Shown: piece after piece, positions 1 through 25,013 of the stretch
Layout: every line of letters starts with the position of its first letter
How positions within the stretch are numbered: position 1 is the stretch's first letter
Source of the DNA: a virus
Taxonomy: Duplodnaviria > Heunggongvirae > Uroviricota > Caudoviricetes
Direction: 5' to 3' (one strand)
IMG/VR virus record: IMGVR_UViG_3300045988_007239
Coordinates: 1-25,013 of that record
Length of the DNA: 25,013 nt
Program-made: the position numbers and the translations under genes
Notes under the pieces: generated by a model
Seen by the model: only the letters and a program-made list of their open reading frames with translations
What the model was told of the DNA's origin: nothing
The model's database searches: none

Positions 1-4
1 CACA

Positions 5-469
5 TTATTTTCTCTCCATGTGAAATCTGTGGAAATTAAGACCAAGAGCACCATAAGGCGCGGATTCTTCAAGCCTGAATCCAAGCCAGTGCAGCCATGC
101 TTTGGCAACATGGTTTCGCTCGTCGACGTAGTTTTCCAGGCGCGGATAAACTGCCAGCATCTGCTGCAATACAGGGCGGCAGTGGCGAAGAAATGTCTTC
201 TGATATTTTTCGATACGGCTGGTTCCGACCAGCCAGGGCGTACCATTGCCACCGATCATTGACGCCGGAGATACGCCAAACATGGTTACCAGTTCTCCGT
301 TCGCAAATCCTGACCAGGCCATAGTCGCAGTGTGCAGACCAACGCGCAGCGCATCTTCGGTAGTCATCAGCGATACCGCATACAGTTCGTCAATATCAGC
401 CTGACGAACATCCGGCAAAATCATCTGAAGATGCTCTTCGGTTGCGGGAATAATTTGAACATCGATCAT
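5..469 (-). CDS. hypothetical virion-associated protein (possibly internal virion protein)
   Basis: 154-aa ORF; start overlaps stop of upstream 823-aa tail gene by 1 nt (coupled); lies after tail-tube-like genes. Function is by position only. Confidence 0.5.
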   Translation of the reverse strand: MIDVQIIPATEEHLQMILPDVRQADIDELYAVSLMTTEDALRVGLHTATMAWSGFANGELVTMFGVSPASMIGGNGTPWLVGTSRIEKYQKTFLRHCRPVLQQMLAVYPRLENYVDERNHVAKAWLHWLGFRLEESAPYGALGLNFHRFHMERK

Positions 470-2940
470 CAGAATCCCCCAACAGTAAGGCGAGGAATAA
501 CGGCAAGAACAGACAGCGGCAACGGGTCAAGCTGACGGATTTTTACACGTCCGTTTTTGCCCCAGTTACTGTCCAGTTTCACTTCTACTTTTCCGGTAGC
601 ATCATCAACAGGATCATCGTAGAACTCGAATTCACGCTGTGGATATTCGTACCATTTACCGCCGGGCGTAGTCGCCCAGATGCCGCGACTGGCATTCACA
701 ACCAGAGTAACGGACGGGATCACCTGTTTTTTGTCCAGCAGCGTTTCCTGTCCGTTAATGTTGATATCCAGTGTTTCGAATTCAGCAGTTATTGGCAGGC
801 CGATGTGCACTACAGCCCCCGGTGATTCCAGCGTGACGGCACCTCCGGAAACTACTTTCTGTGGTTCCACGTTCGCATCAGAGAGGATGTTTACGGTCTG
901 ACCTTCAAGATGAGACAAGCCGCCAAATGCCCGGCGCGCCATCTGCCAGTTCGTGGTGGCCACATTCCTGAGGGATGGCGGGACGTTCCTGTTAGCACGA
1001 ACCACTACAGCGGTGTTGCTGGTTACAGAAATAATGTCGCAACGTAATTCTTTTGACACTTCATCGCCAGTATCAGGATCAGTTCCGGTATAAGGGAACT
1101 GTAGTTGCGCACCGACATCACTACTGGTGAAGTACGCACCGCCAGAAATACTGATTGTATATTCCGCGCGGTAATCCCATTCGCCAGAACCACCAGTGAT
1201 GGTCATCGTTCTGTCAGACGTATTTCTTCCATCATAGCTAAGGCCAGAATCAACAAAGAAAGCATCTTCATCGCTGGTAAATAAACGGCTGGACAGTCGC
1301 TCGATGTATCTCACTGTTTGCCCGTTAACGGTTCGGTTAACGACGAAATACACCGCATCTTCATTTCCTTCGCTGATACTGCATGTGCTTTCATATTTTC
1401 CGGTACTGGATTGTGGTGCCCATGCAAAAACCTGCTGATCACGCAAATAGGTCATCACCAGTAATTTACCGTCATCACGAATGCAGAAGGCGCTGGAGTA
1501 AGGGACAATAGAGAAGCACCAGTCAACAATGCTGTGCTTCTGAAAAAGATGATTGGCAAGGATGGTCAGGTCGTTCCCCTGATAGCCGTCAACATCGAAT
1601 GAGTAGGCCAGATCACGGACAACGCTGCCTTTCTCCTGGACGAACAGAGCAATATTCGCCACGGCAATTGGCGGGACGTTGCTTGAGCCATTTGATCCCT
1701 GAGAGCTGAATGCAAATGATGATGGGGTTAACACTTTGTTCTGGTCGCCGGTGATGACGTACTCACCTCCGGAAGTCAGCGCCACCAGAGAACCAACATC
1801 AATCAGGTGGCGGATCTCATTAACCTGACGTCCGGCATAGGTGTAGATAATTCTGTCGTCATCCTGCGTAGGATTGCTTTTGCCAAAATCCTTATAATCC
1901 CCGGTACGGCTGGCCCAGATAGTCTGAGGAAACGCAGTCGATGCGGCGAAGTAAAGACGTTGTTGATAATAAACAACAGTGCCAGGATAACCATTAACAC
2001 TGTTCCAGGCATATTTAGCCCATTTATAGCTGGCATTATCCTCGCCCACGACCTGCGAAGGGATATAGGAAATCACCTCGGCAGTTGCAGTAGTTCCATT
2101 TGCAGCAGTGATACGGGCAATGCCAAAACCACTGTGCAGATATTCCCACTCAATGCCAGTATCATCATCACCGGATCCGCCCCAGCCATCCCATGATGTG
2201 CCTTCTGTATGCGAAGGGCGCAAAGTACCTGTTTTGCCTGCTGTAACGGCGCGATAGTAGTTACTGTCTGCACGGCGAATATCGCCAATCGACGTACTCT
2301 TACTGGTTTCCCATACCGGCACAGAATCCACTGCAGGCTGTTCCAGATAGAACAATTTGCCTACCTGCTCCGCGCCAAAAATAGAGGCGCTTGCCGTTAG
2401 CGTAATTGTCCCGGTGCTGGCGCTGGCATAAACCGTCACTGACTCGTCAATATTGATATCTTCAAATGGCCCGTTCTTCGTTACCACATCAACCAGTTGC
2501 CAGTTGTCATGCGCATAGCGGCGCAACTCTTTCGGCGGGTATGCCGGGTGAACCAGCGTAAGCACGTCGGCGCTTTGCGTAAATTTAATTCGGAACAGAT
2601 CGGCTTCAGTATATGGCGTGGCAATTTCATAAATAACATTGCTGCTGTTCAGCACCAACGCACCATCTTTGATAACGCGCATGTACTGGTGTCCGAACTC
2701 CAGAGCATAAGTCTGAACCGTCGAGAACTGGAACGGGATCAGGCGGCATTTCCGATTTGGGTATTTGGCGGCACCGACAAAACGCGTACCAGGTCGATTC
2801 TCAACTCCGCCATACTGCCGCACGATAAAGTTATCGCACTTGCGCAATGCCACCTGGTACTTCGCCATGTCGATACGACCGTACAACGACGGTCCAATCT
2901 CACCACCGGCAAAGCTGGGCTGGATCCAACTGATAGCCAT
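469..2940 (-). CDS. large tail structural protein, podovirus tail tubular protein B-like
   Basis: 823-aa ORF coupled to flanking genes in the head/tail operon; size and N-terminal GG-x-I-x-P pattern recall T7 gp12-type nozzle proteins (from memory, unverified). Confidence 0.55.
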   Translation of the reverse strand: MAISWIQPSFAGGEIGPSLYGRIDMAKYQVALRKCDNFIVRQYGGVENRPGTRFVGAAKYPNRKCRLIPFQFSTVQTYALEFGHQYMRVIKDGALVLNSSNVIYEIATPYTEADLFRIKFTQSADVLTLVHPAYPPKELRRYAHDNWQLVDVVTKNGPFEDINIDESVTVYASASTGTITLTASASIFGAEQVGKLFYLEQPAVDSVPVWETSKSTSIGDIRRADSNYYRAVTAGKTGTLRPSHTEGTSWDGWGGSGDDDTGIEWEYLHSGFGIARITAANGTTATAEVISYIPSQVVGEDNASYKWAKYAWNSVNGYPGTVVYYQQRLYFAASTAFPQTIWASRTGDYKDFGKSNPTQDDDRIIYTYAGRQVNEIRHLIDVGSLVALTSGGEYVITGDQNKVLTPSSFAFSSQGSNGSSNVPPIAVANIALFVQEKGSVVRDLAYSFDVDGYQGNDLTILANHLFQKHSIVDWCFSIVPYSSAFCIRDDGKLLVMTYLRDQQVFAWAPQSSTGKYESTCSISEGNEDAVYFVVNRTVNGQTVRYIERLSSRLFTSDEDAFFVDSGLSYDGRNTSDRTMTITGGSGEWDYRAEYTISISGGAYFTSSDVGAQLQFPYTGTDPDTGDEVSKELRCDIISVTSNTAVVVRANRNVPPSLRNVATTNWQMARRAFGGLSHLEGQTVNILSDANVEPQKVVSGGAVTLESPGAVVHIGLPITAEFETLDININGQETLLDKKQVIPSVTLVVNASRGIWATTPGGKWYEYPQREFEFYDDPVDDATGKVEVKLDSNWGKNGRVKIRQLDPLPLSVLAVIPRLTVGGF

Positions 2941-3545
2941 CAGGACAACCTCGCAATGGTAAACTCGTCAACCGGTGGCAGTGGTTCCTGTGATTCATTC
3001 TGGCTATGCGAGCCAGCACTAAGAATCACGCGATTGTACATATTGAGGGCAAACGTACCGAGGTCTGCATTCCCAGTCAGCGCCATGTTAATAGCTGCCG
3101 CAAGACGCCAGGCCAACGCCTCCATAAAAATGGCATCAAACATGTTCACATCTGAAACGCGAGAGACATACTTGAGCCATGCCTGCGGCTGGTCTGTGTA
3201 GATCAACTTTCCTGTTCCGTTGGTGTCTGCACCAACTTCGTACTGAACGCGCATTGCTGCTGTTGGATTGCGTACACCAGGAAGCATAATTTCAGTAATG
3301 CGCAGACAATCGGACGGGTACTGATACGCATATTCCCAGTCAGGCGGTGGATTGCTCGTATCTGCAAGCGCCACGCGTTTGGTAGCAAAGTTCCAGTCAA
3401 AATCAGAAAGCACAGCATCACGGCAGGCCTCAAAGTGCAGCGAACATTCCCCCGCTTCCTTGCTGGCTTCCGTCAGGCTGTTAATGCTGCGGCTATTGCC
3501 AATATTGGACAGCGCACGATTGCAGATCTCTACTACAGAGGCCAT
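2940..3545 (-). CDS. tail tubular protein A-like / head-tail adaptor
   Basis: 201-aa ORF immediately upstream of the 823-aa gene; N-terminal I-x-N-x-AL-x-x-IG ... W-x-F pattern recalls T7 gp11 family; stop/start overlap with neighbours. Confidence 0.45.
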   Translation of the reverse strand: MASVVEICNRALSNIGNSRSINSLTEASKEAGECSLHFEACRDAVLSDFDWNFATKRVALADTSNPPPDWEYAYQYPSDCLRITEIMLPGVRNPTAAMRVQYEVGADTNGTGKLIYTDQPQAWLKYVSRVSDVNMFDAIFMEALAWRLAAAINMALTGNADLGTFALNMYNRVILSAGSHSQNESQEPLPPVDEFTIARLS

Positions 3546-3874
3546 TACTCACCCCCATTGCCGTACAGGGTTTCAGCCGCTGATTTTTCTACATCCCCGG
3601 AAACAGGAGCGATCGCCATATCAGTGATCTGCAGATCGGCGCTGCGATTAACACCATCGTCAGTTTCTCTGGCAGACAGGCCTCGAATAACAGCTTTTGC
3701 AGTTATCATCACTTCTGTTCCGACGCCCTGAGGTTGCGCCTTCAGCTTATTCAATGTGTCGTTATTAAGAGTGATGCACAGCCCCCACGGGTATTCATCG
3801 CGAGTTCTGGTTTCTCCGCTCTCATCCTGGTAGCTGTCAGTGCCGGTTTTGAGGTTTACGAGTTCCATATACAC
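3545..3874 (-). CDS. hypothetical structural protein
   Basis: 109-aa ORF in the structural operon; GGAG-like RBS just downstream of the 3881-3902 hairpin. Confidence 0.5.
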   Translation of the reverse strand: MYMELVNLKTGTDSYQDESGETRTRDEYPWGLCITLNNDTLNKLKAQPQGVGTEVMITAKAVIRGLSARETDDGVNRSADLQITDMAIAPVSGDVEKSAAETLYGNGGE

Positions 3875-3880
3875 TCCTGC

Positions 3881-3902
3881 AATAAAGGGGCCGAAGCCCC
3901 TT
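3881..3902 (-). terminator. intrinsic terminator-like hairpin inside the structural operon
   Basis: On - strand: GGGGC-ttcg-GCCCC stem followed by TTTATT; sits between the 114-aa and 109-aa genes. Confidence 0.5.
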
Positions 3903-3918
3903 GTCGGATTCGCGAGGC

Positions 3919-4263
3919 TTACACGCCTAGTTCTTTACGCTTATCTGCGATCTTCTCGCGGAGCGTTTCGGCTTTAGCGTTATGGTGTGGCTTCTCGTTA
4001 AAGAGCAATTCGTACTCTTCACGGAGCTTATCCAGTTCACCATCATCTGACACATCGTTGATGATTTTGGTGTTGGTTGCTGCCATTGACACCTTTCCTG
4101 CAACTTTTGCTTTTGCCTGTCTGGCTGCATCGTTAACAGGTTCCAGTGCGCTACCAGGCTCACCTTCGTATTCGATTTCTGCCCCCTCCGGCCACAGAGT
4201 GTTATGGATATGAGAGAGGCGCAGAACGCGGTATCTTGGTTTCTCACCTGACATCGATATCAC
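3919..4263 (-). CDS. hypothetical protein
   Basis: 114-aa ORF, co-oriented and closely packed in the structural operon. Confidence 0.55.
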   Translation of the reverse strand: MISMSGEKPRYRVLRLSHIHNTLWPEGAEIEYEGEPGSALEPVNDAARQAKAKVAGKVSMAATNTKIINDVSDDGELDKLREEYELLFNEKPHHNAKAETLREKIADKRKELGV

Positions 4264-4264
4264 C

Positions 4265-4702
4265 TTAACCAGTTACTTTTGAACGGATCGGATACGGCGT
4301 ATTGGCATCAACATCAAGACTGATACCCGCAGTGAATTCGCCAGCCGTTAGTGGGCCAGTTGCGACGGAGTAGTTAACACGCAGATATCGCTGAACACCG
4401 GCAGGCACCTTTGCAGAAACAACTCGTTTACCTGCTGTCAGGGCGGTCTTTGCCAGTGCACCACTATCATAAATAGTGGTCCATGAGCTGTTATCCTCAC
4501 TCGTCTGCAACTGGATGTTTACAGTTGCATCACCGCTTGCTGCGGCGGCTGTGTTAACCAGCGCCCAAAACTCAAGCGGGTAACCCACGCCGATATCACG
4601 ACGTTTTCCGTCAATTGGACCGAGATCGATTACGTCAGTAGAAGCCGCGGTATTCGTAACCGCCTGAGCTTCGGAGAACATCAACAGTTTGTCGGTGATC
4701 AT
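4265..4702 (-). CDS. hypothetical structural protein (possible capsid decoration protein)
   Basis: 145-aa ORF directly downstream of the major capsid gene; GGAGAAAG RBS upstream; Thr/Ala/Gly-rich, beta-rich composition. Confidence 0.5.
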   Translation of the reverse strand: MITDKLLMFSEAQAVTNTAASTDVIDLGPIDGKRRDIGVGYPLEFWALVNTAAAASGDATVNIQLQTSEDNSSWTTIYDSGALAKTALTAGKRVVSAKVPAGVQRYLRVNYSVATGPLTAGEFTAGISLDVDANTPYPIRSKVTG

Positions 4703-4717
4703 CTTCTTTCTCCATTA

Positions 4718-4737
4718 GTGGGTCTGTTACGACCCAC
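4718..4737 (-). other. stem-loop after major capsid gene (attenuator or RNA processing site)
   Basis: GTGGGTC-N6-GACCCAC perfect 7-bp inverted repeat between capsid stop and next RBS; no U-tract follows. Confidence 0.35.
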
Positions 4738-4753
4738 AGGTTAATAACAGGCG

Positions 4754-5746
4754 TTACACCACGCGGGCTTCTGTTTCCAGAAGCGCATCAGTTTCACGGA
4801 TTGGTACACCACGGAATGAAGTCCACCACTCGCCTTCAGTCTCTTTTACGCTGATAGCCAGAGATGTTTTCTCCAGAGACTGCAGATCAAGAGCCTGGCC
4901 TACAGTGCGGTTCATGTAGAACACCGGGCGGCCCATGCCACGGTTTGGAATGCGATGTAGTGCTTTAACCATCAACTTCGCAATATTTGCGGCAGAGGAT
5001 GGTTCTGAAAGATTGCTGACATCGATGTTTGCAATGCGAACAACATAACGCCAGTCACGCAGAGCAAGTCCGTTATCCCATTTGTAATGGGTGCGATAGC
5101 CTTCGTACTTGCCGCCATTAGCATCTTCCAGTGTCACCTGGCCTTTATCTTCCATCTGGATGCCAGCCTTCTGCCCTTTCGGGAAGATGCCATGCACGGT
5201 GTTTTCGCCCCACACCACTAACCAGATTGAGGTGTTATCTGTACCCGTGCCACCAGCATCAATGATGTTCTGAGCATTACCCGCAGACAGGCTGGAATAG
5301 CGGGAGGACAGTCCCATAAACTGCTGAGGGTTAACGCTGGAATCACCATAAAACAGCGTCTGCGCCATCTGCTGATTCATCGCTTCAATAAATGCGCGGT
5401 CTTCAGACAGGCGGAATTCGGCGGTATTGCCGTTCAGATCAGCCAGTGACTTATCGACTTCAGCATAGGTTTCCAGCATGCCAACGGAATCGGTGACCTG
5501 CACTGTGGTTGATTTGCTTGGCTGTACGCCATAGTTCAGCAAACGCCAGGTAGCTGAAGGTAAACCAGAACGAATGGTGGTTCGGTGTCCGGTAGGAAGG
5601 TTCCCTTCGACAAAAGGCATATCCTGAAGGATCGGGTTAGTTTGACCGAGAAGCTCGATAATCTTATCGACTTTCCCGTTTGGATCGACGCGCTTACCCC
5701 AGTCAGCCAGCGTTAGCGCAGTTAAGCCTTTAACAGCCATTGTCAT
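4754..5746 (-). CDS. major capsid protein
   Basis: 330-aa ORF immediately after scaffold gene with strong RBS (AGAGAGGAAA); position and size typical of coat protein; followed by stem-loop. Confidence 0.7.
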   Translation of the reverse strand: MTMAVKGLTALTLADWGKRVDPNGKVDKIIELLGQTNPILQDMPFVEGNLPTGHRTTIRSGLPSATWRLLNYGVQPSKSTTVQVTDSVGMLETYAEVDKSLADLNGNTAEFRLSEDRAFIEAMNQQMAQTLFYGDSSVNPQQFMGLSSRYSSLSAGNAQNIIDAGGTGTDNTSIWLVVWGENTVHGIFPKGQKAGIQMEDKGQVTLEDANGGKYEGYRTHYKWDNGLALRDWRYVVRIANIDVSNLSEPSSAANIAKLMVKALHRIPNRGMGRPVFYMNRTVGQALDLQSLEKTSLAISVKETEGEWWTSFRGVPIRETDALLETEARVV

Positions 5747-5754
5747 TTCCTCTC

Positions 5755-6456
5755 TTATTTGCCATAGAGCACTTCGGCCGCACTACGCTGGCCTTCATTA
5801 CCACCGGTGACCATGCCATCTTCAGACATCGCCTTTCCGATTTTCACGAACGTTTTGACCAGATCAGGGTGATTACCCAGTCCGGTGGTGTTCAGATATT
5901 CTTTGAGTTCAGGTGTCCCGAACTGGTCAAGCGCACGCTGTGCGGCGCTAAGGTTAGAAATCAACTTGTCGCCACCGATTTCTTTGTCAGCTTTTACATC
6001 CGCAGCCCACTGCTCGGTTGTTTTCTGCCAGGCTTCTGCCTGGCGCTGCTGAACACCTGCCAGAATCTTCGGATAAGCATCAACCAGCTTTTGCGCTTGC
6101 TCGTTGGTCAGGTTAAGTTCTCGCGCCACCGGCTCGAATTCCTTCAACGCTTCTGTATCCAGCTCTACGCCTTCGGCAGCCTGAAACTCGTACTTCTCAG
6201 GCGCACCCTCTGGTTTATCGCCGTCCTTTTTTTCATCCTGCTTATCGTTTTCAGGCTTTTTGTCATCAGCAGGTTTATCGCCATCAGCAACAGGTTGTGG
6301 CTTATCACCTTCCAGTTGTGATGGATCACCAACTGGAGCAGGGTTATCACCTGCAGGCGCTGACGGTTCTGACGCAGCCGGAGCTGCTCCGCCATCAACT
6401 GGTTGCTCATTGCAAAGACGGCGATACAGCAAACGCTCAAATAAATTCATGATCAC
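5755..6456 (-). CDS. scaffolding protein
   Basis: 233 aa; highly acidic, Pro/Asp/Lys-rich low-complexity N-terminus and helical C-terminus; sits between portal and capsid genes. Confidence 0.65.
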   Translation of the reverse strand: MIMNLFERLLYRRLCNEQPVDGGAAPAASEPSAPAGDNPAPVGDPSQLEGDKPQPVADGDKPADDKKPENDKQDEKKDGDKPEGAPEKYEFQAAEGVELDTEALKEFEPVARELNLTNEQAQKLVDAYPKILAGVQQRQAEAWQKTTEQWAADVKADKEIGGDKLISNLSAAQRALDQFGTPELKEYLNTTGLGNHPDLVKTFVKIGKAMSEDGMVTGGNEGQRSAAEVLYGK

Positions 6457-6749
6457 TCCTGTTCACTGGCCTCTTTGGCCATCTTCAAATACTGTTCAGG
6501 GCAATGCGCCATAACGCGCTGAAACAGTTCCAGCGCCAGATTGCGTTGCCCCTCATTAAATGCCATTGCCATAGCATCCATCGGAGAGATAGCGGAAAAC
6601 ACCCGGCCTTTCTCCAGCACCGACCAGACAACGCGACGCCCCTGTTCACTGCTCATGACAAAGCGAATGTCATCAATTTCACGCTGTGCCATGTCACGTT
6701 GCTTACGGGCGTTTTCTTCTTTCAGTTGATCGTCTTCGTAATCTGTCAT
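6453..6749 (-). CDS. hypothetical protein (head assembly module)
   Basis: 98-aa ORF; overlaps portal stop and scaffold start by 4 nt each. Confidence 0.6.
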   Translation of the reverse strand: MTDYEDDQLKEENARKQRDMAQREIDDIRFVMSSEQGRRVVWSVLEKGRVFSAISPMDAMAMAFNEGQRNLALELFQRVMAHCPEQYLKMAKEASEQE

Positions 6750-8425
6750 TGTGATTGCCCACCCTGACCACTAAATGCATTCGCCATAGCTGACAAAACA
6801 CTCGGATCCGAAGTTTTAGCTTCGCTTAGCGTCTTGGCACCCTGTGCCGCCGCCATCCCCATCGCCATCATTTGTTGCTGCTGTTGTTGCTGTGCCCGTT
6901 GCTGGCGAGCCTGCTCAACCTGTTCCTGCGGAACAATGACGGTTGGAGACACTCCGGACATATCAGCGAATGCATCGATCGCCTGATCAACGTTGAGTTT
7001 GTCGAGAGCTTCTGGTTTCGCTTGCGCAAGTTGACCAATGAAGTTGACCGTGGATGCCAGACTGGACAGGCCGATAGACTTCTGCGCCTGAGCCATGACG
7101 GAAATGTATTCGACCTTCAGGGGCATACCTTCCATCGCGTCAGGTGGTGGCGGCAGCATGTTTTTACGCACCATCATCGAGAAAGCGCGGTCAATGAGAG
7201 GATTAAGACATTCGTCGTTCAGACGCTCCAGAACCGGCCCCAACATCAGAAGTTTTTCTTCTTTCATTTCGATCACCGCTTCAACAGGCATCGAGCGGGT
7301 ATTGATGTTCTGCAACATCATGAACAGATCGACAAAGTAGGCGCTGTTAATGATTTGACGAGTGTCCTGAATGTCTGCCACCAAATCTGCTGTACTGGGG
7401 TTAACCAGATAAGCAGGCCTGAAACTATCCTGACCAGTAATCTGATCGATATACGTGATGTCGCCAGGAAGAAGGGAGGCACGCTGATTCTTGAGGGAAG
7501 TCGGAGCAATCATCGGCGGATTGGTGGCTTTATCAATCAACTGCGACTTGCGCTTCTGGAGAAGCTGCAATGCCTTAACAGGTCCAAGCGCCAGCATACC
7601 CGGGCATGATGATCCATAAACATCTTCGCCGTTAACTTCCCAGCGCGGAGCCATAATTGGAAACTCATCGAATCCGGACTCACGCAACAACTTGTCGTTA
7701 TCGCCACCAACCTCGTAATAAACCGATTTGAATGGCTTGTTCTTGCTATCCAGCTTCGATGTATCGCGGTCAATGTTCGGGTAAACCGAATGCATCACCT
7801 CAATCCACTTCTCGTAGGTGCCGCTTTCCCACATGCTTTTTACGGATTCGCTGACGTTATTTAGCCCGAACTCCTGAACAAGCTGACGAACAGTCATAGA
7901 GAACTTGCGAAAACATGTGTCCACACTGCCACGAGGTGAGTTAGCCAGGTAGTAACTGCCTATCGGGAATGGCATTGTGCGAATGATGTCCTCGTCATCC
8001 TCCAGTACTGCCATTGCACCAGTGCTGTATGTGCCGAGGCTTCCGTATAACTGCGGCAGCGACTGATAGAGATTCGACTTATTGAACATATCGTTCATGC
8101 GGTTCTGCACCGCCTCAAGCCACAACTTAACAGGGCCATAATCCATCATTTCAGGATCTGGCGTAGCCAGGCGAAACCACGGACGCGCGGGGCTTGTGAT
8201 GCCTGACATCATGCCGCTGGCGAGAGTGCGCGCCGCCATAGTCCCGGTCGAATCAATAATGCGTGTATTGCGTCGATCGTTACGGTTGACCTCAGAAGTC
8301 AGAAAGCGGGAACCACGCGGGTTGATGTAATCACTCAACTCGCGCCAGTGCGGATCGAACGACTGACGCTCGCTTTCAAGTTGTGCGAACTGTTTGTTCA
8401 ATCGCTCTTTAGTTGTTTCCGCCAT
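6746..8425 (-). CDS. portal protein (T7 gp8-like head-to-tail connector)
   Basis: 559 aa, first large gene of the head module; Gln-rich C-terminus (QQRAQQQQQQQMMAMGMAAAQG) resembles the C-terminus of T7-type connectors (from memory). Confidence 0.8.
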   Translation of the reverse strand: MAETTKERLNKQFAQLESERQSFDPHWRELSDYINPRGSRFLTSEVNRNDRRNTRIIDSTGTMAARTLASGMMSGITSPARPWFRLATPDPEMMDYGPVKLWLEAVQNRMNDMFNKSNLYQSLPQLYGSLGTYSTGAMAVLEDDEDIIRTMPFPIGSYYLANSPRGSVDTCFRKFSMTVRQLVQEFGLNNVSESVKSMWESGTYEKWIEVMHSVYPNIDRDTSKLDSKNKPFKSVYYEVGGDNDKLLRESGFDEFPIMAPRWEVNGEDVYGSSCPGMLALGPVKALQLLQKRKSQLIDKATNPPMIAPTSLKNQRASLLPGDITYIDQITGQDSFRPAYLVNPSTADLVADIQDTRQIINSAYFVDLFMMLQNINTRSMPVEAVIEMKEEKLLMLGPVLERLNDECLNPLIDRAFSMMVRKNMLPPPPDAMEGMPLKVEYISVMAQAQKSIGLSSLASTVNFIGQLAQAKPEALDKLNVDQAIDAFADMSGVSPTVIVPQEQVEQARQQRAQQQQQQQMMAMGMAAAQGAKTLSEAKTSDPSVLSAMANAFSGQGGQSQ

Positions 8426-8439
8426 TTCAATGACTCCGG

Positions 8440-8646
8440 TTACTGACCAAGTAGCGTTTTACCGCTGGTATTAGCGGTTGATGTGTCGCCCTGAGAACCG
8501 GTAAGCAGCGTAGAACTACGACCAGCAGCAGCGCGACGGCGACGAGTTTCTTCGTCGCGGGCATCAACAACGGCGGCATCCTGCTCCTGTGGTGCTGCCT
8601 GAACTTCTGGTGTTGCAGGCACTGATGGTGAGCTACCCATGCACAT
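8440..8646 (-). CDS. small acidic hypothetical protein
   Basis: 68-aa ORF with GGAG 10 nt upstream of ATG, immediately upstream of portal; an alternative-frame ORF (8427-8666) overlaps, so the call is uncertain. Confidence 0.35.
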   Translation of the reverse strand: MCMGSSPSVPATPEVQAAPQEQDAAVVDARDEETRRRRAAAGRSSTLLTGSQGDTSTANTSGKTLLGQ

Positions 8647-8714
8647 ATCAATGACTCCGTACGCAATTAAATTATTACCAATTTAACCACATATGATTTA
8701 TTTATCGTAGATAG

Positions 8715-8751
8715 TTGACATTTAACGCATAAATTATTACCTTTTGGGTAA
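8715..8751 (+). promoter_or_regulatory. promoter-operator module driving the tRNA insert
   Basis: TTGACA (8715-8720) followed by perfect TTACC-ttttg-GGTAA (8737-8751); the stretch acgcataaattattacc nearly duplicates the pL-like promoter at 19351-19367. Confidence 0.45.
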
Positions 8752-9073
8752 CCAAAGAGTTCATTCCGGTTACTAACCTGACTGGCTTGTCGTTAAATTG
8801 AACAGGTGGAGTGAGCTTTTATTTTGAGCAGTACGGCGTATGGCACATGCGCCGATAGCGGTCTGGATACGTTTAAGGGGCACCCTCCCTTGCTCGGGCA
8901 AACGAACCAGGTAGCCGGAATGTGCAAGTCGAGCGGTTTTATTCCGCGCACGGGGATTCACCATCCCGGCGATTCGGTGTGACACCTCGGAAGAGACGAG
9001 GGTACAACGATGAGAGCATTTATGGAGCCGCGACAAAGTGTGGTGCCTTAACAGGCTAAGTGCTCTCAGCGTT

Positions 9074-9150
9074 GTGGCATTAGCTCAGTTGGACAGAGCA
9101 ACCGCCTTCTAAGCGGTTGGTCGCAGGTTCGAATCCTGCATGCCGCGCCA
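9074..9150 (+). tRNA. tRNA-Arg (anticodon UCU)
   Basis: 77-nt cloverleaf folded by hand: acceptor gtggcat/atgccgc (one G-U), D-arm gctc..gagc, anticodon stem accgc/gcggt with loop cuUCUaa, T-arm gcagg-ttcgaat-cctgc, encoded CCA end. Confidence 0.9.
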
Positions 9151-9193
9151 GAATCACGCCTAAGGACCGTGATGCCAGAAGTTCCATGGGCTT

Positions 9194-9235
9194 GGCGGTG
9201 ATGGTTTCCTTTGAAGGACTATCACCGCCCTTTTT
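9194..9235 (+). terminator. intrinsic terminator after tRNA
   Basis: 9-bp stem GGCGGTGAT/ATCACCGCC (9194-9202 / 9221-9229) followed by TTTTT. Confidence 0.6.
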
Positions 9236-9313
9236 ACAGCATGACGCCATTGCGATGACTTCATGCTGTAAACCCGTACAGCCACGGAAGGCATAACTCA
9301 TTGCTTCCAGTTC

Positions 9314-9336
9314 GCCCGGTTCGCCGGGCTTTTTTT
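9314..9336 (+). terminator. intrinsic terminator
   Basis: GCCCGG-ttcg-CCGGGC stem followed by 7 T; ends 11 nt before the ATG of the 118-aa ORF. Confidence 0.7.
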
Positions 9337-9347
9337 AAGGTGAGATT

Positions 9348-9704
9348 ATGAACGACCAGCAAATCGAAAAAGAAATCGTTGAGAAAGGCAAAACGGCACC
9401 GCGAGTTACGCCTCAATATATCGAAAGCATCATTCTTGAAGAGCATTTCTTTACTGCTTATGACGGCATTCGTGCCGCCAATATGGGCGTTGGCGATTCA
9501 TGGACAGCGCATAAATCTACAGACCTCCTGACTTTCTGCGTACTGGTGCTGAAGAATGGCTTCACCGTCACCGGAGAGAGTACCTGTGCAAGTCCGGAAA
9601 ATTTTGATGCAGAAATTGGTCGGAAGATTGCCCGGCAGAATGCTGTAAACAAAATCTGGATGCTTGAAGGTTACTTGCTGAAGCAGAAGTTAAGCGAGCA
9701 ATAA
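9348..9704 (+). CDS. conserved phage protein of unknown function (possibly N4 gp49 / Sf6 gp66-like family)
   Basis: 118-aa ORF with AAGGTGAG RBS, on the opposite strand to flanking terminase and portal genes; family assignment from memory only. Confidence 0.7.
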   Translation: MNDQQIEKEIVEKGKTAPRVTPQYIESIILEEHFFTAYDGIRAANMGVGDSWTAHKSTDLLTFCVLVLKNGFTVTGESTCASPENFDAEIGRKIARQNAVNKIWMLEGYLLKQKLSEQ

Positions 9705-9720
9705 CACCGTGACATGTCAC

Positions 9721-9751
9721 AAACAGCCAGCTCATAGGCTGGCTTTGTTTT
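9721..9751. terminator. bidirectional terminator between insert ORF and terL
   Basis: AGCCAGC-tcatag-GCTGGCT stem, A-rich before and T-rich after; located where + and - strand genes converge. Confidence 0.5.
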
Positions 9752-9794
9752 ATCCTCACCAGAGGATATCAGCAGCATTATCCCCTCCAGCGGA

Positions 9795-11270
9795 TTAAGC
9801 ATAGGGATCGTAATCTGTGATGGCCTTGCCTTGCTGGTTCTGCTGCCCGGGAATTCGCAGACGCTTCGACACAGGGAACGCAAACGTCAGCAGTAGCGCA
9901 TCGCCTTTACCAGGAGAACGCCCAAGCCGCTCCTTGATATCTTCCTTCGGTTCGATAACGATTTTACCGTCCACGCGAACTTTGTACTCTGCCGCCGACA
10001 GGTCGTCCGCTGTTTCCTGGTCATCCAGCATGCCGCCCAGCCTCAGCCATGTCTTGCATGAGTTGAACATCTCCCCACGCTTGTTGAGCATCTGCGGGTC
10101 AGTAGACGCGCCACCGAACGGAACAAGTTGCCATGTGCGCCCCCAACCGTCACCGATTGACTTCAGCCCGGTACCGTAACCGAAGTCGATGAACACCGCG
10201 TCAGCCTGATACTGGTCTTCAAAGTCAGCGATACGCTTTGCCATAATCAGATCGTCAGTGGTCTTGTTGCCGGTCCACAGCACCTTACTGTGCAGCCCCT
10301 GCCGCAGGTATATCACCGCGTCATCAACACCGGAGTATGCAGGGTCAACGCCGATTATCACCGGAGCATGTGCCACCTGCGCAGCAGTTACCACCCGTTT
10401 CATTGCCTCGTCAGTAAGACCGGTAGGGATAAACTGCAATTCAGATGCATCAGGGAATATGCCGCGCACACGGATTTTAACGAAGTCGCTGTCTTCCCCG
10501 TAGTCATCAACCCATTTCTGCAACTGCTGTTTGTTGGTACCTTCCACCGTCCGACTGTCAATCTGCGCAGTTTTCCAGCGGTGTTTATACTTGCGGAAAC
10601 ATTCACGGAAACGTCCGGTATTACGCGTCGGGTTTCCGAACGCCACCCAGATAATCTCAGTGTCTTCGTCCGTTAGCGCACCTTCGGCAACTTCCCACAC
10701 CAGATCCGCAATGTTCGACGCTTCATCAAACACCACGATGATGCGTTTGCGCTCGTTGTGTAGTCCGGCGAATGCCTCAGTGTTGTGCTCAGACCAGGGG
10801 ATTGCGTCAGCTCGCCACCGCTTGTCGTGTCCAGGATCATTGCTGTACATCGCGGTAGCGGTACAGGTAAACCAGTCTTTCGTGATGGCAAGGTTCGACC
10901 ACTTGATAATTTCCGGCCAGGTCTTCGTTCGTAGCTGGTTGTCGGTGTTGGCGGTCACCACGACCTTACAATCCTCGCAAGTGGACATGCCCCAGTTGAT
11001 CAGCATTGAGATGAATGCGGATTTACCAATACCGTGACCAGAAGCGCGTGCCAGCATAAGCGGCTGATAGCGCGTCTCTGGATTCTGCAGGTGATCACGT
11101 ATCTCTCGGAACGCATCAGCCTGCCACTGACGTGGGCCAGTAGCATGTGCCAGTTCAGTCCCCTCTTCCCCCCACGGGAACGCATAGAGGGCATAACCAA
11201 GCGGATCGTGAGTAAACCCTGCAATATCCTCGATCAACTGCTCTTCAGGAGATAACACTGTATCTGTCAC
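9795..11270 (-). CDS. terL: terminase large subunit
   Basis: 491 aa; Walker A (ASGHGIGKS), Walker B-like IIVVFDEAS, C-terminal nuclease-like region; start overlaps small-subunit stop. Confidence 0.9.
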   Translation of the reverse strand: MTDTVLSPEEQLIEDIAGFTHDPLGYALYAFPWGEEGTELAHATGPRQWQADAFREIRDHLQNPETRYQPLMLARASGHGIGKSAFISMLINWGMSTCEDCKVVVTANTDNQLRTKTWPEIIKWSNLAITKDWFTCTATAMYSNDPGHDKRWRADAIPWSEHNTEAFAGLHNERKRIIVVFDEASNIADLVWEVAEGALTDEDTEIIWVAFGNPTRNTGRFRECFRKYKHRWKTAQIDSRTVEGTNKQQLQKWVDDYGEDSDFVKIRVRGIFPDASELQFIPTGLTDEAMKRVVTAAQVAHAPVIIGVDPAYSGVDDAVIYLRQGLHSKVLWTGNKTTDDLIMAKRIADFEDQYQADAVFIDFGYGTGLKSIGDGWGRTWQLVPFGGASTDPQMLNKRGEMFNSCKTWLRLGGMLDDQETADDLSAAEYKVRVDGKIVIEPKEDIKERLGRSPGKGDALLLTFAFPVSKRLRIPGQQNQQGKAITDYDPYA

Positions 11271-11863
11271 TGATTACCATCCTGACGTTCTTTGAGTCGC
11301 TTCCTGGCTGCTGCTATGCGATCAGCAATTGTCACATTCACATTAACATCCAGGCGTTCTTTGAATGCGTTGACGTCGACGTGCTTACCAATCAGTTCGA
11401 GGTTCTTCACCTTGTCAGGCCATTTAATTTTTTTGAGGATTGTCTCTATCGAATCCTCGTTCATGTTCATGATGGTCGATGACAGATCAAAGCCGCTAAG
11501 CGTAGTGCGCCAGATTTTCGGCCACTCGCGGATTGGTTTAAGGCTCCCATCGTCGTTGAGGATGTCGATCACGTCCATCTGGTCGATCTCCACCAGGCGC
11601 ATGAGAACGTAATCAGCACTGACGCGCATTCGTTTGTTGCGCTCCTCCATCAACTCGGCAATCCGTTTCTGAATGCGTTCATCGCGCATCATGACACTGG
11701 CTTTAACTGCCGCTGTATTTGGGGAGAATCCTGCGTTAATCGCTGCCTGAGTCTGGTTTTCAGGCGTTTTGATGTATGACTGGCAATAAGCCTCCTGCAT
11801 TGCAGTTAGTGGCTTAAATTGCGTTGATTTGCGTTTATAGGTTTTAGGTTCAGCAGGCATCAT
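11267..11863 (-). CDS. terS: terminase small subunit
   Basis: Directly upstream of and overlapping terL. Start set at the internal ATG-ATG (11863) with GGTGG RBS, because the 26 codons above it in the track ORF contain an operator palindrome. Confidence 0.75.
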   Translation of the reverse strand: MMPAEPKTYKRKSTQFKPLTAMQEAYCQSYIKTPENQTQAAINAGFSPNTAAVKASVMMRDERIQKRIAELMEERNKRMRVSADYVLMRLVEIDQMDVIDILNDDGSLKPIREWPKIWRTTLSGFDLSSTIMNMNEDSIETILKKIKWPDKVKNLELIGKHVDVNAFKERLDVNVNVTIADRIAAARKRLKERQDGNQ

Positions 11864-11880
11864 AACCACCGTGGTAATAG

Positions 11881-11895
11881 TTACCGTTGTGGTAA
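11881..11895. promoter_or_regulatory. operator-type palindrome upstream of terS
   Basis: Perfect TTACC-gttgt-GGTAA, flanked by GGTAAtag repeats, 18 nt upstream of the proposed terS start. Confidence 0.5.
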
Positions 11896-11981
11896 TAGTA
11901 CCATGCAAAATAAAGCCGCCATAGTTGGCGGCAGTATTCAAAACCCATCAAATTCATCATGCATAATCTACTCGTGACATT

Positions 11982-12320
11982 TCACACTATTAATTTCGTT
12001 TCATGCCAGCCTTTAGTCACCCAGCATTGCGAGTCACCATTACAAGGGCATGAATTAACTGGAACTCTCTCGCCGCACTTACCGCAACGTTTTCTGCTGA
12101 TCGATTTTATACGCCCGCGCACGCGTGCATCATCCTGGCGGATCAGTAACGCTATATACTCACCAAATTCGTAAGGCGCACGCCCGGGGCGACGCGTGGC
12201 ACAGTTACGCTCCAGCATTTCAATTTCCTGAGCATCAAGCACAATTTCCAGCTTACGCACACCAGATGCAGCTTGTCTTGCTCTCTGAGCGGCTTTGCGC
12301 TCTGCTGCTGATTTAGCCAT
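11982..12320 (-). CDS. hypothetical protein with basic N-terminus and C-terminal Cys-rich zinc-ribbon-like motif
   Basis: 112-aa ORF; C-x2-C ... C-x-C-x5-C cluster near C-terminus; lies just upstream of terS. Confidence 0.6.
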   Translation of the reverse strand: MAKSAAERKAAQRARQAASGVRKLEIVLDAQEIEMLERNCATRRPGRAPYEFGEYIALLIRQDDARVRGRIKSISRKRCGKCGERVPVNSCPCNGDSQCWVTKGWHETKLIV

Positions 12321-12666
12321 TCTGATTTTCCTGCATCATGAGAAATACAATCATGGCGGCTCGGAGTGGATTATTCGCATGAAAGCAAATGTTCTCGGTA
12401 TTAAAAACAGCTGACCACTCACCGCGAGATTGGTGGCAGGTTAGACTGATTTTATTATCAACAATAATAGGCCATGCATCCGATGGATTATTGCAGTAGT
12501 CAGGTAAAGGGTTTAATGGCTCAAAAATTGTATCAGTATTTCCGTAATACCATTTGTTGGTGTTATTCCCTGATGTTTCCGGTTTACACGCCCAAAGGCC
12601 TTTAAAAATTATGTCTCCTACCATTCTGTTAATTTCAAAATCACTTAACTGTGAATAGTCCATCAT
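12313..12666 (-). CDS. hypothetical phage protein
   Basis: Start placed at ATG-ATG (12666/12663) with GGAGG RBS and ATGA overlap with upstream gene stop; the track's longer N-terminus (to 12738) lacks an RBS. Confidence 0.6.
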
Positions 12667-13388
12667 TTCGCCTCCTGCGGCGGTTCTGGTAGCGGCATCC
12701 AGTGTGACGGTTTCCACGACGCACCAGGAATTATCCACCCATCATTAGCGTCAGGATGACCCGGGATGTAAGTCGCCCATTTCATTCGCCAGTCACCTTT
12801 CCTGTCAAACTCCACGGCAACAAGAACGGCTGTTTTGGTATCCGGCATTCGCTCACTACAGCTTATCCAACCATCCGGAGTTACCGGAGAGTTGCCAGCC
12901 AGTCTACGCAAAACAGCCTTAACAGCCTCAATACGGTCATCATCGCAATTTTCCAGCGTATCTATGCGGTCGAGCATGATGATGGCGTTATCAATATCAG
13001 GATTGCCGGTCCACTCATTACCGCGATTGGATTCGGCAGCCTGGTTGCGCATAATCTCAGGCGTAAGCTCTTTGTAAGCATAAGCAAGAGGCTCTGATGC
13101 ATTATCCGGCACAACCGACGCAGGCGCGGCAGCATAAACAGGAATAACGTCCGGTTGCTCTTTATTGCTTTCATCCGTTAAAGCCCAGAATAATTTCCCG
13201 GCCGGATGTTTGAAAATATAAGCAACTGGATCTGCTTCCAGCGATGCCAGTGCAATTTCCAGAACAGTAATATCCATCTTATATGTGCGGATGATGTCAT
13301 GGTCGATTGTGCCCGGTATGCACAGTCTCTGTGCTTCAATAGTCTCCTCTGCGTGAGCTATTAACTGCTCTCTGGTAAAAGTCGTCAT
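12663..13388 (-). CDS. DUF551-domain phage protein (Ea22-like middle motif)
   Basis: 241 aa; C-terminal W-x-S-x-SE-x-P ... HWMPLPEPP pattern typical of DUF551; shares YAA-x-PASVVP motif with the ORF at 14506-14841; ATGA-coupled to the HNH gene. Confidence 0.7.
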
Positions 13389-13750
13389 GCCGTAGCCCCT
13401 TCTTGATATTTTTCAAACCAGAACACAACCGGGTCAGATTTCATTTCAACCAATCCCATACGAACCAGCGCTTTGCCTTTCCCGGACGCAAGGAATTCAC
13501 GACGACCATCACTGATAATTCGCCGATAATCTTCCAGGCTGCTGCAATGCTTGTGCAGATTGCATGGGTGGCATGCCGGAACCATGTTGGATATATCGTC
13601 ACGTTCCTGGTGAAGCATATTTCCAGAAAAACGAATGACCGGTTTTACATGGTCTGCATGCCACTTTTCGCCAAGTTCACAGCCACAATAAGCACAGCGA
13701 CCACCGAACTTCATGCGCAGTTCTGCGCGTTGTTTTTTCGTCAGTGCCAT
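13385..13750 (-). CDS. HNH endonuclease
   Basis: CAYCG ... HADHVKPV ... [13 protein letters not shown] motifs; start set at internal ATG (13750) with AGGAAAG RBS; lies upstream of the terminase genes. Confidence 0.8.
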
Positions 13751-13751
13751 A

Positions 13752-14163
13752 TCAGCTTTCCTTATACGGATTAATTTTATTGTGCAGTGTGTTGAACGAC
13801 GCCCATACCACGTCGTTATACAATTCAATAACTGGCTCAATTATTTTCCCGATTGCCCAGACAAAAATTAGCGGGGATATCGGTGTCATCAACACGATAA
13901 ACAGAATGAGAAACAAAAATTCTGTCGCTCTACTTTTTCGCGGATATTCTTTTCTGAATAATGTAGGCACATCACTCTCCTTTAGTGCGCAAGTGGTTTT
14001 TCCAGCGGTTTTGTGCTGCGCTTCTGTTTCGCCAGACACCGTAAAAACGAATAGAGGAACACCCCCTAAAACCCAGATATCTATAGTAAATAACAAGCCG
14101 ATTTGAGATACGGATACGCTGCCTGGGCTTTGCTATCAGCATCTTTGCCTTACGGTTTTTCAT
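13752..14163 (-). CDS. small basic membrane protein, paralog C (apparent frame change between two frames)
   Basis: ATG at 14163 encodes MKNRKAK like paralog B; the VLGGVPLFVFTV segment that matches paralog B lies in the other frame (track ORF 13752-14096, TTG start), which also carries a second hydrophobic segment. Confidence 0.35.
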
Positions 14164-14339
14164 CGCACTGCGTACCCCTTCTCTCGTCTGTTCCGCGACG
14201 CGGTGGGTTTATAGTTAAATGCGAATACCACCCTACCAAACATGCCGATCACCGCACGTTTGTGATTGCTGATTGGTAGCTTCTCGTATCCCGTCGAACG
14301 CGATAAAAGAAGTAATTTTGCTTTACGGTTTTTCATCAT
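14160..14339 (-). CDS. small basic protein with hydrophobic core, paralog B (59 aa)
   Basis: Hand-translated: MMKNRKAKLLLL...VIGMFGRVVFAF...; AGGAGA RBS; ATGA overlaps with paralogs A and C; just under the 60-aa track cutoff. Confidence 0.45.
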   Translation of the reverse strand: MMKNRKAKLLLLSRSTGYEKLPISNHKRAVIGMFGRVVFAFNYKPTASRNRREKGYAVR

Positions 14340-14506
14340 TTTGCTCTCCTGCGTTTCTTTGCTTCGCGTCGTGCAGCAGCAATACCGGTATGGCGCTTTG
14401 GTGCCGGGATGATGCTGTCAGCCATCAGGGCATGTGGCTTTGCAATTAGCGCAGAAGCCCAAAAACGAGTCGGGTATGGTAATAAACCGATAAACGCTAC
14501 ACGCAT
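14336..14506 (-). CDS. small basic protein, paralog A (56 aa)
   Basis: Hand-translated: MRVAFIGLLPYPTRFWASALIA...AKKRRRAK; strong AAAGGAGGTG RBS; TAATG overlap with upstream ORF; below track cutoff. Confidence 0.45.
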   Translation of the reverse strand: MRVAFIGLLPYPTRFWASALIAKPHALMADSIIPAPKRHTGIAAARREAKKRRRAK

Positions 14507-15004
14507 TACGCACCTCCTTTGGCGTCAATATTTACAGCCTGGCAAGCCTCGTTGAGTACCCAGTCAACCGCGTCTTTCCATGCTCCGGTTTCGACTGGCG
14601 GATTCTCACACTTTACCTGTTCATAGAAACGCATTGCTTTAACTAGTCCTTCCGGCACTACCGACGCTGGCGGGGCAGCATAAAGCTCATGTATTCCATC
14701 AGGTAGCGAGTGACCTACATACTCACTGAACCCATCAACACACATGCATCCATCTTCAACAATGCATGACGCTACTGGCAAAGCCACCTCCCGTGCCTCC
14801 AGTTCTTCTGCCCACTCCCGAAGCCCCTTCAATCTCACCATTACGAGCTATCAGATCGCGACACAGTCTTTCGTTTCCATCCAGCAACGCCAGCACAACC
14901 TCCGGCGTAGCCGCAGCATGAAAAGCCTGTAGGTTCTGCCACGTCGTATCCCCCTTCGCGGCCTCTGCCACCTCGCGCAGTGCCTGATAGTTAATTTCGC
15001 TCAC
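14506..15004 (-). pseudogene. Ea22/Ead-like gene split across two frames
   Basis: 82-aa ORF (MSEINYQALRE...VVLALLD, Ea22-like N-terminus) ends in an out-of-frame-looking tail; the overlapping 111-aa ORF continues with coiled-coil and the YAAPPASVVP motif. Confidence 0.4.
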
Positions 15005-15308
15005 TGGCTGCCTCCTTTGCTGGGCTTTCTAACTTCTGAGTGGTTGTATCAAACTCAAACAACTTAACCACGTCATCAAACAGGACATAATCGCCATCAG
15101 AATCTTCAGTCATGTCAGCGCCACAATCCTGACCGAACGAGTCACAACCATCCATATCAAGTTCGTATCGCTTGAGTTTTGCGATATTTGATAAATTCAG
15201 CGCCAGTACAGCAAGGTCATAAACCTCATCAGCGGTATACCCGGCACCATGCCCATACATTTCAATACGGGATATGATTTCTTCTACACGTTGTTTTGTG
15301 ATCGTCAT
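14991..15308 (-). CDS. hypothetical acidic protein
   Basis: 105-aa ORF, closely packed in the nin-like region. Confidence 0.6.
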   Translation of the reverse strand: MTITKQRVEEIISRIEMYGHGAGYTADEVYDLAVLALNLSNIAKLKRYELDMDGCDSFGQDCGADMTEDSDGDYVLFDDVVKLFEFDTTTQKLESPAKEAASERN

Positions 15309-15310
15309 TT

Positions 15311-15829
15311 TTACTCACCTTCCTGTTCTTCCAGAAAAATACGCATAGCCTCAAGCATCTCTTCGGTGTCATACGGTGACAACTTGTCACGCAGGATGTG
15401 TTCAATGCTGTTAATGAACTTGCGGATTGCTTTGCGTTCAATTTCAGCAAGGAATGCGTCGGTGGCCGGGGTTTTGATTTCGTTAAGTGCATCACTGAAT
15501 CCACCTCTCTCCATACCTAGCTCTGCTTCGTAATCGGCATCGAATGCAGCGTCTTTGCAGAACTTCTTCAGCTTTGCATTCTCCGCTGCCAGCGCCGAAA
15601 ACTTCTCGTGTGCCAACTTAACAGCCGAATCAGCCTGCTTAATTGACTCAATCGCTTTCTGCTGGTCTTCGGCCAGCGCATTAGCACGCGCCAGTTGCAC
15701 TTCCAGTTGCGTTGCCAAATCGCTGATCAGCTTTGCCACACTACGCATATCAACGGCACCACATTCTGCTTTCAGTTCCGAAGCCATCTCATGCCCGGCG
15801 GCAACTAACCCTTTGATATTACTTTCCAT
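15311..15829 (-). CDS. hypothetical coiled-coil protein
   Basis: 172 aa, Ala/Glu/Lys-rich heptad-like sequence; GAGGG RBS. Confidence 0.65.
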   Translation of the reverse strand: MESNIKGLVAAGHEMASELKAECGAVDMRSVAKLISDLATQLEVQLARANALAEDQQKAIESIKQADSAVKLAHEKFSALAAENAKLKKFCKDAAFDADYEAELGMERGGFSDALNEIKTPATDAFLAEIERKAIRKFINSIEHILRDKLSPYDTEEMLEAMRIFLEEQEGE

Positions 15830-15890
15830 CTTTACCCTCGCTTATCCACATAACTTATTGATTACATTGATAACTAAAAAGATCGTCGAT

Positions 15891-16235
15891 TCAGAACTCT
15901 TCGATGTTCCAGCCACCACCTGCTTTCTTTGGCTTAACCGTTACCCCGATGATTCGGAACGGATACTGATCTGCGGCGACTTTGGTTTTCACCCTGGCGT
16001 CGTCGGTCCAGAAACCTTTCACTTCGTGCAGTTCCATCTCGCCGGTGGCGAGCATCACAGCAAAATCGGGCGTATAGAACGTGTTGTCAGCTAACCGCAG
16101 CTTGATACCCTCGAATCGATACCAGGCGATTTCCCCTGCACGTTTACGCAGCTCAAGGTGCTGGCAATACGCAGATTCTGTTTTGTTCATCTGGCCTGTT
16201 TTGAGTCGACCAAGAGCCTGTATCTGTTTTCTCAT
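15891..16235 (-). CDS. DUF1064-like protein (putative nuclease/resolvase-like)
   Basis: 114 aa; Y-x-x-DF ... E-x-KG ... D ... K pattern resembles DUF1064; an operator palindrome overlaps its RBS and start. Confidence 0.6.
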   Translation of the reverse strand: MRKQIQALGRLKTGQMNKTESAYCQHLELRKRAGEIAWYRFEGIKLRLADNTFYTPDFAVMLATGEMELHEVKGFWTDDARVKTKVAADQYPFRIIGVTVKPKKAGGGWNIEEF

Positions 16236-16238
16236 GAT

Positions 16239-16313
16239 TTACCTCTAAGGTAATTAAAAACCACATAAGACACGAAATCAATAGAGTTTAGAATATTTTA
16301 TTACCTGATAGGT
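16239..16313. promoter_or_regulatory. two operator palindromes flanking a candidate promoter for the nin-like genes
   Basis: Perfect TTACC-tctaa-GGTAA (16239-16253) and TTACC-tgata-GGTAA (16299-16313); a TTGATT -35-like element lies between them on the - strand. Confidence 0.5.
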
Positions 16314-16352
16314 AATTGTTGAGGCGTAAAAAAATGCGCTATCGCGCTGGTA

Positions 16353-17129
16353 TTACTTGATAAATCCTGCCGCCTTTCCCCGCCTGTATTCCTCCATCAG
16401 CCACTGCGCCGGTGTTATTCCCCCAAGGGTGGCGGCGTTAGGCATACACCCGAAACTTCGCCCTGGTGGATGGTAAACGTCTCTCCCTGTGTCCGGAGGC
16501 GTACTCATGGGCTCTGGCTTTGCCTGTATGCTGATCACCGGATCCGGTATCTGCTGTCCGGAAGCCACCTTTTTCGCCCAATCATCGAGCAGCCTGCGCG
16601 CGTGTTTCTCAACCTCAATCTCGCTAAGCTGGCGCTGATACATTGCACGGCGGGTATCACATACGACCCAGTACATAACCGGATGTCGCCACGGGAATCT
16701 TTCGGGACCACCAGGATATAAACTTTTTTCCTTGCTGTACCGGTGAAACTCCGCCATCACATCGTCAATGGTGACGCCAAGAACCATCTTGCTGTCTTTA
16801 CACCACTTGATAAATTGCCCTGGCGACGGCCAGAACGGAGATTCACTGGCGCGGGCGTGGCGCATACCAGCGTTAACCTGTTCCATTGTAGTGATCCCAT
16901 TCTCCAGAAACGCAAGCATCCATTGCTTACGGAATTCATTAAGTTTGTTCTGCTCCCTTATGGTCGAAACGCTTGCAGGAAATGCAGCCTGTAACTGGAC
17001 AAATAGTTCATTGAAAATTCTAGCGACCTGCTCCTTTTTGCCATTGCTGTCACGCCGCTCTTCATGCACAGCAACACCATGCTCACGTAAGCGATCGTAC
17101 TCATTGAGAAGTTCTGGAGTTGATTTCAT
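16353..17129 (-). CDS. replication protein, lambda P-like helicase loader
   Basis: 258 aa; FPAS ... [14 protein letters not shown] ... PSPGQF matches lambda P family signature as I remember it. Confidence 0.8.
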
Positions 17130-17931
17130 CCCACACCCCTTCTATCCAGTCAGTGTTATTCCAGTCAAGCTCATCGCTTTTCCCGGCGTTTTTTGATTTT
17201 CCCCTGATATGATTTACGTGCCTGGCGAATTTTTGTTCCCACTGAACCTGCGTGAACACTTTGCCCTCAGCCATCCAGTAATCCCGGAATGCAGCAAGTT
17301 CAGCAGGTGTAAATTCCGGTTCCGGCAGGGCCGTTCCCCACAGCGCAGCACGCCGTCGAAAATCCGGCGATGGATGCCAGCCATCGGTCATCGGAAATTT
17401 CCCAATAGGTTCACTCAGGCCATCCAGAAATGCAGGTTCTGCCACCTGCAACGGCGTACCGTTCGCTTCACTGGTCGGATCACTCTCGCGCGCGTGTGCT
17501 ATGTGTGGGGTTTTATATATATCTTCCTCTTCCTCTTCCTCTGGTAACTCCTTTTGTAACGCTGTTGGCGTTACTTTTTGCGTTACTCGTTTTCGATGCT
17601 CTGCCACTCTTCTATTCGTAAGTGCACGTTTTTTCGATGATTCTCCATTATGTCGCTCAAAGTTTGGAAGAATTAGTTTGCCGTCATGATAAGCAAGCCA
17701 TCCGACGCTAATGAGGGCGTCAGCAAATCCTGTAATAAAAGCGAGTCTATCAAGTACTCCTTTTGTAACGCTGCCAGCGTTACCGTCTATTGTTTGCTGG
17801 TCAGCCCATGCCCATATACGAACCAGCTTTCCAAGAACAGCATCTGGATCAATACCCAGAATTTCTGCTATCTGAAAAATTTCAGGTTTATCAGGAGTGA
17901 TAACTTCAACCTTAATCCAGCTGCTTGCCAT
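17101..17931 (-). CDS. replication initiator (replisome organiser N-domain, DnaT-like C-domain)
   Basis: Start set at ATG 17931 ([10 protein letters not shown]..., GAGGGG RBS); poly-Glu linker; C-terminal DnaT-like region; contains nucleotide-level iteron-like repeats. Confidence 0.75.
17543..17792. repeat. candidate replication origin: iteron-like repeats inside the initiator gene
   Basis: 18-bp direct repeat actccttttgtaacgctg at 17547-17564 and 17765-17782; each carries GTAACGC-N5-GCGTTAC (17556-17574, 17774-17792), plus an extra GCGTTAC at 17580-17586. Confidence 0.45.
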
Positions 17932-18124
17932 AGGTTTCCCCTCTTGCACTCTTTAGTGCACAAGCAAATTCATTACGATGGCGGTTGGCGCTATTCATTG
18001 CACATTCAACACATGTTCCGTTCAGAACATACCTTTCAGAGAGATGGCCGTGACGGCACCGCTTTCCTGTGAAATAGCGATTTAACCCGGCTTTTGCGGC
18101 CTCCATTCTGGTTACTATCTTCAA
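17912..18124 (-). CDS. small zinc-finger protein in the cII position
   Basis: C-x-H-x-H ... C-x2-C cluster; start uncertain (TTG at 18124 with GGGGG RBS, or ATG at 18106); overlaps start of the initiator gene. Confidence 0.4.
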
Positions 18125-18203
18125 TTTTTCCGCCCCCTTTTTGTTATTGATATTGGCTATTTTGCACAATTGGAAAATTTGATCAACCAGATTTGGTTTT
18201 TTA

Positions 18204-18218
18204 TTACCTTTGAGGTAC
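18204..18218. promoter_or_regulatory. imperfect operator palindrome
   Basis: TTACC-tttga-GGTAc, 9 of 10 specified bases; just downstream of the cro-like gene terminator. Confidence 0.3.
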
Positions 18219-18224
18219 GAATAG

Positions 18225-18251
18225 ATATGAAAAGACCGCCGGATGGCGGTC
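18225..18251 (-). terminator. intrinsic terminator after cro-like gene (tR1-like position)
   Basis: GACCGCC-N4-GGCGGTC stem followed on the - strand by TTTTCAT. Confidence 0.55.
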
Positions 18252-18273
18252 TACAGAGGGTTGTGGCTGGATA

Positions 18274-18504
18274 TCATGAGTAGAAGAAGTATGCCAGTTC
18301 TGCTTTTGAGCGCAGCCATTGTCTTGTTTTACAGGCTTTAAAAAGCCCATTCATCAATACCTTACCTGGCATTTTGCGCTTACCTGTTAAGTGAGTCTGG
18401 ATATAGTGACTCGTCGTTCCGGCTTCCTGTGCGAAGGCTTCACGCTCATCCGGAGTAAGTGCAAGCCAGTGCTTTTTGAAATCGAAATGTCCGTTATCGC
18501 TCAT
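18274..18504 (-). CDS. Cro/YdaS-like HTH regulator
   Basis: 76-aa ORF divergent from the repressor gene; helix-turn-helix-like segment; classical cro position. Confidence 0.65.
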   Translation of the reverse strand: MSDNGHFDFKKHWLALTPDEREAFAQEAGTTSHYIQTHLTGKRKMPGKVLMNGLFKACKTRQWLRSKAELAYFFYS

Positions 18505-18540
18505 AGCTATTGCCTGATATTTATTTCAGATAATAAATAT

Positions 18541-18603
18541 TCACCCATAAGGTAACAAAAATCAAGGATAGTTACCTATGAGGTGCATTTACCTGTTGGG
18601 TAA
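18541..18603. promoter_or_regulatory. immunity-region operator cluster (OR-like) with divergent promoters
   Basis: Three sites: tcACC-cataa-GGTAA (18541-18555), TTACC-tatga-GGTgc (18572-18586), perfect TTACC-tgttg-GGTAA (18589-18603); between divergent cro-like and repressor genes. Confidence 0.55.
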
Positions 18604-18658
18604 TATTGCTTTAAATTGAATCATCTACTGATTCATATATGAGGCGATTTTCCAGAAA

Positions 18659-19243
18659 ATGAAAAGTATCCAGGACGTCCGCAGGCAAAATCTCAACGAC
18701 TTGATCGACCGTGAATTCAATGGTGTTCAGACGCGGATGGCAGAAAAACTTGGAACTCAGGCAAATCTGGTAAACCGCTGGGCTCTTGGCAAGAAGGTTA
18801 TCGGCGACCAGGTTGCACGAAAAATTGAAGCTGCCGCCAATAAACCCCGTAACTGGCTTGATATCGATCGCTCGCTTTCTCAGGAAGGTTTTCAGCCTGT
18901 CGGCCCGAGCGATATAGGTCAGCTGGCGGCTCACAACCTGGAACGCTGGATGAGCGAAAGCCGCGACCTTTCAACGCAGGGAAAACTACACCGCGCATCC
19001 GGCGTCGCCCAGGTGACAATCAGCCGCCTGTTAAACAATGAGGTCAGCGTTTCCATTTCCACCCTGGAGAATGTTGCATCCGCATTCGGGCGTCACGGCT
19101 ATGAATTACTGATTCACCCGCACGACCCTGCGACCATCAACTATGATCGCTCGCGCTACGCATTGTTACCCGAAACCGAGAAAGCAAAGATCGAAAGTTA
19201 CATTGAATTTGTCATCAACCAGAACGAAAAAAACAAACAATAA
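18659..19243 (+). CDS. phage repressor with two HTH (XRE-type) domains, no LexA-like peptidase domain
   Basis: 194 aa; two HTH-like segments (LGTQANLVNRWALGK and SGVAQVTISRLLNNEV); no Ser/Lys peptidase motif region; followed by a strong terminator. Confidence 0.75.
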   Translation: MKSIQDVRRQNLNDLIDREFNGVQTRMAEKLGTQANLVNRWALGKKVIGDQVARKIEAAANKPRNWLDIDRSLSQEGFQPVGPSDIGQLAAHNLERWMSESRDLSTQGKLHRASGVAQVTISRLLNNEVSVSISTLENVASAFGRHGYELLIHPHDPATINYDRSRYALLPETEKAKIESYIEFVINQNEKNKQ

Positions 19244-19263
19244 AATCATATTTTTCAGTAAGT

Positions 19264-19288
19264 AAGCCGCCTTCTGGCGGCTTTTTTA
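19264..19288 (+). terminator. intrinsic terminator after repressor gene
   Basis: GCCGCC-ttct-GGCGGC stem followed by TTTTTT. Confidence 0.7.
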
Positions 19289-19300
19289 TTGCCTATTCGA

Positions 19301-19377
19301 TTACCTAATGGGTAATTTTTTTAACTCATATCTATTGACATCAAACCAGATACGCATAATTATTACCTCAACGGTAA
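19301..19377 (+). promoter_or_regulatory. pL-like promoter with two operators
   Basis: Perfect TTACC-taatg-GGTAA (19301-19315); TTGACA (19335-19340), 17-nt spacer, AATTAT; perfect TTACC-tcaac-GGTAA (19363-19377) at the predicted transcription start. Confidence 0.6.
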
Positions 19378-19396
19378 CAGACCGAGGTAACAAGTT

Positions 19397-19549
19397 ATGC
19401 AGTGGAAAATCATCAACGGTTGGTACTGCGTTACTGCATGCGGATTCATGAGCTGGAAGTTCCGCACCTTACAGGAAGGCATTAAGTGGGCTTTCGTCAG
19501 CAAAGAAGCTCGCGATGTGGCCAACGATAACGAGATATGGGAGGGCTGA
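19397..19549 (+). CDS. small hydrophobic protein (50 aa), first gene of early-left operon
   Basis: Hand-translated MQWKIINGWYCVTACGFMSW...; GAGGT RBS 8 nt upstream; stop 2 nt before the next gene; below track cutoff. Confidence 0.35.
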   Translation: MQWKIINGWYCVTACGFMSWKFRTLQEGIKWAFVSKEARDVANDNEIWEG

Positions 19550-19551
19550 TA

Positions 19552-19851
19552 ATGAACGTTAATCAGCAGAAAAATCTTCAAAAAATCATGCTGGCATTCG
19601 ACAAGGACTACCGCCTGTCAGAACAGCTATATGACCGACAAGTTGAACTGATCGAGAGCATCCGGCTTCATCAACTGGCCTCAACTTTTGACGCTGTAAC
19701 AGGCAAAGGAGTTCGCCAGGAAGTGCTGGAGGCAGCTAAAGACAGCCCTGAGTTCGAAGAACTTATGGATGCCTACCGGCGCGAGGCAATAGCAATTATC
19801 GCCCGCTGGGATCTGGCGGATCGGATTGATGGGCAGAGGGAAGCGGCATGA
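19552..19851 (+). CDS. hypothetical protein (99 aa)
   Basis: Start set at ATG 19552 with GGGAGGG RBS, not the track's 19537; stop overlaps the exonuclease gene start. Confidence 0.6.
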   Translation: MNVNQQKNLQKIMLAFDKDYRLSEQLYDRQVELIESIRLHQLASTFDAVTGKGVRQEVLEAAKDSPEFEELMDAYRREAIAIIARWDLADRIDGQREAA

Positions 19852-20669
19852 AACCGGGAATTTATTTCGACATCAGCAACGAAGACTACCACGCCGGTGA
19901 CGGCGTGAGTAAGTCGCAACTGGACATGGTTGCCAAGAATCCGGCGCTTCTTAAATGGGTTCAGGCAGCACCAGAAGACGAAGAGAAAAAGTCTGCACTG
20001 GATATGGGAACCGCATTGCACTGTCTGCTTCTGGAGCCTGGAGAATTCGACAAACGCTTCATTGTTTCACCGAAGTTCGATCGTCGGACGAAACAAGGTA
20101 AAGCTGACGAAGAAGCATTTCTTCGTGATGTAGCGGATATGGGGATTACGGTACTTGATGCCGAGCAGTGGCGGAAACTGGAGCTGATGCGTGATAGCGC
20201 AATGGCTCACCCGGCGGCACGCTGGATGCTGGAAGCACCTGGTTACTGCGAAGCATCAATGTACTGGAATGATGAAGAGACTGGTGAGTTGTGCCGCATT
20301 CGTCCAGACAAATGGCTGAACGAGCACAACGTGATCGTCGACGTGAAAAAGGTTGCAGATATGGATCGTTTTGCACGCCACATCGAGGAATTCCGCTACC
20401 ACGTGCAGGACGCAATGTACCGCGAAGGAGCGATGAGGGTTACTGGTCAGTCGCATGGTTTTTTCTTTCTTGCCGTGAGCGAAAGCATTGATTGTGGTCG
20501 GTATCCGGTACGCGTGTTCGAGCTGGATGCGCCGGATGTCGATGCCGGGCACGCTCTGTTCCGCCGGGATCTGAATACCTATCACGAATGCCGCATCAAC
20601 GATGAATGGGGCGGCGTGGAAATTATTAAACGCCCTGACTGGGCACGTAAACAGGATATGTACGTATGA
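19848..20669 (+). CDS. recE: RecE-like exonuclease (exodeoxyribonuclease VIII catalytic domain only)
   Basis: 273 aa; GIYFDISNEDYHAG ... SKSQLD ... GTALHCLLLEPGEFDKRF ... CRIRPDK ... DVKK closely resembles the RecE C-terminal nuclease domain as I remember it. Confidence 0.8.
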   Translation: MKPGIYFDISNEDYHAGDGVSKSQLDMVAKNPALLKWVQAAPEDEEKKSALDMGTALHCLLLEPGEFDKRFIVSPKFDRRTKQGKADEEAFLRDVADMGITVLDAEQWRKLELMRDSAMAHPAARWMLEAPGYCEASMYWNDEETGELCRIRPDKWLNEHNVIVDVKKVADMDRFARHIEEFRYHVQDAMYREGAMRVTGQSHGFFFLAVSESIDCGRYPVRVFELDAPDVDAGHALFRRDLNTYHECRINDEWGGVEIIKRPDWARKQDMYV

Positions 20670-21547
20670 GCAATGATATCGCAATCACATCACAACCAGG
20701 CGCAACTGTAGGTACTGCTGCGGCAATCTTCAGCCCGGAGGGCATGAATCAACTGGTGCGTTTCGCGGAGTTGATGTCACAAAGCAAAGCGACTGTACCG
20801 AAACATCTTGAAGGCAAACCTGCCGATTGTCTGGCGGTGACCATGCAGGCGGCACAGTGGGGAATGAACCCTTTCGCCGTGGCGCAGAAAACGCATGTGG
20901 TAAACGGAACGTTAGGCTACGAAGCACAGTTGGTAAACGCGGTCGTATCCTCTTCCAGCCTGCTAGCGACACGCCTGAATTATCGCTGGAGCGGTGACTG
21001 GTCGAATGTTAACGGCAAAACAGATAAATCACCGAATCTGACGGTAACTGTGTCAGCAGTTCTTAAAGGAGAAGCAGAACCCCGTGAGCTTACCATCAGT
21101 ATGGCGCAAGCCGGAGTGCGTAACTCTCCATTGTGGGAACAGGATCCGCGCCAGCAGCTTGCCTATCTTTGCACGAAACGATGGGCTCGCCTGCACGCTC
21201 CTGATGTACTTCTCGGTGTTTACACCCCTGACGAATTACAGGAAACGGCACCGCGCGTTGAGCGAGACATTACTCCGCAAACGACTACTGCTGCGGCAAT
21301 GAACAGTCTGATCAACGCTAAACCAGTGAAAAAGCCTGATGAGCAAACGCGTAAAGCGGATAGCCGTGATCCAGAAGAAATGCTGATGGCCTTTACCAGC
21401 GCAGCGATGAATTACAGCACTGTCTCCGAACTGGATAAGGCTTACAAATACATTGCACAAAAACTTTCAGATGATGACGAACTGCTGGCAAAAGCCACCG
21501 ACGTTTACAGCGTTCGTCGGGAAGAATTAAACGAAACATCTATGTAA
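20666..21547 (+). CDS. single-strand annealing protein, RecT/Red-beta (Bet) family
   Basis: 293 aa; QWGMNPF ... ERDITP and C-terminal W-x-RL pattern resemble lambda Bet; coupled to the exonuclease gene. Confidence 0.75.
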   Translation: MSNDIAITSQPGATVGTAAAIFSPEGMNQLVRFAELMSQSKATVPKHLEGKPADCLAVTMQAAQWGMNPFAVAQKTHVVNGTLGYEAQLVNAVVSSSSLLATRLNYRWSGDWSNVNGKTDKSPNLTVTVSAVLKGEAEPRELTISMAQAGVRNSPLWEQDPRQQLAYLCTKRWARLHAPDVLLGVYTPDELQETAPRVERDITPQTTTAAAMNSLINAKPVKKPDEQTRKADSRDPEEMLMAFTSAAMNYSTVSELDKAYKYIAQKLSDDDELLAKATDVYSVRREELNETSM

Positions 21548-21596
21548 CCACCACCGCGGCGCCACGCGCGCCGCACTGCAACCAAGAGAGGTATTT

Positions 21597-21845
21597 ATGA
21601 AAGGTGCATTAGGTAAGAAGGAACTCCTGGCGGTGGTGCCACTGTCATGGAGCACTATCGACCGTATGGAGCGCGCAGGGGAATTTCCTAAACGCTGGTA
21701 TATCACCGATAAACGCTGCGCATGGAACCGTGATGAAGTTGAGCGTTGGCTTGATGAACGTCAGGCAGCAAGCCCGGCAGAGTTCCAGGGTAAAAAACCT
21801 CCTGTTCAGCAACGTGTATATCGTCCTGTGAGCAACGCGGCATGA
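21597..21845 (+). CDS. AlpA-family DNA-binding protein (excisionase/regulator-like)
   Basis: 82 aa; S-x-STI-x-R ... G-x-FP ... W-x-x-x-EV-x-x-WL pattern typical of AlpA/Vis-type proteins. Confidence 0.7.
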   Translation: MKGALGKKELLAVVPLSWSTIDRMERAGEFPKRWYITDKRCAWNRDEVERWLDERQAASPAEFQGKKPPVQQRVYRPVSNAA

Positions 21846-21954
21846 GTGTGCTGCTAAGGCACTGGAGCAAATGGTCAGGATGGTACTTATTCCTGGCCTC
21901 TGTTTCAGCATGGCTTTATCTGCTGGCATTAATTTTCAGAGAGGGTTGGATTAA

Positions 21955-22254
21955 GTGAGAAAGTTAAGCCGACTTGAAAAATATCACATGAACAAGGTTT
22001 CAATGCGCAGCCCTTCAAAGGTTGTTGCCGTTACTCCTGCGGCGATAGAGATCGAAAAACGCGCGATTGAAAGAGAGAAAAAAGGGCAGTTCCGCATTGC
22101 CGCCCACCTTTGGCTTCAGTGTATGGATGTTGCTTCTGGTGATGTTGAACGTGCAAGGATCGCGGTTCGCAGGGACCAATGTATCACAAAAGGTAACGGC
22201 CTTCGCCGTGGCGACTATAGCGGCATAGGATGTTGTGGGGTGGTTTATGACTAA
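21955..22254 (+). CDS. PerC/ANR-like small regulator
   Basis: 99-aa ORF (GTG start per track); RIAAHLW ... ERARIAVRRDQC resembles the PerC-family motif; assignment from memory. Confidence 0.45.
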   Translation: MRKLSRLEKYHMNKVSMRSPSKVVAVTPAAIEIEKRAIEREKKGQFRIAAHLWLQCMDVASGDVERARIAVRRDQCITKGNGLRRGDYSGIGCCGVVYD

Positions 22255-22897
22255 GAAATACACACTAATCTATGCAGATCCACCCTGGGTATACCGGGAC
22301 AAAGCCGCAGATGGTAATCGCGGTGCCGGTTTTAAATATCCGGTTATGAGTGTGCTGGATATCTGCCGCCTTCCTGTGTGGGATTTGGCCGATGAAAACT
22401 GTCTGTTGGCCATGTGGTGGGTGCCAACACAACCACTCGAAGCACTAAAAGTTGTTGAAGCCTGGGGATTCCGTCTGATGACGATGAAGGGCTTCACGTG
22501 GATAAAATGTGGTAGTCGACAACCAGATAAACTGGTTATGGGTATGGGACACATGACTCGCGCCAATAGTGAAGATTGCCTGTTTGCGGTAAAGGGAAAA
22601 CTACCTACGCGCATTAATGCAGGGATCGTTCAGTCATTTACCGCACCGCGGCTTGAGCATTCAAGAAAGCCAGATATCGTTCGTGAAAAACTTGTGCAAT
22701 TATTAGGCGATGTTTCTCGCATTGAACTGTTCGCCCGCCAGACGTCTCATGGCTTCGATGTTTGGGGTAATCAGTGCGAAGACCCGGCAGTGCAACTACA
22801 CCCTGGATACGCGTTGGATATCGGCGGATTAACAAATGCATTCAGCAATGCTCCGCTGTCACCAACAGACAACCAGGGGCGGGAGCGTGCAGCATGA
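22247..22897 (+). CDS. MT-A70 family N6-adenine DNA methyltransferase
   Basis: IYADPPW motif near N-terminus; start taken at ATG 22247 (track uses GTG 22235). Confidence 0.8.
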
Positions 22898-23553
22898 ACC
22901 TATATCAACGCATCAATGGCGCTGACTGGTGCAATATCTTCGTCGTCGGCGATCTGCATGGGTGCTACACGCTGCTGATGAACGAACTCGACAAAGTTTC
23001 ATTCGACCCGGCGCGCGATTTGCTTATTTCCGTTGGTGACCTTGTTGACCGCGGCGCTGAAAACGTCGAATGCCTGGATTTGATTACTATGCCGTGGTTC
23101 CGAGCTGTTCGTGGCAACCATGAGCAGATGATGCTGGATGCACTGGTCAACGGCGGAAGTTTCGGACATTGGATGTCAAACGGCGGTGGATGGTGGCACC
23201 AACTTGATTCTGAGCAGGATGTGCAACTCAAATACCTTCTGCCAAAGGTTACCAACCTCCCGATGATTATCGAACTGGTTACCGGCAATAAGAAGGTCGT
23301 CATCTGCCACGCAGACTACCCGCACAACGAATACGCATTCGATAAGCCAGTACCGGAAGAAATGGTGATATGGAATCGTGAGCGGGTTAGCGACGCGCAG
23401 GACGGTATTGTCTCGGAGATAACCGGTGCCGATTTGTTCATCTTCGGTCATACGCCAGCACATCACCCACTGGTGTATGCAAACCAAATGTACATCGACA
23501 CCGGCGCAGTGTTCTGCGGAAATCTGACGCTTACCAAAGTCCAGGAAGGATAG
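22894..23553 (+). CDS. Ser/Thr protein phosphatase (lambda PPase-like metallophosphatase)
   Basis: GDLHG, GDLVDRG and GNHE motifs; start at ATG 22894, overlapping the methyltransferase stop (ATGA); the track's N-terminal extension is rejected. Confidence 0.85.
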
Positions 23554-23555
23554 AA

Positions 23556-24812
23556 TTATTTATTACTGTCTTCCATCCACTTCTCAAACTTCGACGGGGA
23601 GAACGGAATCAGATCCGTATGCTCCCCGTTAATCCAGGAATCAATCATATCGGCCCACTGCTGCAACATGTAGGCGCGCTGTCTGGCGTATTCCGCTTTG
23701 TTATATACGGCGCGCACACCTTTCTGCTCGTGTGCCAGAGCCTTTTCAATCCAGTCTGAAGGATAACCAGCCTCATGCAACAATGTACTGGCTGTACGGC
23801 GCATATCATGTACAGTGAAATCCTGAATATGCTCACCATCTTCATTTATTATTTTCACCGTTCTGTCGATCAGAGAGTTCAGCGCGGCATTAGATAATGG
23901 CTTCCGGAAATTGTAACGACCAGGAACCAGATATTCACTTCCACCAGCGCACATCTGCAACCCGACTAATATATCCTGTGCCTGTTTAGGCAGGTAAATA
24001 ACGTGCGCCCGACCTCCCTTCATGCGGTCTGAAGGAATTGTCCATGTCCATTTTTTAAAATCTATTTCATCCCACGTTGCATTGGTTAATTCTCCCTTAC
24101 GAACCATGGTGATAAGCACCAGCTTTAAAGCCATTTTCATAGTGCCCATAGCACCAATGGCATCCAGCGTGCGGAAGAACAGGCCAATTTCTTCTGGTGT
24201 CAGTGTTCGCTCTCGTGGTTTAAATATGGCGATAGACGAAGGTTTAATGTCAGCCGCAGGATTAAACAAACCATGACCACGGTCATTGGCGTGACGGTAT
24301 ACGCTGCTGATGATCTCCCTGGCCTGTACTGCTGTTGCCCGACCACCGCGTTCGACAATCCGGTCACACAAATCACGAACCATCGATGTGGTAATTTCAG
24401 CCATCATTTTGTTGCCAAGAACCGGAAGTATGTCACGGTCGATCACCGCCTGCTTCATTGCGCGGGTACTGTCAGCCAGGATGACGTGTTTCATATAACT
24501 GTCGGTATGTACCGCAAACGTCTCGGCACCACGAATCTTTTTAATACCGTCACGTTTAGCCGCAGCCGGTGACTGGCCTGCTTTAAGCAGCTTCTTTGCA
24601 GCAATCAGTTCTTCTCGCGCTTCTGCCAAGCTGATACCGTCACGCCCATACTGCCCGATTACCAGTGTTTCGCGGCGACCGTTGATACGGTAGTCATAGC
24701 GAAACGAGACCGTGCCTGACGTAAGCACAGCTACATACAGCCCGTCACGATCGGAGACCTTGTACAGTTTGTCCTGCGGCTTGAGGTTTTTTAATTTTGT
24801 ATCGGTAAGCAC
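23556..24812 (-). CDS. int: tyrosine integrase (P4-type)
   Basis: 418 aa; arm-binding-like N-terminus, catalytic-domain motifs (HDMRRT, C-terminal Tyr region); GTG start at 24812; convergent with the early-left operon. Confidence 0.9.
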   Translation of the reverse strand: MLTDTKLKNLKPQDKLYKVSDRDGLYVAVLTSGTVSFRYDYRINGRRETLVIGQYGRDGISLAEAREELIAAKKLLKAGQSPAAAKRDGIKKIRGAETFAVHTDSYMKHVILADSTRAMKQAVIDRDILPVLGNKMMAEITTSMVRDLCDRIVERGGRATAVQAREIISSVYRHANDRGHGLFNPAADIKPSSIAIFKPRERTLTPEEIGLFFRTLDAIGAMGTMKMALKLVLITMVRKGELTNATWDEIDFKKWTWTIPSDRMKGGRAHVIYLPKQAQDILVGLQMCAGGSEYLVPGRYNFRKPLSNAALNSLIDRTVKIINEDGEHIQDFTVHDMRRTASTLLHEAGYPSDWIEKALAHEQKGVRAVYNKAEYARQRAYMLQQWADMIDSWINGEHTDLIPFSPSKFEKWMEDSNK

Positions 24813-24835
24813 AATTCACCCGTATAGAAACCATT

Positions 24836-24876
24836 TTCATGACGGTATGAGAGTATACCTTTAAGGTAATACCGTC
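24836..24876. promoter_or_regulatory. long palindrome with embedded operator-like site in the integrase promoter region
   Basis: TGACGGTA ... TACCGTCA outer inverted repeat enclosing aTACC-tttaa-GGTAA (24855-24869), 25-65 nt upstream of the int start. Confidence 0.4.
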
Positions 24877-24934
24877 ACCTGTACCGCCGAAAAATATGGT
24901 GTAGAGTGAATAGAAATGAATACATAAAAACAAA

Positions 24935-24958
24935 AACCCTCTGTAAAAACAGAGGGTT
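24935..24958 (-). terminator. intrinsic terminator at prophage edge (acts on leftward transcripts)
   Basis: CCCTCTG-N6-CAGAGGG stem; on the - strand it is followed by TTTTTGTTTTT. Confidence 0.55.
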
Positions 24959-25013
24959 AAATTAGTATCTGAATAGGAATGATTTGCTATGAGTTAGCTG
25001 TTAATCATTCCCA

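Follow-up and report, generated by a model that had tools for sequence, protein, structure and literature searches.

A palindrome dispersed over a phiV10-type podophage genome as the probable operator of the immunity repressor Rep

Background

C1 of phage P1 and gp71 of phage L5 are each a single repressor with ten or more sites across the genome, through which many operons are directly controlled. Their operators are asymmetric and are bound by monomers. Closer to the phage considered here is epsilon15, whose GenBank record (AY150271.2) labels seven sites of the palindrome TTACC-N5-GGTAA as protein_bind 'repressor'. The annotated sites precede terS, gp3 and the tailspike gene, and others fall within the PL and nin regions. 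The record omits three rep/gp39 sites, a lysis site and an integrase site, all of which are found by a motif search. The public records of phiV10 and ZX5 carry no repressor-site annotation.

For the Rep/Ant system of SPC32H (PDB 5D50, 5D4Z), PMC9986798 describes a Rep with an N-terminal DNA-binding domain, a middle dimerisation domain, and a C-terminal domain for tetramerisation and Ant binding. Papers that cite this structure report Rep as a tetramer on palindromic DNA that tightly represses lytic genes. In ZX5, overexpression of Rep lowered endolysin mRNA by 99.99% and holin mRNA by 99.97%, as measured by qPCR, an effect that may be direct or indirect (PMC9782041).

We analyzed a stretch of 25,013 nucleotides of phage DNA (the window). 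The phage is a Uetakevirus, an epsilon15/phiV10-like podophage of the phiV10 type. As in epsilon15, the palindrome is found at terS, gp3, the PL region and the replication/nin boundary. However, the two phages differ in type and their Rep proteins are only 42% identical. With SPC32H the window shares full-length Rep homology, the lack of an S24 domain and an equal operator map. The epsilon15 annotation and the SPC32H Rep/Ant work already give a dispersed-operator picture for this phage group, and because the same sites are annotated in epsilon15, the present finding is a rediscovery, known in kind, and not a new system. The gain is modest: for the phiV10/ZX5/TL-2011b type, a map of operators and promoters that is absent from its public records, together with testable details of operator spacing (62-bp pairs) and late-promoter structure. 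phiV10-type phages serve as reporter phages for E. coli O157, and the type includes a prophage of an EHEC outbreak strain; the regulatory map is therefore of some applied use.

Distribution and conservation of the palindrome

An exact search of the 25 kb identified seven perfect copies of TTACC-N5-GGTAA, beginning at 8737, 11881, 16239, 16301, 18589, 19301 and 19363. The count agrees with the original prediction, which had placed the copy at 16301 at 16299. Recomputing the expectation under uniform base composition gives approximately 0.024 perfect copies per window (0.02 had been proposed), and none of 100 dinucleotide-preserving shuffles contained any. Allowing at most one mismatch yields 11 copies compared with 0.38 expected from the shuffles, the additional ones being those at 11863, 18204, 18541 and 24855. 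Of the four sites originally listed as near-perfect, three indeed have a single mismatch; the fourth, at 18572, has two (TTACCTATGAGGTGC), and the copy at 11863 had been overlooked. The site at 18572 is nevertheless conserved as the middle one of three sites between rep and the cro-like gene, and there are 12 probable operator sites within the window. The palindrome also has an extended form, ATTACC-N5-GGTAAT.

All 11 copies are non-coding, either between ORFs or adjoining a start codon (from the ORF list and the sequence), as had been claimed. The 8.7 kb of structural genes (positions 1–8700) contain no palindrome at one mismatch or fewer, and two-mismatch matches there are at background level.

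The comparison with related genomes that had been proposed shows the palindrome at homologous positions in six of them (phiV10, ZX5, epsilon15, SPC32H, Klebsiella BUCT711 and Enterobacter Tyrion), whose hosts are E. coli, Salmonella, Klebsiella and Enterobacter. Complete relatives contain 13–18 sites per genome with at most one mismatch compared with approximately 0.5 expected, including sites in the antirepressor/tail-fibre region and the lysis cassette. The half-sites are fixed across the relatives, whereas divergence is seen in the N5 core and the flanking bases. The 62-bp operator spacing recurs in all six genomes; of the two pairs in BUCT711, one is spaced at 63 bp.

The repressor and its half-site

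The 194-aa immunity repressor Rep (18659..19243, plus strand) consists of an N-terminal HTH DNA-binding domain followed by dimer and tetramer domains, as assigned by phmmer and alignment. It is 100% identical to the repressors of phiV10 and ZX5, and its homology to SPC32H Rep extends over the full length (5D50_A; phmmer E 4e-42 across residues 1–190). Overall identity among the Reps is 42–45%, yet the recognition-helix motif NLVNRW is invariant among the four Rep types aligned. The aromatic pair of the tetramer interface is also kept (Tyr181/Phe184 compared with Phe187/Phe190 in SPC32H Rep).

A Pfam scan of Rep returned HTH-type families only, with an HTH_3 match at residues 106–147. The earlier description of the protein as a tandem HTH is misleading, as this match corresponds to part of the dimer/tetramer core of SPC32H Rep; the DNA-binding domain is the N-terminal one. 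The same scan found no Peptidase_S24 (RecA-dependent self-cleavage) domain. Strong relatives of Rep are limited to SPC32H Rep and HTH_3-type families, but distant relatives of its DNA-binding domain do have Peptidase_S24.

One of these is the cI protein of Pseudomonas phage PseuP_224, a lambdoid siphovirus with an annotated Q, in which a Rep-like N-terminal domain (39% identical to that of Rep) is fused to Peptidase_S24. This phage has four TTACC-N4-GGTAA sites in 43 kb, all flanking cI. The half-sites TTACC/GGTAA are the same as in the window, while the spacer is N4 rather than N5 and the C-terminus is of the Peptidase_S24 type. PseuP_224 provides an independent link between a Rep-type DNA-binding domain and this half-site. 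The 194-aa protein, one of the two HTH proteins originally named for binding assays, is the best candidate binder. In this Q-bearing phage the operators are confined to the cI flanks, unlike the dispersed sites of the window.

Early transcription units

The genome would be divided into terminator-bounded transcription units, each with its own promoter and one or two operators. All promoter assignments are consensus matches and are given as candidates. The best sigma-70 matches of the consensus scan are overlapped by operators.

The 76-aa cro-like gene (18274..18504, minus strand, from the ORF list) is divergent from rep and matches phrog_35 'transcriptional repressor' (E 5.6e-13). Candidate PR, TTGTTA-17-TATTAT (18530..18558, minus strand), a pattern match from the consensus scan, would read into this gene, and three putative operators lie between the cro-like gene and rep. 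OR site 1 (18541..18555, one mismatch) falls within the spacer and -35 of this promoter, and its position is kept in epsilon15. OR site 2 (18572..18586) is 17 bp centre-to-centre from OR site 3 (18589..18603, perfect), which is closest to rep; this 17-bp pair is also present in epsilon15, SPC32H and BUCT711. A terminator 3' of the cro-like gene (18233..18252, minus strand) is at a place homologous to an annotated terminator in phiV10.

The replication unit would have a single operator at approximately -60. The site (18204..18218, one mismatch) lies approximately 60 bp upstream of a candidate promoter predicted from sequence, TTGATC-17-(TGc)AAAATA (18158..18186, minus strand). The right half-site GGTAAT of the operator is invariant in five genomes, as is GGTTGATC at the promoter.

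PL and the nin-region promoter would each be bracketed by two operators exactly 62 bp apart, one at approximately -62 and the other beginning with the last -10 base. Past the terminator 3' of rep (19264..19283, plus strand; found by the scan and annotated in phiV10), the perfect distal OL operator (19301..19315) is centred at approximately -62 relative to the predicted PL, TTGACA-17-AATTAT (19335..19363, plus strand). This is the top promoter match of the scan (10/12), and CTATTGACA at PL is invariant in five genomes. The proximal OL operator (19363..19377), also perfect, begins at the final -10 base, 62 bp from the distal one. In the nin region, a terminator-like hairpin with a T-run follows the replication gene (16328..16349, minus strand; seen in the sequence, annotated in phiV10 and conserved). 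The perfect distal operator located by exact search (16301..16315) precedes candidate Pnin, TTGATT-17-TTTAAT (16253..16281, minus strand), which has the same geometry as PL; CTATTGA at this promoter is invariant in five genomes. The proximal operator (16239..16253, perfect) is 62 bp from the distal one. The GAGG of this operator is also the ribosome-binding site of a DUF1064 gene.

Late promoters and the integrase site

A terminator (11915..11932, minus strand; identified by the scan and annotated in epsilon15 and phiV10) separates the last nin-region gene from terS. A candidate extended -10 promoter of terS, TGgTACTAT (11895..11903, minus strand), has an invariant TG and TACTAT with an intervening base that varies between the E. 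coli and Salmonella phages. Two adjacent operators would act directly after it. The first (11881..11895, perfect) is homologous to the epsilon15 site at 12–27 annotated 'repressor'; the second (11863..11877, one mismatch) is 18 bp from the first and adjoins the terS start codon.

A single perfect operator (8737..8751; 'repressor' at 2931–2947 in epsilon15) would be common to the head-operon promoter and a divergent moron promoter. The candidate moron promoter, TTGACA-17-TACCTT (8715..8743, plus strand), has its -10 inside the operator and points toward tRNA-Arg(UCU) (9074..9150, plus strand), which is located 3' of it. The TTGAC and the exact 17-bp spacer are kept in epsilon15, BUCT711 and Tyrion. 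The putative late (head) promoter core, CATATGTGGTT-N5-TGgTAATAAT (8671..8695, minus strand), is invariant in four genomes, while its upstream flank diverges. The assignment of this operator to the tRNA insert in the original prediction holds for the moron promoter, but not for it alone, as the conserved divergent pair includes the head operon.

A second conserved element, CATATnnGGTT-N7-(-10), is common to three late promoters. At these promoters the operator falls beyond the core promoter, approximately 65–80 bp ahead of the presumed start and 30–45 bp upstream of the core elements.

A further site (24855..24869, one mismatch) precedes the integrase start by 43 bp. Its nesting in a larger conserved hairpin, which folds at -14.1 kcal/mol, makes this site ambiguous; the mismatch (GGTAT) is kept in five genomes. 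The homologous stretch in the epsilon15 record is annotated with integrase and RNase III sites, and not with a repressor site. The integrase operator is probably one site upstream of the gene.

Regulation by Rep and alternative explanations

These placements support the original claim that every module has the palindrome at its promoter regions. Because each unit's promoter is overlapped or flanked by an operator, Rep would silence every unit directly. We consider it highly likely that the palindrome is the Rep operator at the promoter of each terminator-bounded unit. In a lysogen all of these sites would be filled by Rep, whose solved homologue is a tetramer, and each unit would be held silent. 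Points against this reading are the distance of the late-promoter operators from the core promoter and the hairpin context of the integrase site.

Some of the sites may instead be roadblocks to read-through, similar to the L5 'stoperators', or second anchors for the Rep tetramer; we regard this as improbable. It may apply to the terS pair, to the integrase site and to the sites upstream of the late promoters. Terminators lie immediately before the terS pair and several other sites, the late-promoter sites do not cover the core elements, and the Rep homologue is described as a tetramer with two DNA-binding pairs. However, an operator overlaps the -10, spacer or start region at PL, Pnin, PR, PterS and the moron promoter. 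As a roadblock would still be bound by Rep, this alternative is a variant of the main explanation, not a substitute for it.

It is less likely still that the 76-aa cro-like protein is the main binder of the dispersed sites, shutting units in lytic growth, with Rep acting only at rep/cro. CI and Cro use common operators in lambda-type switches, and the phrog_35 match is consistent with a repressor function. However, the half-site accompanies the DNA-binding domain of Rep even in an unrelated Pseudomonas phage, the epsilon15 annotators gave the sites to the repressor, and overexpression of Rep alone abolishes lysis-gene mRNA in ZX5 (PMC9782041). The two readings are compatible, and the sites may be bound by the cro-like protein as well.

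That the palindrome is no operator at all (an RNA hairpin or terminator, a mosaic recombination junction, or a chance or compositional repeat) is exceedingly improbable: it can form small hairpins and the PL and Pnin promoter modules appear duplicated, but these hairpins have little stability (-4 to -6.4 kcal/mol) and no T-runs, the stems show no compensatory changes with the letters TTACC/GGTAA fixed, there is no Rfam match, the shuffles exclude chance, and three sites between repressor and cro-like genes are the classic operator layout.

With Rep as the preferred binder, the arrangement resembles lambda CI/Cro in the three operators (18541, 18572, 18589) that separate the repressor gene from a divergent cro-like gene, in a PL-like promoter with operators beyond the repressor gene, and in the use of 15–17-bp palindromes for an HTH protein. 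Unlike lambda, the window has operators beyond OL/OR, at 8737, 11863, 11881, 16239, 16301, 18204 and 24855, a Rep without Peptidase_S24, and no Q homologue among the ORFs scanned. The original prediction correctly set this layout apart from OL/OR, but the layout is not supported as either new or unusual, given the epsilon15 GenBank sites and the genus-wide conservation. One repressor at every promoter would silence a whole temperate phage genome, compared with lambda's two operators and antitermination cascade. The window likewise has at least ten dispersed repressor sites (12 probable), as do P1 C1 and L5 gp71. However, the proteins are unrelated, and the window sites are palindromic with a homologue of an HTH tetramer as the presumed binder. 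The system works like the C1/gp71 type but is not a member of it.

The suggestion that dispersed operators replace Q is partly supported. No Q-family homologue was found among the nin-region ORFs of at least 65 aa scanned against PHROGs and Pfam, and the units appear terminator-bounded with their own promoters. The Q-bearing PseuP_224, whose operators are found at cI alone, also speaks for the suggestion. However, the CATATnnGGTT box points to a separate late factor, so timing probably requires more than Rep.

A more elaborate reading, for which we found no prior description, is put forward tentatively and is rather doubtful as a whole. Rep would be a lock on the whole genome with a fixed architecture. 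A single Rep tetramer would span the two operators of an early promoter, 62 bp or approximately six helical turns apart, and so loop the promoter between them. The three late promoters would form a separate class without a -35, each with an upstream Rep operator and, 7 bp ahead of the -10, the CATATnnGGTT box, and would be activated by a further factor; the gene immediately preceding terS, at the place of Q in lambda, encodes a 112-aa candidate. Dispersed operators would then be the way for a Q-less temperate podophage to hold independent late promoters silent.

On induction, an antirepressor would take Rep away. Immunity of the epsilon15/SPC32H type includes a small antirepressor (Ant) under LexA control. 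The ant locus is outside the 25-kb window; in phiV10, whose Rep is identical, a CTGT-N8-ACAG box is located upstream of the Ant homologue.

A repeated, probable repressor operator across the phage modules

We identified eleven copies of the palindrome TTACC-N5-GGTAA in the window at up to one mismatch, compared with 0.38 expected. Seven copies are perfect (8737, 11881, 16239, 16301, 18589, 19301 and 19363), and shuffled sequences yield none; the remaining four (11863, 18204, 18541 and 24855) carry a single mismatch. All copies are either in non-coding DNA or directly adjacent to a start codon, and none falls within the structural genes (8.7 kb). The repeat described in the original prediction is thus confirmed, with corrections to individual sites: the copy placed at 16299 lies at 16301, the supposedly near-perfect copy at 18572 carries two mismatches, and the copy at 11863 had been overlooked. 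A reading of the palindromes as RNA elements was rejected, as Rfam returns only the tRNA and the hairpins are weak.

Megablast assigns the window to the genus Uetakevirus (epsilon15/phiV10-like temperate podophages), the closest matches being TL-2011b, HEMP4 and vB_EcoP_ZX5 (96–98% identity). The ORF list, read together with the annotation of ZX5, places on the minus strand the structural genes, the portal gene, a short tRNA-Arg insert, terL and terS (start 11860), followed by a nin-like region, replication genes and a cro-like gene of 76 aa (18504 down to 18274). The 194-aa repressor, Rep (18659–19243), and the PL-type operon (19397–23553) follow on the plus strand, and the integrase (24812 down to 23556) is on the minus strand. 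By eye, about 8% of the window is non-coding in the ORF list. The nin-like region includes an HNH endonuclease ORF (13385–13840, minus; phrog_2118, Pfam HNH) that is absent from ZX5 at the same position and is therefore a mosaic difference. The att core reported for phiV10, epsilon15 and ZX5 is ATTGAGTGGGAATGATT, and the end of the window (25003–25013) holds just TGGGAATGATT; a search for the attP core gave no result because the window end cuts it. The start or end of the source record is probably the attachment site.

Conservation and prior annotation

The GenBank record of epsilon15 contains seven protein_bind features labelled 'repressor' with the same motif. Three of them precede terS, gp3 and the tailspike gene, respectively, a further three follow the repressor gene, and the seventh falls between the replication genes and those of the nin region. 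At up to one mismatch we counted 15 copies in epsilon15, 14 in phiV10, 18 in SPC32H, 13 in Klebsiella phage BUCT711 and 15 in Enterobacter phage Tyrion, with approximately 0.5 expected per genome. Locus-by-locus alignments show divergence in the N5 core and flanks but constant half-sites. The palindrome finding is correct and an independent rediscovery of something already known, since the sites are annotated in the type phage and structurally studied in SPC32H. Text searches of the literature on the motif or on Uetakevirus operators returned nothing relevant, and the operators are absent from the 2022 ZX5 paper (PMC9782041). A 2023 paper (PMC9986798) says of the structural mechanism by which Rep represses that it 'has not been extensively characterized'. 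Three features described below may be unreported: fixed 62-bp operator pairs bracketing early promoters, a late-promoter box, and a candidate regulator at the position of Q.

The repressor and its link to the site

The phiV10 and ZX5 repressors, among others, match Rep at 100% identity, and the SPC32H Rep (PDB 5D50) is a full-length homologue (E 4e-42). Papers citing 5D50 describe a tetramer on palindromic DNA, with an N-terminal DNA-binding domain, that tightly represses lytic genes. The description of Rep as a 'tandem HTH' protein holds at the level of fold, but it is misleading as to function because the Pfam HTH_3 match (residues 106–147) maps to the crystallised oligomerisation core. Kim et al. 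are said to have found in 2016 that a tetrameric antirepressor takes Rep off DNA and that Rep is not cleaved.

Overall identity among the Reps is just 42–45%, yet an NLVNRW helix is invariant in all four Rep types, which accounts for their shared use of a single half-site. With both helix and half-site constant, a test of helix/operator covariation is impossible within the genus, and distant relatives of the Rep DNA-binding domain were used in its place. A protein search with this domain alone returned only fragments. In Pseudomonas phage PseuP_224 the N-terminal domain of cI (locus 10906–11820) is 39% identical to that of Rep and is fused to Peptidase_S24. TTACC-N4-GGTAA occurs four times in the 43 kb of this phage, always immediately flanking cI. 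PseuP_224, a lambdoid siphovirus in which Q is annotated, differs from the window phage in its spacer (N4 compared with N5). These sequences provide independent support for a link between the Rep domain and the half-site. Moraxella phage Mcat9 encodes a further protein of this domain family, and the Mcat9 repressor is preceded by TTACY-N5-GGTT-like repeats.

Probable operators at candidate early promoters

Promoters were assigned by consensus matches and are inferred. The rep/cro region has three sites, 18541, 18572 and 18589; measured between centres, the first two are spaced by 31 bp and the last two by 17 bp. A candidate promoter directed into the cro-like gene (TTGTTA-17-TATTAT) has site 18541 in its spacer. 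The window sequence reveals no clear promoter for rep. For the replication unit, the cro terminator (18252–18233) is followed by site 18204, 17 bp, TTGATC, 17 bp and TGcAAAATA, and the TTGATC is invariant.

The candidate PL promoter consists of the rep terminator, site 19301, 19 bp, TTGACA (19335), a 17-bp spacer and AATTAT, the final T of which is the first base of site 19363. Pnin repeats this arrangement on the minus strand, where the replication-gene terminator is followed by a site (16315–16301), TTGATT (16281–16276), TTTAAT (16258–16253) and a second site (16253–16239). The common module is an operator, 19 bp, CTATTGA containing the -35, 17 bp, and a -10 overlapping the second operator. 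The centre-to-centre distance within each pair of operators (19301/19363 and 16239/16301) is 62 bp in five of six genomes, and the sixth, BUCT711, has 62 bp at one pair and 63 bp at the other. This fixed spacing around early promoters suggests bridging by a Rep tetramer. Adjacent operators are 17 bp apart in the rep/cro region and 18 bp at terS.

Half-sites also coincide with translation signals. The GAGGTAA of site 16253–16239 doubles as the ribosome-binding site of the DUF1064 gene, 3 nt from its start codon, and a lone GAGGTAA (19384–19390) does so 6 nt ahead of the first PL gene.

The terS, head and integrase sites

Upstream of terS, a terminator (11932–11915) precedes a conserved candidate extended -10, TGgTACTAT (11903–11895), and two sites 18 bp apart that end at the start codon. 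Site 8737 is common to two divergent candidate promoters, one for the head genes (minus) and one for the tRNA-Arg insert, or moron (plus). The latter consists of TTGACA (8715), a 17-bp spacer and TACCTT inside the operator, and is directed towards tRNA-Arg; the arrangement is kept in four genomes. Between this promoter and tRNA-Arg(UCU) lies a GC-rich stretch of approximately 320 nt (8752–9073, plus) that folds somewhat more stably than shuffled sequence (z -2.6) and matched no Rfam family.

The site upstream of the integrase (24855) has an identical single mismatch in five genomes. It lies within a 9-bp inverted repeat, TGACGGTAT...ATACCGTCA (24840–24885, minus; -14.1 kcal/mol as RNA), and the whole region is 90% conserved among the five. 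In epsilon15 this inverted repeat is annotated with integrase and RNase III sites, and the status of 24855 as an operator is ambiguous. No strong sigma-70 promoter for the integrase is identifiable from the window sequence.

Late promoters and a candidate late factor

We aligned 11 upstream sequences of head, tail-fibre and lysis genes, drawn from five genomes. Two blocks are invariant: the Rep operator and, 30–45 bp downstream of it, CATATnnGGTT. The latter is followed by 7 bp and a -10-like GTAATAAT, GTAATAGAAT or GTATAAT, without a -35. The box (head, tail fibre/tailspike, lysis) lies at 8671–8695 (minus; head) in the window, at 3308, 20921 and 24739 in phiV10, and at 2988, 19940 and 24751 and at 34505–34527 and 16900–16940 in two further relatives (L003 and L005, respectively). 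The pattern CATATNNGGTTWWW, defined post hoc, matches epsilon15 three times, exactly at the three late promoters, compared with 0.02 expected. The box is absent from terS.

The box suggests that the late promoters have a dedicated factor. One candidate is a 112-aa ORF (11982–12320, minus) that matches phrog_536 'transcriptional regulator' (E 1.6e-54). It is the final gene ahead of terS and lies directly before the terminator, where lambda has Q. Homologues occur in N15 (gp46), ZF40, and Yersinia and Vibrio phages, mostly labelled 'hypothetical'. The protein has a strand-helix-helix pattern at its N-terminus and a cysteine-rich C-terminus (CGKCG..CPC..C); its AlphaFold model (mean pLDDT 61) is of too low quality to support a search by fold.

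The proposal that one regulator touches all modules is supported. Such an arrangement is unusual only in comparison with lambda, as dispersed sites are the norm within the genus. P1 C1 and L5 gp71 follow a similar dispersed-operator logic, although protein and site type differ from the Rep system. In ZX5, overexpression of Rep cut endolysin mRNA by 99.99% and holin mRNA by 99.97% (PMC9782041), which supports control of late genes by Rep and fits both direct and indirect control.

It had also been suggested that the palindrome stands in for a Q cascade. In favor of this, no Q homologue was found among the ORFs scanned, and the transcription units are bounded by terminators, each with its own candidate promoter. 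Additionally, PseuP_224, the single Q-bearing relative found for the Rep DNA-binding domain, has operators only at the cI flanks. However, the late-promoter box argues that timing is set by something besides the palindrome, and the suggestion is only partly supported.

Outside the window, a LexA-box-like CTGT-N8-ACAG occurs upstream of the Ant homologue in phiV10 (~20820–20840) and L003 (~19838–19858), in both cases adjoining the late promoter of the tail-fibre region and a Rep operator.

Follow-up and report, generated by a model that had tools for sequence, protein, structure and literature searches.

A conserved pseudoknotted RNA with an exchangeable tRNA or tRNA-like domain in an early-transcription module of temperate Enterobacterales phages

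In the phage DNA studied here, a short cassette read from the + strand lies between terL and gp3, inside a packaging and head gene block that is otherwise read from the - strand. Such a position raises the question of what the cassette is for, and in particular what is encoded in the long stretch between its promoter and its tRNA gene. A sequence-only reading had described the cassette as an insert carrying a captured promoter, and had taken the tRNA as its purpose and the upstream 300 nt as a mere long leader. We have analysed the cassette by comparison with its relatives, by covariation and by scans of the complete window, i.e. the whole stretch of 25,013 nucleotides.

The window is from a phage or prophage of the phiV10/epsilon15 type (Uetakevirus). 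Identity to phiV10 and related phages is 96-97% across the cassette region, and positions 8830-9075 match an E. coli chromosome at 100%. The cassette itself is confirmed. On the + strand it consists of an operator-overlapped promoter, a structured RNA, a tRNA-Arg(UCU), two terminators, a 118-aa ORF and a third terminator, and the opposite orientation noticed earlier is real, as the flanking terS, terL, gp3 and portal genes, together with the protease and major head protein genes, are all on the - strand. Coordinates are collected in Table 1.

Table 1. Features of the cassette and its flanking genes, in window coordinates.
Feature	Position	Strand	Basis
portal	6746-8425	-	
gp3	8440-8646	-	
Early promoter and overlapping repressor operator	8715-8751	+	operator motif, shared string, arrangement in relatives
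Variable 5' leader, from presumed transcription start (inferred) to conserved RNA	8752-8833	+	
Structured RNA, conserved core	8834-9004	+	covariation, covariance model, G-U pairs
P1	8834-8854	+	
P2	8859-8865 with 8908-8910 and 8914-8917	+	
P3 hairpin, UCCYUU loop motif	~8866-8906	+	
Near-invariant 19-mer	8910-8928	+	
P4	~8929-8951	+	
P5	8953-8967	+	
Pseudoknot	8959-8962 with 8976-8979	+	
P6, loop GAAGAGA	8985-9001	+	
P7 helix and hypervariable apical insert	9005-9073	+	both-side changes in pairs
P7 long-range helix, strands	9005-9019 with 9060-9073	+	
tRNA-Arg(UCU), CCA encoded	9074-9150	+	ARAGORN, Rfam
Small hairpin ATCACG...CGTGAT, right after tRNA	9153-9173	+	read from sequence
Terminator T1, stem and U-run	9194-9235	+	terminator scan (stem 9194-9229), homology
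Terminator T2, GCCCGG-TTCG-CCGGGC and U7	9314-9336	+	terminator scan (stem 9314-9329)
Cargo ORF, 118 aa, Phage_gp49_66	9348-9704	+	PF13876
Terminator T3, cassette end, facing terL end	9725-9744	+	terminator scan
terL	9795-11270	-	
terS	11267-11941	-	

The promoter has a perfect -35 box TTGACA (8715-8720), a spacer of 17 nt and a poor -10 box TACCTT (8738-8743), and it is not called by a generic sigma-70 scan. The arrangement TTGACA-17-TACCTT with the operator recurs at the loci of relatives. The operator, TTACC-N5-GGTAA at 8737-8751, overlaps the promoter. In the window this motif occurs 11 times against an expectation of 0.38, and most of the copies lie in the immunity region. As had been noticed from the sequence, the promoter core has a counterpart in the immunity region, with the string ACGCATAA(A)TTATTACCT at both 8725 and 19352. 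In epsilon15 a repressor site is annotated at the homologous place. Since the operator motif is shared with the immunity region, the proposed repressor-linked control of the cassette is supported. The 5' leader following the presumed start site differs in length among relatives, from about 80 nt here to some 30-40 nt at other loci.

In the terminator scan the region gave 6 terminator-like sites against 1.8 expected, and both terminators placed after the tRNA in the sequence-only reading were recovered. The U-run of T2 abuts the ribosome-binding site of the cargo ORF. This ORF is a real gene of the family PF13876, Phage_gp49_66 (E = 1e-33; 116.1 bits against a cut-off of 27), which also matches phrog_322, and in relatives its slot is filled by unrelated ORFs. 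The third terminator had been read as bidirectional. It passes the scan on the + strand, and a terminator is annotated there in phiV10, but it fails on the - strand, where its tail is GTTTGTGA. The small hairpin following the tRNA is also present after the tRNA-like domain in some relatives (L110, L148).

That the cassette is an insert with a captured promoter is not supported; it is common to relatives from Escherichia, Klebsiella, Enterobacter and Salmonella. Epsilon15, which has lost the core of the RNA, the tRNA and T1 while T2 and the ORF are retained, looks like a deletion derivative. For transcription of the head genes, no sigma-70-like promoter was found on either strand in an insensitive scan. 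T1 and T2 are oriented such that - strand transcription would be spared, and T3 is weak in that direction. Head gene transcripts may therefore plausibly come from terL by read-through that runs antisense to the cassette.

The 'long leader' is present as a stretch of sequence but is not a plain leader. Positions 8834-9073 are a conserved, structured and pseudoknotted RNA that is about 240 nt long and has a conserved core of some 165 nt, and we regard the existence of this RNA family as almost certain. Pairing statistics were calculated on an alignment of 32 diverse copies. In this alignment eight helices were counted, including an H-type pseudoknot, comprising 42 pairs in total. Pairing was 97.8% over the 42 pairs, compared with 32-48% when the partners were slid. 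Compensatory changes, i.e. changes on both sides of a pair, were found in 20 of the 42 pairs. The observed values were reached in none of 500 shuffles.

A covariance model built for the core only matches positions 8833-9004 with 145 bits. A second set of 52 matches (44 distinct sequences), largely separate from the first although three loci had also supplied model sequences, was used for evaluation; it takes in 24 matches from species genomes, covering ten named genera and two MAG contigs. In the second set 98.4% of the pairs were formed against 30-41% with slid partners, and 10 of 25 pairs were compensatory. G-U pairs are frequent in the helices; on the other strand these would be A-C mismatches, and the transcribed strand is thus the + strand.

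Near-invariant single-stranded blocks separate the helices. One of these, the 19-mer GGTAGCCGGAATGTGCAAG, is unchanged in 48 of 56 independently anchored copies. The stem of P3 is short and covaries, and its large loop begins with UCCYUU. P4 and the tip of P7 are hypervariable. In P7, changes on both sides were found in 8 of the 13 pairs, and its inserts differ among otherwise similar copies, with T-loop-like hairpins in some of them. The 3' strand of P7 ends in ...CGUU and is followed directly by position +1 of the tRNA.

In searches against Rfam 15, at gathering and at permissive thresholds, only the tRNA was matched; for 8834-9073 no match appeared even at E <= 10. Neither nhmmer nor the covariance model found a second copy of the element, in the window or at any locus. 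A literature search by keyword and by sequence string found no published description of this RNA.

The tRNA gene passes the cloverleaf check by tRNA software: ARAGORN calls it with anticodon UCU, and it scores 69.4 bits with RF00005 against a gathering score of 29. CCA is encoded (9148-9150). Compared with argU of K-12, the D-arm, T-arm and anticodon loop are alike and the acceptor and anticodon stems differ. Such a difference would agree with an evasion of anticodon nucleases but is no evidence of it. The element is accompanied by a tRNA-Arg(UCU) in 31 of 129 loci, and about three quarters of the loci are without a functional tRNA. At one locus (L136) the follower is a tRNA with anticodon CAU, and in P1-like phages a tRNA-Ile2 is instead found just upstream of the element. 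The other followers are degenerate tRNA-like domains, in which the acceptor stem GUGGU/ACCAC and often the T-arm are kept and the rest is lost. Whether tRNA or GUGGU...T-arm...ACCAC domain, the follower begins at a conserved GUU|GUGG junction. Judged from this comparison of loci, the tRNA is a replaceable part of a larger conserved RNA unit and not its conserved core.

Acceptor stem and T-arm are the parts of a tRNA that are recognised by RNase P. As these are the parts retained in the degenerate followers, we infer that RNase P cleaves at 9073|9074. T1, which lies beyond the follower, is homologous in 54 of 72 non-redundant contexts, with the form GGCGGU...ACCGCC followed by a U-run. Covariation is seen in the inner stem of T1, and the UCCYUU motif of the P3 loop recurs in the T1 loop. 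A tandem second terminator about 100 nt past T1 recurs in contexts of the Uetakevirus type, where variable cargo ORFs follow T1 and T2.

The element is carried by 1075 of 5426 complete E. coli genomes, with no PGAP annotation over it. Two exact-pattern scans of viral contigs each gave at least 120 loci. Among species-representative genomes it is confined to the Enterobacterales, apart from two tiny MAG contigs. To unannotated DNA of lambdoid phages (cdtI, mEp460, Ayreon, Stx2c and some Stx2a) identity is about 82% over positions 8833-9075, and to P1, P7, D6, SJ46 and RCS47 it is about 80% over positions 8833-8995. The element is thus found in three unrelated phage types, Uetakevirus, lambdoid and P1, each time in an early, repressor-controlled position. 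Of the 72 contexts, 29, of the lambdoid kind, have a CI-like repressor gene on the same strand that ends some 110-155 nt upstream. The cassette is one representative of a mobile module for early transcription that is carried by temperate phages of the Enterobacterales. The order of the module is repressor-controlled promoter, RNA of about 240 nt, tRNA or degenerate tRNA-like acceptor/T-arm domain, and T1, to which T2, the cargo ORF and T3 are added here.

In lambdoid contexts the element sits downstream of pL-type promoters. The order in mEp460 is a terminator closing cI, two operator copies with a pL-like promoter, the element (beginning about 40 nt past the presumed start site), the tRNA-like domain and T1; a second hairpin with a U-run comes next, and then the early-left operon through xis/int. 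The mEp460 locus also contains a C4 RNA, at a separate place. In the lambdoid phages the whole early-left operon, to xis/int, thus lies behind the element and T1, and its first ORF is phrog_204. No ORF fits between pL and T1 in these phages. An N gene is annotated in none of cdtI, mEp460, Stx2a_WGPS2, 1720a-02 and Ayreon; Q is annotated in Ayreon. P1 has the core between trnI and ban, within the ban operon controlled by C1; P7, tRNA-like domain and T1 are missing there, and no terminator separates core and ban.

Several known systems resemble the unit in part. The put RNA acts in cis, without a phage protein, on terminators downstream of it, and requires the zinc-binding domain of the RNA polymerase beta' subunit. 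Like putL and putR of HK022 and the putL-like site of HK639, the element lies just past a repressor-controlled early-left promoter in lambdoid phages without annotated N. As with put, terminators and then early genes follow, and the stretch from the promoter to the first terminator is free of protein genes. The put RNA is about 70 nt long with two stem-loops (PMC9378689), whereas the element has about 240 nt and at least seven helices plus a pseudoknot. It is further distinguished from put by being present in one copy per locus, with none after pR, by its occurrence in Uetakeviruses and P1, and by being fused to a terminator of its own and to a handle that is a tRNA or tRNA-like. Membership of the put family was rejected, as no homology was found at HK639 34187-34312 or HK022 25-31 kb with BLAST, nhmmer or the covariance model with filters off. 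A visual likeness to put (a CGGCG...CAUGCG hairpin and GGAAGAG) failed on folding by eye.

Like lambda nut, the element is placed at the head of the pL transcript. P6, a 5-bp hairpin with the purine loop GAAGAGA, recalls boxB, the loop of which is GAAGA in lambda, and the 3' strand of P7 contains in many copies UGCUCUU(U), resembling boxA of lambda nut and rrn. In contrast to lambda, no N gene is annotated in the lambdoid phages carrying the element. We judge the boxA/boxB likeness coincidental; for boxA this is probable because the string is base-paired in P7 and is replaced in covarying copies rather than conserved. The CI RNA of P4 and the c4 RNA of P1/P7 are antisense regulators of about 70 nt that are matured by RNase P. 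These, and the MALAT1-mascRNA pair, share with the element the layout of a functional RNA followed by a tRNA-like acceptor/T-arm and a putative 3' end made by RNase P; the CI and c4 families are in Rfam, however, and gave no match here. The tRNA-Arg(UCU) is complete and argU-related and so resembles the rare-codon tRNA genes of phages (ileZ-argN-argO of Stx phages, the tRNAs of P1); here, by contrast, it is an exchangeable part of the larger unit.

We tentatively favour the reading, based on position, that the RNA is a cis-acting antitermination (read-through) RNA, similar in function to put of HK022 and structurally unrelated to it. A terminator of -21 to -24 kcal/mol before the early-left operon needs to be bypassed, and the RNA is the sole conserved candidate between promoter and terminator. 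Derepression of the early promoter would start a transcript carrying the structured RNA, which would work in cis, either on its own polymerase or on the terminators that follow, so that only transcription from the early promoter would pass T1 (and T2) into the downstream genes. T1 and T2 are unrelated; if both are passed, a processive rather than a terminator-specific effect is indicated. The tRNA-Arg(UCU) would be a functional passenger, whose acceptor/T-arm may double as the RNase P site freeing the RNA at its 3' end.

In favour of this mechanism, the cargo ORF sits behind T1 and T2, and the lambdoid early-left genes sit behind T1 in phages without annotated N. The placement is early and under repressor control in all three phage types, and T1 is inherited together with the RNA in 54 of 72 contexts. 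The genes behind the unit show no promoter of their own, and none was called between T1/T2 and the cargo ORF, in a crude scan that misses even the cassette's own promoter. Several observations argue against it, among them the lack of homology to the put-type RNAs of HK639 and HK022. The conserved RNase P handle hints that a discrete, released RNA matters, which fits an RNA acting in trans at least as well, and a conserved T1 would also be expected of a stand-alone ncRNA gene. Epsilon15 has kept T2 and the ORF without core and tRNA, and P1 offers no terminator to be passed ahead of ban. When a lambdoid early-left operon was searched for many terminators, as a test of processivity, canonical ones were not in excess past T1, in a scan that also misses the long-looped T1. 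The element is present once per locus, and the pR side has no copy of it. More tentatively still, the RNA may found a new class of large, pseudoknotted, protein-independent antiterminators, or of other regulatory RNAs directed at RNA polymerase or terminators, and would bring along both an RNase P handle and a checkpoint terminator. Lambdoid phages without annotated N (cdtI, mEp460, SfV-type, Stx2c and some Stx2a) may then have in it the early antitermination device that they seemed to lack, and it would operate also in Uetakeviruses and in the ban operon of P1.

The most serious competitor of cis read-through, possible in our view but somewhat unlikely, is a stand-alone early ncRNA acting in trans. 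Promoter, RNA, tRNA (or tRNA-like domain) and T1 would then be a complete RNA gene, from which RNase P would free a stable RNA, about 240-320 nt long. This RNA would bind to some conserved target in the host and so serve host take-over, anti-defence or the choice between lysis and lysogeny, and the downstream genes would be reached by leaky read-through or from undetected promoters. This agrees with the exact abutment of P7 on the tRNA, with the retention in the tRNA-like variants of just those parts that RNase P recognises, with the conservation of T1 within the unit, with the established maturation of the P4 CI and P1/P7 c4 RNAs by RNase P, and with the extreme conservation of single-stranded blocks such as the 19-mer, which fits binding to a conserved host molecule. 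It leaves unexplained why the unit is placed exactly where it separates pL from all of the early-left operon in lambdoid phages without annotated N, and why the ribosome-binding site of the cargo ORF abuts T2; moreover, P1 keeps the core as part of the ban leader in the absence of P7, tRNA-like domain and T1. Appreciably less probable is a conditional, riboswitch-like attenuator, in which the core would sense a ligand or the state of the cell and control T1 only, for example by docking of the T1 pyrimidine loop on the core. An aptamer-like complexity, with a pseudoknot and invariant joining regions, and a conserved partner in T1, whose UCCYUU loop is shared with P3 and shows complementarity to portions of both GCAAG and the invariant P6 loop GGAAGAG, speak for such a device. 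Against it, between core and T1 lie 150-450 nt that vary in sequence and take in an entire tRNA, passage through T2 is not accounted for, no known riboswitch class in Rfam 15 matches, and P1 has no T1. Docking of the P3 or T1 loop to P6 is without support from covariation, as the partners are invariant.

That the cassette serves the tRNA, by reading rare AGA codons or by evading anticodon nucleases, as first proposed, now seems quite improbable. The tRNA is complete and good, with CCA encoded and with stems that differ from those of the host argU, and the accompanying tRNAs read rare codons (Arg-UCU in 31 loci, CAU in P1-like phages and L136). The supposed leader is, however, conserved far beyond what a leader calls for, and it persists in the roughly three quarters of loci that are without a functional tRNA. 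AGA accounts for 22 of 6160 codons (3.6 per 1000), in early or regulatory genes and one tail gene, and is absent from terS, terL, gp3, portal, protease and major capsid; a role of the tRNA in late-gene translation is therefore unsupported. Hardly credible, finally, is conservation due to a protein-coding gene or to a DNA-level site for binding, packaging or recombination. Hypothetical proteins are annotated over the region (e.g. phiV10p04 and mEp460_037), and IHF, repressor and RNase III sites are annotated nearby in epsilon15. Protein coding was rejected, as no ORF is conserved in the element and the longest open frames switch strand and frame between copies. Indels in the variable hairpins, compensatory changes that keep the pairing, and G-U pairs that would be A-C mismatches on the other strand speak against this explanation.

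An RNA with a conservation of ribozyme or riboswitch grade has thus gone unannotated in about one fifth of the complete E. coli genomes, in Shiga-toxin phages and in P1. As an antiterminator, should that reading hold, it would explain how the early-left genes for recombination and excision/integration are switched on in a large group of lambdoid phages without annotated N, and antitermination would have been solved by RNA a second time, independently of put of HK022. If it acts in trans, it would be a new early RNA effector of phages with a maturation design dependent on RNase P. Either way, calls of hypothetical proteins over the element should end in annotation pipelines, and the tRNA-Arg should be read as one exchangeable component of the larger unit. 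The hypervariable insert of P7, together with the swappable tRNA or tRNA-like domain, provides a natural system for the study of modular RNA evolution.

The tip of P7, a long-range helix of the conserved structured RNA, carries unrelated inserts of 10-120 nt in RNAs that are otherwise near-identical, as seen in the window and in the homologous tips of loci L015, L082, L098 and L109. The tip is a swappable module. Several of the inserts contain T-loop-like hairpins (GGUUCGAUUCC). The 3' strand of P7, in the window and in most relatives, frequently carries the string UGCUCUU(U), which resembles the boxA of rrn operons and lambda nut sites. This likeness is probably coincidental, since the string is base-paired and is substituted in covarying copies. 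The viral contig L192 seems to hold a tandem second copy of the P7 3' domain, positioned after the first GUGG junction.

Coordinates of the features described, by locus
Feature	Locus	Position	Sequence or score
12-nt exact direct repeat, two copies	window	8668-8679; 8730-8741	TAAATTATTACC
P7 tip	window	9020-9059	
P7 3' strand, with boxA-like string	window	9060-9070	UGCUCUU(U)
terS ORF (- strand)	window	11267-11941	
Two operator-like palindromes, side by side	window	11863-11895	TAACCACCGTGGTAA, TTACCGTTGTGGTAA
Second palindrome type, two sites	window	17547-17574; 17756-17783	GTAACGCTGTTGGCGTTAC, GTAACGCTGCCAGCGTTAC
P1-P3 remnant	epsilon15 (L005)	2470-2730	
C4 antisense RNA and isrK RNA	mEp460 (L133)	706-894	83.6 bits; 67 bits
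Element copy	vB_SmeS_BUCT709 (L008)	1443-1592	147 bits
Apparent second P7 3' domain	L192	~237-390 nt past element start	AAGAGCACU...AGUGCUCUUUCCGUUGUG

Only helices P1-P3 of the structured RNA are left in epsilon15, where the sequence then resumes in the spacer between terminators T1 and T2, so the deletion takes in the core of the RNA along with the tRNA and T1. The remaining piece was annotated by the authors of that genome as an RNase III site. The C4 and isrK RNAs of mEp460 both belong to known families; they are located in the antirepressor region of lambdoid phages in which the new RNA is also present. A full-scoring copy of the element was found in vB_SmeS_BUCT709, a phage whose recorded host is Stenotrophomonas, whereas the genome matches to the element are all from Enterobacterales; the host assignment or the origin of this phage may be worth a second look.

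In the window, the two copies of the 12-nt direct repeat are 62 nt apart. One is within the cassette promoter; the other is on the opposite side, directly upstream of gp3. The repeat may belong to a divergent region controlling the head genes. The second type of palindrome, in the regulatory region, is contained in 28-nt direct repeats spaced 209 nt apart and may be the site of a further regulator. The operator-like palindromes lie within, or at the beginning of, the terS ORF. Their position suggests either that the block of packaging/late genes is under repressor control, or that the true terS is shorter than the ORF.

Follow-up and report, generated by a model that had tools for sequence, protein, structure and literature searches.

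A structured, pseudoknotted RNA element in phage leaders and its likeness to put antiterminator RNAs

Introduction

Promoter-proximal RNA signals that let RNA polymerase pass terminators are well known from the nut sites of phage lambda, which act together with N, and from the boxB-boxA-boxC elements of rrn operons. Protein-independent, RNA-mediated processive antitermination is, to our knowledge, known essentially from the put RNAs of phage HK022 and a few relatives. A put RNA is about 70 nt long and forms two stem-loops in a V shape; it attaches to RNA polymerase at the beta' zinc-binding domain and acts in cis to suppress pausing and termination, and rpoC mutations in the zinc-binding domain (e.g., Y75N) block its action. 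It serves as the model for a nascent RNA that remodels RNA polymerase. The putL and putR RNAs of HK022 and the putL-like RNAs of HK639 were reportedly described by King et al. in 1996 and 2011. Both phages keep their put antiterminator RNAs just downstream of an early promoter; within put, U28 of the A27-U28-G29 triplet in stem I is critical, residues 59-64 lie at the centre of the interface with RNAP, A64 likewise being critical (Hwang et al. 2022, PMC9378689).

The locus studied here belongs to an epsilon15-like podophage. The whole stretch of DNA that was analysed, referred to as the window, is 25,013 nt long, and its queried part (8640-9345) is ~98% identical to Escherichia phage phiV10. 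A short plus-strand unit sits there between two minus-strand structural operons, the left one of which ends in a head-tail connector gene, and the terminase genes lie to the right of the unit. Its leader (8752-9073, 322 nt) is located between a predicted operator-flanked sigma-70-type promoter and a gene for tRNA-Arg(UCU).

Results

The leader and its surroundings

The plus-strand unit contains the following features around the leader:

8715..8751, plus strand: predicted promoter with operator (sequence and conservation in relatives)
9074..9150, plus strand: tRNA-Arg (UCU), anticodon tct, abutting stem P6 of the leader (ARAGORN; Rfam tRNA, 69.4 bits)
9194..9229, plus strand: intrinsic terminator T1, a 14-bp stem followed by CUUUUUAC (terminator scan, fold)
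9314..9329, plus strand: intrinsic terminator T2, GCCCGG-UUCG-CCGGGC followed by UUUUUUU (terminator scan, fold)
9348..9704, plus strand: gene of the Phage_gp49_66 family, N4 gp49 / Sf6 gene 66 (Pfam PF13876, E = 1e-33)

The predicted promoter consists of a -35 hexamer TTGACA (8715-8720), a 17-nt spacer and a -10 hexamer TACCTT (8738-8743) overlapped by the palindrome TTACC-N5-GGTAA (8737-8751), and from this promoter-like site transcription is predicted to start at ~8750. A consensus promoter scan did not flag 8715-8743, and the site rests on conservation among epsilon15-like phages: the hexamers and the palindrome are kept, with a varying spacer, in Tyrion, Klebsiella phage ST512-KPC3phi13.3, SPN1S, an Erwinia prophage and others. 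An internal promoter considered earlier (-35 TTGAAC, 8799-8804; -10 TATTTT, 8821-8826) was dropped because the segment represents the 3' strand of the hairpin module P0 (see below) and because relatives conserve the promoter at 8715-8743. In epsilon15, the record lists repressor and IHF sites for the gp3-proximal intergenic region. The motif AAATTATTACC occurs twice, at 8665-8679, about 50 nt upstream of the -35 hexamer, and at 8730-8741 over the -10 hexamer, where it runs into the palindrome. The two copies are likely repressor operators common to the divergent promoters of the intergenic region.

The original prediction had described some 320 nt of GC-balanced, non-coding sequence between the insert promoter and the tRNA, too long for a usual tRNA leader and without an ORF to explain it, the longest plus-strand ATG ORF being put at about 23 codons. 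This description was confirmed. The predicted start at ~8750 fits the left boundary of the 322-nt leader, which is conserved across phage types, and GC content is 0.51-0.59 across the leader as compared to 0.33-0.35 in the promoter region just upstream. The longest plus-strand ATG ORF encodes 24 aa (8840-8914); longer ORFs exist only with TTG or GTG starts (52 aa on the plus strand, 8824-8982; 87 aa on the minus strand, 8773-9036), and neither has a match in Pfam.

Both T1 and T2 are situated between the tRNA and the gene at 9348-9704, which is the sole protein gene of the unit and starts 18 nt after T2. In some relatives, the same slot holds an ORF matching the Tad2-like (Thoeris anti-defence 2) domain PF11195. 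As the slot is occupied by gp49_66 or Tad2-like ORFs, the unit may be an early accessory or anti-defence cassette. A T-rich hairpin (AGCCAGC-TCATAG-GCTGGCT, 9724-9744, plus strand) between the convergent ends of the gp49_66-type gene and the terminase large-subunit gene is probably the terminator that closes the unit.

A conserved fold with a pseudoknot

Most of the leader is taken up by a conserved core and two flanking stem modules, P0 and P6:

8755..8820, plus strand: P0, long imperfect hairpin module (MFE fold, z = -2.1; relatives)
8833..9008, plus strand: conserved core, 176 nt (nhmmer with the family profile, alignment A1)
8834..8854, plus strand: P1 hairpin CGGCGUAUGGCACAUGCGCCG (covariation, comparison with put)
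8858..8915, plus strand: P2 helix (covariation, alignment A1)
8911..8928, plus strand: nearly invariant single-stranded block GUAGCCGGAAUGUGCAAG (invariant in A1)
8933..8947, plus strand: P3, short variable hairpin GCGG-UUUUAUU-CCGC (read from the sequence)
8953..8979, plus strand: P4 hairpin and pseudoknot (covariation)
8985..9001, plus strand: P5 hairpin CCUCG-GAAGAGA-CGAGG with conserved loop GAAGAGA (covariation)
9005..9074, plus strand: P6 stem with hypervariable insert 9019-9060 (MFE fold, comparison of 165 copies)

The core is the single match to the family profile in the window (nhmmer, 152 bits, E = 8e-45). Its fold is documented by alignment A1, which comprises 28 diverse core copies with less than 96% identity and contains ~55 invariant nucleotides. 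In this alignment, 94.8% of the proposed pairs form, and 10 pairs, one of them in the pseudoknot, show compensatory changes. None of 500 shuffles reached the observed pairing or covariation, and only 27-48% pairing remained when the 3' partners were slid by 1-3 columns.

The individual helices differ in what they conserve. Pair 6:18 of the P1 hairpin is G-C in 13 and A-U in 14 sequences. P2 has a conserved base, AGCGGUCYGG / CYRGGUAGCC, in which all six base pairs are 100% paired, and an apex of variable length with a pyrimidine-rich YUCCUU-like motif; its pair 32:90 is C-G in 19 and U-A in nine sequences. For the central single-stranded block, independent ascertainment via the 5' hairpin pattern gave only the single-base variants GUAACC, GAAGCC and CCGGGAUG. 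In the region equivalent to P3, relatives have other small hairpins of other lengths. P4 is formed by pairing of 8953-8956 with 8964-8967, and its loop CACC (8959-8962) pairs with GGUG (8976-8979), thereby creating the pseudoknot, the 3' strand of which is separated from P4 by an invariant GGCG (8968-8971). Compensatory changes affect three of the four P4 pairs (GGGA/UCCC, ACGC/GCGU, UUGA/UCAA), three P5 pairs and pseudoknot pair 147:167, which is C-G in 25 sequences and A-U in three, such that CACC/GGUG becomes AACC/GGUU. RNAalifold offers an alternative in which the invariant GCACAU of P1 pairs with the invariant AUGUGC of the central block, neither side of which varies. We prefer the local P1 hairpin because pair 6:18 covaries; a switch between the two pairings is conceivable.

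The modules flanking the core belong to one type, 'CAAC-stem...stem-GUGUG'. P0 is a degenerate copy of it; relatives keep a perfect version, AAAGCGCGCU...AGCGCGCUUU, and the homologous segment in epsilon15 was annotated 'RNaseIII, mRNA processing' by the depositors. P0 is accordingly a candidate RNase III substrate. P6 is of the same type and lies directly 3' of the core in 103 of 165 family members, with stems of 14-19 bp, a span of 64-127 nt for stem plus insert, and 31 distinct strand pairs that include many compensatory variants. In the window, CAACGAUGAGAGCA (9005-9018) pairs with UGCUCUCAGCGUUG (9061-9074), the last pair taking G9074, the first base of the tRNA. The P6 insert (window 9019-9060; likewise L003, L037, L006, L010 and L107) differs between phages with ~99% identical flanks, and the window has its insert in common with mEp460, an unrelated lambdoid. 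T-arm-like GGTTCGATTCC pieces are present within some inserts, as are near-complete tRNA-like sequences, which ARAGORN does not recognize. A tRNA-like reading of downstream 'GUGGUGAAUGCGCAGGCUGAUGCGC...' modules was abandoned, ARAGORN finding no tRNA there.

A protein-coding core would keep a reading frame and change its length in threes. No reading frame is open in all 28 sequences of A1, five of them are closed in all six frames, and the lengths of 162 of 178 indel runs cannot be divided by three. At the gathering thresholds of Rfam 15 only the tRNA passes, and at E <= 10 the best non-tRNA models score 12-23 bits on an 801-nt region, against thresholds of 41-80. At six further loci with a homologous copy, nothing over the element reaches an Rfam gathering threshold, and literature searches returned no description of the element. 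The conclusion that the leader holds a structured, non-coding and pseudoknotted RNA family missing from Rfam is well supported.

Distribution and relation to tRNA genes

The complete leader is ~98-99% conserved in phiV10-type phages. Copies of its 3' 245 nt (8833-9077) with 72-83% identity occur in unrelated phage types. Among these are the lambdoid phages mEp460, cdtI, mEp390, 2H10 and Stx2c- and Stx2a-converting phages, phage P1 and its relatives, uetakeviruses of Klebsiella, Salmonella and Enterobacter, and a Stenotrophomonas phage. Viral-contig scans together with the family profile yielded 165 full-length copies, and a pattern scan of one genome per species pointed to ~22 species, nearly all of them Enterobacterales. 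A 706-nt query containing the leader matches 1090 of 5426 complete E. coli genomes (about a fifth). In addition, 591 plasmid records match, 549 of them non-mobilizable, and most of the matches listed cover the same stretch as phage P1, in which the copy is found at about 71,023-71,205 of NC_005856.

Two unusual arrangements were seen. Epsilon15 itself (L001, 2820-2870, equivalent to 8833-8883 of the window) keeps only the first ~50 nt, which comprise the P1 hairpin and the beginning of P2; the remainder of the core was deleted together with P6, tRNA-Arg and terminator T1, and T2 and the downstream gene are still in place. Viral contig L029 carries two tandem core copies (3997-4153 and 4800-4958) in the same orientation, ~800 nt apart.

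An ordinary tRNA 5' leader is short, poorly conserved and dependent on its tRNA. For the element, 87 of 132 loci showed no canonical tRNA at a distance of up to about 400-700 nt; in phage P1 a tRNA-Ile lies upstream of it, and in the lambdoids there is no tRNA. The tRNA link is thus incidental. The original prediction of a structured RNA co-transcribed with the tRNA is supported by conservation, compensatory changes and the lack of a conserved frame, with the qualification that the RNA is not tied to the tRNA. The other origin suggested at that time, a remnant of a captured host tRNA operon, is not supported: only 1090 of the 5426 E. coli genomes have a match, and the contexts examined belong to early regions of phages or prophages and to phage-like plasmids, none being a tRNA operon of the core genome. 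Comparative alignment and an Rfam covariance-model search had been proposed as checks. The former gave the compensatory changes (10 pairs, 28 sequences), and the latter gave no Rfam 15 match to the leader RNA beyond the tRNA passing its threshold. A lack of sequence and structure conservation in related phages had been named as speaking against such an RNA; both sequence and pairing turned out to be conserved.

Position relative to early promoters and terminators

Neighbouring genes were compared for 72 distinct contexts. Upstream of the element, a CI-type repressor gene in the same orientation is seen most often (HTH_3 in 20, Peptidase_S24 in 19 contexts), and a repressor of this type (HTH_3 plus Peptidase_S24) is the nearest upstream ORF in at least 19-20 of the 72. 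In mEp460, cI is followed by a terminator, by two operator repeats with a PL-like promoter, and by the core ~40 nt after the predicted start; then come ~300 nt of further structured leader including a terminator, and the first early-left gene. Loci L050 and L041 have HK022-type operators with -35 TTTACA and -10 CATATT; here, 17-25 nt separate the core from the predicted PL start. The corresponding distance in the window is ~83 nt from the predicted start of the operator-controlled promoter. Phage P1 has its copy late in the ban operon, just before ban, and no terminator was detected between the two.

Terminator-like hairpins on the sense strand occur within 700 nt downstream of the element in 45 of 72 contexts, compared to 24 of 72 on the antisense strand of the same segments and six of 58 on the sense strand 1.5-2.2 kb further on, an enrichment that appears only under stricter criteria and in context clusters that are not phylogenetically independent. 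A permissive terminator detector gave no difference between sense and antisense strands (54 versus 53 of 72). Taken as a whole, the sequence comparisons place the element just downstream of predicted early, repressor-controlled promoters, with terminators following.

The PL leaders of some element-bearing lambdoids (L008, L018, L073, L048) are 500-650 nt long. Hairpin modules closed by CAAC...GUUGUG(G) follow in shuffled order 300-650 nt after the core, together with a long-range GUUGUGGUGA...UCACCACAAC stem, and the first gene is preceded by several terminators. In three other loci (L092, L138, L049), a hairpin and then an rrn-type boxA (TGCTCTTTAACAA or AGCTCTTTAA) follow 10-45 nt after the core, which suggests Nus-factor-dependent antitermination with, or instead of, an activity of the core itself. 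The minus strand of mEp460 (L002) additionally carries a C4 antisense RNA and an IsrK RNA recognized by Rfam (706-793 and 818-894) at the antirepressor (Rha) region; these are unrelated to the element.

The element and put at the same locus

Mosaic relatives allow a direct comparison of put-type and element-type loci. The PL sequence of L276 (put-type) is 91-96% identical to those of L041 and L050 (element-type), with equivalent distances, and L198 (put-type) has a downstream module in common with L062 (element plus P6), 92% identical and starting in each locus immediately behind the RNA. As judged from these alignments, the element takes the place of putL at the same locus in mosaic relatives. 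It starts 17-40 nt after the predicted PL start in lambdoids and thus occupies the slot of put immediately downstream of PL, in the same orientation and with terminators downstream; the lambdoids concerned show no N gene.

Several short blocks are common to the two RNAs; they were found by eye and are not all collinear. Hairpin P1 shares ACGGCG...CAUGCGUCG with put stem I, i.e., the closing helix and the A27-U28-G29 triplet; in HK022, stem I has CGGCG/CGUCG and the CAUG motif in common with P1, and U8848 is the equivalent of U28. The element block CCGGAAUG resembles put C59GGCAAUG66 (common CGG(C)AAUG), and P5 resembles stem II of the HK639 putL-like RNA, CUCAGGAAGAGCGG (common GGCG...CUC(A)GGAAGAG). 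The HK639 arrangement GGCGGG-CUCAGGAAGAG-CGGCAAU has its counterparts in GGCG, CUCGGAAGAGACG (P5) and CCGGAAUG of the element.

A put profile built from 16 put-like sequences scored 70 bits with HK022 putL and had no hit in the window or any of the element-bearing loci searched, none of which contains a classical put sequence; the element profile, in turn, gave no significant match in put loci. Because the profile searches gave nothing in either direction, the link to put rests on position and short blocks. The first profile match in HK022 (CGGTGTGACACCT) lies inside the nun coding sequence and was discarded as a chance match, and a gapped stem-I pattern scan of viral contigs was given up since its hits were mostly chance, only 16 of 121 being put-like. 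In five put-type loci, the element profile shows weak matches (E 0.6-2.3) to the part comprising P4 and the pseudoknot, 2-4 kb downstream of putL and in the same orientation (L198, 1744-1786; L280, 4727-4771; L238, 8370-8415; L284, 6728-6772; L276, 9150-9192). These may be a coding-sequence coincidence.

Discussion

The reading that we tentatively favour, with a confidence that stays short of even, is that the core is a larger, put-like, cis-acting antiterminator RNA. The nascent 176-nt core would emerge from, and bind to, the very elongation complex that makes it, and the bound polymerase would become resistant to downstream terminators, T1 and T2 in the window and those of the long PL leaders in lambdoids. 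In this way, transcription would extend into the genes past the terminators only if it had begun at the early promoter. The P1 hairpin and the CCGGAAUG block would be the counterparts of those parts of put that contact the beta' zinc-binding domain, and P0 and P6 (RNase III) and the tRNA (RNase P) might define processing sites. Several observations count against a cis-acting antiterminator: the copy in phage P1 precedes ban without a terminator, epsilon15 has lost most of the core and still keeps T2 and the gene, a boxA after some members offers another route to antitermination, one member is directly followed by a small ORF, and the flanking RNase III-type stems and the tRNA fit an excised, trans-acting RNA equally well. 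A broader proposal, possible and put forward with distinct reserve, is that bacterial RNA polymerase is reprogrammed, without a protein factor, by a second class of RNA that has a distinct structure and is far more widespread. The element would then be an enlarged relative or analogue of put that serves P1-type plasmid prophages and epsilon15-like podophages as well as lambdoids without N, with swappable P0/P6 modules and hypervariable inserts that would add specificity.

An RNA excised from the early transcript would be stable and act in trans: the core would be freed through cleavage of the P0 and P6 stems by RNase III and cleavage at the tRNA by RNase P, and the product might, for example, engage a host protein or defence system as a decoy or sponge, or have a regulatory role. 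This is the main rival reading; we consider it unlikely, albeit deserving serious attention. The core is indeed bracketed by long, near-perfect stems, one of which carries the annotated RNase III site in epsilon15, and a tRNA on the 3' side (epsilon15-like phages) or the 5' side (phage P1) would give precise ends. Copies lie in early or accessory regions beside the candidate anti-defence genes gp49_66 and Tad2-like, and the position before ban in phage P1 needs no cis mechanism. On the other hand, nothing identifies a target, 62 of 165 copies have no P6 directly after the core, and neither the tight promoter-proximal placement nor the exact substitution for putL in lambdoids is required for an RNA acting in trans.

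We regard it as improbable that the leader is a sensor, riboswitch-like or responsive to a protein or to temperature, in which the state of the receptor decides on transcription past the downstream terminators. Its anatomy is aptamer-like in that covarying helices and a pseudoknot hold unpaired blocks that do not vary, and variable 'platforms' as well as terminators follow downstream. These terminators are 150-400 nt away; in the window they lie beyond P6 and the whole tRNA, so that no overlap between aptamer and terminator is possible. Moreover, the element matches no known riboswitch class and is not associated with metabolic genes. We attach an equally low probability to a role confined to processing or stability, that is, a folded 5' domain that would shield early transcripts or the tRNA precursor from RNases, or guide maturation, and leave polymerase unaffected. 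The location at transcript 5' ends, beside tRNAs in two phage groups and with RNase III-type stems, agrees with such a role; a simple stabilizer needs neither ~55 invariant nucleotides nor a pseudoknot across unrelated phages, and most members have no tRNA nearby. Finally, it is scarcely credible that the conserved unit is not an RNA at all and instead a small protein gene or pseudogene on either strand, a DNA-level site or the host operon remnant, even though some GenBank records annotate hypothetical proteins across the element (mEp460_037, a Tyrion ORF) and a TTG-initiated ORF of 87 aa exists on the minus strand: the frames are interrupted and the indels not in threes as outlined above, Pfam has no match, compensatory changes keep plus-strand pairing and 80% of E. 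coli genomes do not contain the sequence, and a non-RNA artefact is thus essentially excluded.

If the put-like reading is true, a second, larger fold does the job of put, RNA-only antitermination is a common strategy, a new RNA-polymerase complex becomes available for structural study, and early gene expression in the many lambdoid phages without N becomes easier to explain. Even with another function, this is an uncatalogued pseudoknotted RNA family, and as it resides in easily manipulated phages (P1, phiV10, mEp460), the question of function is directly testable. The element is carried by about a fifth of complete E. coli genomes, several hundred plasmid records with matches like that of P1, Shiga-toxin-converting phages and the laboratory phage P1.

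Comparison with known systems

RNase III hairpins process phage early transcripts such as the T7 early mRNAs and the lambda N leader. It is P0 and P6, long and nearly perfect stems flanking a functional unit, that can be likened to these hairpins, not the core, and cleavage of P0 and P6 is a prediction.

GOLLD and ROOL, reportedly described by Weinberg et al. in 2009 and 2017, are said to be large, ornate, phage-associated RNAs often found beside tRNA genes. Like them, the element is phage-borne and highly structured, lies beside tRNAs in some genomes and has variable regions able to hold tRNA-like pieces. It differs in being three to four times smaller, in host range and in that most copies are promoter-proximal and not tRNA-linked, and neither family matches the element region in Rfam even at E <= 10.

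With nut and rrn signals, the element shares the promoter-proximal position, and some copies carry the rrn-type boxA TGCTCTTTAACAA right after the core. In contrast, the window leader has neither boxA nor boxB, and a large folded domain stands in the place of a short linear box and a small hairpin. An N-like protein was not detected among early-left ORFs; no N antiterminator family is among the top 25 PHROG families assigned to 89 ORFs of 17 early-left operons.

The closest parallel is put. Promoter-proximal location, with promoters and starts being predicted, and downstream terminators are common to both. A put RNA of ~70 nt with two stems in a V shape faces a core of 176 nt that is 2.5 times larger and has at least five helices and a pseudoknot, and recognizable sequence similarity is lacking. 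Whereas HK022 has putR as a second copy, one copy per phage and no putR-like second copy was found in the loci examined. Because size, architecture and profile similarity do not agree, we class the element, from these sequence comparisons, not as a member of the put family and rather as its analogue or variant, possibly a distant relative, which also occurs outside the lambdoids, in P1-type plasmid prophages and, beside a tRNA, in epsilon15-like podophages.

Follow-up and report, generated by a model that had tools for sequence, protein, structure and literature searches.

A dispersed 12-bp palindrome at module and cargo boundaries of phages as a candidate target of the PHROG 536 regulator

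In T4-type phages, promoter-stem-loop cassettes form conserved flanks of cargo genes. In epsilon15-like genomes, CI-type operators (ATTACC-N5-GGTAAT) are dispersed palindromes that lie next to late operons. In the hotspots of P2 and P4 (PMC9122126), and at the annotated "boundary sequences" of Sf6, hypervariable accessory genes sit between core genes near packaging genes, and short conserved sequences occur at the mosaic junctions; palindromes, inverted repeats, and terminators are not mentioned for the hotspot edges in the paper on P2/P4. In the ArtA system of pSK41, one small protein is paired with a dyad site roughly 12 bp long, of which each replicon carries a few scattered copies; a single ArtA dimer can specify a 12-mer duplex (PMC2777438).

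The locus described here shares these features of the CI operators, the P2/P4 and Sf6 junctions, and ArtA. The window, i.e., the whole stretch of DNA that was analyzed (25,013 nucleotides; IMG/VR record IMGVR_UViG_3300045988_007239), derives, to judge from its sequence, from a phiV10/epsilon15-like phage of the genus Uetakevirus. At positions 9709 to 9720, it carries the perfect 12-bp palindrome GTGACATGTCAC (site B; no strand assigned), which consists of two GTGAC half-sites around a 2-bp center. We somewhat favor the reading that this is one copy of a dispersed cis-acting site, a candidate target of the PHROG 536 regulator, located at boundaries between modules and cargo. The site is conserved, occurs in multiple copies at defined positions, and co-occurs exclusively with one gene; from conservation, copy number, position, and co-occurrence, we infer that the PHROG 536 protein encoded by this gene most likely binds it.

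The palindrome and the cargo slot between terL and portal

Site B lies between the portal gene (6746 to 8425) and terL (9795 to 11270), both of which, like terS, are on the minus strand. The intervening stretch is on the plus strand and holds tRNA-Arg(TCT) (9074 to 9150), two hairpins, and a cargo open reading frame (ORF) of 118 aa (9348 to 9704) from the N4 Gp49/Sf6 gp66 family (Pfam PF13876, Phage_gp49_66; E = 1e-33). The ORF ends with TAA at 9702 to 9704 and is separated from the palindrome by a fixed spacer of 4 nt, CACC (9705 to 9708, plus strand). An initial annotation of the window had described a perfect 12-bp palindrome here after the 118-aa ORF, which we confirmed on the window sequence. 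Its distance of 5 nt after the stop codon holds for the start of the palindrome, which is 5 positions past the last stop base, with only four bases in between. Four nucleotides 3′ of the palindrome, the terminator scan found a hairpin (AGCCAGC..GCTGGCT) followed by TTGTTTT (9725 to 9751, plus strand; hairpin, 9725 to 9744), which also lies 3′ of terL on the opposite strand and is annotated as a terminator in phiV10. The terminator had been called bidirectional. The hairpin is indeed present, but the scan flagged it on the plus strand alone, and the minus-strand function, with GTTTGTGA as the tail, is only plausible and weaker.

To the left, the slot is flanked by a terminator hairpin, a T run (T7), and the ribosome-binding site AAGGTGAGATT directly before the ATG (9314 to 9347, plus strand). 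This flank (terminator, T run, and AAGGTGA-N4-ATG) is conserved ahead of very different ORFs in relatives. Between 9151 and 9336, after the tRNA gene, there are a terminator-like hairpin (9194 to 9229), an inverted repeat with 18-bp arms (9233 to 9272), and a strong terminator (9314 to 9329), the last only about 10 nt ahead of the cargo ribosome-binding site. No promoter for the cargo ORF was found in the window. On the other side of the slot, between the right-hand terminator and the terL stop codon, two direct repeats of the form TATCC-N8-GGAT(A/T) (9751 to 9768 and 9779 to 9796) are shared with E. coli-type relatives and not with epsilon15, SPN1S, and Tyrion; we take them to resemble a HipB-type operator (TATCC-N8-GGATA).

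As the initial annotation had cautioned, a 12-bp palindrome is not negligible as a chance event. The window contains 3 perfect ones, compared with 6.6 ± 2.4 expected from 200 dinucleotide-preserving shuffles, and 3 matches to the motif at no more than two mismatches, compared with 1.1 expected, a number reached by 9 of 100 shuffles. Because the palindrome count is below expectation, the significance of the site has to come from comparison alone. To this end, we used the slots of phiV10, TL-2011b, phiv142-3, epsilon15, SPN1S, and Tyrion together with about 230 IMG/VR loci, which were fetched through terL and hence independently of the palindrome, so that the count is free of ascertainment bias. 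Conservation in related genomes, on which the initial annotation had made its interpretation depend, is extensive: of 168 distinct related slots, 134 carried GTGAC-NN-GTCAC no more than 1.5 kb from the terL stop codon, compared with an expectation of about 0.0015 per slot, although related loci are nonindependent observations and the independent evidence is recurrence in five backbones together with a control set. The site was found in 45 of the 58 slots in which the terL C terminus is less than 70% identical to that of the window. It was absent from 34 of the 168 slots (20%), and the slot copy is therefore dispensable.

We also ranked all 1,024 palindromes of the form H-NN-rc(H) for each locus set or genome. 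With 402 copies against a mean of 1.7, the GTGAC half-site came first in the related loci, and it ranked 1 or 2 in all complete genomes and locus sets tested that encode the regulator. These ranks bear on the simplest explanation, that of a chance palindrome hitchhiking in a conserved flank. Such an explanation would accommodate the lack of enrichment of 12-bp palindromes within the window, and close relatives are 99% identical to the window anyway. It is made barely tenable by the half-site ranks and by the retention of the site where flanks have diverged and in unrelated backbones.

The geometry of the slot is strict. A stop codon (TAA, TAG, or TGA) falls exactly at −7 to −5 of the palindrome in 114 of 117 distinct contexts, with CACC and CGCC as the commonest 4-nt spacers. 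Because whole-protein BLAST clustering of the slot ORFs was over-merged by shared upstream read-through, it was replaced by clustering of C-terminal and body segments. ORFs from 13 C-terminal families, along with an 8-codon mini-ORF, were found to end 4 nt before the palindrome. The earlier suggestion that the palindrome marks an insert boundary was thus borne out by at least 13 unrelated C termini ending at exactly this distance. Epsilon15, SPN1S, and Tyrion share an identical palindrome but not the cargo, the stem of the terminator, or the 4-nt spacer. Across clades, the terminator sequence diverges and the palindrome does not, and the distance from the palindrome to terL varies from 36 to 1161 nt among relatives. 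We also considered whether the palindrome belongs to the cargo. Sf6 gp66 has a different sequence 3′ of its stop codon, and matches to other Gp49 homologs from outside Uetakevirus end at or before the stop codon; both observations led us to reject this possibility. From these comparisons, we regard the palindrome as an element of the phage backbone and not as part of the inserted ORF.

Replacement in the slot proceeds precisely ORF for ORF: its left limit is a constant ribosome-binding site and ATG, and its right limit is a constant stop codon plus 4 nt (9314 to 9751 in the window; L005 to L238 among the relatives). Some relatives carry further ORFs between the slot terminator and terL. In about eight E. 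coli loci, a 1-kb insert with its own promoter eliminates the slot palindrome.

A location at junctions between conserved and variable DNA would suit a recombination anchor or cassette boundary, with the palindrome kept as a swap site or homology handle in the manner of a short linker or of attC. Besides the many unrelated ORFs that end at the site, one relative (L039) carries two tandem cassettes, each ending with a stop codon, 4 nt, and the palindrome. In TL-2011b-type phages, the left terminator is immediately followed by the variant GTGATACGTCAC, and the insert lies on the other side of this variant. Epsilon15 encodes RecT-like and RecE-like proteins, phiV10 encodes a RecE/RecT fusion, and enzymes of the RecE/RecT type can use short homologies. 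However, a 12-bp stretch is very short for homologous recombination, no copy marks the cassette on its left boundary, and the cassette junction in L039, where the right and left terminators form a hybrid, lies inside the hairpins and not in the palindrome. A six-frame ORF blastp profile revealed no recombinase common to the five genomes, and the only gene they have in common encodes a 112-aa protein without a recognizable catalytic domain. The recombination core proposed in the initial annotation thus found no support, and we consider a recombination anchor of any kind unlikely. The palindrome was also rejected as an attP core: the Uetakevirus core, attgagtgggaatgatt (PMC9782041), is unrelated to it, and the integrase that is present is solely of the lambda/P4 type, with an unrelated attP core.

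Further copies at operon ends in Uetakeviruses

The palindrome is a multicopy element, a point that the initial annotation had missed. A second copy in the window, GTGACATTTCAC at 11974 to 11985 (site A; no strand assigned), has one mismatch and lies upstream of terS. It overlaps the TGA stop codon (11984 to 11982) of the last early gene, which encodes the basic, Cys-rich protein of 112 aa (11982 to 12320, minus strand) that matches PHROG 536, "transcriptional regulator" (E = 1.6e-54). At this position, some 2.18 kb past the stop codon of terL, GTGAC-NN-GTCAC occurs in 199 of 208 distinct relatives, in 178 of them as the perfect GTGACATGTCAC. In the window, site A is followed on the minus strand by a terminator (GCCGCC..GGCGGC plus TTTATTTT; 11907 to 11932, hairpin 11915 to 11932), which precedes a CI-type operator (ATTACC-N5-GGTAAT; 11880 to 11896) and terS. 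Downstream of site A, relatives have the terminator directly, a mini-ORF, cassettes of a ribosome-binding site and ORF, or LexA-box promoter cassettes. The site A position is likewise a cargo hotspot. Its variable inserts begin right after the palindrome, as would be expected of a recombination anchor. In some relatives (e.g., L088, L100, and L211 to L220), the cassette directly after site A has a strong promoter (TTGACT-17-TATACT) overlapped by a LexA-box-like sequence (TACTGT-N8-ACAGTA), and such cargo, located upstream of terS, would be under SOS control.

An 8-codon mini-ORF, M(H/K)(D/Y)EFD(G/R)F*, adjoins the palindrome at both sites. In the window, it reads MHDEFDGF* and lies 3′ of site A (11938 to 11964, minus strand), between the palindrome and the terminator and 5 nt before the latter. 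In the slot of epsilon15 (L086, about 3585 to 3611) and of phiv142-3 (L003, about 2451 to 2477), it precedes the palindrome by 4 nt, and in epsilon15 it overlaps the Gp49 stop codon (ATGA). The mini-ORF may be a relic of a cargo C terminus (...AINAAFDKITF*) or a leader peptide. The same region bears on the start of terS. The TTG at 11941, called by the ORF finder and in the phiV10 annotation, is probably wrong because 11864 to 11973 holds the mini-ORF, the terminator, and the CI-type operator; the ATG at 11863 or 11860 (MMPAEPK) is the likely start, as in epsilon15.

Complete genomes extend this pattern. Epsilon15 has exactly three perfect copies, at 2142 (the slot), 19517, and 39612 (the gp49 stop); the copy at 19517 has the gp18 stop codon inside it and is 2 nt before the terminator that closes the virion operon. 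SPN1S has the same three perfect copies and, across the Rz stop codon, a further copy with one mismatch; phiV10 has two perfect copies and one with a single mismatch. All copies in these three phages are at operon ends. In epsilon15/phiV10-like phages, they follow or overlap the last stop codon, and next comes either inserted cargo or, after 1 to 22 nt, an intrinsic terminator.

A further one-mismatch copy, GTGCCATGTCAC, lies at 6686 to 6697 of the window, inside the late gene just downstream of the portal gene. In phiV10, the homologous gene p08 contains this same sequence on the opposite strand, and the copy looks like coding-sequence conservation and not a site.

The palindrome differs in both sequence and spacing from the CI-type operators, the motif of the repressor sites annotated in epsilon15. 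The initial annotation was therefore correct in calling it unrelated to the operator motif. The window has roughly 10 occurrences of ATTACC-N5-GGTAAT (e.g., 8736 to 8752, 11880 to 11896, 16300 to 16316, and 19300 to 19316), in some cases ahead of the portal and terS operons. This spread suggests that late operons may be under direct repressor control, as annotated in epsilon15.

Sequence variation among copies allowed us to weigh a DNA site against an RNA element. The arms GTGAC and GTCAC are invariant, and the central 2 nt vary within and between lineages (AT, AC, CT, AG, GT, TG, and GC). No compensatory changes were seen in the arms across the lineages compared. Invariant arms around a variable center fit two protein-contacted half-sites on duplex DNA and are the opposite of what is expected of structured RNA. 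The RNA alternative is that GUGACAUGUCAC acts in the 3′ untranslated region, as a hairpin or as a site for a protein or RNase, and modulates termination, read-through, or mRNA stability. It draws on the constant order in Uetakeviruses (last ORF stop, palindrome, terminator), on a stop codon at a fixed distance or inside the motif, such that a terminating ribosome would cover it, and on the arginine-rich N-terminal helix of the 112-aa protein. However, the hairpin is marginal (a stem of 4 bp, −1.2 kcal/mol for the palindrome alone), its loop varies while the stem is invariant and without covariation, an RNA site does not need a perfect DNA dyad, and the copies in Vibrio phage K233 and in P2-like phages lie upstream of genes or promoters without an adjacent terminator. 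An Rfam search of the window returned only the tRNA-Arg and no family matching the palindrome. We regard an RNA-level element as very unlikely, and the lack of covariation, the variable center, and the Rfam result also led us to reject a hairpin of the boxB/nut type. The palindrome was likewise rejected as an intrinsic terminator: its stem is weak and no T run follows it, and the real terminator is the separate hairpin at 9725 to 9744.

A promoter at the palindrome was also considered. GTGACA could serve as a −35 element, and epsilon15 site A has TAAATT 17 nt later; in P2-like phages and some cargo variants at site A, promoter-like elements occur 5 to 40 nt after the site. A scan for sigma-70-like promoters found none at either copy in the window, and the downstream sequence is unconserved; a promoter at the window copies is thus doubtful.

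Because copies flank terS-terL, one a short way upstream of terS (in Uetakeviruses and K233) and another shortly downstream of terL, the palindrome could be a packaging (pac) or terminase-recognition site. Against this stand the 3 to 4 copies per genome, one of them about 17 kb away at the end of the tail/virion operon, and the absence of the slot copy from 20% of relatives. The copies in ZF40 and N15 are moreover far from terminase genes, and N15 uses cos ends. We give the packaging explanation only a slim chance.

Recurrence with PHROG 536 in unrelated phages

Members of PHROG 536 include epsilon15 gp49, phiV10 p55, N15 gp46, and ZF40 gp22. Homologs are encoded by the Pectobacterium myovirus ZF40, the linear-plasmid siphovirus N15 and phiKO2, Yersinia P2-like phages, and phages of Vibrio and Aeromonas. 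The site recurs in these backbones. ZF40 has three perfect copies of GTGACATGTCAC (about 0.05 expected), one of them 2 nt after the gp22 stop, and N15 has three copies of GTGACnnGTCAC (about 0.04 expected), one of which overlaps the gene 46 stop. Among 44 N15-like loci, GTGAC-NN-GTCAC occurs 94 times (0.75 expected), and all 44 have a copy at the stop codon of the regulator gene. The 60 Yersinia-type P2-like loci have 56 copies (1.04 expected), located 0.5 to 4.5 kb downstream of the regulator gene, and the Vibrio locus K233 (23.7 kb) has three (about 0.02 expected), one of them 19 nt before terS. The Yersinia phage itself has one copy plus a one-mismatch copy. Complete genomes of Uetakeviruses, ZF40, and N15 each contain two to four copies, compared with about 0.04 expected. 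In the N15-like loci (L244 to L292), a second palindrome, CGACC-NN-GGTCG, is also overrepresented, with 182 copies in 44 loci and 4 in N15.

A negative control came from 79 loci with a lambda terminase (1.43 Mb), which contain 2 sites where 1.4 are expected by chance. Both sites are at the stop codon of a regulator homolog, i.e., in the two loci of the set that have the gene (2/2), and the 77 loci without the gene have none. Lambda itself has neither a gp49 homolog nor a GTGAC-NN-GTCAC site. When all six-frame ORFs of epsilon15 of at least 40 aa were compared by blastp with ZF40, N15, the Yersinia phage, and K233, gp49 alone matched at least two of them, and it matched all four. The initial annotation had offered a binding site for another factor as one of its readings; through co-occurrence with one small protein in five lineages, a binding site is now the best-supported reading.

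The position of the site differs among backbones. In Yersinia-type P2-like phages, it lies between gene A and the portal gene Q, next to accessory genes. The perfect copy is at the edge of a hypervariable region, with 5 flank clusters on its left compared with 24 on its right, an asymmetry that would suit a recombination anchor. Imperfect extra copies lie 21 to 33 bp away in the P2-like phages and L144, roughly two to three helical turns, and the P2-like arrangement looks like an operator array in front of cargo. Some of the copies in ZF40 and N15 are intragenic, which speaks against a recombination anchor, as does arm conservation across lineages that is stricter than a homology handle needs.

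The label "regulator" comes solely from PHROGs; homologs are named hypothetical in databases, except that RefSeq gives "transcriptional regulator" for ZF40 gp22. Searches of the 112-aa protein against Pfam, NCBIfam, and PDB, by sequence or profile, yielded no assignment. The NCBIfam search gave a weak, below-cutoff match to a LexA-regulated protein family (E = 0.052), which we take to be CopG-like, and alignment to the ribbon-helix-helix protein CopG with hhalign gave little indication of a relationship (probability, 0.3). An AlphaFold2 model was poor (mean pLDDT, 58.7), with helices at 30 to 42 and 52 to 67. Four conserved cysteines (C40, C79, C82, and C99) suggest a possible metal site. A profile search for homologs of PHROG 536 gave no more diverse alignment. 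A "gp46" in the proteome of a Klebsiella telomere-phage lysogen (PMC12042878) was set aside because it could not be tied to N15 gene 46.

Across these phages, the PHROG 536 protein diverges to about 31 to 38% identity while the GTGAC half-site is unchanged. Such constancy is unexpected, though possible for a coevolving pair, and it is the main attraction of the idea that a host factor conserved among gammaproteobacteria binds the site in place of the phage protein. Phages of Escherichia, Salmonella, Enterobacter, Pectobacterium, Yersinia, and Vibrio all share one and the same half-site. However, the site tracks the phage gene even among lambda-type phages of the same hosts, as the control set demonstrates. 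The CRP consensus is TGTGA-N6-TCACA and that of FNR is TTGAT-N4-ATCAA; the palindrome reads GTGA-N4-TCAC, and its arms are unlike either. We know of no E. coli regulator consensus that matches GTGAC-N2-GTCAC. A host factor is thus highly improbable.

Proposed role and comparison with known systems

Under the reading that we favor, the site has the consensus GTGAC-N2-GTCAC and the PHROG 536 protein probably binds it as a dimer, with one subunit per GTGAC arm. More tentatively, the bound protein could serve as a boundary element, a roadblock or insulator that limits read-through between modules and cargo. It could alternatively repress cargo promoters, as the operator-like arrays of the P2-like phages might indicate; this too is tentative. 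We favor the boundary role because all Uetakevirus copies end transcription units, beside terminators and at cargo junctions. Equally tentatively, the invariant 12 bp together with the terminator might incidentally provide a homology anchor for the exchange of cargo ORFs between phages. Several observations count against a regulator-binding site: the 3′ end of an operon is an unusual place for an operator, the half-site stays constant although the protein diverges, some copies in ZF40 and N15 are intragenic, 34 of the 168 slots have no copy, the searches for a fold of the protein were negative or weak, and site A of the window itself has a mismatch.

A bolder version holds that the site and the Cys-rich protein form a portable module-boundary system of podo-, sipho-, and myoviruses, one that both insulates the ends of transcription units and guides cassette exchange. 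We consider this distinctly unlikely. If true, the "linker sequences" that the modular theory of phage evolution postulates would have a physical counterpart in this system, which would also account for the exact 4-nt distance between the site and the ends of unrelated ORFs. Should the pairing of protein and site hold, it would provide a DNA target and a first functional handle for PHROG 536, whose members are called hypothetical in databases and range over prophages of Escherichia, Salmonella, Klebsiella, Yersinia, Pectobacterium, Vibrio, and Aeromonas. The pairing would also supply a sequence landmark for accessory-gene slots (candidate defense, anti-defense, and exclusion genes) in several phage families, and it would make testable the question of whether phage mosaic boundaries arise purely from selection or are aided by specific sites.

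In the literature searched, GTGACATGTCAC was not found. The variant strings and the shorter core TGACATGTCA gave few matches, none of which concerned phage regulation, the nearest being the paper on ArtA. Within the reach of these searches, neither the site nor its association with the protein has been described before.

How far the resemblance to known systems extends can be judged feature by feature. Lambda-type nut/boxB or Q elements are also short sites tied to termination control, with a regulator gene immediately upstream of the late genes. They differ in that the pattern of variation here opposes an RNA hairpin, no promoter was found at the copies in the window, and ZF40 and N15 have separate Q-like proteins. 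Integron attC sites likewise terminate promoterless ORF cassettes with a palindromic element, and the tandem cassettes of L039 add to the likeness. In contrast to attC, which spans tens of base pairs, the site here is 12 bp; it is accompanied by no integron integrase, and the cassette junction is in the terminator and not in the palindrome. The CI operators of the same genomes differ from the GTGAC sites in sequence, spacing, and positions: they front operons, whereas the GTGAC sites end them. ArtA is a parallel in site size, copy number, and pairing with one small protein, but the candidate binding protein here has neither a ribbon-helix-helix nor another known fold that could be detected, and the Uetakevirus copies lie over stop codons at operon 3′ ends and not in promoters. 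Finally, the locus departs from the P2/P4 hotspots in pairing one particular 12-bp site with one particular protein throughout several phage families.

Follow-up and report, generated by a model that had tools for sequence, protein, structure and literature searches.

The late switch of phage lambda consists of Q, PR', qut and tR', which are followed by the lysis and head genes, and to our knowledge lambda carries no repressor operators at its late promoters. Prophage repressor sites are more widely dispersed in other phages: the C1 operators of P1 are scattered over the genome, and the gp71 "stoperators" of mycobacteriophage L5 are asymmetric, orientation-dependent sites that stop elongation. 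The late promoters of P1 also use the activator Lpa.

The closest described relatives of the locus analyzed here are the epsilon15-like phages (genus Uetakevirus), which are common prophages of E. coli and Salmonella. The epsilon15 GenBank record places a repressor-binding site at positions 12-27, just upstream of terS, and further sites before gp3, the tailspike gene and a RuvC-like gene; the repressor of SPC32H has been studied structurally (PDB 5D50). We found no experimental work on late-gene timing in epsilon15-like phages in the searchable literature. These temperate phages normally have neither Q nor lysis genes between their replication and packaging modules, as has been described before, and observing this again is nothing new: it rediscovers a published arrangement.

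The window (the whole stretch of 25,013 nucleotides that was analyzed, IMG/VR record IMGVR_UViG_3300045988_007239) belongs, as an E. coli prophage, to the epsilon15/phiV10 group. Over the query region 11000-19000, TL-2011b, HEMP4 and ZX5 share 96-98% identity with it across the 65-72% that aligns, and at least 80% of the window is present in about 200 out of 5,426 complete genomes of E. coli. Its gene order is that of the named members of the genus. The likeness to epsilon15, phiV10, TL-2011b, ZX5 and SPC32H extends to the repressor type, the operator sequence and positions, and the gp49-like gene and terminator before terS; the lysis cassette is distal in these relatives. The preliminary description had interpreted the window as a lambdoid early region fused to a podovirus late module. 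The mosaic itself is real, with a T7-type portal (PF12236, E = 1.7e-186), T7-like tail genes and lambdoid early genes (P-like loader, NinX, Ea22 and RecET), but it is the standard Uetakevirus mosaic and not a newly seen fusion.

We scanned every ORF from cro (18504-18274) to terS, together with the rest of the window, against Pfam, PHROGs and NCBIfam. None of the window ORFs matched a Q/antiterminator, holin, endolysin or spanin family; specifically, Phage_antitermQ, Antiterm and Phage_antiter_Q (Pfam) or their PHROG equivalents were not found for any ORF at E-values up to 0.01-0.1. The preliminary description had stated that Q and lysis genes are missing between the replication and packaging modules, had suggested such a search of all ORFs, and had pointed to the ORFs within 14991-15829 and 11982-12666 as places where a Q-like antiterminator or an endolysin might be recognized. 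The absence is borne out, and neither group of ORFs matched such a family. The interval had been given as 13385-18504, which takes in cro and the replication genes and omits the last three genes before terS; the corrected replication-packaging interval is 16352-11861.

Running from cro past terS, the genes share the minus-strand orientation and are tightly packed. The small helix-turn-helix protein encoded by cro (18274..18504) matches phrog_35, "transcriptional repressor" (E = 5.6e-13); an intrinsic terminator comes after cro at 18233..18252 (RNA fold -15 kcal/mol, z = -5.2). The replication stretch (16353..18169) encodes an 85-aa Cys/His ORF (18169-17912), a DnaT-domain replication initiator (17949-17101) and a lambda P-like helicase loader (17129-16353). 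The accessory nin/ea-type genes (12313..16235) include DUF1064, DUF4014 and NinX genes, three Ea22-like genes (15829-15311, 15308-14991 and 15004-14506), a small-ORF array (14506-13752) with homologues of 933W L0066-L0069 and the DUF4014 gene, an HNH gene (13750-13385) and a DUF551 gene (13388-12663). These family matches agree with the Ea22/DUF551-type genes, small-ORF array and HNH endonuclease listed previously. The interval would represent an early-right operon of the kind usual in epsilon15-like temperate podoviruses.

The lysis genes had been predicted to lie beyond the left edge of the window, and this is where they are found in a close relative. The 97.8%-identical E. coli prophage UTME-8 carries its cassette approximately 15 kb left of position 1, with two holins, a GH19 endolysin and a DUF2514 spanin as the last phage genes before host yfgI. 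The cassette is also distal, past the tailspike gene and beside att, and in the same order, in TL-2011b, epsilon15 and BUCT554. Similar to lambda, the early operon of the window has a small regulator gene in last place, and an intrinsic terminator then marks the early/late border. The window differs from lambda in several respects. It encodes no protein of the Q family, a promoter scan found no consensus promoter in 11982-11932, the stretch from the regulator gene to the terminator, and the first late genes are not a lysis cassette, as terS directly follows the early operon; its late genes are, moreover, arranged in several blocks that appear to be separately controlled.

The prophage repressor Rep is encoded on the plus strand (18659..19243) and presents two helix-turn-helix domains without a protease domain. 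It matches Pfam HTH_3, is a homologue of the SPC32H repressor 5D50 (E = 4e-42) and shares 42% identity with the repressor of epsilon15. The 15-bp operator motif TTACC-N5-GGTAA occurs 11 times in the window, relative to 0.38 copies expected, and every copy is intergenic. Three operators form OR between cro and rep (18541-18555, 18572-18586 and 18589-18603), and a promoter-like site TTGTTA-17-TATTAT lies there on the minus strand (18558-18530). Two more, 62 bp apart (19301-19315 and 19363-19377), flank the plus-strand promoter-like sequence TTGACA-17-AATTAT (19335-19363) of OL/PL. The same distance separates the operators at 16301-16315 and 16239-16253, between which we infer a minus-strand internal promoter TTGATT (16281-16276)-17-TTTAAT (16258-16253); TL-2011b, epsilon15 and BUCT554 are arranged in the same way there. 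Operator-like sites with one mismatch were found just past the cro terminator (18204..18218) and upstream of the integrase gene (24855..24869). TL-2011b, epsilon15 and BUCT554 show one and the same set of operator positions, with a pair of sites upstream of terS and sites upstream of gp3, the tailspike gene, the lysis cassette, the DUF1064/RuvC gene and int, in addition to OR and OL. All the relatives that we found share one operator specificity. As in P1 and L5, one prophage repressor would have many genome-wide sites, including sites before late functions; unlike the L5 sites, the operators of the window are symmetric palindromes at promoters, often paired 17-18 or 62 bp apart.

At the terS junction, the early operon meets an intrinsic terminator on the minus strand (11915..11932; RNA fold -16.4 kcal/mol, z = -2.9), which is stable and conserved and matches the position of the terminator annotated after gp49 in epsilon15; BUCT554 has no hairpin directly upstream of terS. 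Downstream of it lies a candidate late promoter, the extended -10 element TGGTACTAT (11895..11903, minus strand), which was not reported by the consensus promoter scan because it lacks a -35 element. Both epsilon15 (TGTTACTAT) and BUCT554 (TGATAGTAT) retain the hexamer as well as the TG, and across 77 close loci the variants retain the TG with a hexamer of TACTAT or TATTAT. The operator copy noted upstream of terS in the preliminary description is real and in fact doubled (11881-11895 and 11863-11877), and is conserved in four members of the genus. These tandem operators (11863..11895) would overlie the predicted promoter from its last base on, and the second one ends 3 nt before the start codon of terS (11267..11860, minus strand; PF03592, E = 1.4e-29), whose ATG at 11860 is the start used in relatives. 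Across the four phages the operator half-sites are conserved and the 5-nt spacers vary; BUCT554 has an additional gene inserted between terS and the 112-aa gene described below, yet its operators are still at terS. The terminator at 11932-11915, the DNA-binding protein encoded upstream of it, the conserved extended -10 abutting the operators and the operator at other late blocks had previously been missed.

The same operator precedes the other late blocks. The gp3-portal control region (8685..8751, minus strand) has an operator at 8737-8751 and a conserved block with ATATGTGGTT at 8694-8685, and the epsilon15 record annotates a repressor site at the matching position. An operator precedes gp3 in all four genomes and likewise the tailspike and lysis blocks in relatives. 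In the control regions of gp3, tailspike and lysis genes there is no -35, and CCATATGTGGTT is found in each of them 32-45 nt past the operator; within the window alone, the ATATGTGGTT motif that these other late blocks have in common shows no enrichment.

Taken as a whole, these data are best explained, with a reasonable likelihood in our view, by late blocks that have their own repressor-guarded promoters and do not depend on Q-type read-through. The late region would be split into at least four blocks, i.e., terS-terL, gp3/portal/virion, tailspike, and holin-endolysin-spanin at the far end by att, each preceded by the operator of OR/OL. The early operon would stop at its terminator and transcription would restart at the extended -10 of terS. 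The interval would then have neither Q nor lysis genes because the genus lacks a single long Q-antiterminated late transcript. With operators at both early and late promoters, an SPC32H-type repressor would shut both directly in the lysogen, and its inactivation, by an antirepressor in this group, would release all promoters. Since the late promoters have no -35, late expression is probably delayed through a positive factor that the phage makes or through gene dosage; we identified no equivalent of P1 Lpa in the window. Against this model, the Cro-like protein, if it binds the same sites, should damp the late promoters during lytic growth too; the silence of the consensus scan at the terS promoter and the lack of ATATGTGGTT enrichment in the window also count against it. 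The activity of these promoters, repressor binding at the late sites and the timing are predictions from sequence, and they offer a testable late switch for a widespread group in the form of a repressor-covered extended -10 at terS and of operators that precede the remaining late blocks.

The gene immediately preceding terS had been considered a plain hypothetical, but its product matches phrog_536, "transcriptional regulator" (E = 1.6e-54). This 112-aa protein (11982..12320, minus strand) belongs to the epsilon15 gp49/N15 gp46 family, which is small, stand-alone and comprises approximately 209 clusters at 50% identity; it occurs in podoviruses and in N15-like, lambda-like, P2-like and Vibrio siphoviruses. 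It presents a ribbon-helix-helix (RHH) domain, whose strand-helix-helix fold is assigned with high confidence, and a C-terminal Cys cluster. Neither this protein nor 66 relatives matched Pfam; the curated RHH families of Pfam and NCBIfam were unmatched, and the similarity to the NCBIfam LexA-regulated protein YbfE was sub-threshold (E = 0.052). The C-terminal 60 residues resemble TraR, which binds RNA polymerase and belongs with DksA to the secondary-channel factors, below the usual significance (PDB profile E = 0.009-0.016, hhalign probability 78.6%), with PF01258 unmatched. The alignment of residues 47-107 covers TraR almost completely and takes in CxxCGxx(I/L/V)P and the third Cys. Relative to the CxxC-x17-CxxC of TraR/DksA, however, the fourth Cys is a Thr with an extra Cys in between, an invariant basic RRPGRxPY loop precedes the long helix with no acidic tip of the sort that reaches the polymerase active site, and the RHH domain is an N-terminal addition. 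We detected no sequence similarity between the protein and E. coli MatP (hhalign probability 0.5%). MatP has a four-helix bundle and coiled coil where this protein has a zinc-finger tail. The 13-bp matS is absent from the window, and the phage palindrome associated with the gene has a spacer of 2 nt, not 3.

This palindrome, GTGAC-NN-GTCAC (12 bp), lies at the stop codon of the family gene in every epsilon15-like phage examined, in the lambda-like Chlobot and in 33 of 35 N15-like loci, and 32 of the 120 IMG/VR loci with the exact 14-mer encode a homologue of the 112-aa protein. The copy that overlaps the stop codon in the window, GTGAAATGTCAC (11974..11985), is a mutated one-base variant of GTGACATGTCAC. 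The perfect palindrome GTGACATGTCAC is found at 9709-9720 beside a terminator hairpin (9725-9744), and together they (9709..9744) separate the convergent terL (9795..11270, minus strand) and a reverse-strand gp49/66-family gene. Additional copies lie 0-5 nt from terminator hairpins in epsilon15-like genomes. From the co-occurrence with the gene, the palindrome may represent the cognate DNA site of the protein.

It is possible, albeit rather unlikely, that this protein is the late switch, binding the palindrome at the end of its own gene and of other transcription units and acting by terminator read-through (a Q-like task for an unrelated protein) or by downstream promoter activation, either of which would be compatible with repressor control. 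Its gene occupies the position of Q as the last early gene before the terminator and terS, and in Vibrio phage K253, which has no annotated Q, palindromes precede the holin block and, by 19 nt, the start codon of terS. The RHH fold, the resemblance to TraR and the placement of the palindrome also speak for this reading. On the other hand, N15 and Chlobot encode a Q-like protein besides the family gene, and in both of them the palindrome is immediately adjacent to the ribosome-binding site of the small gene that follows, and a terminator is absent there; outside epsilon15-like phages, few palindromes (8 of 114 contexts) adjoin a terminator. The spacing of palindrome and terS promoter is not constant, as epsilon15 departs from the window by 17 bp and BUCT554 by hundreds of bp; the replaced zinc ligand and basic rather than acidic hairpin loop depart from TraR, and the window's own palindrome is mutated. 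The broader proposition is unlikely: that the family is a new site-loaded transcription factor whose RHH domain reads the matS-like palindrome and whose TraR-like tail engages RNA polymerase, supplying the early-to-late switch in Q-less phages by passing the pre-terS terminator or activating a promoter there. Even so, a family with a self-associated palindrome and no described function in unrelated phage types is of interest in its own right.

Unassisted read-through from the early promoters over a leaky terminator, with the late operators as extra locks or roadblocks in the lysogen, appears quite unlikely. It would fit the co-orientation and tight packing of the genes and the missing hairpin in BUCT554, in which an SOS-box-controlled gene would run into terS unless blocked. 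Yet two stable terminators, after cro and before terS, lie in the path, and the TGn -10 element is conserved beside operators. Furthermore, reverse-strand genes and bidirectional terminators break up the late region behind terL and, in relatives, also behind the gp18 homologue, which puts the tailspike and lysis genes out of reach of a single transcript. We consider it very unlikely that an unrecognised antiterminator or late activator among the other early genes acts on the promoters sharing CCATATGTGGTT, as their common motif and missing -35 might suggest. Candidates are a PerC-family activator (21955-22254), an AlpA-like protein (21597-21845) and the 85-aa Cys/His ORF after cro. Matches to the PerC family (E = 6e-7) and to phrog_868, "transcriptional activator" (E = 6.5e-62), would favor this reading, and both are conserved across Uetakevirus. 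None of the three matches families of the Q, N, Ogr, Mor/C or Lpa type, CCATATGTGGTT is not enriched in the window, and its conservation may merely reflect orthology of the flanks.

Relative to the other Uetakevirus members, the window differs in its accessory cassette alone, apart from a frameshift in one of the three Ea22-like genes and the rare point change in its palindrome. The small-ORF array and the HNH gene of this cassette are shared with Stx phages and not with epsilon15.

A megablast search with positions 11000-19000 of the window as query retrieved the Escherichia phages TL-2011b, HEMP4, ZX5, and phiV10 with 96-98% identity over the shared parts. All four belong to the genus Uetakevirus, the epsilon15-like temperate podoviruses, and about 200 of 5,426 complete E. 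coli genomes contain a prophage that spans at least 80% of the window. The gene map was built by scanning every sizeable ORF against Pfam, PHROGs, and NCBIfam. These profile scans placed the repressor gene at 18659-19243 on the plus strand, along with a PL-type operon (RecE/RecT and AlpA-like, PerC-like, methyltransferase, and NinI-like genes) that is convergent with the integrase gene (23556-24812, minus strand). Minus-strand transcription begins with the cro-like gene (18504-18274), followed by an 85-aa Cys/His ORF, a DnaT-domain initiator, and a lambda P-like loader. Next come DUF1064, three Ea22-like genes, four small ORFs, HNH, DUF551, NinX, the gene of a 112-aa protein (12320-11982) of the epsilon15 gp49/N15 gp46 family, terS (ATG at 11860), and terL. 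Past terL come an accessory gene on the reverse strand and a tRNA-Arg, and the order ends with gp3, a T7-type portal (PF12236, E = 1.7e-186), protease, capsid, and T7-like tail proteins. The tRNA (anticodon TCT; 9074-9150, plus strand) is the sole RNA family match of an Rfam search of the window; it is encoded on the opposite strand in the gap that separates terL from the gp3-portal block, and a reverse-strand gene of the gp49/66 family (9348-9704) is its neighbor. The leftward early operon encodes, next to int, a PerC-family transcriptional activator (21955-22254, plus strand), whose gene is a conserved feature of the genus, and a NinI-like Ser/Thr phosphatase (22774-23553, plus strand).

No ORF of the window matched a family of Q or other antiterminators, holins, endolysins, or spanins in Pfam, PHROGs, or NCBIfam, in agreement with the preliminary description, which had reported neither Q nor lysis genes. 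The HMM check of 14991-15829 and 11982-12666 for Q or endolysin was likewise negative: the ORFs 15829-15311 and 15308-14991 are of Ea22 type or unknown, 12666-12313 encodes NinX, and 12320-11982 matches phrog_536, a 'transcriptional regulator' without similarity to Q. The interval between replication and packaging genes had been set at 13385-18504; its real extent is 16352-11861. A prophage of E. coli UTME-8, 97.8% identical to the window, presents left of position 1, in this order, internal virion proteins, reverse-strand accessory genes, the tailspike, two holins, a GH19 endolysin, and a DUF2514 spanin, with host yfgI directly beyond the spanin. The late and lysis genes follow the same order in TL-2011b, epsilon15, and BUCT554, and the earlier proposal that the lysis genes lie beyond the left edge thus holds. 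The idea of a new fusion between a lambdoid early region and a podovirus late module does not, since distal lysis is the norm for this genus. The layout is that of epsilon15-like phages, as already annotated for epsilon15, and the initial observation is correct but ordinary.

Compared to lambda, the window lacks Q, a proximal lysis cassette, and apparently a PR'-type unit, and possesses repressor operators at its putative late promoters. The 15-bp operator TTACC-N5-GGTAA was found in 11 copies with at most one mismatch, relative to 0.38 expected, and a twelfth copy with two mismatches (18572-18586) completes OR, the operator set beside cro. All copies are intergenic. Three are located at OR; two, 62 bp apart, at OL beside the repressor gene, where they flank TTGACA-17-AATTAT; one after the cro terminator (-15 kcal/mol, z -5.2, RNA fold); two, again 62 bp apart, in front of DUF1064, flanking TTGATT-17-TTTAAT; two in tandem at terS, ending 3 nt before the start codon; one before gp3; and one before int. 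A core positional set is common to TL-2011b, epsilon15, and BUCT554 (two copies at terS, one at gp3, two at DUF1064/RuvC, OR, OL, tailspike, and int), and epsilon15, BUCT554, and the UTME-8 prophage also present an operator before the lysis cassette. At terS the half-sites are kept and the spacers vary among phages; in BUCT554, where an extra gene is inserted between the 112-aa gene and terS, the operators stay with terS. The GenBank record of epsilon15 marks these positions as repressor-binding, including 12-27 in front of terS. One operator sequence is shared by all members of the genus that were found, though their repressors are only 42% identical. The window repressor is homologous to SPC32H Rep (PDB 5D50, E = 4e-42), which is reportedly a tetramer inactivated by an antirepressor. 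This dispersed-operator logic resembles the C1 regulon of P1 and, more loosely, the stoperators of L5.

A stable intrinsic terminator (11932-11915; -16.4 kcal/mol, z -2.9, RNA fold) separates the 112-aa gene from terS, and the epsilon15 record annotates one at the corresponding position. Directly downstream lies TGGTACTAT, whose final T is also where the first terS operator begins; its counterparts are TGTTACTAT in epsilon15 and TGATAGTAT in BUCT554. Across 77 near-identical loci we found the variants TGGTACTAT, TGATACTAT, TGGTATTAT, and TGTTACTAT, all of which retain the TG. Judged by its sequence, this element is a putative promoter of the extended -10 kind that lacks a -35. The other late blocks present one operator each, with a conserved block containing CCATATGTGGTT 32-45 nt downstream and no -35. 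In several members of the genus, CCATATGTGGTT is found at this distance past the operator of the gp3, tailspike, lysis, and DUF1064 genes (window 8685-8694 and 16259-16268, both minus strand; epsilon15 near 24750; another relative, L144, at 12926 and near 14925). It is possible that this block is the core of a family-specific promoter; neither CCATATGTGGTT nor the shared late-promoter motif ATATGTGGTT was enriched within the window alone, and we therefore keep this reading as an idea only. Some relatives possess, between the 112-aa gene and terS, an additional gene under an SOS box (TACTGT-N8-ACAGTA); a second such box governs a reverse-strand gene before the tailspike (BUCT554, 8190-8260; BUCT711, near 1800-1860; L144, near 12830).

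The likeliest mechanism for late expression, and one we consider reasonably probable, is a set of separate late promoters guarded by the repressor, without Q-type read-through and with a delay probably imposed by a phage product or by template amplification. The late region is broken by reverse-strand genes and bidirectional terminators. Sequence conservation and the annotation of epsilon15 suggest that every late block would start from a promoter of its own that the prophage repressor guards, and that loss of the repressor would free early and late promoters together. From then on, the weak late promoters would probably depend on a phage product or on amplification of the template, and the delay would follow from this; this timing is what we infer.

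Alternatively, the 112-aa protein might substitute for Q by acting at a 12-bp palindrome, GTGAC-NN-GTCAC. This palindrome overlaps the stop codon of the 112-aa gene homologue, or comes immediately after it, in TL-2011b, epsilon15, BUCT554, 66FD, Omnitron, and BUCT711, and it is also found at this stop codon in N15, in the lambda-like Chlobot, in 33 of 35 non-redundant N15-like loci, and in 74 of the 77 loci close to the window. The N15-like loci contain 38 copies in 278 kb, relative to about 0.3 expected from base frequencies. When the exact 14-mer TGTGACATGTCACA was used for a reverse search, the homologue was encoded in 32 of 120 IMG/VR loci, 14 of them with the match exactly at the stop codon. 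In Vibrio K253, which has no annotated Q, palindromes (5505 and 8220) precede the holin block and, by 19 nt, the terS start codon. However, N15 and Chlobot possess Q-like proteins alongside the 112-aa-family gene, and the distance from the palindrome to the terS promoter is variable. Both points argue against a simple Q substitute, and we regard this role as rather unlikely.

The palindrome and the 112-aa-family gene travel together across unrelated phage types. The window copy at the stop codon (11974-11985) is GTGAAATGTCAC, a rare one-base variant of GTGACATGTCAC, and further perfect copies adjoin terminator hairpins in epsilon15-like genomes, downstream of terL (window 9709-9720) and where the gp18 homologue ends. 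Other positions are 2142, 19517, and 39612 in epsilon15 and 7267 in N15. An extra ORF, different from the SOS-controlled gene of some relatives, begins right after the palindrome in about 25 of the 77 close loci. The sequence was not found in the searchable literature. An RNA hairpin was rejected, the fold being weak with a z-score near 0, and the palindrome more likely acts as a DNA site. A general role as terminator partner was also rejected: only 8 of 114 contexts were terminator-adjacent, relative to 1% of control positions, and this adjacency is limited to epsilon15-like genomes. The E. coli matS site (GTGAC[AG]N[TC]GTCAC) has the same half-sites, but the spacer of the palindrome is one base shorter. 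No sequence similarity was detected between MatP and the 112-aa family, and homology to MatP was rejected at the sequence level.

The 112-aa protein matched no family in the Pfam scan, its homologues are mostly named 'hypothetical', and an exhaustive profile search yielded only about 209 clusters at 50% identity. A first structure model from a shallow alignment (pLDDT 68.6) gave no fold match; a deeper alignment remedied both, and the protein is confidently predicted to fold into a ribbon-helix-helix domain with a Cys-cluster tail. Within the C-terminal 60 residues, two cysteines (C79 and C82) never vary and two more (C91 and C99) almost never do; this segment presents a weak but consistent, tentative similarity to TraR and YbiI (PDB profile E = 0.009-0.016; hhalign probability 78.6% against a TraR alignment). 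The loop RRPGRxPY is invariant across a 40-sequence alignment of closer relatives. This family, with its ribbon-helix-helix domain, putative zinc finger, and self-associated matS-like palindrome, constitutes a side lead.

Among the accessory genes, the small-ORF array was rejected as a tandem-repeat array; its members are real small genes common to Stx phages. Two adjacent ORFs of 59 and 63 aa (13972-14339, minus strand) are paralogues that both belong to phrog_1380 and begin with nearly the same 21 nt, and together with the neighboring 56-aa ORF and the DUF4014 gene they match L0066-L0069 of the Stx phage 933W (early-left region). One Ea22-like gene (14506-15004, minus strand) occupies two overlapping frames, 15004-14756 with the N-terminal Ead/Ea22 domain and 14841-14506 with the C-terminal part; a frameshift is likely, since the whole span is not divisible by three. 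The DUF551 gene and two Ea22-like ORFs share a 34-nt repeat (13105-13138, 14651-14684, and 14889-14922; 91% and 71% identity), which encodes the peptide YAA(P/A)PASVVP in DUF551 and one Ea22-like ORF and might serve as a linker for recombination among accessory-gene modules. Finally, the replication-initiator gene contains a TCTTCC repeat (17522-17560) encoding a Glu run and two copies, 209 bp apart, of a 19-bp hairpin-forming sequence, GTAACGCTG..CAGCGTTAC (17556-17574 and 17765-17783). These repeats mark a candidate replication origin within the initiator gene, which is also where lambda has its origin.

Follow-up and report, generated by a model that had tools for sequence, protein, structure and literature searches.

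The segment 17511–17783 of the window, which is the whole stretch of viral DNA analysed here (IMGVR_UViG_3300045988_007239, 25,013 nucleotides), is probably the replication origin of the phage. It lies inside the gene of the phage's own initiator, and the sites that it contains are likely to be bound by that protein. The segment comprises two dyad-symmetric sites, two additional half-sites and a purine/A-T tract, and sequence comparisons indicate that these elements are under selection at the DNA level and are co-inherited with the N-terminal domain (N-domain) that they encode. The putative origin is best described as a lambda-type plan built on a non-homologous and previously undescribed candidate origin-binding domain that occurs across many bacterial phyla. 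A literature search found neither a description of an initiator-based origin of this dyad type nor an experiment on any member of the family.

Genomic context of the initiator gene

The window corresponds to the early region of an Escherichia coli temperate phage or prophage, with a lambdoid gene order formed by cI-like, cro-like, 85-aa ORF, initiator and lambda-P-like loader genes (Table 1). The loader gene overlaps the end of the initiator gene. The initiator matches PHROG 2509 ("replication initiation protein") over its full length (E 3.5e-129, residues 1–268 on profile positions 1–277), and is 99% identical to gp12 of Escherichia phage TL-2011b, annotated as a "replication initiation protein" in a genome record (44.8 kb) that contains no rep_origin feature. 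The initiator genes of vB_EcoP_ZX5 and HEMP4 are 98% identical to that of the window; such phages are assigned to the genus Uetakevirus by the ZX5 paper and by the related BUCT554 record. Nucleotide matches to the initiator gene are present in 382 of 5,426 complete E. coli genomes (~7%), in which the RefSeq name of the protein is "DnaT-like ssDNA-binding domain-containing protein".

Table 1. Features of the initiator locus, with positions counted from the first letter of the window
Feature	Position	Strand	Remarks
cI-like repressor gene	18659–19243	+	Part of lambdoid gene order
cro-like gene	18274–18504	-	Part of lambdoid gene order
85-aa ORF (zinc-ribbon)	17912–18169	-	Upstream of initiator in gene order
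Replication initiator gene, 276 aa, starts MASSWIKVE	17101–17931	-	ORF; PHROG 2509; TL-2011b match
N-terminal domain coding region, aa 1–120, proposed origin-binding domain	17572–17931	-	Winged helix and basic helix
Site 1, 19-bp dyad GTAACGC-TGCCA-GCGTTAC	17765–17783	strand-less	Encodes N-domain loop G50–T56 (GNAGSVT)
Repeat copy 2	17756–17773	+	Exact 18-bp direct repeat
Val109 codon, candidate site-specificity residue, beside invariant Arg108 in basic helix	17605–17607	-	Best-predicting alignment column
Extra perfect half-site GCGTTAC	17580–17586	strand-less	12 bp from site-2 arm
Site 2, 19-bp dyad GTAACGC-TGTTG-GCGTTAC	17556–17574	strand-less	Encodes V120–L125 (VTPTAL), just past basic helix
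Repeat copy 1 (arm and 9-bp flank)	17547–17564	+	Exact 18-bp direct repeat
Extra half-site GTAACTC, 1 mismatch	17544–17550	strand-less	12 bp from other site-2 arm
Purine-only tract, (GAGGAA)3-type, encodes EEEEEED; proposed unwinding/structure-prone element	17522–17542	- (sense)	21 nt
12-nt pure A/T run TTTTATATATAT adjoining purine tract	17511–17522	strand-less	In the gene's most AT-rich 20-mer
DnaT-like ssDNA-binding domain coding region, aa 179–249	17185–17397	-	Pfam PF17948, E 6.6e-19
Lambda-P-like helicase loader gene	16353–17129	-	Pfam PF06992, E 1.7e-55; PHROG 109

Palindromic sites inside the initiator gene

An exact 18-bp direct repeat, ACTCCTTTTGTAACGCTG, occurs twice in the initiator gene, and the similarity of the two copies extends to 28 nt at 89% identity. 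An earlier reading of this DNA made from the sequence alone (the sequence-only reading) had recognised the repeat but placed its copies about 218 bp apart; the start-to-start distance is 209 bp. Its description of each copy as embedding GTAACGC-N5-GCGTTAC agrees with our analysis, in which both dyads are perfect palindromes (sites 1 and 2), and the codon readings that it gave for the minus-strand gene were recovered as well. The two copies are read in different frames because 209 mod 3 = 2. The 9-bp flank of the repeat (AAAAGGAGT in gene sense) is conserved in close relatives only, and was therefore treated as incidental.

In the window the dyads are confined to this gene. Allowing up to two mismatches, the 25-kb window contains two matches, compared with 0.03 expected, and none of 100 shuffled sequences reached two. 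The half-site GCGTTAC occurs eight times in the window versus 2.45 expected, and five of the eight copies lie within 17556–17783. The same two dyads are the sole matches in the complete 44.8-kb genome of TL-2011b, and in the 41-kb circular genome of a Pusillimonas phage the dyads are likewise unique and again located inside the initiator gene.

Two half-sites that the sequence-only reading did not mention lie in 12-bp register with site 2, one on each side. Together with the arms of site 2 they form a cluster of four half-sites in head-head-tail-tail order with a 12-bp spacing, which in gene sense reads GTAACGC-5-GTAACGC-5-GCGTTAC-5-GAGTTAC. The one-mismatch half-site (17544–17550) is perfect in Klebsiella-type relatives, where it lies at gene nt 381.

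With respect to the encoded protein, site 1 falls in the DNA coding for a loop and site 2 in the DNA coding for the start of a low-confidence linker. The helical phasing of the two sites is weak, and suggestive only: a period of 10.4 bp fits 30 distinct inter-site distances best (R = 0.37, p about 0.005–0.02), with a Rayleigh p of about 0.018 and with 10 of 2,000 random sets reaching the observed value. Terminator-like matches were obtained on the plus strand at both dyads because these are palindromic, and a T-run follows site 2 only. Promoter-like matches in a promoter scan were at chance level.

Selection on the DNA of the sites

The proposal of the sequence-only reading that the repeat is kept as DNA, and not as a protein repeat, holds in both close and distant relatives: the arms are nearly invariant, the codons are fixed, and the spacers and encoded residues vary. 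For close relatives, viral contigs and phage records supplied 46 unique sequences coding for the N-domain. Within this set, 2 of 28 arm positions are variable, versus 142 of 349 positions elsewhere (Fisher p = 2e-4), and at third codon positions the corresponding fractions are 1/8 and 100/117. Six of the ten spacer positions vary, with changes in the encoded residues that follow the pattern VT-[PRLQ][TASPIV]-AL.

A wider sample of 80 genome loci encompasses Enterobacterales, Pseudomonas, Burkholderiales, Xanthomonadales-like genomes, Planctomycetota (Stieleria, Roseiconus and Novipirellula) and Verrucomicrobiota (Akkermansia). The same dyad is found at gene nt ~148 and ~337–393 in most of these loci, at N-domain identities that descend to ~40%. 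Site 1 lies at gene nt 148 in most relatives, from several phyla, and at 139–172 in a few loci. In many Pseudomonas-type loci the arms are degenerate (GCGTTAG) or a second site is absent when up to one mismatch is allowed, and a few loci of the family have no detectable dyad.

Codons at site 1 were counted in 69 instances of GNAx[S/T/G]V[T/S] from 78 unique genes of several phyla. The Gly codon is GGT in 68/69 instances (background 25%), followed by AAC in 69/69 (background 66%) and GCT in 61/69 (background 21%); Ser is encoded by AGC in 54/54 (background 26%) and Val by GTT in 67/69 (background 28%). Variation is free at the first base past the arm. The frame of site 1 never changes, and the peptide read from it forms a loop of the fold. 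At site 2, where the linker begins, all three frames are used across the family (frames 1, 0 and 2 in 28, 16 and 5 cases, respectively), and the resulting peptides are very unlike, as exemplified by GNAASVT, VTPEPL and SRNERD.

The purine tract and the A/T run

Directly downstream of site 2, in gene sense, the window contains a purine-only run and an adjoining A/T run, neither of which appeared in the sequence-only reading. No homopurine or homopyrimidine run of the window is longer than the former. Here CCAGAGGAAGAGGAAGAGGAAGAT encodes the linker PEEEEEED, and in distant relatives the linker peptide PEKRREEK is encoded by CCAGAGAAGAGAAGAGAAGAGAAG, a (GAGAA)n repeat. The Arg codons of these (GAGAA)n tracts are AGA in 75 of 75 cases, versus 31 of 744 elsewhere in the same genes, where AGA is the rarest Arg codon. 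The exclusive use of AGA indicates that the tract is conserved as purine-only DNA, and that the peptide largely follows from the in-frame 5-nt repeat. A charged or acidic linker could add a protein-level constraint on the tract, which would not explain the exclusivity of AGA. Throughout the family the purine tract always follows site 2, and is in turn followed by a short A/T-rich or low-complexity stretch.

The sequence-only reading had proposed to look nearby for an AT-rich unwinding element or a shift in GC skew. The A/T run and the purine tract provide a candidate for such an element, less AT-rich than that of lambda. Within the locus, AT skew is most pronounced at 17500–17650 (-0.50 to -0.69), where local GC also falls to a minimum of 0.37. 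AT-richness is moderate, as the A/T run spans 12 nt and a GC content of 0.37 is only moderately low. GC skew in the surroundings of the locus tracks the orientation of the genes and is, therefore, uninformative as an origin signal at this scale.

The N-domain and the proposed role of residue 109

The N-domain consists of a winged helix (helices 16–25, 29–46, 57–64 and 69–76, and a beta hairpin at 80–87) and a basic helix at about residues 99–119, C-terminal to the winged helix. Pfam contains no match for residues 1–120, and one of 30 family members gave a non-significant match to Phage_rep_org_N (E 0.11). The N-domain family includes at least 4,783 clusters at 50% identity (E<=1e-10). Its records are labelled "hypothetical", "primosomal protein I" or "DnaT-like", and carry no rep_origin feature.

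In variant lineages an identical altered dyad is found at both sites, with the 7-5-7 geometry unchanged. Pseudomonas nitroreducens and its relatives have GTCACGC-N5-GCGTGAC at both sites; a Planctomycetales MAG has GTTGCGC-N5-GCGCAAC, which also occurs once in an Akkermansia genome, and a Sumerlaeia MAG has GTGACGC-N5-GCGTCAC. The sharing of one sequence by the two sites fits a sequence-specific dimeric protein, and would not be needed by a hairpin.

In the N-domain alignment, the column of residue 109 is the best predictor of the site variant: this residue is V in 65 of 65 loci with GTAACGC, Q or K where the arms are GTCACGC, N where they are GTGACG, and M where they are GTTGCGC. Next comes residue 51, whose association is trivial since this residue is encoded by site 1 itself. 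A profile of the variant groups was then used to collect 66 further unique metagenome loci, on which the prediction was tested. Val109 accompanies GTAA arms in 14 of 15 loci having detectable sites, and Q/K accompanies GTCA in 28 of 31; M was found with GTTG or GTTA arms. This apparent link between residue 109 and the arms is what co-evolution of the N-domain with its sites would predict, seen in few independent lineages and confounded by phylogeny.

The C-terminal domain

The C-terminal domain (C-domain) is structurally close to DnaT: a Foldseek search identified the DnaT structures 6aeq and 4ou6, with 58% identity and target-normalised TM-scores of 0.87–0.89. The likeness does not extend to full-length DnaT. 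The NCBIfam model PRK02854 scores 93.7 bits versus a cut-off of 201 and covers residues 171–252 only, and the N-domain is unrelated to the N-terminal domain of DnaT. The C-terminal tail resembles the tail LDLTNTDWIYGV of lambda O (blastp, E 0.003).

Comparison with known replication origins

The parallel with lambda, whose iterons lie within the O gene, had been drawn by the sequence-only reading and proves to be close in the position of the sites, in the linker-coding tract that follows them and in the presence of a P-like gene. The four annotated 18-bp iterons of oriLambda (NC_001416) have internal dyad symmetry and lie at O-gene nt 349–433, within 85 bp; the site-2 cluster of the window occupies almost the same gene position, nt 345–387. 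After the lambda iterons comes the purine/A-rich tract ACAAAAGACACTATTACAAAAGAAAAAAGAAAAGA..., which codes for the linker of O, and the window has, likewise, a purine-only tract that encodes the linker. In both systems this flexible linker joins an N-terminal DNA-binding domain (a proposed one in the window) to a C-terminal domain that recruits the loader or, in the window, would do so, the P-type loader gene comes next, and the C-terminal tails are similar. According to earlier work cited in PMC7466680, on which the account of the lambda layout (O-some pathway) also draws, two iterons and the AT-rich region constitute the minimal unwinding substrate in lambda.

The window thus presents several marks of a lambda-type origin: repeated candidate sites inside the initiator gene, to which the initiator presumably binds; a strand-asymmetric A/T-rich linker-coding tract downstream of them, weaker in AT-richness than that of lambda; and a P-type loader gene immediately downstream, together with an O-like tail. 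A tandem array of at least four iterons at ~20–24 bp was not found. Lambda has four tandem iterons, and Stx phages have six, whereas the window has two full dyads ~190–209 bp apart and two half-sites, arranged as one cluster of four half-sites (17544–17586) and an isolated dyad. The C-domain is DnaT-like, and a purine-only microsatellite takes the place of the 40-bp AT-rich block as the candidate unwinding tract. The N-domain has no match to PF04492 (Phage_rep_O), and its comparison with lambda O by hhalign gave a probability of 0.2%.

Other phage origins are similarly placed. The oriL of Bacillus phage SPP1 lies inside gene 38, which encodes the replisome organiser G38P, and the ori of P22 lies inside gene 18. 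In these phages an initiator or organiser binds repeats in its own gene, as part of a module with a helicase loader; the protein families, the repeat sequences and the layout are different. In iteron plasmids (pPS10, F, R6K) the Rep proteins are winged-helix initiators with repeated sites beside an unwinding element, and their iterons, tandem direct repeats, are located outside the rep gene. By contrast, the N-domain has no match to Rep_3 or a related Pfam family, and the sites of the window are palindromic and intragenic.

The oriJ/YdaU-YdaV region of the Rac prophage of E. coli K-12, a lambdoid initiator and loader module at the same genomic position, was considered as an experimental anchor and rejected. 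The N-domain of K-12 YdaU is a DUF1376 domain with no similarity to that of the window, and a 9-mer repeat listing of the K-12 YdaU region contains no GTAACGC dyads. Because the oriJ initiator has a different N-domain, results on oriJ are not transferable and lend no support here. The "Rac" variant of E. coli 442/2 (L004) has the window-type N-domain together with three perfect dyads. A search of a plasmid collection returned two records with the N-domain; the one examined is a circular temperate-phage genome and not a plasmid, and hence offers no independent support for autonomous replication.

Alternative functions of the sites

The dyads might be operators, through which the initiator or another repressor autoregulates by blocking or looping while replication starts elsewhere. 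Sites of 19 bp with dyad symmetry are typical of operators, a separation of ~20 helical turns suits looping repression, and a third perfect dyad is present 32–93 bp upstream of the start codon in the Rac-like loci L004 and L090, in Pantoea L088 and in Stenotrophomonas L149. We nonetheless regard this explanation as unlikely: the window has no upstream dyad, an operator would have no evident use for the DNA-fixed purine-only tract next to site 2, the layout reproduces that of oriLambda position for position, and the complete TL-2011b genome showed no further candidate for an origin signal. The operator and origin roles are compatible, and the third upstream dyad possibly reflects added autoregulation.

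That the palindromes act as hairpins, either as mRNA stem-loops or as ssDNA hairpins or cruciforms such as primosome-assembly signals, in the absence of duplex-specific binding, is very improbable. The arm sequence is constant across phyla and is shared by the sites of one genome even after a switch, and the single-mismatch variants GCGTTAG, CCGTTAC and GTAACGG break a pair, and not via G-U. Each dyad does correspond to a stem of 7–8 bp, and the symmetric changes in both arms preserve pairing in the variant lineages. The RNA fold of the site-2 region, aided by the nested outer half-sites, reaches -14.3 kcal/mol (z = -4.7), but the hairpin of site 1 is no better than shuffled sequence (z = -1.1), and Rfam has no match in the region. 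Similarly, the DnaT-like C-domain recalls a primosome protein, but the dyads persist with C-domains that are not DnaT-like.

Site 2 and the purine tract could also provide recombination homology at a module boundary, by which N- and C-domains are shuffled between phages. The initiator gene is indeed mosaic, with its junction exactly at this place. Enterobacter and Klebsiella phages have nucleotide matches to the N-domain half of the gene only, an Actinobacillus phage matches the C-domain half only, and it is immediately behind the EEEE/EKRREEK tract that differing C-domains are attached; YdaU of K-12 and YdaU of 442/2 have the C-domain alone in common. However, homology for exchange leaves unexplained the presence of site 1 inside the N-domain, the dyad symmetry, the concerted switches and the covariation with residue 109, and synonymous sites that are fixed across phyla need selection and not exchange alone. 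As the function of these elements it is, accordingly, poorly credible, and recombination at the boundary is more likely a by-product.

We infer that the initiator is the protein that binds the sites, and a different trans-acting factor, of the host or of the phage, might be envisaged instead. The hosts span Enterobacterales, Pseudomonas, Burkholderiales, Planctomycetota and Verrucomicrobiota, and site specificity depends on the lineage, which argues against a universal host factor. As for phage proteins, the N-domain recurs in all of the 80 genome loci, whereas the P-like protein is present in 27 and the C-domain of the window in 3; the 85-aa ORF, the cro-like protein and the cI-like protein each turn up in a single locus. 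Across the family the C-domains may be DnaT-like, YdaU-C-like or DnaB_2, and the loaders lambda-P-like or DnaC/IstB-like. Judged from these loci, the N-domain is the sole constant module in the neighbourhood of the sites, and a different factor seems a remote prospect.

Least credible is chance, or a purely protein-level repeat of NAxSVT: GNAxSVT is indeed a conserved peptide at site 1 and a frequent one at site 2, but the nearly invariant arms, the codons fixed well past amino-acid need and the use of all three reading frames family-wide, including another frame for the second copy in the window (VTPTAL), exclude both, and just 0.03 matches were expected by chance.

A model for a possible initiator–origin cassette

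Under the reading that we favour, an origin inside the initiator gene, dimers of the N-domain would bind the dyads by means of the winged helix and the basic helix, with residue 109 of the basic helix reading arm positions 3–4. Site 2 and the half-sites phased at 12 bp would nucleate an initiator oligomer beside the purine/AT tract, and site 1, located ~20 helical turns away, may join the complex via DNA looping. The purine/AT tract would then melt. The variable C-domain, here DnaT-like and with a lambda-O-like tail, would bring in the P-like loader together with host DnaB, in the manner of the lambda O-some pathway.

A bolder reading, which we advance tentatively and with somewhat less conviction than doubt, is that the locus constitutes a self-contained cassette of ~400 bp that combines an undescribed origin-binding domain, its own two operators, a melting element of the (GAGAA)n type and a recognition code at residue 109. 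Such a cassette may have moved among phages of Proteobacteria, Planctomycetota and Verrucomicrobiota with its 7-bp arm almost unchanged, and a single residue, 109, may determine by its identity (V, Q/K, N or M) which base pairs are read at arm positions 3–4.

If correct, these proposals would supply both an origin and a role in DNA binding for a very large family of initiators, from phages and prophages alike, that lacks annotation and comprises thousands of clusters across phyla. The locus would represent an unusually clean natural case of overlapping codes, in which the same bases serve as coding sequence, as sites for protein binding and as a structural DNA tract. It would also offer a readable protein–DNA recognition code and portable orthogonal initiator-origin pairs: the pairing of residue 109 with the arm bases predicts specificity swaps, and could yield orthogonal replicons. 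In Uetakevirus-like and other temperate phages, the segment would be a sequence to keep or to target when these are engineered.

Neighbourhood of the initiator gene

The gene in the cII position of the window, an 85-aa ORF, encodes a protein with a zinc-ribbon-like motif (CxxH...CxxC) that belongs to PHROG 1081, a family of unknown function, with a weak match also to an endonuclease VII PHROG; it was found again in only one of 80 distant loci. The strong hairpin that precedes it is terminator-like, and its location is reminiscent of that of lambda tR1. Downstream of the cI-like gene, weak sub-threshold Rfam matches were obtained, including one to RyhB (24.5 bits, E 0.16). This score is below the gathering score of 55, and the segment is most likely a terminator-like hairpin rather than a true member of the family.

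Features of the window and of comparison loci (L-numbers, in their own coordinates)
Feature	Locus	Position	Strand	Remark
Initiator tail	window	17101-17160	-	lambda-O-like
Initiator C-domain	window	17185-17397	-	DnaT-like
85-aa ORF	window	17912-18169	-	cII position; overlaps initiator start
Hairpin AGACCGCCATCCGGCGGTCT, then T-run	window	18233-18252	-	between cro-like gene and 85-aa ORF
Rfam sub-threshold matches	window	19231-19289	+	directly 3' of cI-like gene
YdaU	L085, K-12 Rac	2620-3477
YdaU	L004, Rac-like prophage, E. coli 442/2	1367-2155
Extra perfect dyad	L004	2170-2190		directly 5' of initiator gene
Extra perfect dyad	L090 (Rac-like)/L091	-32		relative to start codon
Extra perfect dyad	L088, Pantoea	-44		relative to start codon
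Extra perfect dyad	L149, Stenotrophomonas	-93		relative to start codon
Initiator with in-frame stop	L142, Verrucomicrobiales MAG	1501-1935		stop in linker region

Some relatives, those in the table among them, carry a third perfect dyad, GTAACGC-N5-GCGTTAC, a short way upstream of the initiator gene, unlike the window, in which no third dyad was found 5' of the gene. Its presence in these relatives suggests additional autoregulation there.

Relatives in other genomes

The in-frame stop in the Verrucomicrobiales MAG could mark a pseudogene or stem from a sequencing error; this locus nevertheless retains a perfect dyad at nt 384. Two short contigs, L132 (1,551 bp, under the name Streptomyces hayashii) and L124 (assigned to a Comamonadaceae MAG), contain Pseudomonas-type N-domain excerpts and dyads that are almost identical to those of Pseudomonas loci, and probably represent contamination or mis-binning.

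The chromosome of the planctomycete Stieleria magnilauensis TBK1r harbours two copies of the module at 7.98 and 8.02 Mb, about 44 kb apart (L095 and L096), which are identical in N-domain sequence, dyads and linker-tract readouts. NC_015459.1 (L168), deposited as a 'plasmid' of Pusillimonas sp. T7-7, is the complete circular 41-kb genome of a temperate siphovirus, not a plasmid, and carries integrase, capsid and tail genes; its sole recognisable replication genes encode an initiator of the window family and an ATP-binding loader-like protein.

Modular organization of the initiator

Lambda O ends in ...LDLTNTDWIYGV, and the tail of the window initiator is similar to this C-terminus (blastp E 0.003, aa 213-266); the C-domain, however, is DnaT-like. 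The tail thus fits a partnership with a P-type loader, despite the nature of that domain. The C-domain and the ssDNA-binding domain of DnaT from enterobacteria (6aeq, 4ou6) are 58% identical, a level high enough to suggest that the host primosome gene and the phage initiators exchanged sequence fairly recently.

The YdaU proteins of K-12 Rac and of the 'Rac' prophage of E. coli 442/2 have a common C-terminal domain and unrelated N-domains, DUF1376 in K-12 and the window-initiator family in 442/2. Judged from this comparison, the difference is a module swap with its breakpoint at the linker. Because the K-12 N-domain is unrelated, results obtained with K-12 oriJ are inapplicable to the N-domain family of the window initiator.

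Follow-up and report, generated by a model that had tools for sequence, protein, structure and literature searches.

The window analysed here, a 25,013-nucleotide stretch of a viral genome (IMG/VR record IMGVR_UViG_3300045988_007239), very probably encodes the prophage repressor Rep of a phiV10-like Uetakevirus, a member of the SPC32H Rep family that would be non-cleavable and controlled by an antirepressor, Ant (rep; Table 1). The Rep/Ant system is already known, having been characterised genetically and structurally in 2013-2016, and the finding is correct but ordinary; the operator palindrome and the Bro-N/Ant fusion that accompany it in this group of phages may be less well described than the rest. 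The lytic switch formed by Rep and Ant in SPC32H was reportedly the subject of Kim and Ryu, 2013 (J Virol) and Kim et al., 2016 (PNAS), and SPC32H Rep is reportedly not cleaved.

The window derives from a phiV10-like Uetakevirus (an epsilon15-like temperate podovirus), in the orientation opposite to that of the phiV10 record, and is a mosaic relative of phiV10 and vB_EcoP_ZX5 (ZX5) with approximately 98% DNA identity over 85% of its length. Its repressor region is 97-99% identical to those of ZX5, phiV10, TL-2011b and HEMP4, and matches to these phages extend over 85-88% of the window. From the gene of an internal virion protein (phiV10 p16), the window runs through genes of the head, terminase, nin-like, replication, immunity and recombination functions to the integrase gene; the remaining virion genes, the tail-fibre gene, the O-antigen modification gene and the lysis cassette lie outside it. 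Contigs that encode an identical p16 protein, including the one designated L005, are approximately 98.7% identical to the window. Among 5426 complete E. coli genomes, 541 contain the rep region and 529 contain the ant region.

The end of the window (25003-25013, AATCATTCCCA) is the reverse complement of part of the attP core attgagtgggaatgatt, which has been reported for phiV10, epsilon15 and ZX5, with integration at the 3' end of guaA; thus, the window stops inside the attachment site. Between the genes of an MT-A70 methyltransferase and the integrase is an open reading frame for a calcineurin-like metallophosphoesterase (22774-23553, plus strand; Pfam Metallophos, E=2e-15), at the place occupied in phiV10 and ZX5 by a small DUF1382 gene. 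Positions 22900-23573 have no match in ZX5, and this stretch is a mosaic replacement. A tRNA-Arg gene (anticodon TCT; 9074-9150, plus strand) is located between the head operon and a Gp49-family gene, as it is in SPC32H and in the prophage of E. coli UTME-8.

Rep has the same amino-acid sequence as phiV10 gp40 and ZX5 ORF21 (100% identity). The GenBank record of phiV10 carries the note 'two helix-turn-helix motifs ... similar to putative repressor epsilon15p38' for the identical protein. Overexpression of ZX5 ORF21 abolished free phage and lowered transcripts of the endolysin by 99.99% and of the holin by 99.97% (PMC9782041); these data speak for repression by this exact protein. A phmmer search aligned residues 1-190 of the 194 in Rep with PDB entry 5D50_A, 'Repressor' (E=4e-42), and Rep also aligns with a 107-residue fragment in PDB 5D4Z. 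By their PDB titles, 5D4Z and 5D50 are the SPC32H repressor alone and in complex with the antirepressor Ant. SPC32H, also a Uetakevirus, has its genes in the order seen in the window, and rep and ant are both annotated in its record. With tblastn, Rep and SPC32H rep are 41.8% identical over 98% of the query, and identity is highest in the N-terminal domain (54%) and the C-terminal module (49%) and lower in the middle domain (33%) and the linker (22%), a pattern that would fit conserved DNA recognition together with conserved binding of Ant.

The initial annotation had described a repressor with two helix-turn-helix (HTH) domains and no autocleavage domain, and both parts of the description held. 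Pfam HTH_3 (PF01381) matched Rep in two stretches (E=1.2e-9; best at residues 106-147), and its score of 38.5 bits against a cut-off of 23 places Rep in the XRE/Cro-C1 HTH_3 family; a Cro/YdaS-type HTH was found at residues 21-61 with a score below Pfam's cut-off (PF15943, E=3e-4). PHROG repressor and regulator families matched the N-terminal 75 or so residues (1-76) and the C-terminal half separately. The AlphaFold2 model, built on an alignment of 23 homologues (mean pLDDT 78.7), is all-helical, with bundles at residues 4-59 and 83-151 and a C-terminal helix; in this model of the monomer, residues 157-162 are of low confidence and are followed by a helix at residues 172-193. Foldseek comparison of the model with the PDB returned chains of 5D50 ('Rep-Ant complex') and 5D4Z first, and then XRE-type HTH proteins.

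Inactivation of Rep by proteolysis, whether by cryptic RecA-stimulated self-cleavage or by a dedicated protease, is exceedingly improbable. Lambdoid CI proteins are by default assumed to work in this way, and no evidence in support of it was found here. Peptidase_S24 (PF00717) had no Pfam match in Rep even at E<=1 and was present in none of 86 database homologues, all of which are approximately 194 residues long and come from Enterobacteriaceae. The structural model is all-helical, and no LexA/CI C-terminal catalytic domain was among its Foldseek matches in the PDB. A self-cleaving repressor of the S24 type (LexA/CI-type, with a Ser-Lys dyad) was rejected on the combined results of Pfam, the model, Foldseek and the homologues; thus a cryptic S24 fold, which the initial annotation had named in advance as grounds for abandoning its proposal, was looked for by all four of these approaches and not found. 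Nor does a gene for an ImmA/IrrE-type metalloprotease adjoin rep among the open reading frames of the window or in the phiV10 record that was compared.

By homology, the two HTH-like domains of Rep differ in function. SPC32H Rep consists of an N-terminal DNA-binding domain, a middle dimerisation domain and a C-terminal domain (CAD/TetDloop) that tetramerises and binds Ant (PMC9986798). Given these roles, it is the dimerisation domain that gives the best HTH_3 match, and DNA would be read by the weaker HTH at the N-terminus. The second 'HTH' of Rep would accordingly be a dimerisation domain rather than the known DNA-binding domain, and a third module follows at approximately residues 152-194; on these two points the earlier wording of two HTH domains needs correction. 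The presumed recognition helix, NLVNRW, is common to this Rep and SPC32H Rep and nearly invariant across the family, with N36, R40 and W41 invariant. Rep has the three-module layout of the SPC32H type, and its oligomeric state may be expected, by analogy with the solved homologue, to be the same.

The gene rep is divergent from a gene for a 76-residue protein, from which it is separated by 154 bp, and lies between the replication and recombination operons in the gene order of phiV10 and SPC32H. The small gene is the first of the early replication operon and is syntenic with phiV10 p41 and SPC32H_042; its position suggests a Cro-like role. The region originally assigned to the repressor (18274-19243) does include rep in full, but it also spans the divergent cro-like gene and the operator region between the two. 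A terminator follows each gene, the one after rep being annotated in phiV10 also.

Table 1. Coordinates of rep, its domains, neighbouring features and putative operators in the window, and of related features in other genomes.
Feature	Record	Position	Strand	Basis
rep, 194-residue prophage repressor of the SPC32H Rep type (very probable)	window	18659-19243	+	ATG-started open reading frame; homology; Foldseek
N-terminal HTH, residues 1-70, predicted DNA-binding domain	window	18659-18868	+	PF15943; PHROG; 54% identity to SPC32H Rep
Second HTH_3-like domain, residues 89-151, equivalent to middle dimerisation domain of SPC32H Rep	window	18923-19111	+	PF01381; 5D4Z alignment
C-terminal module, residues 152-194, equivalent to tetramerisation/Ant-binding domain (CAD/TetDloop)	window	19112-19243	+	49% identity to SPC32H Rep
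cro-like gene, 76 residues, divergent from rep	window	18274-18504	-	Open reading frame; phrog_35 'transcriptional repressor', E=5.6e-13
Intrinsic terminator after rep	window	19264-19283	+	Terminator call; also annotated in phiV10
Terminator of cro-like gene	window	18252-18233	-	
Three putative Rep operators, rep/cro intergenic region	window	18541-18555, 18572-18586, 18589-18603	.	Motif search; inverted repeats
Early promoter-like sequence TTGACA-17-AATTAT	window	19335-19363	+	Promoter scan
Operator-like site, 1 mismatch, downstream of terminator of cro-like gene	window	18204-18218	.	Motif search
Second pair of perfect palindromes, 62 bp apart, between replication P gene and DUF1064 gene	window	16239-16315	.	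Motif search
Palindrome sites (15 bp)	window	8737, 11863, 11881, 16239, 16301, 18204, 18541, 18572, 18589, 19301, 19363, 24855		
Palindrome beside ant	ZX5 (L003)	2421-2437		
Palindrome beside ant	L005	20223-20239		
Palindrome beside ant	phiV10 (L001)	20877-20891		
Palindrome beside ant	L002	20013-20027		
Ant homologue	ZX5 (L003)	2089-2346	-	
Ant homologue	L005	19892-20149	-	
Bro-N protein (ORF4 in ZX5)	ZX5 (L003)	1078-1773	-	
Bro-N protein (ORF4 in ZX5)	L005	18881-19576	-	
Bro-N protein p23	phiV10 (L001)	19646-20230	-	

A family of palindromes, TTACC-N5-GGTAA, was noted around rep and elsewhere in the window. Eleven copies with at most one mismatch are present where 0.38 would be expected (about 30-fold enrichment), and a twelfth copy has two mismatches. 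All 12 are intergenic, in a window of which 9.4% is intergenic (p approximately 5e-12 for the 11 best sites). The three copies between rep and the cro-like gene overlap a promoter-like site of the latter (18558-18530, minus strand, from the promoter scan). Just past the rep terminator, two perfect palindromes 62 bp apart (19301-19315 and 19363-19377) bracket the strong early promoter-like sequence that heads the operon of recombination and excision-side genes, and single palindromes precede the head operon, terS and int. In phiV10 and SPC32H the palindrome occurs at the same positions with the same spacings of 62 bp and 17/30 bp, and also beside ant and before the lysis cassette. When the relatives are included, few transcription units lack the palindrome at their head; those that have it include the early, late, lysis, tail-fibre and int units.

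These palindromes are probably Rep operators spread over the genome, judging from their sequence and arrangement. The 62-bp pairs at two promoters, kept in three diverged phages, would suit a single tetramer bridging both sites. It is possible, if doubtful, that Rep silences the whole prophage directly and is more than a local PL/PR switch. In relatives, a copy of the palindrome (ATTACCTTTCAGGTAAT in ZX5) lies between the tail-fibre gene and ant, with the LexA box of the latter approximately 35-40 bp downstream, and Rep may act on the promoter of ant or of the tail-fibre gene too.

The initial annotation had proposed that the repressor is inactivated by a separate antirepressor, encoded either outside the window or by one of its small hypothetical proteins. 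The full-length homology to SPC32H Rep, which in the literature is inactivated by Ant, supports the proposal as a whole, and the evidence from relatives favours the first location. In SPC32H, ant encodes 86 residues and is divergent from, and upstream of, the tailspike gene. At the same position in phiV10 is p24 ('hypothetical'), which shares 88% identity with SPC32H Ant and for which PDB 5D50_E, 'Anti-repressor protein', is a match with E=2.9e-46. An 85-residue Ant homologue and a LexA box are found beside the tail-fibre gene in all four relatives examined (phiV10, ZX5, the E. coli UTME-8 prophage and contig L005), to the left of the part that corresponds to the window and approximately 9 kb past its left end. 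In phiV10, the near-consensus box TACTGTGTATTTATACAGTT, approximately 20 bp upstream of the ant start, is the only strong LexA-box candidate in the genome; the gene is preceded by TACTGTATAAATATACAGTT in ZX5 and contig L005 and by TACTGTATATTTGTACAGTT in the UTME-8 prophage. The one PHROG family matched by Ant is its own, phrog_450, apart from a weak match to the C-terminal part of a profile labelled antirepressor. From these relatives, we infer that the source genome of the window carries ant. Binding of Ant by this Rep would follow from analogy with the SPC32H pair; the two Rep proteins share only 42% identity, falling to 33% in the middle domain. Exposure to a DNA-damaging microcin induced prophages of the phiV10 species 21- to 47-fold (bioRxiv 10.64898/2026.05.26.727859).

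The second location, a small hypothetical protein of the window, is highly improbable. The window does contain many small open reading frames of no known function (for example, 19397-19549, 19537-19851, 17912-18169 and 14991-15308), but no antirepressor family was found among the 25 open reading frames scanned against PHROG and Pfam, and a fully adequate homologue from a known system is located elsewhere in the relatives. Neither Ant-like nor Bro-N-like sequence was detected in the window by tblastn with SPC32H Ant, phiV10 p24 and p23 (best E=0.3), and an Ant-domain profile HMM of six sequences gave a best E of 0.8 against all six-frame pieces of the window, in agreement with the earlier remark that no antirepressor is recognisable there. 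No credible LexA box was found either. The pattern CTGT-N8-ACAG occurs in the window at two sites, 4724 and 9266, and both were rejected as LexA boxes: the former is the stem of a hairpin, and the latter is GC-rich and has neither TACTG/CAGTA flanks nor an AT-rich core. With a heterology-index matrix of E. coli SOS boxes that is approximate only, the best score in the window was 13.7, compared to 3.7 for the phiV10 ant box. The hairpin responsible for the spurious match (GTGGGTC-tgtta-GACCCAC, 4716-4741) separates the major capsid gene from the head gene that follows it, where it may serve as an attenuating stem-loop.

A Bro-N protein is encoded downstream of ant in E. coli relatives of the window. 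In the ZX5 paper this protein, ORF4, was named 'anti-repressor' (PMC9782041), and the true Ant homologue of ZX5 was left as a hypothetical protein. Over its C-terminal 75 residues, ORF4 shares 42% identity with Ant, and the two proteins have phrog_450 as a common match; therefore, ORF4 is a Bro-N/Ant-domain fusion, and ZX5-type phages, having a stand-alone Ant as well, possess two Ant-domain genes in tandem. In phiV10 p23, only the first 35 or so residues of the Ant-like domain match (148-181), and this domain appears truncated relative to that of ZX5. Overexpression of ORF4 decreased lysogens approximately 1000-fold and rep transcripts by 75% (PMC9782041), and the Ant-like domain, by which the Bro-N protein could serve as a second Ant, may explain this mild pro-lytic effect. 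It is nevertheless improbable that the decisive antirepressor is the Bro-N protein rather than the small Ant: SPC32H has no Bro-N gene and its small Ant is the one annotated as antirepressor, the Ant-like part is truncated in phiV10, and the Bro-N gene follows ant without a LexA box of its own. It too lies outside the window.

The small Ant is thus the preferred antirepressor, and a mechanism can be proposed on the model of SPC32H. The N-terminal HTH of Rep would bind palindromes of 15-17 bp, (A)TTACC-N5-GGTAA(T), three of them between rep and the cro-like gene and others in pairs flanking early promoters. As in the solved homologue, the second HTH-like domain would dimerise Rep, and the short C-terminal module would build the DNA-binding tetramer. 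SPC32H Rep is a tetramer on DNA, and tetrameric Ant splits it into dimers (PMC9638917). In Salmonella prophages of this kind, Ant is made after self-cleavage of LexA and inhibits the repressor by protein-protein contact (PMC7380047), and SPC32H Rep is described as inactivated by Ant, not by repressor cleavage (secondary citations in PMC7380047 and PMC9638917). The Rep of the window would likewise be incapable of self-cleavage. DNA damage would inactivate LexA of the host and so derepress ant, an 85-residue gene with a LexA box, next to the tail-fibre gene and outside the window; Ant would then bind the C-terminal region of Rep, the tetramer would be broken and Rep would leave the DNA.

The predicted switch resembles that of SPC32H in genus, in gene order and in having a full-length, three-module Rep homologue, as well as in the 88% identity of Ant in relatives, the LexA box over the ant promoter region, and the same TTACC-N5-GGTAA palindromes at the same genome positions. 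It differs in that Rep is only 42% identical, ant is not inside the window, and E. coli relatives have the Bro-N/Ant-domain fusion gene downstream of ant. Coliphage 186, with CI and Tum, and the Gifsy/Fels-2 prophages of Salmonella also pair a non-cleavable repressor with a small antirepressor that is silenced by LexA and expressed in the SOS response, although no sequence relationship to them was detected and it is Ant of SPC32H that has been reported to break a repressor tetramer. With lambda CI, P22 C2 and LexA, Rep shares an N-terminal HTH DNA-binding domain, and the locus has the divergent rep/cro arrangement and multiple operators; unlike these proteins, Rep has no S24 domain, and its C-terminal two-thirds consist of the HTH-like dimerisation domain and the tetramerisation module.

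The analysis confirms the SPC32H-type Rep/Ant switch in phiV10-type prophages, which are present in approximately 10% of complete E. coli genomes, and adds little to what was known of it. Automated annotation labels Rep as an 'HTH domain protein' and Ant as a 'hypothetical protein', neither of which is informative, and the 85-residue open reading frame beside the tail-fibre gene in these prophages should be called ant. The dispersed operator motif is a possible handle for the engineering of reporter phages based on phiV10. If the palindrome that abuts the ant promoter region is indeed an operator, ant would be under a double lock of Rep and LexA, with positive feedback on induction.

Follow-up and report, generated by a model that had tools for sequence, protein, structure and literature searches.

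A prophage early operon with a RecE-type exonuclease, a Bet-like annealing protein, and a candidate Gam-like protein

The window analysed here, a stretch of 25,013 nucleotides, probably holds a complete recombination cassette with the three functions of lambda Red, assembled from different parts and placed in the early operon of a prophage. A 273-aa RecE-type PD-(D/E)XK exonuclease would resect double-strand ends in the 5′→3′ direction, a 293-aa protein of the Red-beta/RecT superfamily would load onto the 3′ single strand and promote its annealing to complementary DNA, and the product of a third gene, orf99, may be a divergent Gam-like protein. The window is a Uetakevirus (epsilon15/phiV10-like) prophage, with 97–98% identity to phages TL-2011b, HEMP4, and ZX5, and the recombination module is present in about 10% of complete E. 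coli genomes. The features of the module and of the region directly upstream are as follows.

18659..19243, + strand: repressor-like protein of 194 aa with two HTH domains, upstream of the operon (Pfam HTH_3, 1e-9; YdaS-like N-terminal HTH; phrog_8, transcriptional regulator)
19264..19283, + strand: terminator-like hairpin with an 8-bp stem (6 G-C pairs) and a T run after it, dividing the repressor-like gene from the recombination operon
19301..19315, unstranded: operator-like palindrome TTACCTAATGGGTAA, upstream of the -35 hexamer
19335..19363, + strand: sigma-70-type promoter, TTGACA-17 nt-AATTAT, 10/12 matches
19363..19377, unstranded: second operator-like palindrome TTACCTCAACGGTAA, abutting the -10 hexamer
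19397..19549, + strand: orf50, 50 aa, conserved small soluble protein, phrog_898
19552..19851, + strand: orf99, 99 aa, acidic and all-helical, candidate distant lambda Gam homologue, phrog_856
19848..20669, + strand: RecE-type exonuclease, 273 aa, catalytic PD-(D/E)XK domain only, predicted 5′-3′ dsDNA activity
20666..21547, + strand: RecT/Red-beta superfamily annealing protein, 293 aa, PF03837, phrog_561

All four open reading frames of the module that were proposed by the sequence-only reading (50, 99, 273, and 293 aa, + strand) are present at these coordinates. Each matches a PHROG family (E 2e-38 to 7e-145), each is conserved in phages and prophages of Escherichia, Salmonella, Klebsiella, Enterobacter, and Citrobacter, and pN/pS is below 1 for all four in every comparison, indicating that they are real genes and not chance reading frames. 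The four are packed behind a single promoter, with 2 nt between orf50 and orf99 and ATGA stop/start overlaps between orf99 and the exonuclease gene (19848–19851) and between the exonuclease and annealase genes (20666–20669), a layout that suggests coupled translation and matched protein amounts. None of the four proteins resembled a known defence protein in a PADLOC search.

The counterpart of the 194-aa upstream protein is annotated as a putative repressor in phiV10 and phiv142-3, and a rho-independent terminator is annotated in phiV10 at the position of the hairpin. The TTGACA hexamer is kept at the same place in relatives from Klebsiella phage and from metagenomes. The window contains 11 copies of the motif TTACC-N5-GGTAA where 0.38 would be expected, and the pair of palindromes at the promoter, 62 bp apart, is kept in eight loci (L001–L003, L006–L008, L010, and L012), among which the 5-nt spacers vary. 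The promoter at 19335–19363, flanked by these two operator-like palindromes, would mark the start of a repressor-controlled early operon that is presumably silent in the lysogen and turned on at induction or infection. The conserved operator pairs offer a simple handle on gene regulation in Uetakevirus.

The exonuclease had been read as the catalytic domain of RecE only, and this description holds: the whole 273-aa protein aligns with residues 595–862 of Rac RecE (49% identity, E 3e-91). It scores 80 bits against PF12684 (cut-off 26), matches the crystallised C-terminal domain of RecE (3H4R) at E 7e-78, and covers positions 606–873 of the 877-position NCBIfam exonuclease VIII model NF007259, where it scores 313 bits against a cut-off of 1269; the full-length exonuclease VIII architecture (~866 aa) is absent. 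The catalytic residues are retained, as H58, D154, D165, and K167 align with RecE H652, D748, D759, and K761, the active-site residues in the RecE structure.

Calling the 293-aa protein a Bet-like annealase, as had been done from the letters of the sequence, is defensible, since the Pfam RecT family also holds Bet and the family profile of the window protein lies closer to Bet than to RecT of Rac. The protein scores 110.3 bits against PF03837 (cut-off 24), where lambda Bet scores 115.6 and Rac RecT 188.9, and it matches phrog_561 at E 7e-145. At the profile level, its family matches Bet across 149 columns (hhalign probability 74%, E 3e-5) vs a probability of 4% with Rac RecT, and BLASTP gives E 0.001 for Bet and 0.6 for RecT. 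It had no match in NCBIfam or among PDB sequences, and it is not an equivalog-level member of the Bet or Rac RecT subfamilies. The annealase gene overlaps the RecE-like gene by 4 nt, and the two are fused in phiV10. By homology, the 273- and 293-aa proteins are almost certainly an exonuclease and an annealase. This pair is not new, as existing annotations of phiV10, TL-2011b, and hundreds of E. coli genomes include it.

The two small upstream genes had been placed in the position of lambda gam and kil, a suggestion of which the Gam part has gained support, through a reproducible remote similarity of orf99 to Gam and its linkage to recombination genes, while the Kil part has not, orf50 being unlike Kil. 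The 50-aa product is also not hydrophobic as had been described: its GRAVY is -0.29, its best 15-residue Kyte-Doolittle mean is 1.1, and it contains no stretch resembling a membrane helix. orf50 is nevertheless a real, conserved gene, matching phrog_898 at E 2e-38, with 29 homologues, an almost invariant N-terminal 25 residues (MQWKIINGWYCVTACG...), two invariant Cys, and pN/pS of 0.22–0.37. No match was found for it in Pfam, NCBIfam, or PADLOC, and its AF2 model is weak (pLDDT 54). Its assignment as Kil by position was rejected, as hhalign probabilities against lambda Kil, P22 Kil, and Rac KilR were at most 0.3% with no Pfam match, and it showed no similarity to cIII or Arf.

For orf99, the frame from the first ATG (19537) encodes 104 aa and that from the ATG at 19552 encodes 99 aa; the latter is preceded by a GGGAGGG Shine-Dalgarno sequence, and all homologues begin at it. 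The family, phrog_856, is without functional annotation everywhere, and searches of Pfam, NCBIfam, and PADLOC returned no curated annotation. An exhaustive HMMER search yielded 32 representatives only, and a scan of species genomes found three loci, in Klebsiella, Citrobacter, and Erwinia dacicola.

Comparison of the orf99 family profile (A3) with the GamS family profile (A4) gave an hhalign probability of 85–86% (E 5e-6, score 35.5), with a co-linear alignment of orf99 residues 31–86 to GamS 33–90 that extends to 16–95 vs 15–97. Reversed profiles scored 19.3–19.7 and the best of 200 column shuffles scored 19.5 (median 11.1), and removal of any one member left the score at 32.6–37.0 with the register unchanged. 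Both families are acidic and helical, a shared composition that can inflate profile scores, but the far lower scores of the reversed profiles argue against such inflation. Six single divergent members each align to Gam in the same register. That register recurs when 177,635 PDB sequences are searched with a HMMER profile of the family, where the Gam chains 5MBV and 2UUZ come out at E 0.068. In Pfam, Gam (PF06064) is the lowest-E family for any orf99 member (E 0.0042), and in PHROG the 'gam-like' family 259 is the second match of member P0086 (E 0.016). When a Gam HMM was run against 2,321 six-frame ORFs, orf99 members ranked 2, 3, 6–11, 13, 17, 21, and 22, behind lambda Gam, and among 25 small early proteins of lambda, Rac, and P22 that were tested, Gam alone stands out. 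Family members are 97–102 aa long with a pI of 4.6–5.2, compared with 98 aa and 4.8–5.0 for GamS, and the window protein, at 99 aa and pI 4.9 and encoded directly upstream of recombinase genes, is likewise Gam-like in size, charge, and position. The window protein has no match to PF06064 (gathering score 25 bits), and together with its close relatives (at least 71% identity) it gives only an off-register Gam alignment at noise level; the Gam assignment therefore depends on transitivity through the divergent members. Earlier Gam matches from single sequences or shallow alignments were of low probability, one of them in a conflicting register; they were discarded, and the deeper alignment with its controls was used instead.

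Other anti-RecBCD or early proteins fared poorly as relatives. RacC, the Rac protein encoded at the equivalent place, was rejected as a relative of orf99 at a probability below 1%, and P22 Abc2/Abc1 as relatives of orf50 or the orf99 family at hhalign probabilities of at most 0.7%. Neither orf50 nor orf99 showed similarity to lambda Kil, cIII, Ral, Ea10, orf60a, or orf63, to Rac KilR, YdaE, YdaF, YdaG, RalR, or RcbA, or to P22 Abc1, Abc2, Arf, or Kil, and both are unrelated to the N-terminal region of RecE. No link between epsilon15/phiV10-type phages and a Gam-like gene was found in the literature.

The genomic setting adds to this picture. orf99 is linked to recombination genes: in five of five divergent members (32–41% identity), its end overlaps the beginning of a recombination gene, which is RecE-like in L009, L010, and L012, YqaJ/lambda-Exo-like in L013, and RecT in L011. 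The backbone of L009 is lambdoid, its genes run KilR, orf100, exonuclease, annealase, paralleling lambda kil-gam-bet-exo, and its immunity region is a different one that lacks the TTACC/GGTAA operators. orf99 also evolves much faster than its neighbour, with 35–52% identity vs 75–92% for recE in the same genome pairs. We counted this divergence for the Gam-like reading, since fast evolution is expected of RecBCD inhibitors (PMC3784561). Chi, which tends to be avoided by phages with known RecBCD inhibitors (PMC3784561), occurs twice in the window against 0.89 expected and is thus not avoided, with counts too small to bear much weight. Taken together, orf99 appears to be a distant Gam relative that had escaped recognition, and we lean somewhat towards a role for its product as a RecBCD inhibitor.

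The alternative that retains the most credibility, although we consider it unlikely, is that orf99 encodes a recombination accessory factor not aimed at RecBCD, such as a coupler of exonuclease and annealase or a recruiter of SSB or the replisome, with the similarity to Gam being spurious or a reflection of acidic helical shape. The stop/start overlaps with exonuclease or annealase genes fit a physical partner as well as they fit a Gam analogue, the single-library Gam matches all lie below curated thresholds, and structural searches gave no Gam match; the AF2 model of orf99, with predicted helices, is too weak to confirm a fold (pLDDT 67). However, the direct partner gene changes between RecE-like, YqaJ-like, and RecT, and a change of partner family is hard to reconcile with a specific protein partner and easier with a host-directed function. 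Moreover, further small genes separate orf99 from recE in BUCT711 and Tyrion, and the family's match to Gam runs co-linearly, recurs from member to member, and scores far higher than the reversed and shuffled controls.

It is less probable still that orf50 and orf99 are carried as cargo for host takeover or anti-defence, unrelated to recombination, and share the early operon only in the manner of many small early-left genes of lambda. This would agree with their lack of curated annotation, with the rapid evolution of orf99, and with the stretch between promoter and recE being a variable slot, in which phiv142-3, L010, and L012 carry a 319–344-aa coiled-coil gene between orf50 and orf99 and the BUCT711 and Tyrion insertions lie further downstream. 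Yet orf99 stays beside recombination genes in unrelated backbones, including L009 with its different immunity region, and its similarity to Gam points to a host target linked to recombination; orf50 may still be cargo of this kind. That the module is a decaying, non-functional remnant in a cryptic prophage, comparable to the recET genes that lie silent in Rac, is very improbable: it does sit in a chromosome-borne prophage, and relatives carry a frameshift-type RecE-RecT fusion, but all of its reading frames are intact, the catalytic residues are kept, pN/pS is well below 1, and the window matches plaque-forming phages at 97–98% identity across more than 80% of its length.

The broader proposition, that phrog_856 is a genuine family of RecBCD inhibitors forming a divergent Gam clade that moves with RecE-type, YqaJ-type, or RecT genes across Enterobacterales phages, appears evenly poised on the present comparisons. 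RecET operons are usually stated to be without a Gam analogue (PMC4381043); if the proposition is true, some natural RecET-type operons own a Gam equivalent, against that statement, about 10% of complete E. coli genomes hold an unrecognised RecBCD inhibitor, and the very narrow Gam family gains a branch. It would also bear on recombineering cassettes and on defence systems that sense RecBCD inhibition, as a common prophage-borne inhibitor would join the proteins that may trigger or evade RecBCD-guarding defences. Should orf99 inhibit RecBCD, the inhibitor, the short RecE, and the Bet-like annealase would make up a self-contained three-gene cassette and a candidate for recombineering. The RecE-like exonuclease and its annealase form a routine, previously annotated pair; what is useful here is that a widespread 'hypothetical' gene gains a proposed function that can be tested.

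Among known systems, the closest are those of phiV10 (PhiV10p37-39), TL-2011b (gp06-09), and epsilon15 (gp34-37), which have the same genes in the same order at 94–99% nucleotide identity. GenBank records of this type label the large genes exonuclease VIII/RecE-like and RecT-like and the small two 'hypothetical protein'. In phiV10 and close kin, RecE and RecT are fused into a single 586-aa protein by one additional A within a run of A residues ~25 nt ahead of the start of recT, and the middle of the RecT part is a different mosaic segment. Rac likewise has its exonuclease gene before, and overlapping, its annealase gene, but Rac RecE has an N-terminal region of ~590 residues that the window exonuclease lacks, Rac RecT is not close to the window annealase (BLASTP E 0.6; hhalign 4%), and racC, upstream of recE, is unrelated to orf99.

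Photorhabdus Plu2934/2935/2936 resembles the window in having a small unannotated, Gam-resembling gene upstream of an annealase/exonuclease pair. There, Plu2934, encoded upstream of the Red-like pair Plu2935/Plu2936, strongly raises recombineering, its similarity to Gam by HHpred is weak and confined to the N-terminal helix, and the exonuclease of the locus is 70% identical to lambda Exo (PMC4381043). Lambda Red itself joins three functions in one repressor-controlled early operon, as the window is predicted to do, and the window annealase is remotely Bet-like, while orf99 is remotely Gam-like, has the size and charge of GamS, and lies directly upstream of the recombinase genes. The two differ in that the lambda exonuclease is of the Exo/YqaJ type and that of the window of the RecE type (PF12684), and in gene order, which is gam-bet-exo in lambda and candidate inhibitor, exonuclease, annealase in the window.

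The window is an E. coli prophage of Uetakevirus, an epsilon15/phiV10-like podovirus. Phages HEMP4, TL-2011b, ZX5 and PAS61 are 97-98% identical to it across 81-87% of its length, while the 2.3-kb operon region is 98-99% identical in phiv142-3 and others, about 94% identical in phiV10, and matched in 565 of 5,426 complete E. coli genomes. The matching records already name the large genes exonuclease VIII/RecE-like (or PD-(D/E)XK nuclease) and RecT family recombinase, and label both small genes 'hypothetical protein'; the RecE-like/annealase pair is ordinary and was annotated before. The sequence-only reading had placed four open-reading frames here, all of which are present on the + strand at the positions listed below, and its overall interpretation was largely right.

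Features of the recombination operon and its surroundings (window positions)
9074-9150, +, tRNA-Arg, anticodon TCT (Rfam 69 bits; ARAGORN), amid phage structural/late genes
18274-18504, -, Cro-like gene, 76 aa, divergent from the repressor-like gene
18659-19243, +, repressor-like gene upstream of the operon, two HTH domains (N-terminal YdaS-like, C-terminal HTH_3)
19264-19283, terminator-like hairpin upstream of orf50
19335-19363, near-consensus sigma-70 promoter, TTGACA-17-AATTAT, upstream of orf50
19397-19549, +, orf50, 50 aa
19552-19851, +, orf99, 99 aa; frame open from 19537
19848-20669, +, RecE-like exonuclease gene (recE), 273 aa
20666-21547, +, annealase gene (recT), 293 aa
21842-21958, +, 38-aa ORF that overlaps the AlpA-like gene's end; one strongly hydrophobic stretch (19 residues, Kyte-Doolittle mean 1.9)
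22894-23553, +, calcineurin-like metallophosphatase gene (PF00149, E 1e-15), between MT-A70 methyltransferase and integrase

The genes are closely packed, with 2 nt between orf50 and orf99 and ATGA stop/start overlaps at the orf99/recE and recE/recT junctions, and the start of orf99 at the ATG at 19552 is indicated by a GGGAGGG ribosome-binding site and by all homologues. Downstream of recT on the same strand lie an AlpA-like gene, the 38-aa membrane peptide (the phiV10 and Tyrion records annotate its counterpart as a membrane protein), a PerC-like gene, the MT-A70 methyltransferase and the metallophosphatase, at whose position TL-2011b and phiV10 hold a small DUF1382 gene, followed by an integrase gene on the opposite strand.

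The 273-aa protein matches PF12684 at 80 bits and, in the exonuclease VIII model of NCBIfam (877 positions), covers 606-873, scoring far under the full-length cut-off. It is 49% identical to residues 595-862 of Rac RecE (E 3e-91) and matches 3H4R, the crystallised RecE C-terminal domain, at E 7e-78, with H58, D154, D165 and K167 lining up with RecE H652, D748, D759 and K761, which we take to be the active site. Because the matches are confined to the C-terminal portion of RecE, with these residues aligned, the earlier description 'nuclease domain only' is right. It is known and typical for short DUF3799-type exonucleases to lie beside RecT genes (PMC8093625), and RecE truncated to start at residue 588 is recombination-proficient with RecT (PMC3945230).

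The 293-aa protein matches Pfam RecT (PF03837) at 110 bits, a family to which lambda Bet (116 bits) also belongs, as does Rac RecT (189 bits), and has no NCBIfam equivalog or PDB sequence match. BLASTP gave Bet at E 0.001 and RecT at E 0.6, and the profile of its family (n = 7 sequences) matched Bet across 149 columns at 74% probability (E 3e-5) and Rac RecT at a probability of only 4%. Since both comparisons favour Bet, calling the annealase 'Bet-like' was fair at the superfamily level, and the module couples a RecE-type exonuclease to an annealase that leans towards Bet. In phiV10 and close kin, a single extra A in an A-run shortly 5′ of the recT start, ~25 nt before its ATG (CAAAACAGG vs TAAACAGG; phiV10 locus L002:3549-5309 vs window 20630-20720), joins exonuclease and annealase into one protein. 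The RecT part of the phiV10-type fusion carries another mosaic segment in its middle, longer by about 20 residues in total.

The window has 11 copies of the palindrome TTACC-N5-GGTAA, where 0.38 would be expected with one mismatch allowed (8737, 11863, 11881, 16239, 16301, 18204, 18541, 18589, 19301, 19363 and 24855). Copies at 19301 and 19363 flank the operon promoter 62 bp apart, the latter adjoining the -10 hexamer, and those at 16239 and 16301 are likewise paired at exactly 62 bp. With the 62-bp distance kept and the 5-nt spacers different, the promoter pair recurs in TL-2011b, phiV10, phiv142-3, Tyrion, two phages of Klebsiella and two relatives from metagenomes. The copies resemble a set of operators spread over the genome and serving a single phage regulator, with the two-HTH protein encoded at 18659-19243 the likely candidate to bind them. 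The promoter-flanking pair are putative operators for a phage repressor, which, bound there, would thus keep the operon silent in the lysogen.

The first gene, orf50, is real. It matches PHROG 898 at E 2e-38, its homologues (n = 29) are nearly invariant over the N-terminal 25 residues and invariant at two cysteines, its pN/pS is 0.22-0.37, and it is usually the first gene downstream of the promoter. A clear homologue in phage Tyrion (MQWKIINGWYCVTACG..., about L006:1914-2063) is absent from the record annotation; that record annotates an opposite-strand ORF, gp39, across the same DNA. The product had been described as hydrophobic, which does not hold (GRAVY -0.29, no membrane-helix-like stretch); among the operon's small products, it is the 38-aa ORF at 21842-21958 that is hydrophobic. 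The structure model of orf50 is unreliable (pLDDT 54). Kil, KilR, cIII and Arf were rejected as relatives, showing no resemblance in sequence comparison.

The operon start is a variable cargo slot. A coiled-coil gene of 319-344 aa (phrog_1376), with no Pfam or PADLOC match, sits exactly between orf50 and orf99, at window 19549/19552, in some relatives (phiv142-3, L003:2256-3290; two loci with divergent orf99 relatives, L010:264-1244 and L012:4034-4993), and between orf99 and recE there is instead an 84-aa or 45-aa gene in Klebsiella phage BUCT711 and phage Tyrion. The operon end, at the metallophosphatase position, is another variable slot.

The orf99 protein belongs to PHROG 856, a family without assigned function, and has no Pfam, NCBIfam or PADLOC family match. 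The family is narrow: a word-indexed search gave 52 clusters, all at least 71% identical at full length, HMMER run exhaustively against 1.84 billion representatives found no more than 32, and the only additions from a scan of species genomes were Klebsiella, Citrobacter and Erwinia dacicola. A 16-sequence orf99-family alignment was compared by hhalign with a 15-sequence alignment of GamS, the active dimeric form of 98 residues, which blocks RecBCD's DNA-binding site (PMC5218532). The match (probability 85-86%, E about 5e-6, score 35.5) is co-linear, pairing orf99 31-86 with GamS 33-90, or 16-95 with 15-97 at a looser setting. Reversed-profile controls scored 19.3-19.7, column-shuffled Gam profiles (n = 200) at best 19.5 (median 11.1), and none of 25 further small early proteins, from lambda, Rac and P22, scored above 14.1. 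Dropping any one divergent member left scores of 32.6-37.0 and the register unchanged, and six divergent members align singly with Gam in that register, one (P0086) at a probability of 85.6%. The earlier likening of the two small genes to lambda Gam and Kil by position is half right: orf99 is remotely similar to Gam, and orf50 is unlike Kil/KilR.

PDB, Pfam and PHROG libraries weakly support the Gam match in the same register. When all PDB sequences were searched with a HMMER profile, the Gam chains 5MBV and 2UUZ came up in this register (E 0.068), Pfam Gam was the lowest-E family for any orf99-family member (0.0042), and the second match of P0086 was PHROG 259, 'gam-like host nuclease inhibitor' (E 0.016). 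When the window plus 14 loci were translated in six frames into 2,321 ORFs, the Gam HMM ranked members of the orf99 family 2, 3, 6-11, 13, 17, 21 and 22, behind lambda Gam itself. The family also resembles GamS in size (97-102 vs 98 aa), acidity (pI 4.6-5.2 vs 4.8-5.0) and its all-helical prediction. The link comes from the divergent members, because the window protein and its close relatives alone align with Gam off-register and at noise level. The matches reach no curated family threshold, the predicted structure is poor (pLDDT 67) with fold searches giving only generic helical hairpins, and Chi sites are not avoided in the window (2 vs 0.89 expected, counts too small to decide). Given these weaknesses, we put the chance that orf99 is a divergent Gam-like RecBCD inhibitor only a little above even.

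Gene context bears on the target. In all Uetakevirus relatives orf99 lies upstream of a RecE-like gene, and the divergent members (32-41% identity) overlap the start of a recombination gene in all five looked up.

Gene directly 3′ of the orf99 relative in loci carrying divergent members
L009, L010, L012: RecE-like (PF12684)
L013: YqaJ/lambda-Exo-like exonuclease
L011: RecT-family gene, directly

Because orf99 stays linked to recombination modules while the neighbouring gene switches family, a common host factor is a more likely target than one specific partner. Between the same genome pairs orf99 is 35-52% and recE 75-92% identical, so that orf99 evolves much faster, a pattern that fits the fast evolution noted for RecBCD inhibitors (PMC3784561).

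What is new here is a specific, testable function proposed for a widespread 99-aa 'hypothetical' gene; if the Gam-like reading is true, the operon would be a complete inhibitor-exonuclease-annealase cassette. The RecET operon has been said to appear without a Gam equivalent, and there is a precedent in Plu2934, a protein that is small, unannotated and encoded upstream of a Red-like pair, whose HHpred similarity to Gam is only weak and which strongly boosts recombineering (PMC4381043). In L009, whose immunity region is of another, lambdoid type (S24 repressor, KilR) and where the Uetakevirus operators are missing, the gene order KilR, orf100, exonuclease, annealase parallels kil-gam-bet-exo of lambda.

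Follow-up and report, generated by a model that had tools for sequence, protein, structure and literature searches.

A PerC-like gene, an orphan MT-A70 methyltransferase gene and a lambda-type phosphatase gene at the probable distal end of the early-left operon in a phiV10-type prophage of Escherichia coli

Results

Genes next to the integrase

The window, by which we mean the whole stretch of 25,013 nucleotides that was analysed, contains at positions 21955-23553 three consecutive genes for a PerC-like protein, an MT-A70 family methyltransferase and a lambda-type phosphatase (Table 1). An earlier note on this DNA had read these three genes from the letters, and the open reading frames and significant family matches bear out that reading. 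The note had also correctly placed the cluster beside int, which is convergent with it and ends 2 bp from the phosphatase stop codon, with guaA located just beyond int. The matches of the three proteins to the PHROG families phrog_868, phrog_359 and phrog_246 (“NinI-like phosphatase”) had E-values of 6.5e-62 to 1e-120 and were much stronger than the corresponding Pfam matches. Rfam and tRNA scans returned nothing in or near the cluster.

Table 1. Features of the window between the repressor gene and the integrase gene.
Feature	Position	Strand	Description
Prophage repressor gene	18659..19243	+	Two-HTH type, like epsilon15 gp38 and SPC32H Rep; phrog_8 and other repressor families; repressor annotated at the same position in phiV10 and epsilon15
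Intrinsic terminator 3' of the repressor gene	19264..19283	+	8-bp stem, 6 GC pairs, T-run; a terminator is annotated in the corresponding position of phiV10
Predicted early-left (pL-like) promoter region	19300..19377	+	-35 TTGACA at 19335-19340; -10 AATTAT at 19358-19363
RecE-like exonuclease	19848..20669	+	Pfam DUF3799; phrog_412/phrog_561 for the RecE-like/RecT pair; same operon, upstream of the cluster
RecT	20666..21547	+	Pfam RecT; phrog_412/phrog_561 for the RecE-like/RecT pair; same operon, upstream of the cluster
AlpA-family small DNA-binding protein (excisionase/regulator type)	21597..21845	+	PF05930, E=3.1e-05; phrog_66, E=2e-16
Conserved 38-aa membrane-protein ORF	21842..21958	+	phrog_17484, E=4.7e-27; annotated in phiV10, SPN1S, epsilon15, Tyrion and PAS61
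PerC-like protein, epsilon15 gp31 homologue, 99 aa	21955..22254	+	GTG start; PF06069; phrog_868 matches 1-99 of 99; alternative ATG at 21988 and 22003
MT-A70 family N6-adenine methyltransferase (predicted), 216 aa	22247..22897	+	PF05063; DPPW at aa 11-14; no partner restriction endonuclease, no PNB-2-like partner
Lambda NinI-type Mn-dependent Ser/Thr protein phosphatase (predicted), 219 aa	22894..23553	+	Variable slot between methylase and int
Tyrosine integrase (P4-type)	23556..24812	-	Arm-DNA-bind_3, Phage_int_M and Phage_integrase domains

Control region and operon structure

The repressor gene heads the same strand as the cluster. The predicted sigma-70 promoter following its terminator, at 19335-19363, matches 10 of the 12 consensus positions, and in a consensus scan it was the best match between 18000 and 25013 and the only strong promoter-like site on the plus strand there. 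Two palindromic predicted operators of the form ATTACC-N5-GGTAA flank it, one at 19300-19315, which is 19 bp upstream of the -35 box, and the other at 19362-19377, overlapping the -10 box. These align with annotated repressor-binding sites of epsilon15, and the motif has 18 strand matches in the window compared with 0.2 expected.

An unbroken string of plus-strand genes extends to the 3' end of int, consisting of two small ORFs followed by the genes for the RecE-like protein, RecT, the AlpA-like protein, the 38-aa membrane protein, the PerC-like protein, the methylase and the phosphatase, most of which overlap by 4-8 nt. The membrane-protein ORF overlaps both alpA (ATGA) and the PerC-like gene (GTGA), and the chain of coupled genes thereby reaches upstream of position 21955, where the earlier note had let the cluster begin. 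No operator, promoter-like or terminator-like site was found on the plus strand from 19378 to 24577 in a consensus scan that a weak or sigma-S promoter 5' of the PerC-like gene could escape. Likewise, the consensus scan identified no promoter or terminator separate from the phage operons around the cluster, the genes of which overlap their neighbours. The GC content of the cluster (0.48-0.53) is like that of the neighbouring genes and the window mean is 0.497; the GC scan gave no sign of atypical base composition.

Identity and distribution of the element

The window is assigned to a phiV10/epsilon15-type temperate podovirus prophage located next to guaA in E. coli. Over 3.5 kb it has 99.4% identity to a guaA-located prophage of E. 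coli Ecol_AZ146, and the phages vB_EcoP_PAS61 (OQ921333) and BP9 (PP488543) are 98% identical to it with the same gene order. Prophages of the phiV10 type gave matches in 650 of the 5426 complete genomes of E. coli (roughly a tenth), and about 144 of the 5426 have the arrangement with the phosphatase junction, as RefSeq prophages at guaA. These phages and prophages carry the same DNA in the same order at 98-99.4% identity. There is no material difference between them and the window, which is a further copy of the same element. The deposited PAS61 and BP9 records, like the RefSeq prophages, already name a PerC family regulator, an MT-A70 methyltransferase, a serine/threonine phosphatase and an integrase. 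GenBank and RefSeq already contain the element together with its gene order and annotations, and it is known and ordinary.

In the genus Uetakevirus (phiV10, epsilon15, SPN1S and Tyrion) the genes are arranged in the order repressor, terminator, operators, recE/T, alpA, 38-aa membrane ORF, PerC, a variable segment, methylase, another variable segment and the convergent int. SPN1S, Tyrion and epsilon15 have extra genes between PerC and the methylase (DUF1317, DndB-like DGQHR, wHTH, gp30). The slot 3' of the methylase is occupied by DUF1382 in phiV10, by a “transacetylase repressor” in epsilon15, by small hypothetical genes in SPN1S and Tyrion, and by the phosphatase in the window.

The PerC-like protein

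A Pfam profile search matched the PerC-like protein to PF06069 with an E-value of 6e-07 (30.1 bits, cut-off 22.6), aligning aa 35-80 with profile positions 5-50 of 90. The in-frame conservation of the N-terminal 34 aa across epsilon15 and SPN1S, with 78.8% identity over aa 1-99, supports the GTG start at 21955. Tblastn searches of 72,556 plasmids (E<=1) and 50,697 phages (E<=0.01), collections not confirmed to hold pEAF plasmids or pch-bearing prophages, recovered epsilon15-like elements only. Like PerC of the EPEC pEAF plasmid and PchA-E of EHEC prophages, the protein is small, scores above the PF06069 gathering threshold and is encoded in a prophage. It differs from them in that about half of the profile is matched, the ANR family also gives a match, below threshold, and BLAST-level similarity was seen in these searches with epsilon15-like elements only. 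The similarity to PerC is at the profile level, and the relation to the virulence regulators appears to be remote. Of the link drawn by the earlier note, the family match stands, and the tie to virulence regulators is weakened.

The MT-A70 methyltransferase and its relatives

The methylase matches PF05063 (MT-A70) over the full profile (1-172 of 172) with an E-value of 2.8e-22 and 79.9 bits against a cut-off of 23.9, and structures of MTA1 (E=4e-13) and METTL3 (E=6e-06) were among its PDB matches. The catalytic motif IV, D11 P12 P13 W14, is invariant in nine phage homologues. The start is most likely the ATG at 22247, which gives an overlap of 8 nt with the stop of the PerC-like gene (ATGACTAA), and not the GTG at 22235, with which the longest ORF opens. 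In every relative examined except epsilon15, which has a 46-nt gap between gp30 and the methylase, the methylase overlaps the gene before it, be it PerC, DUF1317, wHTH, DndB-like, DUF4060 or PNB-2.

The methyltransferase is an orphan, as had been claimed: family profile searches of the window identified no restriction endonuclease gene near it, and the only nuclease-like matches were the RecE-like protein, a Holliday-junction resolvase and an HNH protein, which is encoded 1.4 kb away from the gene for the small terminase subunit. PADLOC assigned generic Type II MTase models to the methylase (PDLC03262, E=2.7e-77) and had no match for the phosphatase or the PerC-like protein. The window has 92 GATC sites, about one per 272 bp, with an observed/expected ratio of 0.69 that is lower still for CTAG and GGCC, and the count is uninformative about the specificity of the methylase.

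The closest characterised relative is M.EcoPA8orf6770P, encoded by an Oslovirus-PA2-type Stx2a phage, with 156 of 187 residues identical (83%) over aa 1-187. The alignment stops at aa 187 and the C-terminal ~30 aa are unrelated. A variant of the loop at aa 85-103 is common to both enzymes and differs from the epsilon15/SPN1S/Tyrion type. The Stx2a locus that we compared holds the exact gp7-gp6 terminator printed in PMC10810198. The enzyme of the Stx2a phage phiPA8 has been reported to methylate 16S rRNA, to need the partner PNB-2, its targeting subunit, and to raise spontaneous induction (Gong, Chakraborty and Koudelka, NAR 2024, PMC10810198). The same study reported that the methylase and PNB-2 have a stationary-phase promoter of their own and that the rRNA of lysogens already carries the modification, from which expression in the lysogen follows, and it linked the STEC-type C-terminal ~27 aa to the presence of PNB-2 (PMC10810198). 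M.EcoGV from E. coli O104:H4, a close relative of M.EcoPA8orf6770P, has instead been assigned the motif GATC (PMC6602927), an assignment disputed by Gong et al., who observed no more than weak DNA activity for the subunit alone (PMC10810198). The DNA/GATC assignment of the M.EcoGV family rests on over-expression, and the rRNA claim on SAM-consumption assays with no mapped site.

The window shares with these systems the DPPW motif, the loop variant, an upstream gene that overlaps the methylase start and a location near the int end, and in the phiV10 allele also DUF1382 downstream. It differs from the Stx2a phage in having neither a PNB-2 gene nor the STEC-type C-terminal ~27 aa, and in that the phage itself is a podovirus of a different lineage. 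Furthermore, the Stx locus is a unit of its own insulated by an upstream terminator, whereas the window has no terminator-like site on the plus strand between 19283 and 24578. A tblastn search of the window with PNB-2 gave chance matches only (E=3.3), and no wHTH or DndB homologue was found in the window either. PNB-2 itself has a faint HTH_11 match in Pfam. The PerC-like protein gave no BLASTP alignment to PNB-2, and we therefore reject the idea that it is the PNB-2 equivalent by homology. Nor is the Tyrion wHTH protein convincing as a PNB-2 relative, the match being 26 aa across the HTH (E=0.048). We also considered whether the C-terminal tail of the methylase co-varies with PerC adjacency, and rejected this because Tyrion has the same tail with a wHTH gene upstream.

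Other adenine methyltransferases were considered and set aside. M.EcoGIX is plasmid-borne and acts on single strands, and M.EcoGII/GI are non-specific prophage enzymes of the 349-aa DPPY class beta rather than of the MT-A70 family. The latter matter here solely as an earlier case of prophage methyltransferases that are silent in lysogens.

The phosphatase cassette

The phosphatase matches PF00149 (Metallophos, E=1.2e-15), phrog_246 (E=9e-108) and the lambda PPase structure PDB 1G5B (E=6.7e-100), the last without gaps over aa 1-217, and the motifs GDLHG, GDLVDRG, GNHE and GHTP all align without gaps to lambda PPase. Its identity is 67% to lambda NinI, a PPP-family metallophosphoesterase, and 78.5% to phi80 Ppp. 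Against the NCBIfam equivalogs for E. coli PrpA and PrpB it scored below the cut-offs (266 vs 326 bits and 221 vs 332). The ATGA coupling to the methylase that the earlier note described is real and can be read directly from the sequence (GCAGCATGAACC), with the ATG at 22894 and the TGA at 22895-22897.

Homology to phiV10 is lost immediately after ATGAAC and regained within the final codons of int. The last ~5 codons of int are part of the exchanged segment, and the C-terminus of the integrase reads ...KWMEDSNK in the window, compared with ...KWMAGE in phiV10. The phosphatase junction occurs in 144 genomes; among the other matches listed, which make up most of the E. coli copies, DUF1382 is found there. 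The phosphatase gene is a swapped cassette in place of DUF1382. In lambda, phi80, 434 and the HK phages, the phosphatase gene is located by ninE/ninH/ninG/Q, and in lambda and phi80 this nin region belongs to the rightward operon, between the replication genes and Q, whereas in the window it is the last gene of the leftward early operon, abutting int.

Discussion

We hypothesize, with a probability of about 0.7, that the three genes come last in an early-left (pL-type) operon belonging to a temperate podovirus of the phiV10/epsilon15 type. The cluster would then be part of a repressed early operon rather than a moron or a special module for lysogenic conversion. The lack of any promoter-like, terminator-like or operator site from 19377 to the cluster, together with the unremarkable GC content, makes expression at induction more likely than expression in the lysogen. 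In this scenario, the repressor would hold the early-left operon off in the lysogen, and after infection or antirepressor-mediated induction the operon would be read as a single delayed-early transcript, so that the PerC-like protein, the methylase and the phosphatase would be made alongside the recombination and excision functions.

Under the same operon hypothesis, the three products would be unrelated accessory functions and not a system. The PerC-like protein (gp31), a core gene product of epsilon15-like phages, is probably a small helical regulator of phage or host transcription. The methylase, a member of the M.EcoGV/M.EcoPA8orf6770P family with an intact DPPW and without PNB-2, most likely places m6A on replicating phage DNA, with GATC or a relaxed specificity. 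This would keep the phage DNA fully methylated when replication outruns the host Dam, and some residual activity on RNA is possible. The phosphatase, which has kept all metal- and phosphate-binding motifs, is probably a functional NinI/lambda-PPase orthologue that came as a cassette from the nin region of a lambdoid phage and displaced DUF1382 in the slot before int. It presumably strips phosphates from Ser, Thr, Tyr and His residues of host proteins in lytic development. The value of the coupling as a sign of function is weakened by such overlaps being generic in operons of this type and by the phosphatase being an interchangeable cassette. Nor did we find support for a functional pair elsewhere; Vibrio phage pYD21-A has both genes, but 2 kb apart and with the portal gene between them.

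The earlier note had instead suggested a conversion cluster that may be expressed in the lysogen, in which the methylase would mark or protect the lysogen DNA and the PerC-like protein would cross-activate host virulence regulators. The cluster does lie at the prophage end, where it physically adjoins int and attL, in a region with a slot that differs in content among relatives, and since the epsilon15 gene in this slot is annotated with a serotype-conversion function, the slot can carry genes expressed in lysogens. In addition, the Stx-phage homologue of the methylase has been reported to act in lysogens (PMC10810198), and some Pch proteins are known to regulate host genes (PMC6265319). We nevertheless consider this explanation unlikely, as the cluster has no promoter-like or terminator-like site of its own, no compositional signature, and genes that are translationally chained to alpA and the membrane ORF and co-oriented with recE/recT 3' of the operator-flanked promoter. 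Its PerC-like protein, moreover, has no BLAST-level relative outside the epsilon15-like elements in the plasmid and phage collections searched, and a GATC motif, if that is what the methylase recognizes, would add nothing in a Dam+ lysogen. The description of the methylase as a classic anti-restriction candidate has likewise lost ground, given that an 83%-identical relative has been reported as a 16S rRNA methyltransferase (PMC10810198) and that M.EcoGV has been assigned GATC (PMC6602927). That the enzyme confers a new specific motif which shields the DNA of incoming or progeny phages from one particular restriction-modification system of the host is the usual interpretation of orphan phage methyltransferases (PMC5778455) and agrees with the PADLOC Type II model, but the nearest named relative points to GATC and not to a novel motif. 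Furthermore, a methylase made only after DNA entry could protect the progeny and not the infecting genome, and the GATC depletion is too small to indicate restriction pressure. We regard such a role as improbable.

Yet another explanation, to which we give similarly little credence, is that the methylase is mainly a 16S rRNA m6A enzyme like M.EcoPA8orf6770P that tunes spontaneous induction, either free of a partner or with the PerC-like protein in place of PNB-2. The 83% identity of the catalytic domains, the shared loop variant and the upstream gene that overlaps the methylase start, as PNB-2 does, are consistent with this idea, as is the observation that MT-A70 enzymes commonly act as heteromers (PMC10810198). 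On the other hand, the PerC-like protein has no similarity to PNB-2, a PNB-2 homologue is absent from the whole window, the PNB-2-associated tail has been replaced by an unrelated one, and the rRNA claim itself comes without a mapped site. Other genes separate PerC from the methylase in Tyrion, SPN1S, epsilon15 and a Klebsiella phage, so that the adjacency in the phiV10 type looks like a simple loss of intervening genes. An extended version of this idea, which we consider a long shot, is that the phiV10-type MT-A70 protein is a 16S rRNA or dual RNA/DNA m6A enzyme, the targeting subunit of which is the small nucleic-acid-binding protein encoded immediately upstream (PerC-like here, and PNB-2, wHTH or DndB-like elsewhere), with the coupled phosphatase acting in the same host-takeover step to set the frequency of spontaneous induction. 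If this were true, the “PerC-like regulators” of the phiV10-type lineage would be methyltransferase specificity factors.

SMRT sequencing of a lysogen and a cured strain side by side, as proposed earlier, could be falsely negative because a GATC motif would be masked by the host Dam. With the target of the methylase family in dispute between GATC DNA and 16S rRNA, such a comparison in a Dam+ host may show nothing either way. In the phiV10-type prophages the Stx-phage enzyme has a counterpart that is naturally “PNB-2-less”, which could help to settle both whether a partner is needed and what the enzyme methylates.

Gene content and identity of the element

An ORF listing and a direct reading of 21500-25013 gave three intact plus-strand ORFs within 21955-23553, and their products match PerC (PF06069; E=6e-07, 30.1 bits against a cut-off of 22.6, over profile positions 5-50 of 90 only), MT-A70 (PF05063; E=2.8e-22, full profile) and Metallophos (PF00149; E=1.2e-15) in Pfam. 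For all three proteins, the PHROG matches were far stronger, namely to phrog_868 ("transcriptional activator"), phrog_359 ("DNA methyltransferase") and phrog_246 ("NinI-like serine-threonine phosphatase"). The three genes proposed in the earlier note are thus present, as are the ATGA overlap between the methylase stop and the phosphatase start (GCAGCATGAACC) and the position beside the tyrosine integrase gene, int. The observation is confirmed; its interpretation is partly supported. The methylase start is almost certainly ATG 22247, the start used by all homologues, giving an 8-nt overlap with the PerC-like stop. GTG 21955 is supported as the PerC-like start by in-frame conservation of residues 1-34 in relatives from Salmonella. 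Upstream, a conserved membrane ORF and an AlpA-family gene extend this series of overlaps.

Coordinates of features in the window
Feature	Position	Strand	Remarks
tRNA-Arg	9074-9150	+	anticodon TCT
Palindrome sites	8736, 11862, 11880, 16238, 16300, 18203, 18588, 19300, 19362, 24855		16-nt; about 10 in window
Two-HTH repressor	18659-19243	+
Intrinsic terminator	19264-19283		strong; follows repressor gene
Operator-like palindrome	19300-19315		ATTACC-N5-GGTAA; 19 bp upstream of -35
Sigma-70-like site	19335-19363	+	TTGACA, 17-nt spacer, AATTAT; best in 18000-25013
Operator-like palindrome, second copy	19362-19377		overlaps -10
RecE-like and RecT genes	19848-21547
recT-alpA gap	21548-21596		only intergenic gap ahead of cluster
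GC-rich hairpin	21556-21574		GCGGCGC-CACGC-GCGCCGC, no T-run; read by eye
AlpA-family gene	21597-21845
Conserved membrane ORF	21842-21958		38 aa; phrog_17484
PerC-like ORF	21955-22254	+	GTG start; 99 aa
Methyltransferase ORF	22247-22897	+	start almost certainly ATG 22247
Methylase aa 85-103 loop	22499-22555		of the Stx-phage type
Phosphatase ORF	22894-23553	+	ATG start; 219 aa
Tyrosine integrase (int)	24812-23556	-	stop 2 bp from phosphatase stop

Identity over a 3.5-kb stretch is 99.4% with a prophage next to the host gene guaA in E. coli Ecol_AZ146 and further strains, and of the 5426 complete E. coli genomes 650 have a match to this stretch. The phages vB_EcoP_PAS61, a 39-kb member of the genus Uetakevirus isolated from cow faeces, and BP9 show precisely this gene order, under identical product names and at 98% identity. 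The element has thus already been deposited with this arrangement and annotation, and is already known. Phage phiV10 and many others match the whole stretch except the phosphatase. Elsewhere, the window agrees with a phiV10/epsilon15-type podovirus, with tail, major head, protease, portal and terminase genes on the minus strand, and O/P-type replication genes and a cro-like gene after this structural block. A phage-borne tRNA-Arg (Rfam 69.4 bits) lies between the terminase and portal blocks.

Transcriptional context

Both palindromes at the sigma-70-like site align with repressor-binding sites annotated in the epsilon15 record, and the motif has 18 strand matches in the window, where chance would give 0.2. 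Outside the immunity region, palindromes occur in the intergenic gaps 8667-8772 and 16236-16352, in the small-terminase ORF toward its 5' end, and at a point 43 nt upstream of int, which suggests that the repressor controls several operons, int included. Downstream of 19378, the operator motif is absent before 24855, a consensus scan found no plus-strand promoter-like site after 19363 within 18000-25013, and a scan for terminators found no plus-strand site between 19283 and 24578. Because no such site intervenes, the cluster is predicted to form the distal end of an early-left operon under repressor control, whose other products include RecE-like, RecT and AlpA-like proteins. The equivalent of the recT-alpA hairpin is annotated as a transcriptional pausing stem-loop in the epsilon15 record. 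RecE-like and RecT are encoded by separate overlapping genes in the window, likewise in PAS61 and SPN1S, unlike the single 1761-bp fusion ORF annotated in the phiV10 record (L002, 1288-3048).

A cluster in the lysogenic-conversion position, possibly expressed in the lysogen, had been proposed from the sequence. The position beside int stands, but the operator-flanked promoter, the lack of an internal promoter-like site and the ordinary GC content (0.48-0.53, equal to that of neighbouring genes) speak against expression in the lysogen. Since the cluster lies distally in a repressor-controlled operon, we favor the hypothesis that it is expressed after infection or induction and not in the lysogen, at a probability of about 0.65-0.7, a value held there by the room that a consensus scan leaves for a weak internal promoter. 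At 23551-23575, the phosphatase and int stops are separated by 2 bp with no terminator, and early-left transcripts must therefore run antisense into int.

Cross-activation of host virulence regulators, which the earlier note cited for the PerC family, does not carry over well to the PerC-like protein. The PF06069 match is above threshold yet partial, and an ANR-family match falls below threshold. A tblastn search found the protein only in epsilon15-like phages (36 records) and in plasmids (16 records), the latter carrying the same epsilon15-like PerC-DUF1317 or PerC-MT-A70 block, and the plasmid collection gave no other match even at E<=1. Because the matches are confined in this way, the gene is probably a lineage-specific core gene, corresponding to gp31 of epsilon15. 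PerC and Pch are related to it at the profile level only, which makes extrapolation to LEE or other regulators weak, and Pch groups differ functionally even within EHEC (PMC6265319).

An ordinary phosphatase in an unusual position

The phosphatase gives a gap-free alignment with lambda protein phosphatase (PDB 1G5B, E=6.7e-100), shares 145 of 217 residues with lambda NinI and 78.5% identity with phi80 Ppp, and retains all of the GDLHG, GDLVDRG, GNHE and GHTP motifs. It is not a PrpA/PrpB equivalog. Two of the 149 phage records with this phosphatase reach at least 99% identity; the one shown is PAS61, where the gene abuts the methylase, and BP9 has the same arrangement at the DNA level. In nearly all other phage records listed, it lies in the nin region beside ninE/ninH/ninG/Q. 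Thus, the position is unusual and the protein ordinary, and the default expectation is that it would remove phosphates from host proteins in the lytic phase. Lambda can do without its nin region, and the lambda-type phosphatase is also a 2',3'-cyclic phosphodiesterase in vitro.

The window and phiV10 have in common an ATGAAC, comprising the methylase stop and the codons for Met-Asn; exactly after it homology ends, to return within the last int codons, the integrase ending in ...KWMEDSNK in the window and ...KWMAGE in phiV10. The phosphatase gene is thus a cassette that brings its own last ~5 int codons (EDSNK, against AGE in phiV10), so that the donor would already have had the phosphatase abutting a related integrase. 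The methylase-phosphatase-int junction occurs in 144 complete E. coli genomes; other matches listed, with 27% query coverage, have a DUF1382 gene in the phosphatase slot.

Gene overlap and methyltransferase function

Among the relatives fetched, the start of the methylase nearly always overlaps the upstream gene's stop, and this upstream gene varies by lineage: PerC-like in the phiV10 type, DUF1317 in Klebsiella ST512-KPC3phi13.3, a 75-aa wHTH protein in Tyrion (L013, 2430-3294), a DndB-like DGQHR protein in SPN1S (L003, 3975-5560), DUF4060 in Hafnia Pocitis76, an unknown 55-aa protein in HK639, PNB-2 in an Oslovirus-PA2-type Stx2a phage (L006, 3148-4127) and an unrelated 76-aa protein in Stx2a phage 06-3462. 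The exception is epsilon15, where the methylase begins 46 nt past gp30. Overlap with such different genes argues for a general trait of tightly packed operons of this kind. One or two genes separate PerC and the methylase in Tyrion, SPN1S, epsilon15 and the Klebsiella phage, and the adjacency in the window is best explained by loss of intervening genes. The only independent methylase-phosphatase linkage found was in Vibrio phage pYD21-A, with the genes 2 kb apart and a portal gene between. We conclude from these gene orders that the three genes are unlikely to form a functional system. The overlapping upstream genes of SPN1S, Tyrion and the Stx2a phage encode different nucleic-acid-binding proteins in each lineage, and a partner role has been tested only for PNB-2; the pairing of DndB-like and MT-A70 genes found in SPN1S and SPC32H deserves a separate look.

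The methylase has the DPPW catalytic motif, invariant across nine homologues, and a sequence search relates it to the solved MT-A70 structures of ciliate MTA1 (E=4e-13) and METTL3 (E=6e-06). It is an orphan, as the earlier note held, with no restriction gene in the window. Among characterised enzymes, its closest relative is M.EcoPA8orf6770P of Stx2a phage, which Gong, Chakraborty and Koudelka (PMC10810198) report to increase virulence and the spontaneous induction of the prophage. By tblastn, residues 1-187 matched more than 100 Stx2a-phage records at 83-84% identity. The methylase of locus L006 is identical at 156 of 187 residues, and this locus contains the exact gp7-gp6 terminator printed in PMC10810198. 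By itself, M.EcoPA8orf6770P is reported to show only weak activity without specificity; its 1:1 complex with PNB-2, encoded by the upstream gene that overlaps it, has a preference for 16S rRNA and 30S subunits, the site of modification not being mapped there (PMC10810198).

One could imagine that the variable upstream gene, here PerC-like, encodes an interchangeable targeting subunit. However, the PerC-like protein does not align with PNB-2, and the C-terminal ~30 residues of the methylase are unrelated to the Stx2a-phage tail that Gong et al. associate with PNB-2; we regard this idea as highly improbable. PNB-2 is absent from the window, in all of which tblastn queries with PNB-2, the Tyrion wHTH protein, DUF1317, DUF1382 and the DndB-like protein gave only chance matches. 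The methylase loop at residues 85-103 is of the Stx-phage type, unlike the epsilon15, SPN1S, Tyrion, Klebsiella and Hafnia homologues, which have HKTNKHKGNSAI-GMG in its place, and is a mosaic patch that probably lies where the substrate is contacted.

M.EcoGV, described as highly similar to M.EcoPA8orf6770P, methylated GATC when over-produced (PMC10810198), and its homologues are listed as GATC enzymes in a study of STEC methylomes (PMC6602927). A lack of new motifs in lysogens, listed in the earlier note among the findings that would refute its proposal, would be uninformative in a Dam+ host. The best reading is that the methylase is a partner-less family member, which would act mainly on replicating phage DNA with GATC or relaxed specificity.
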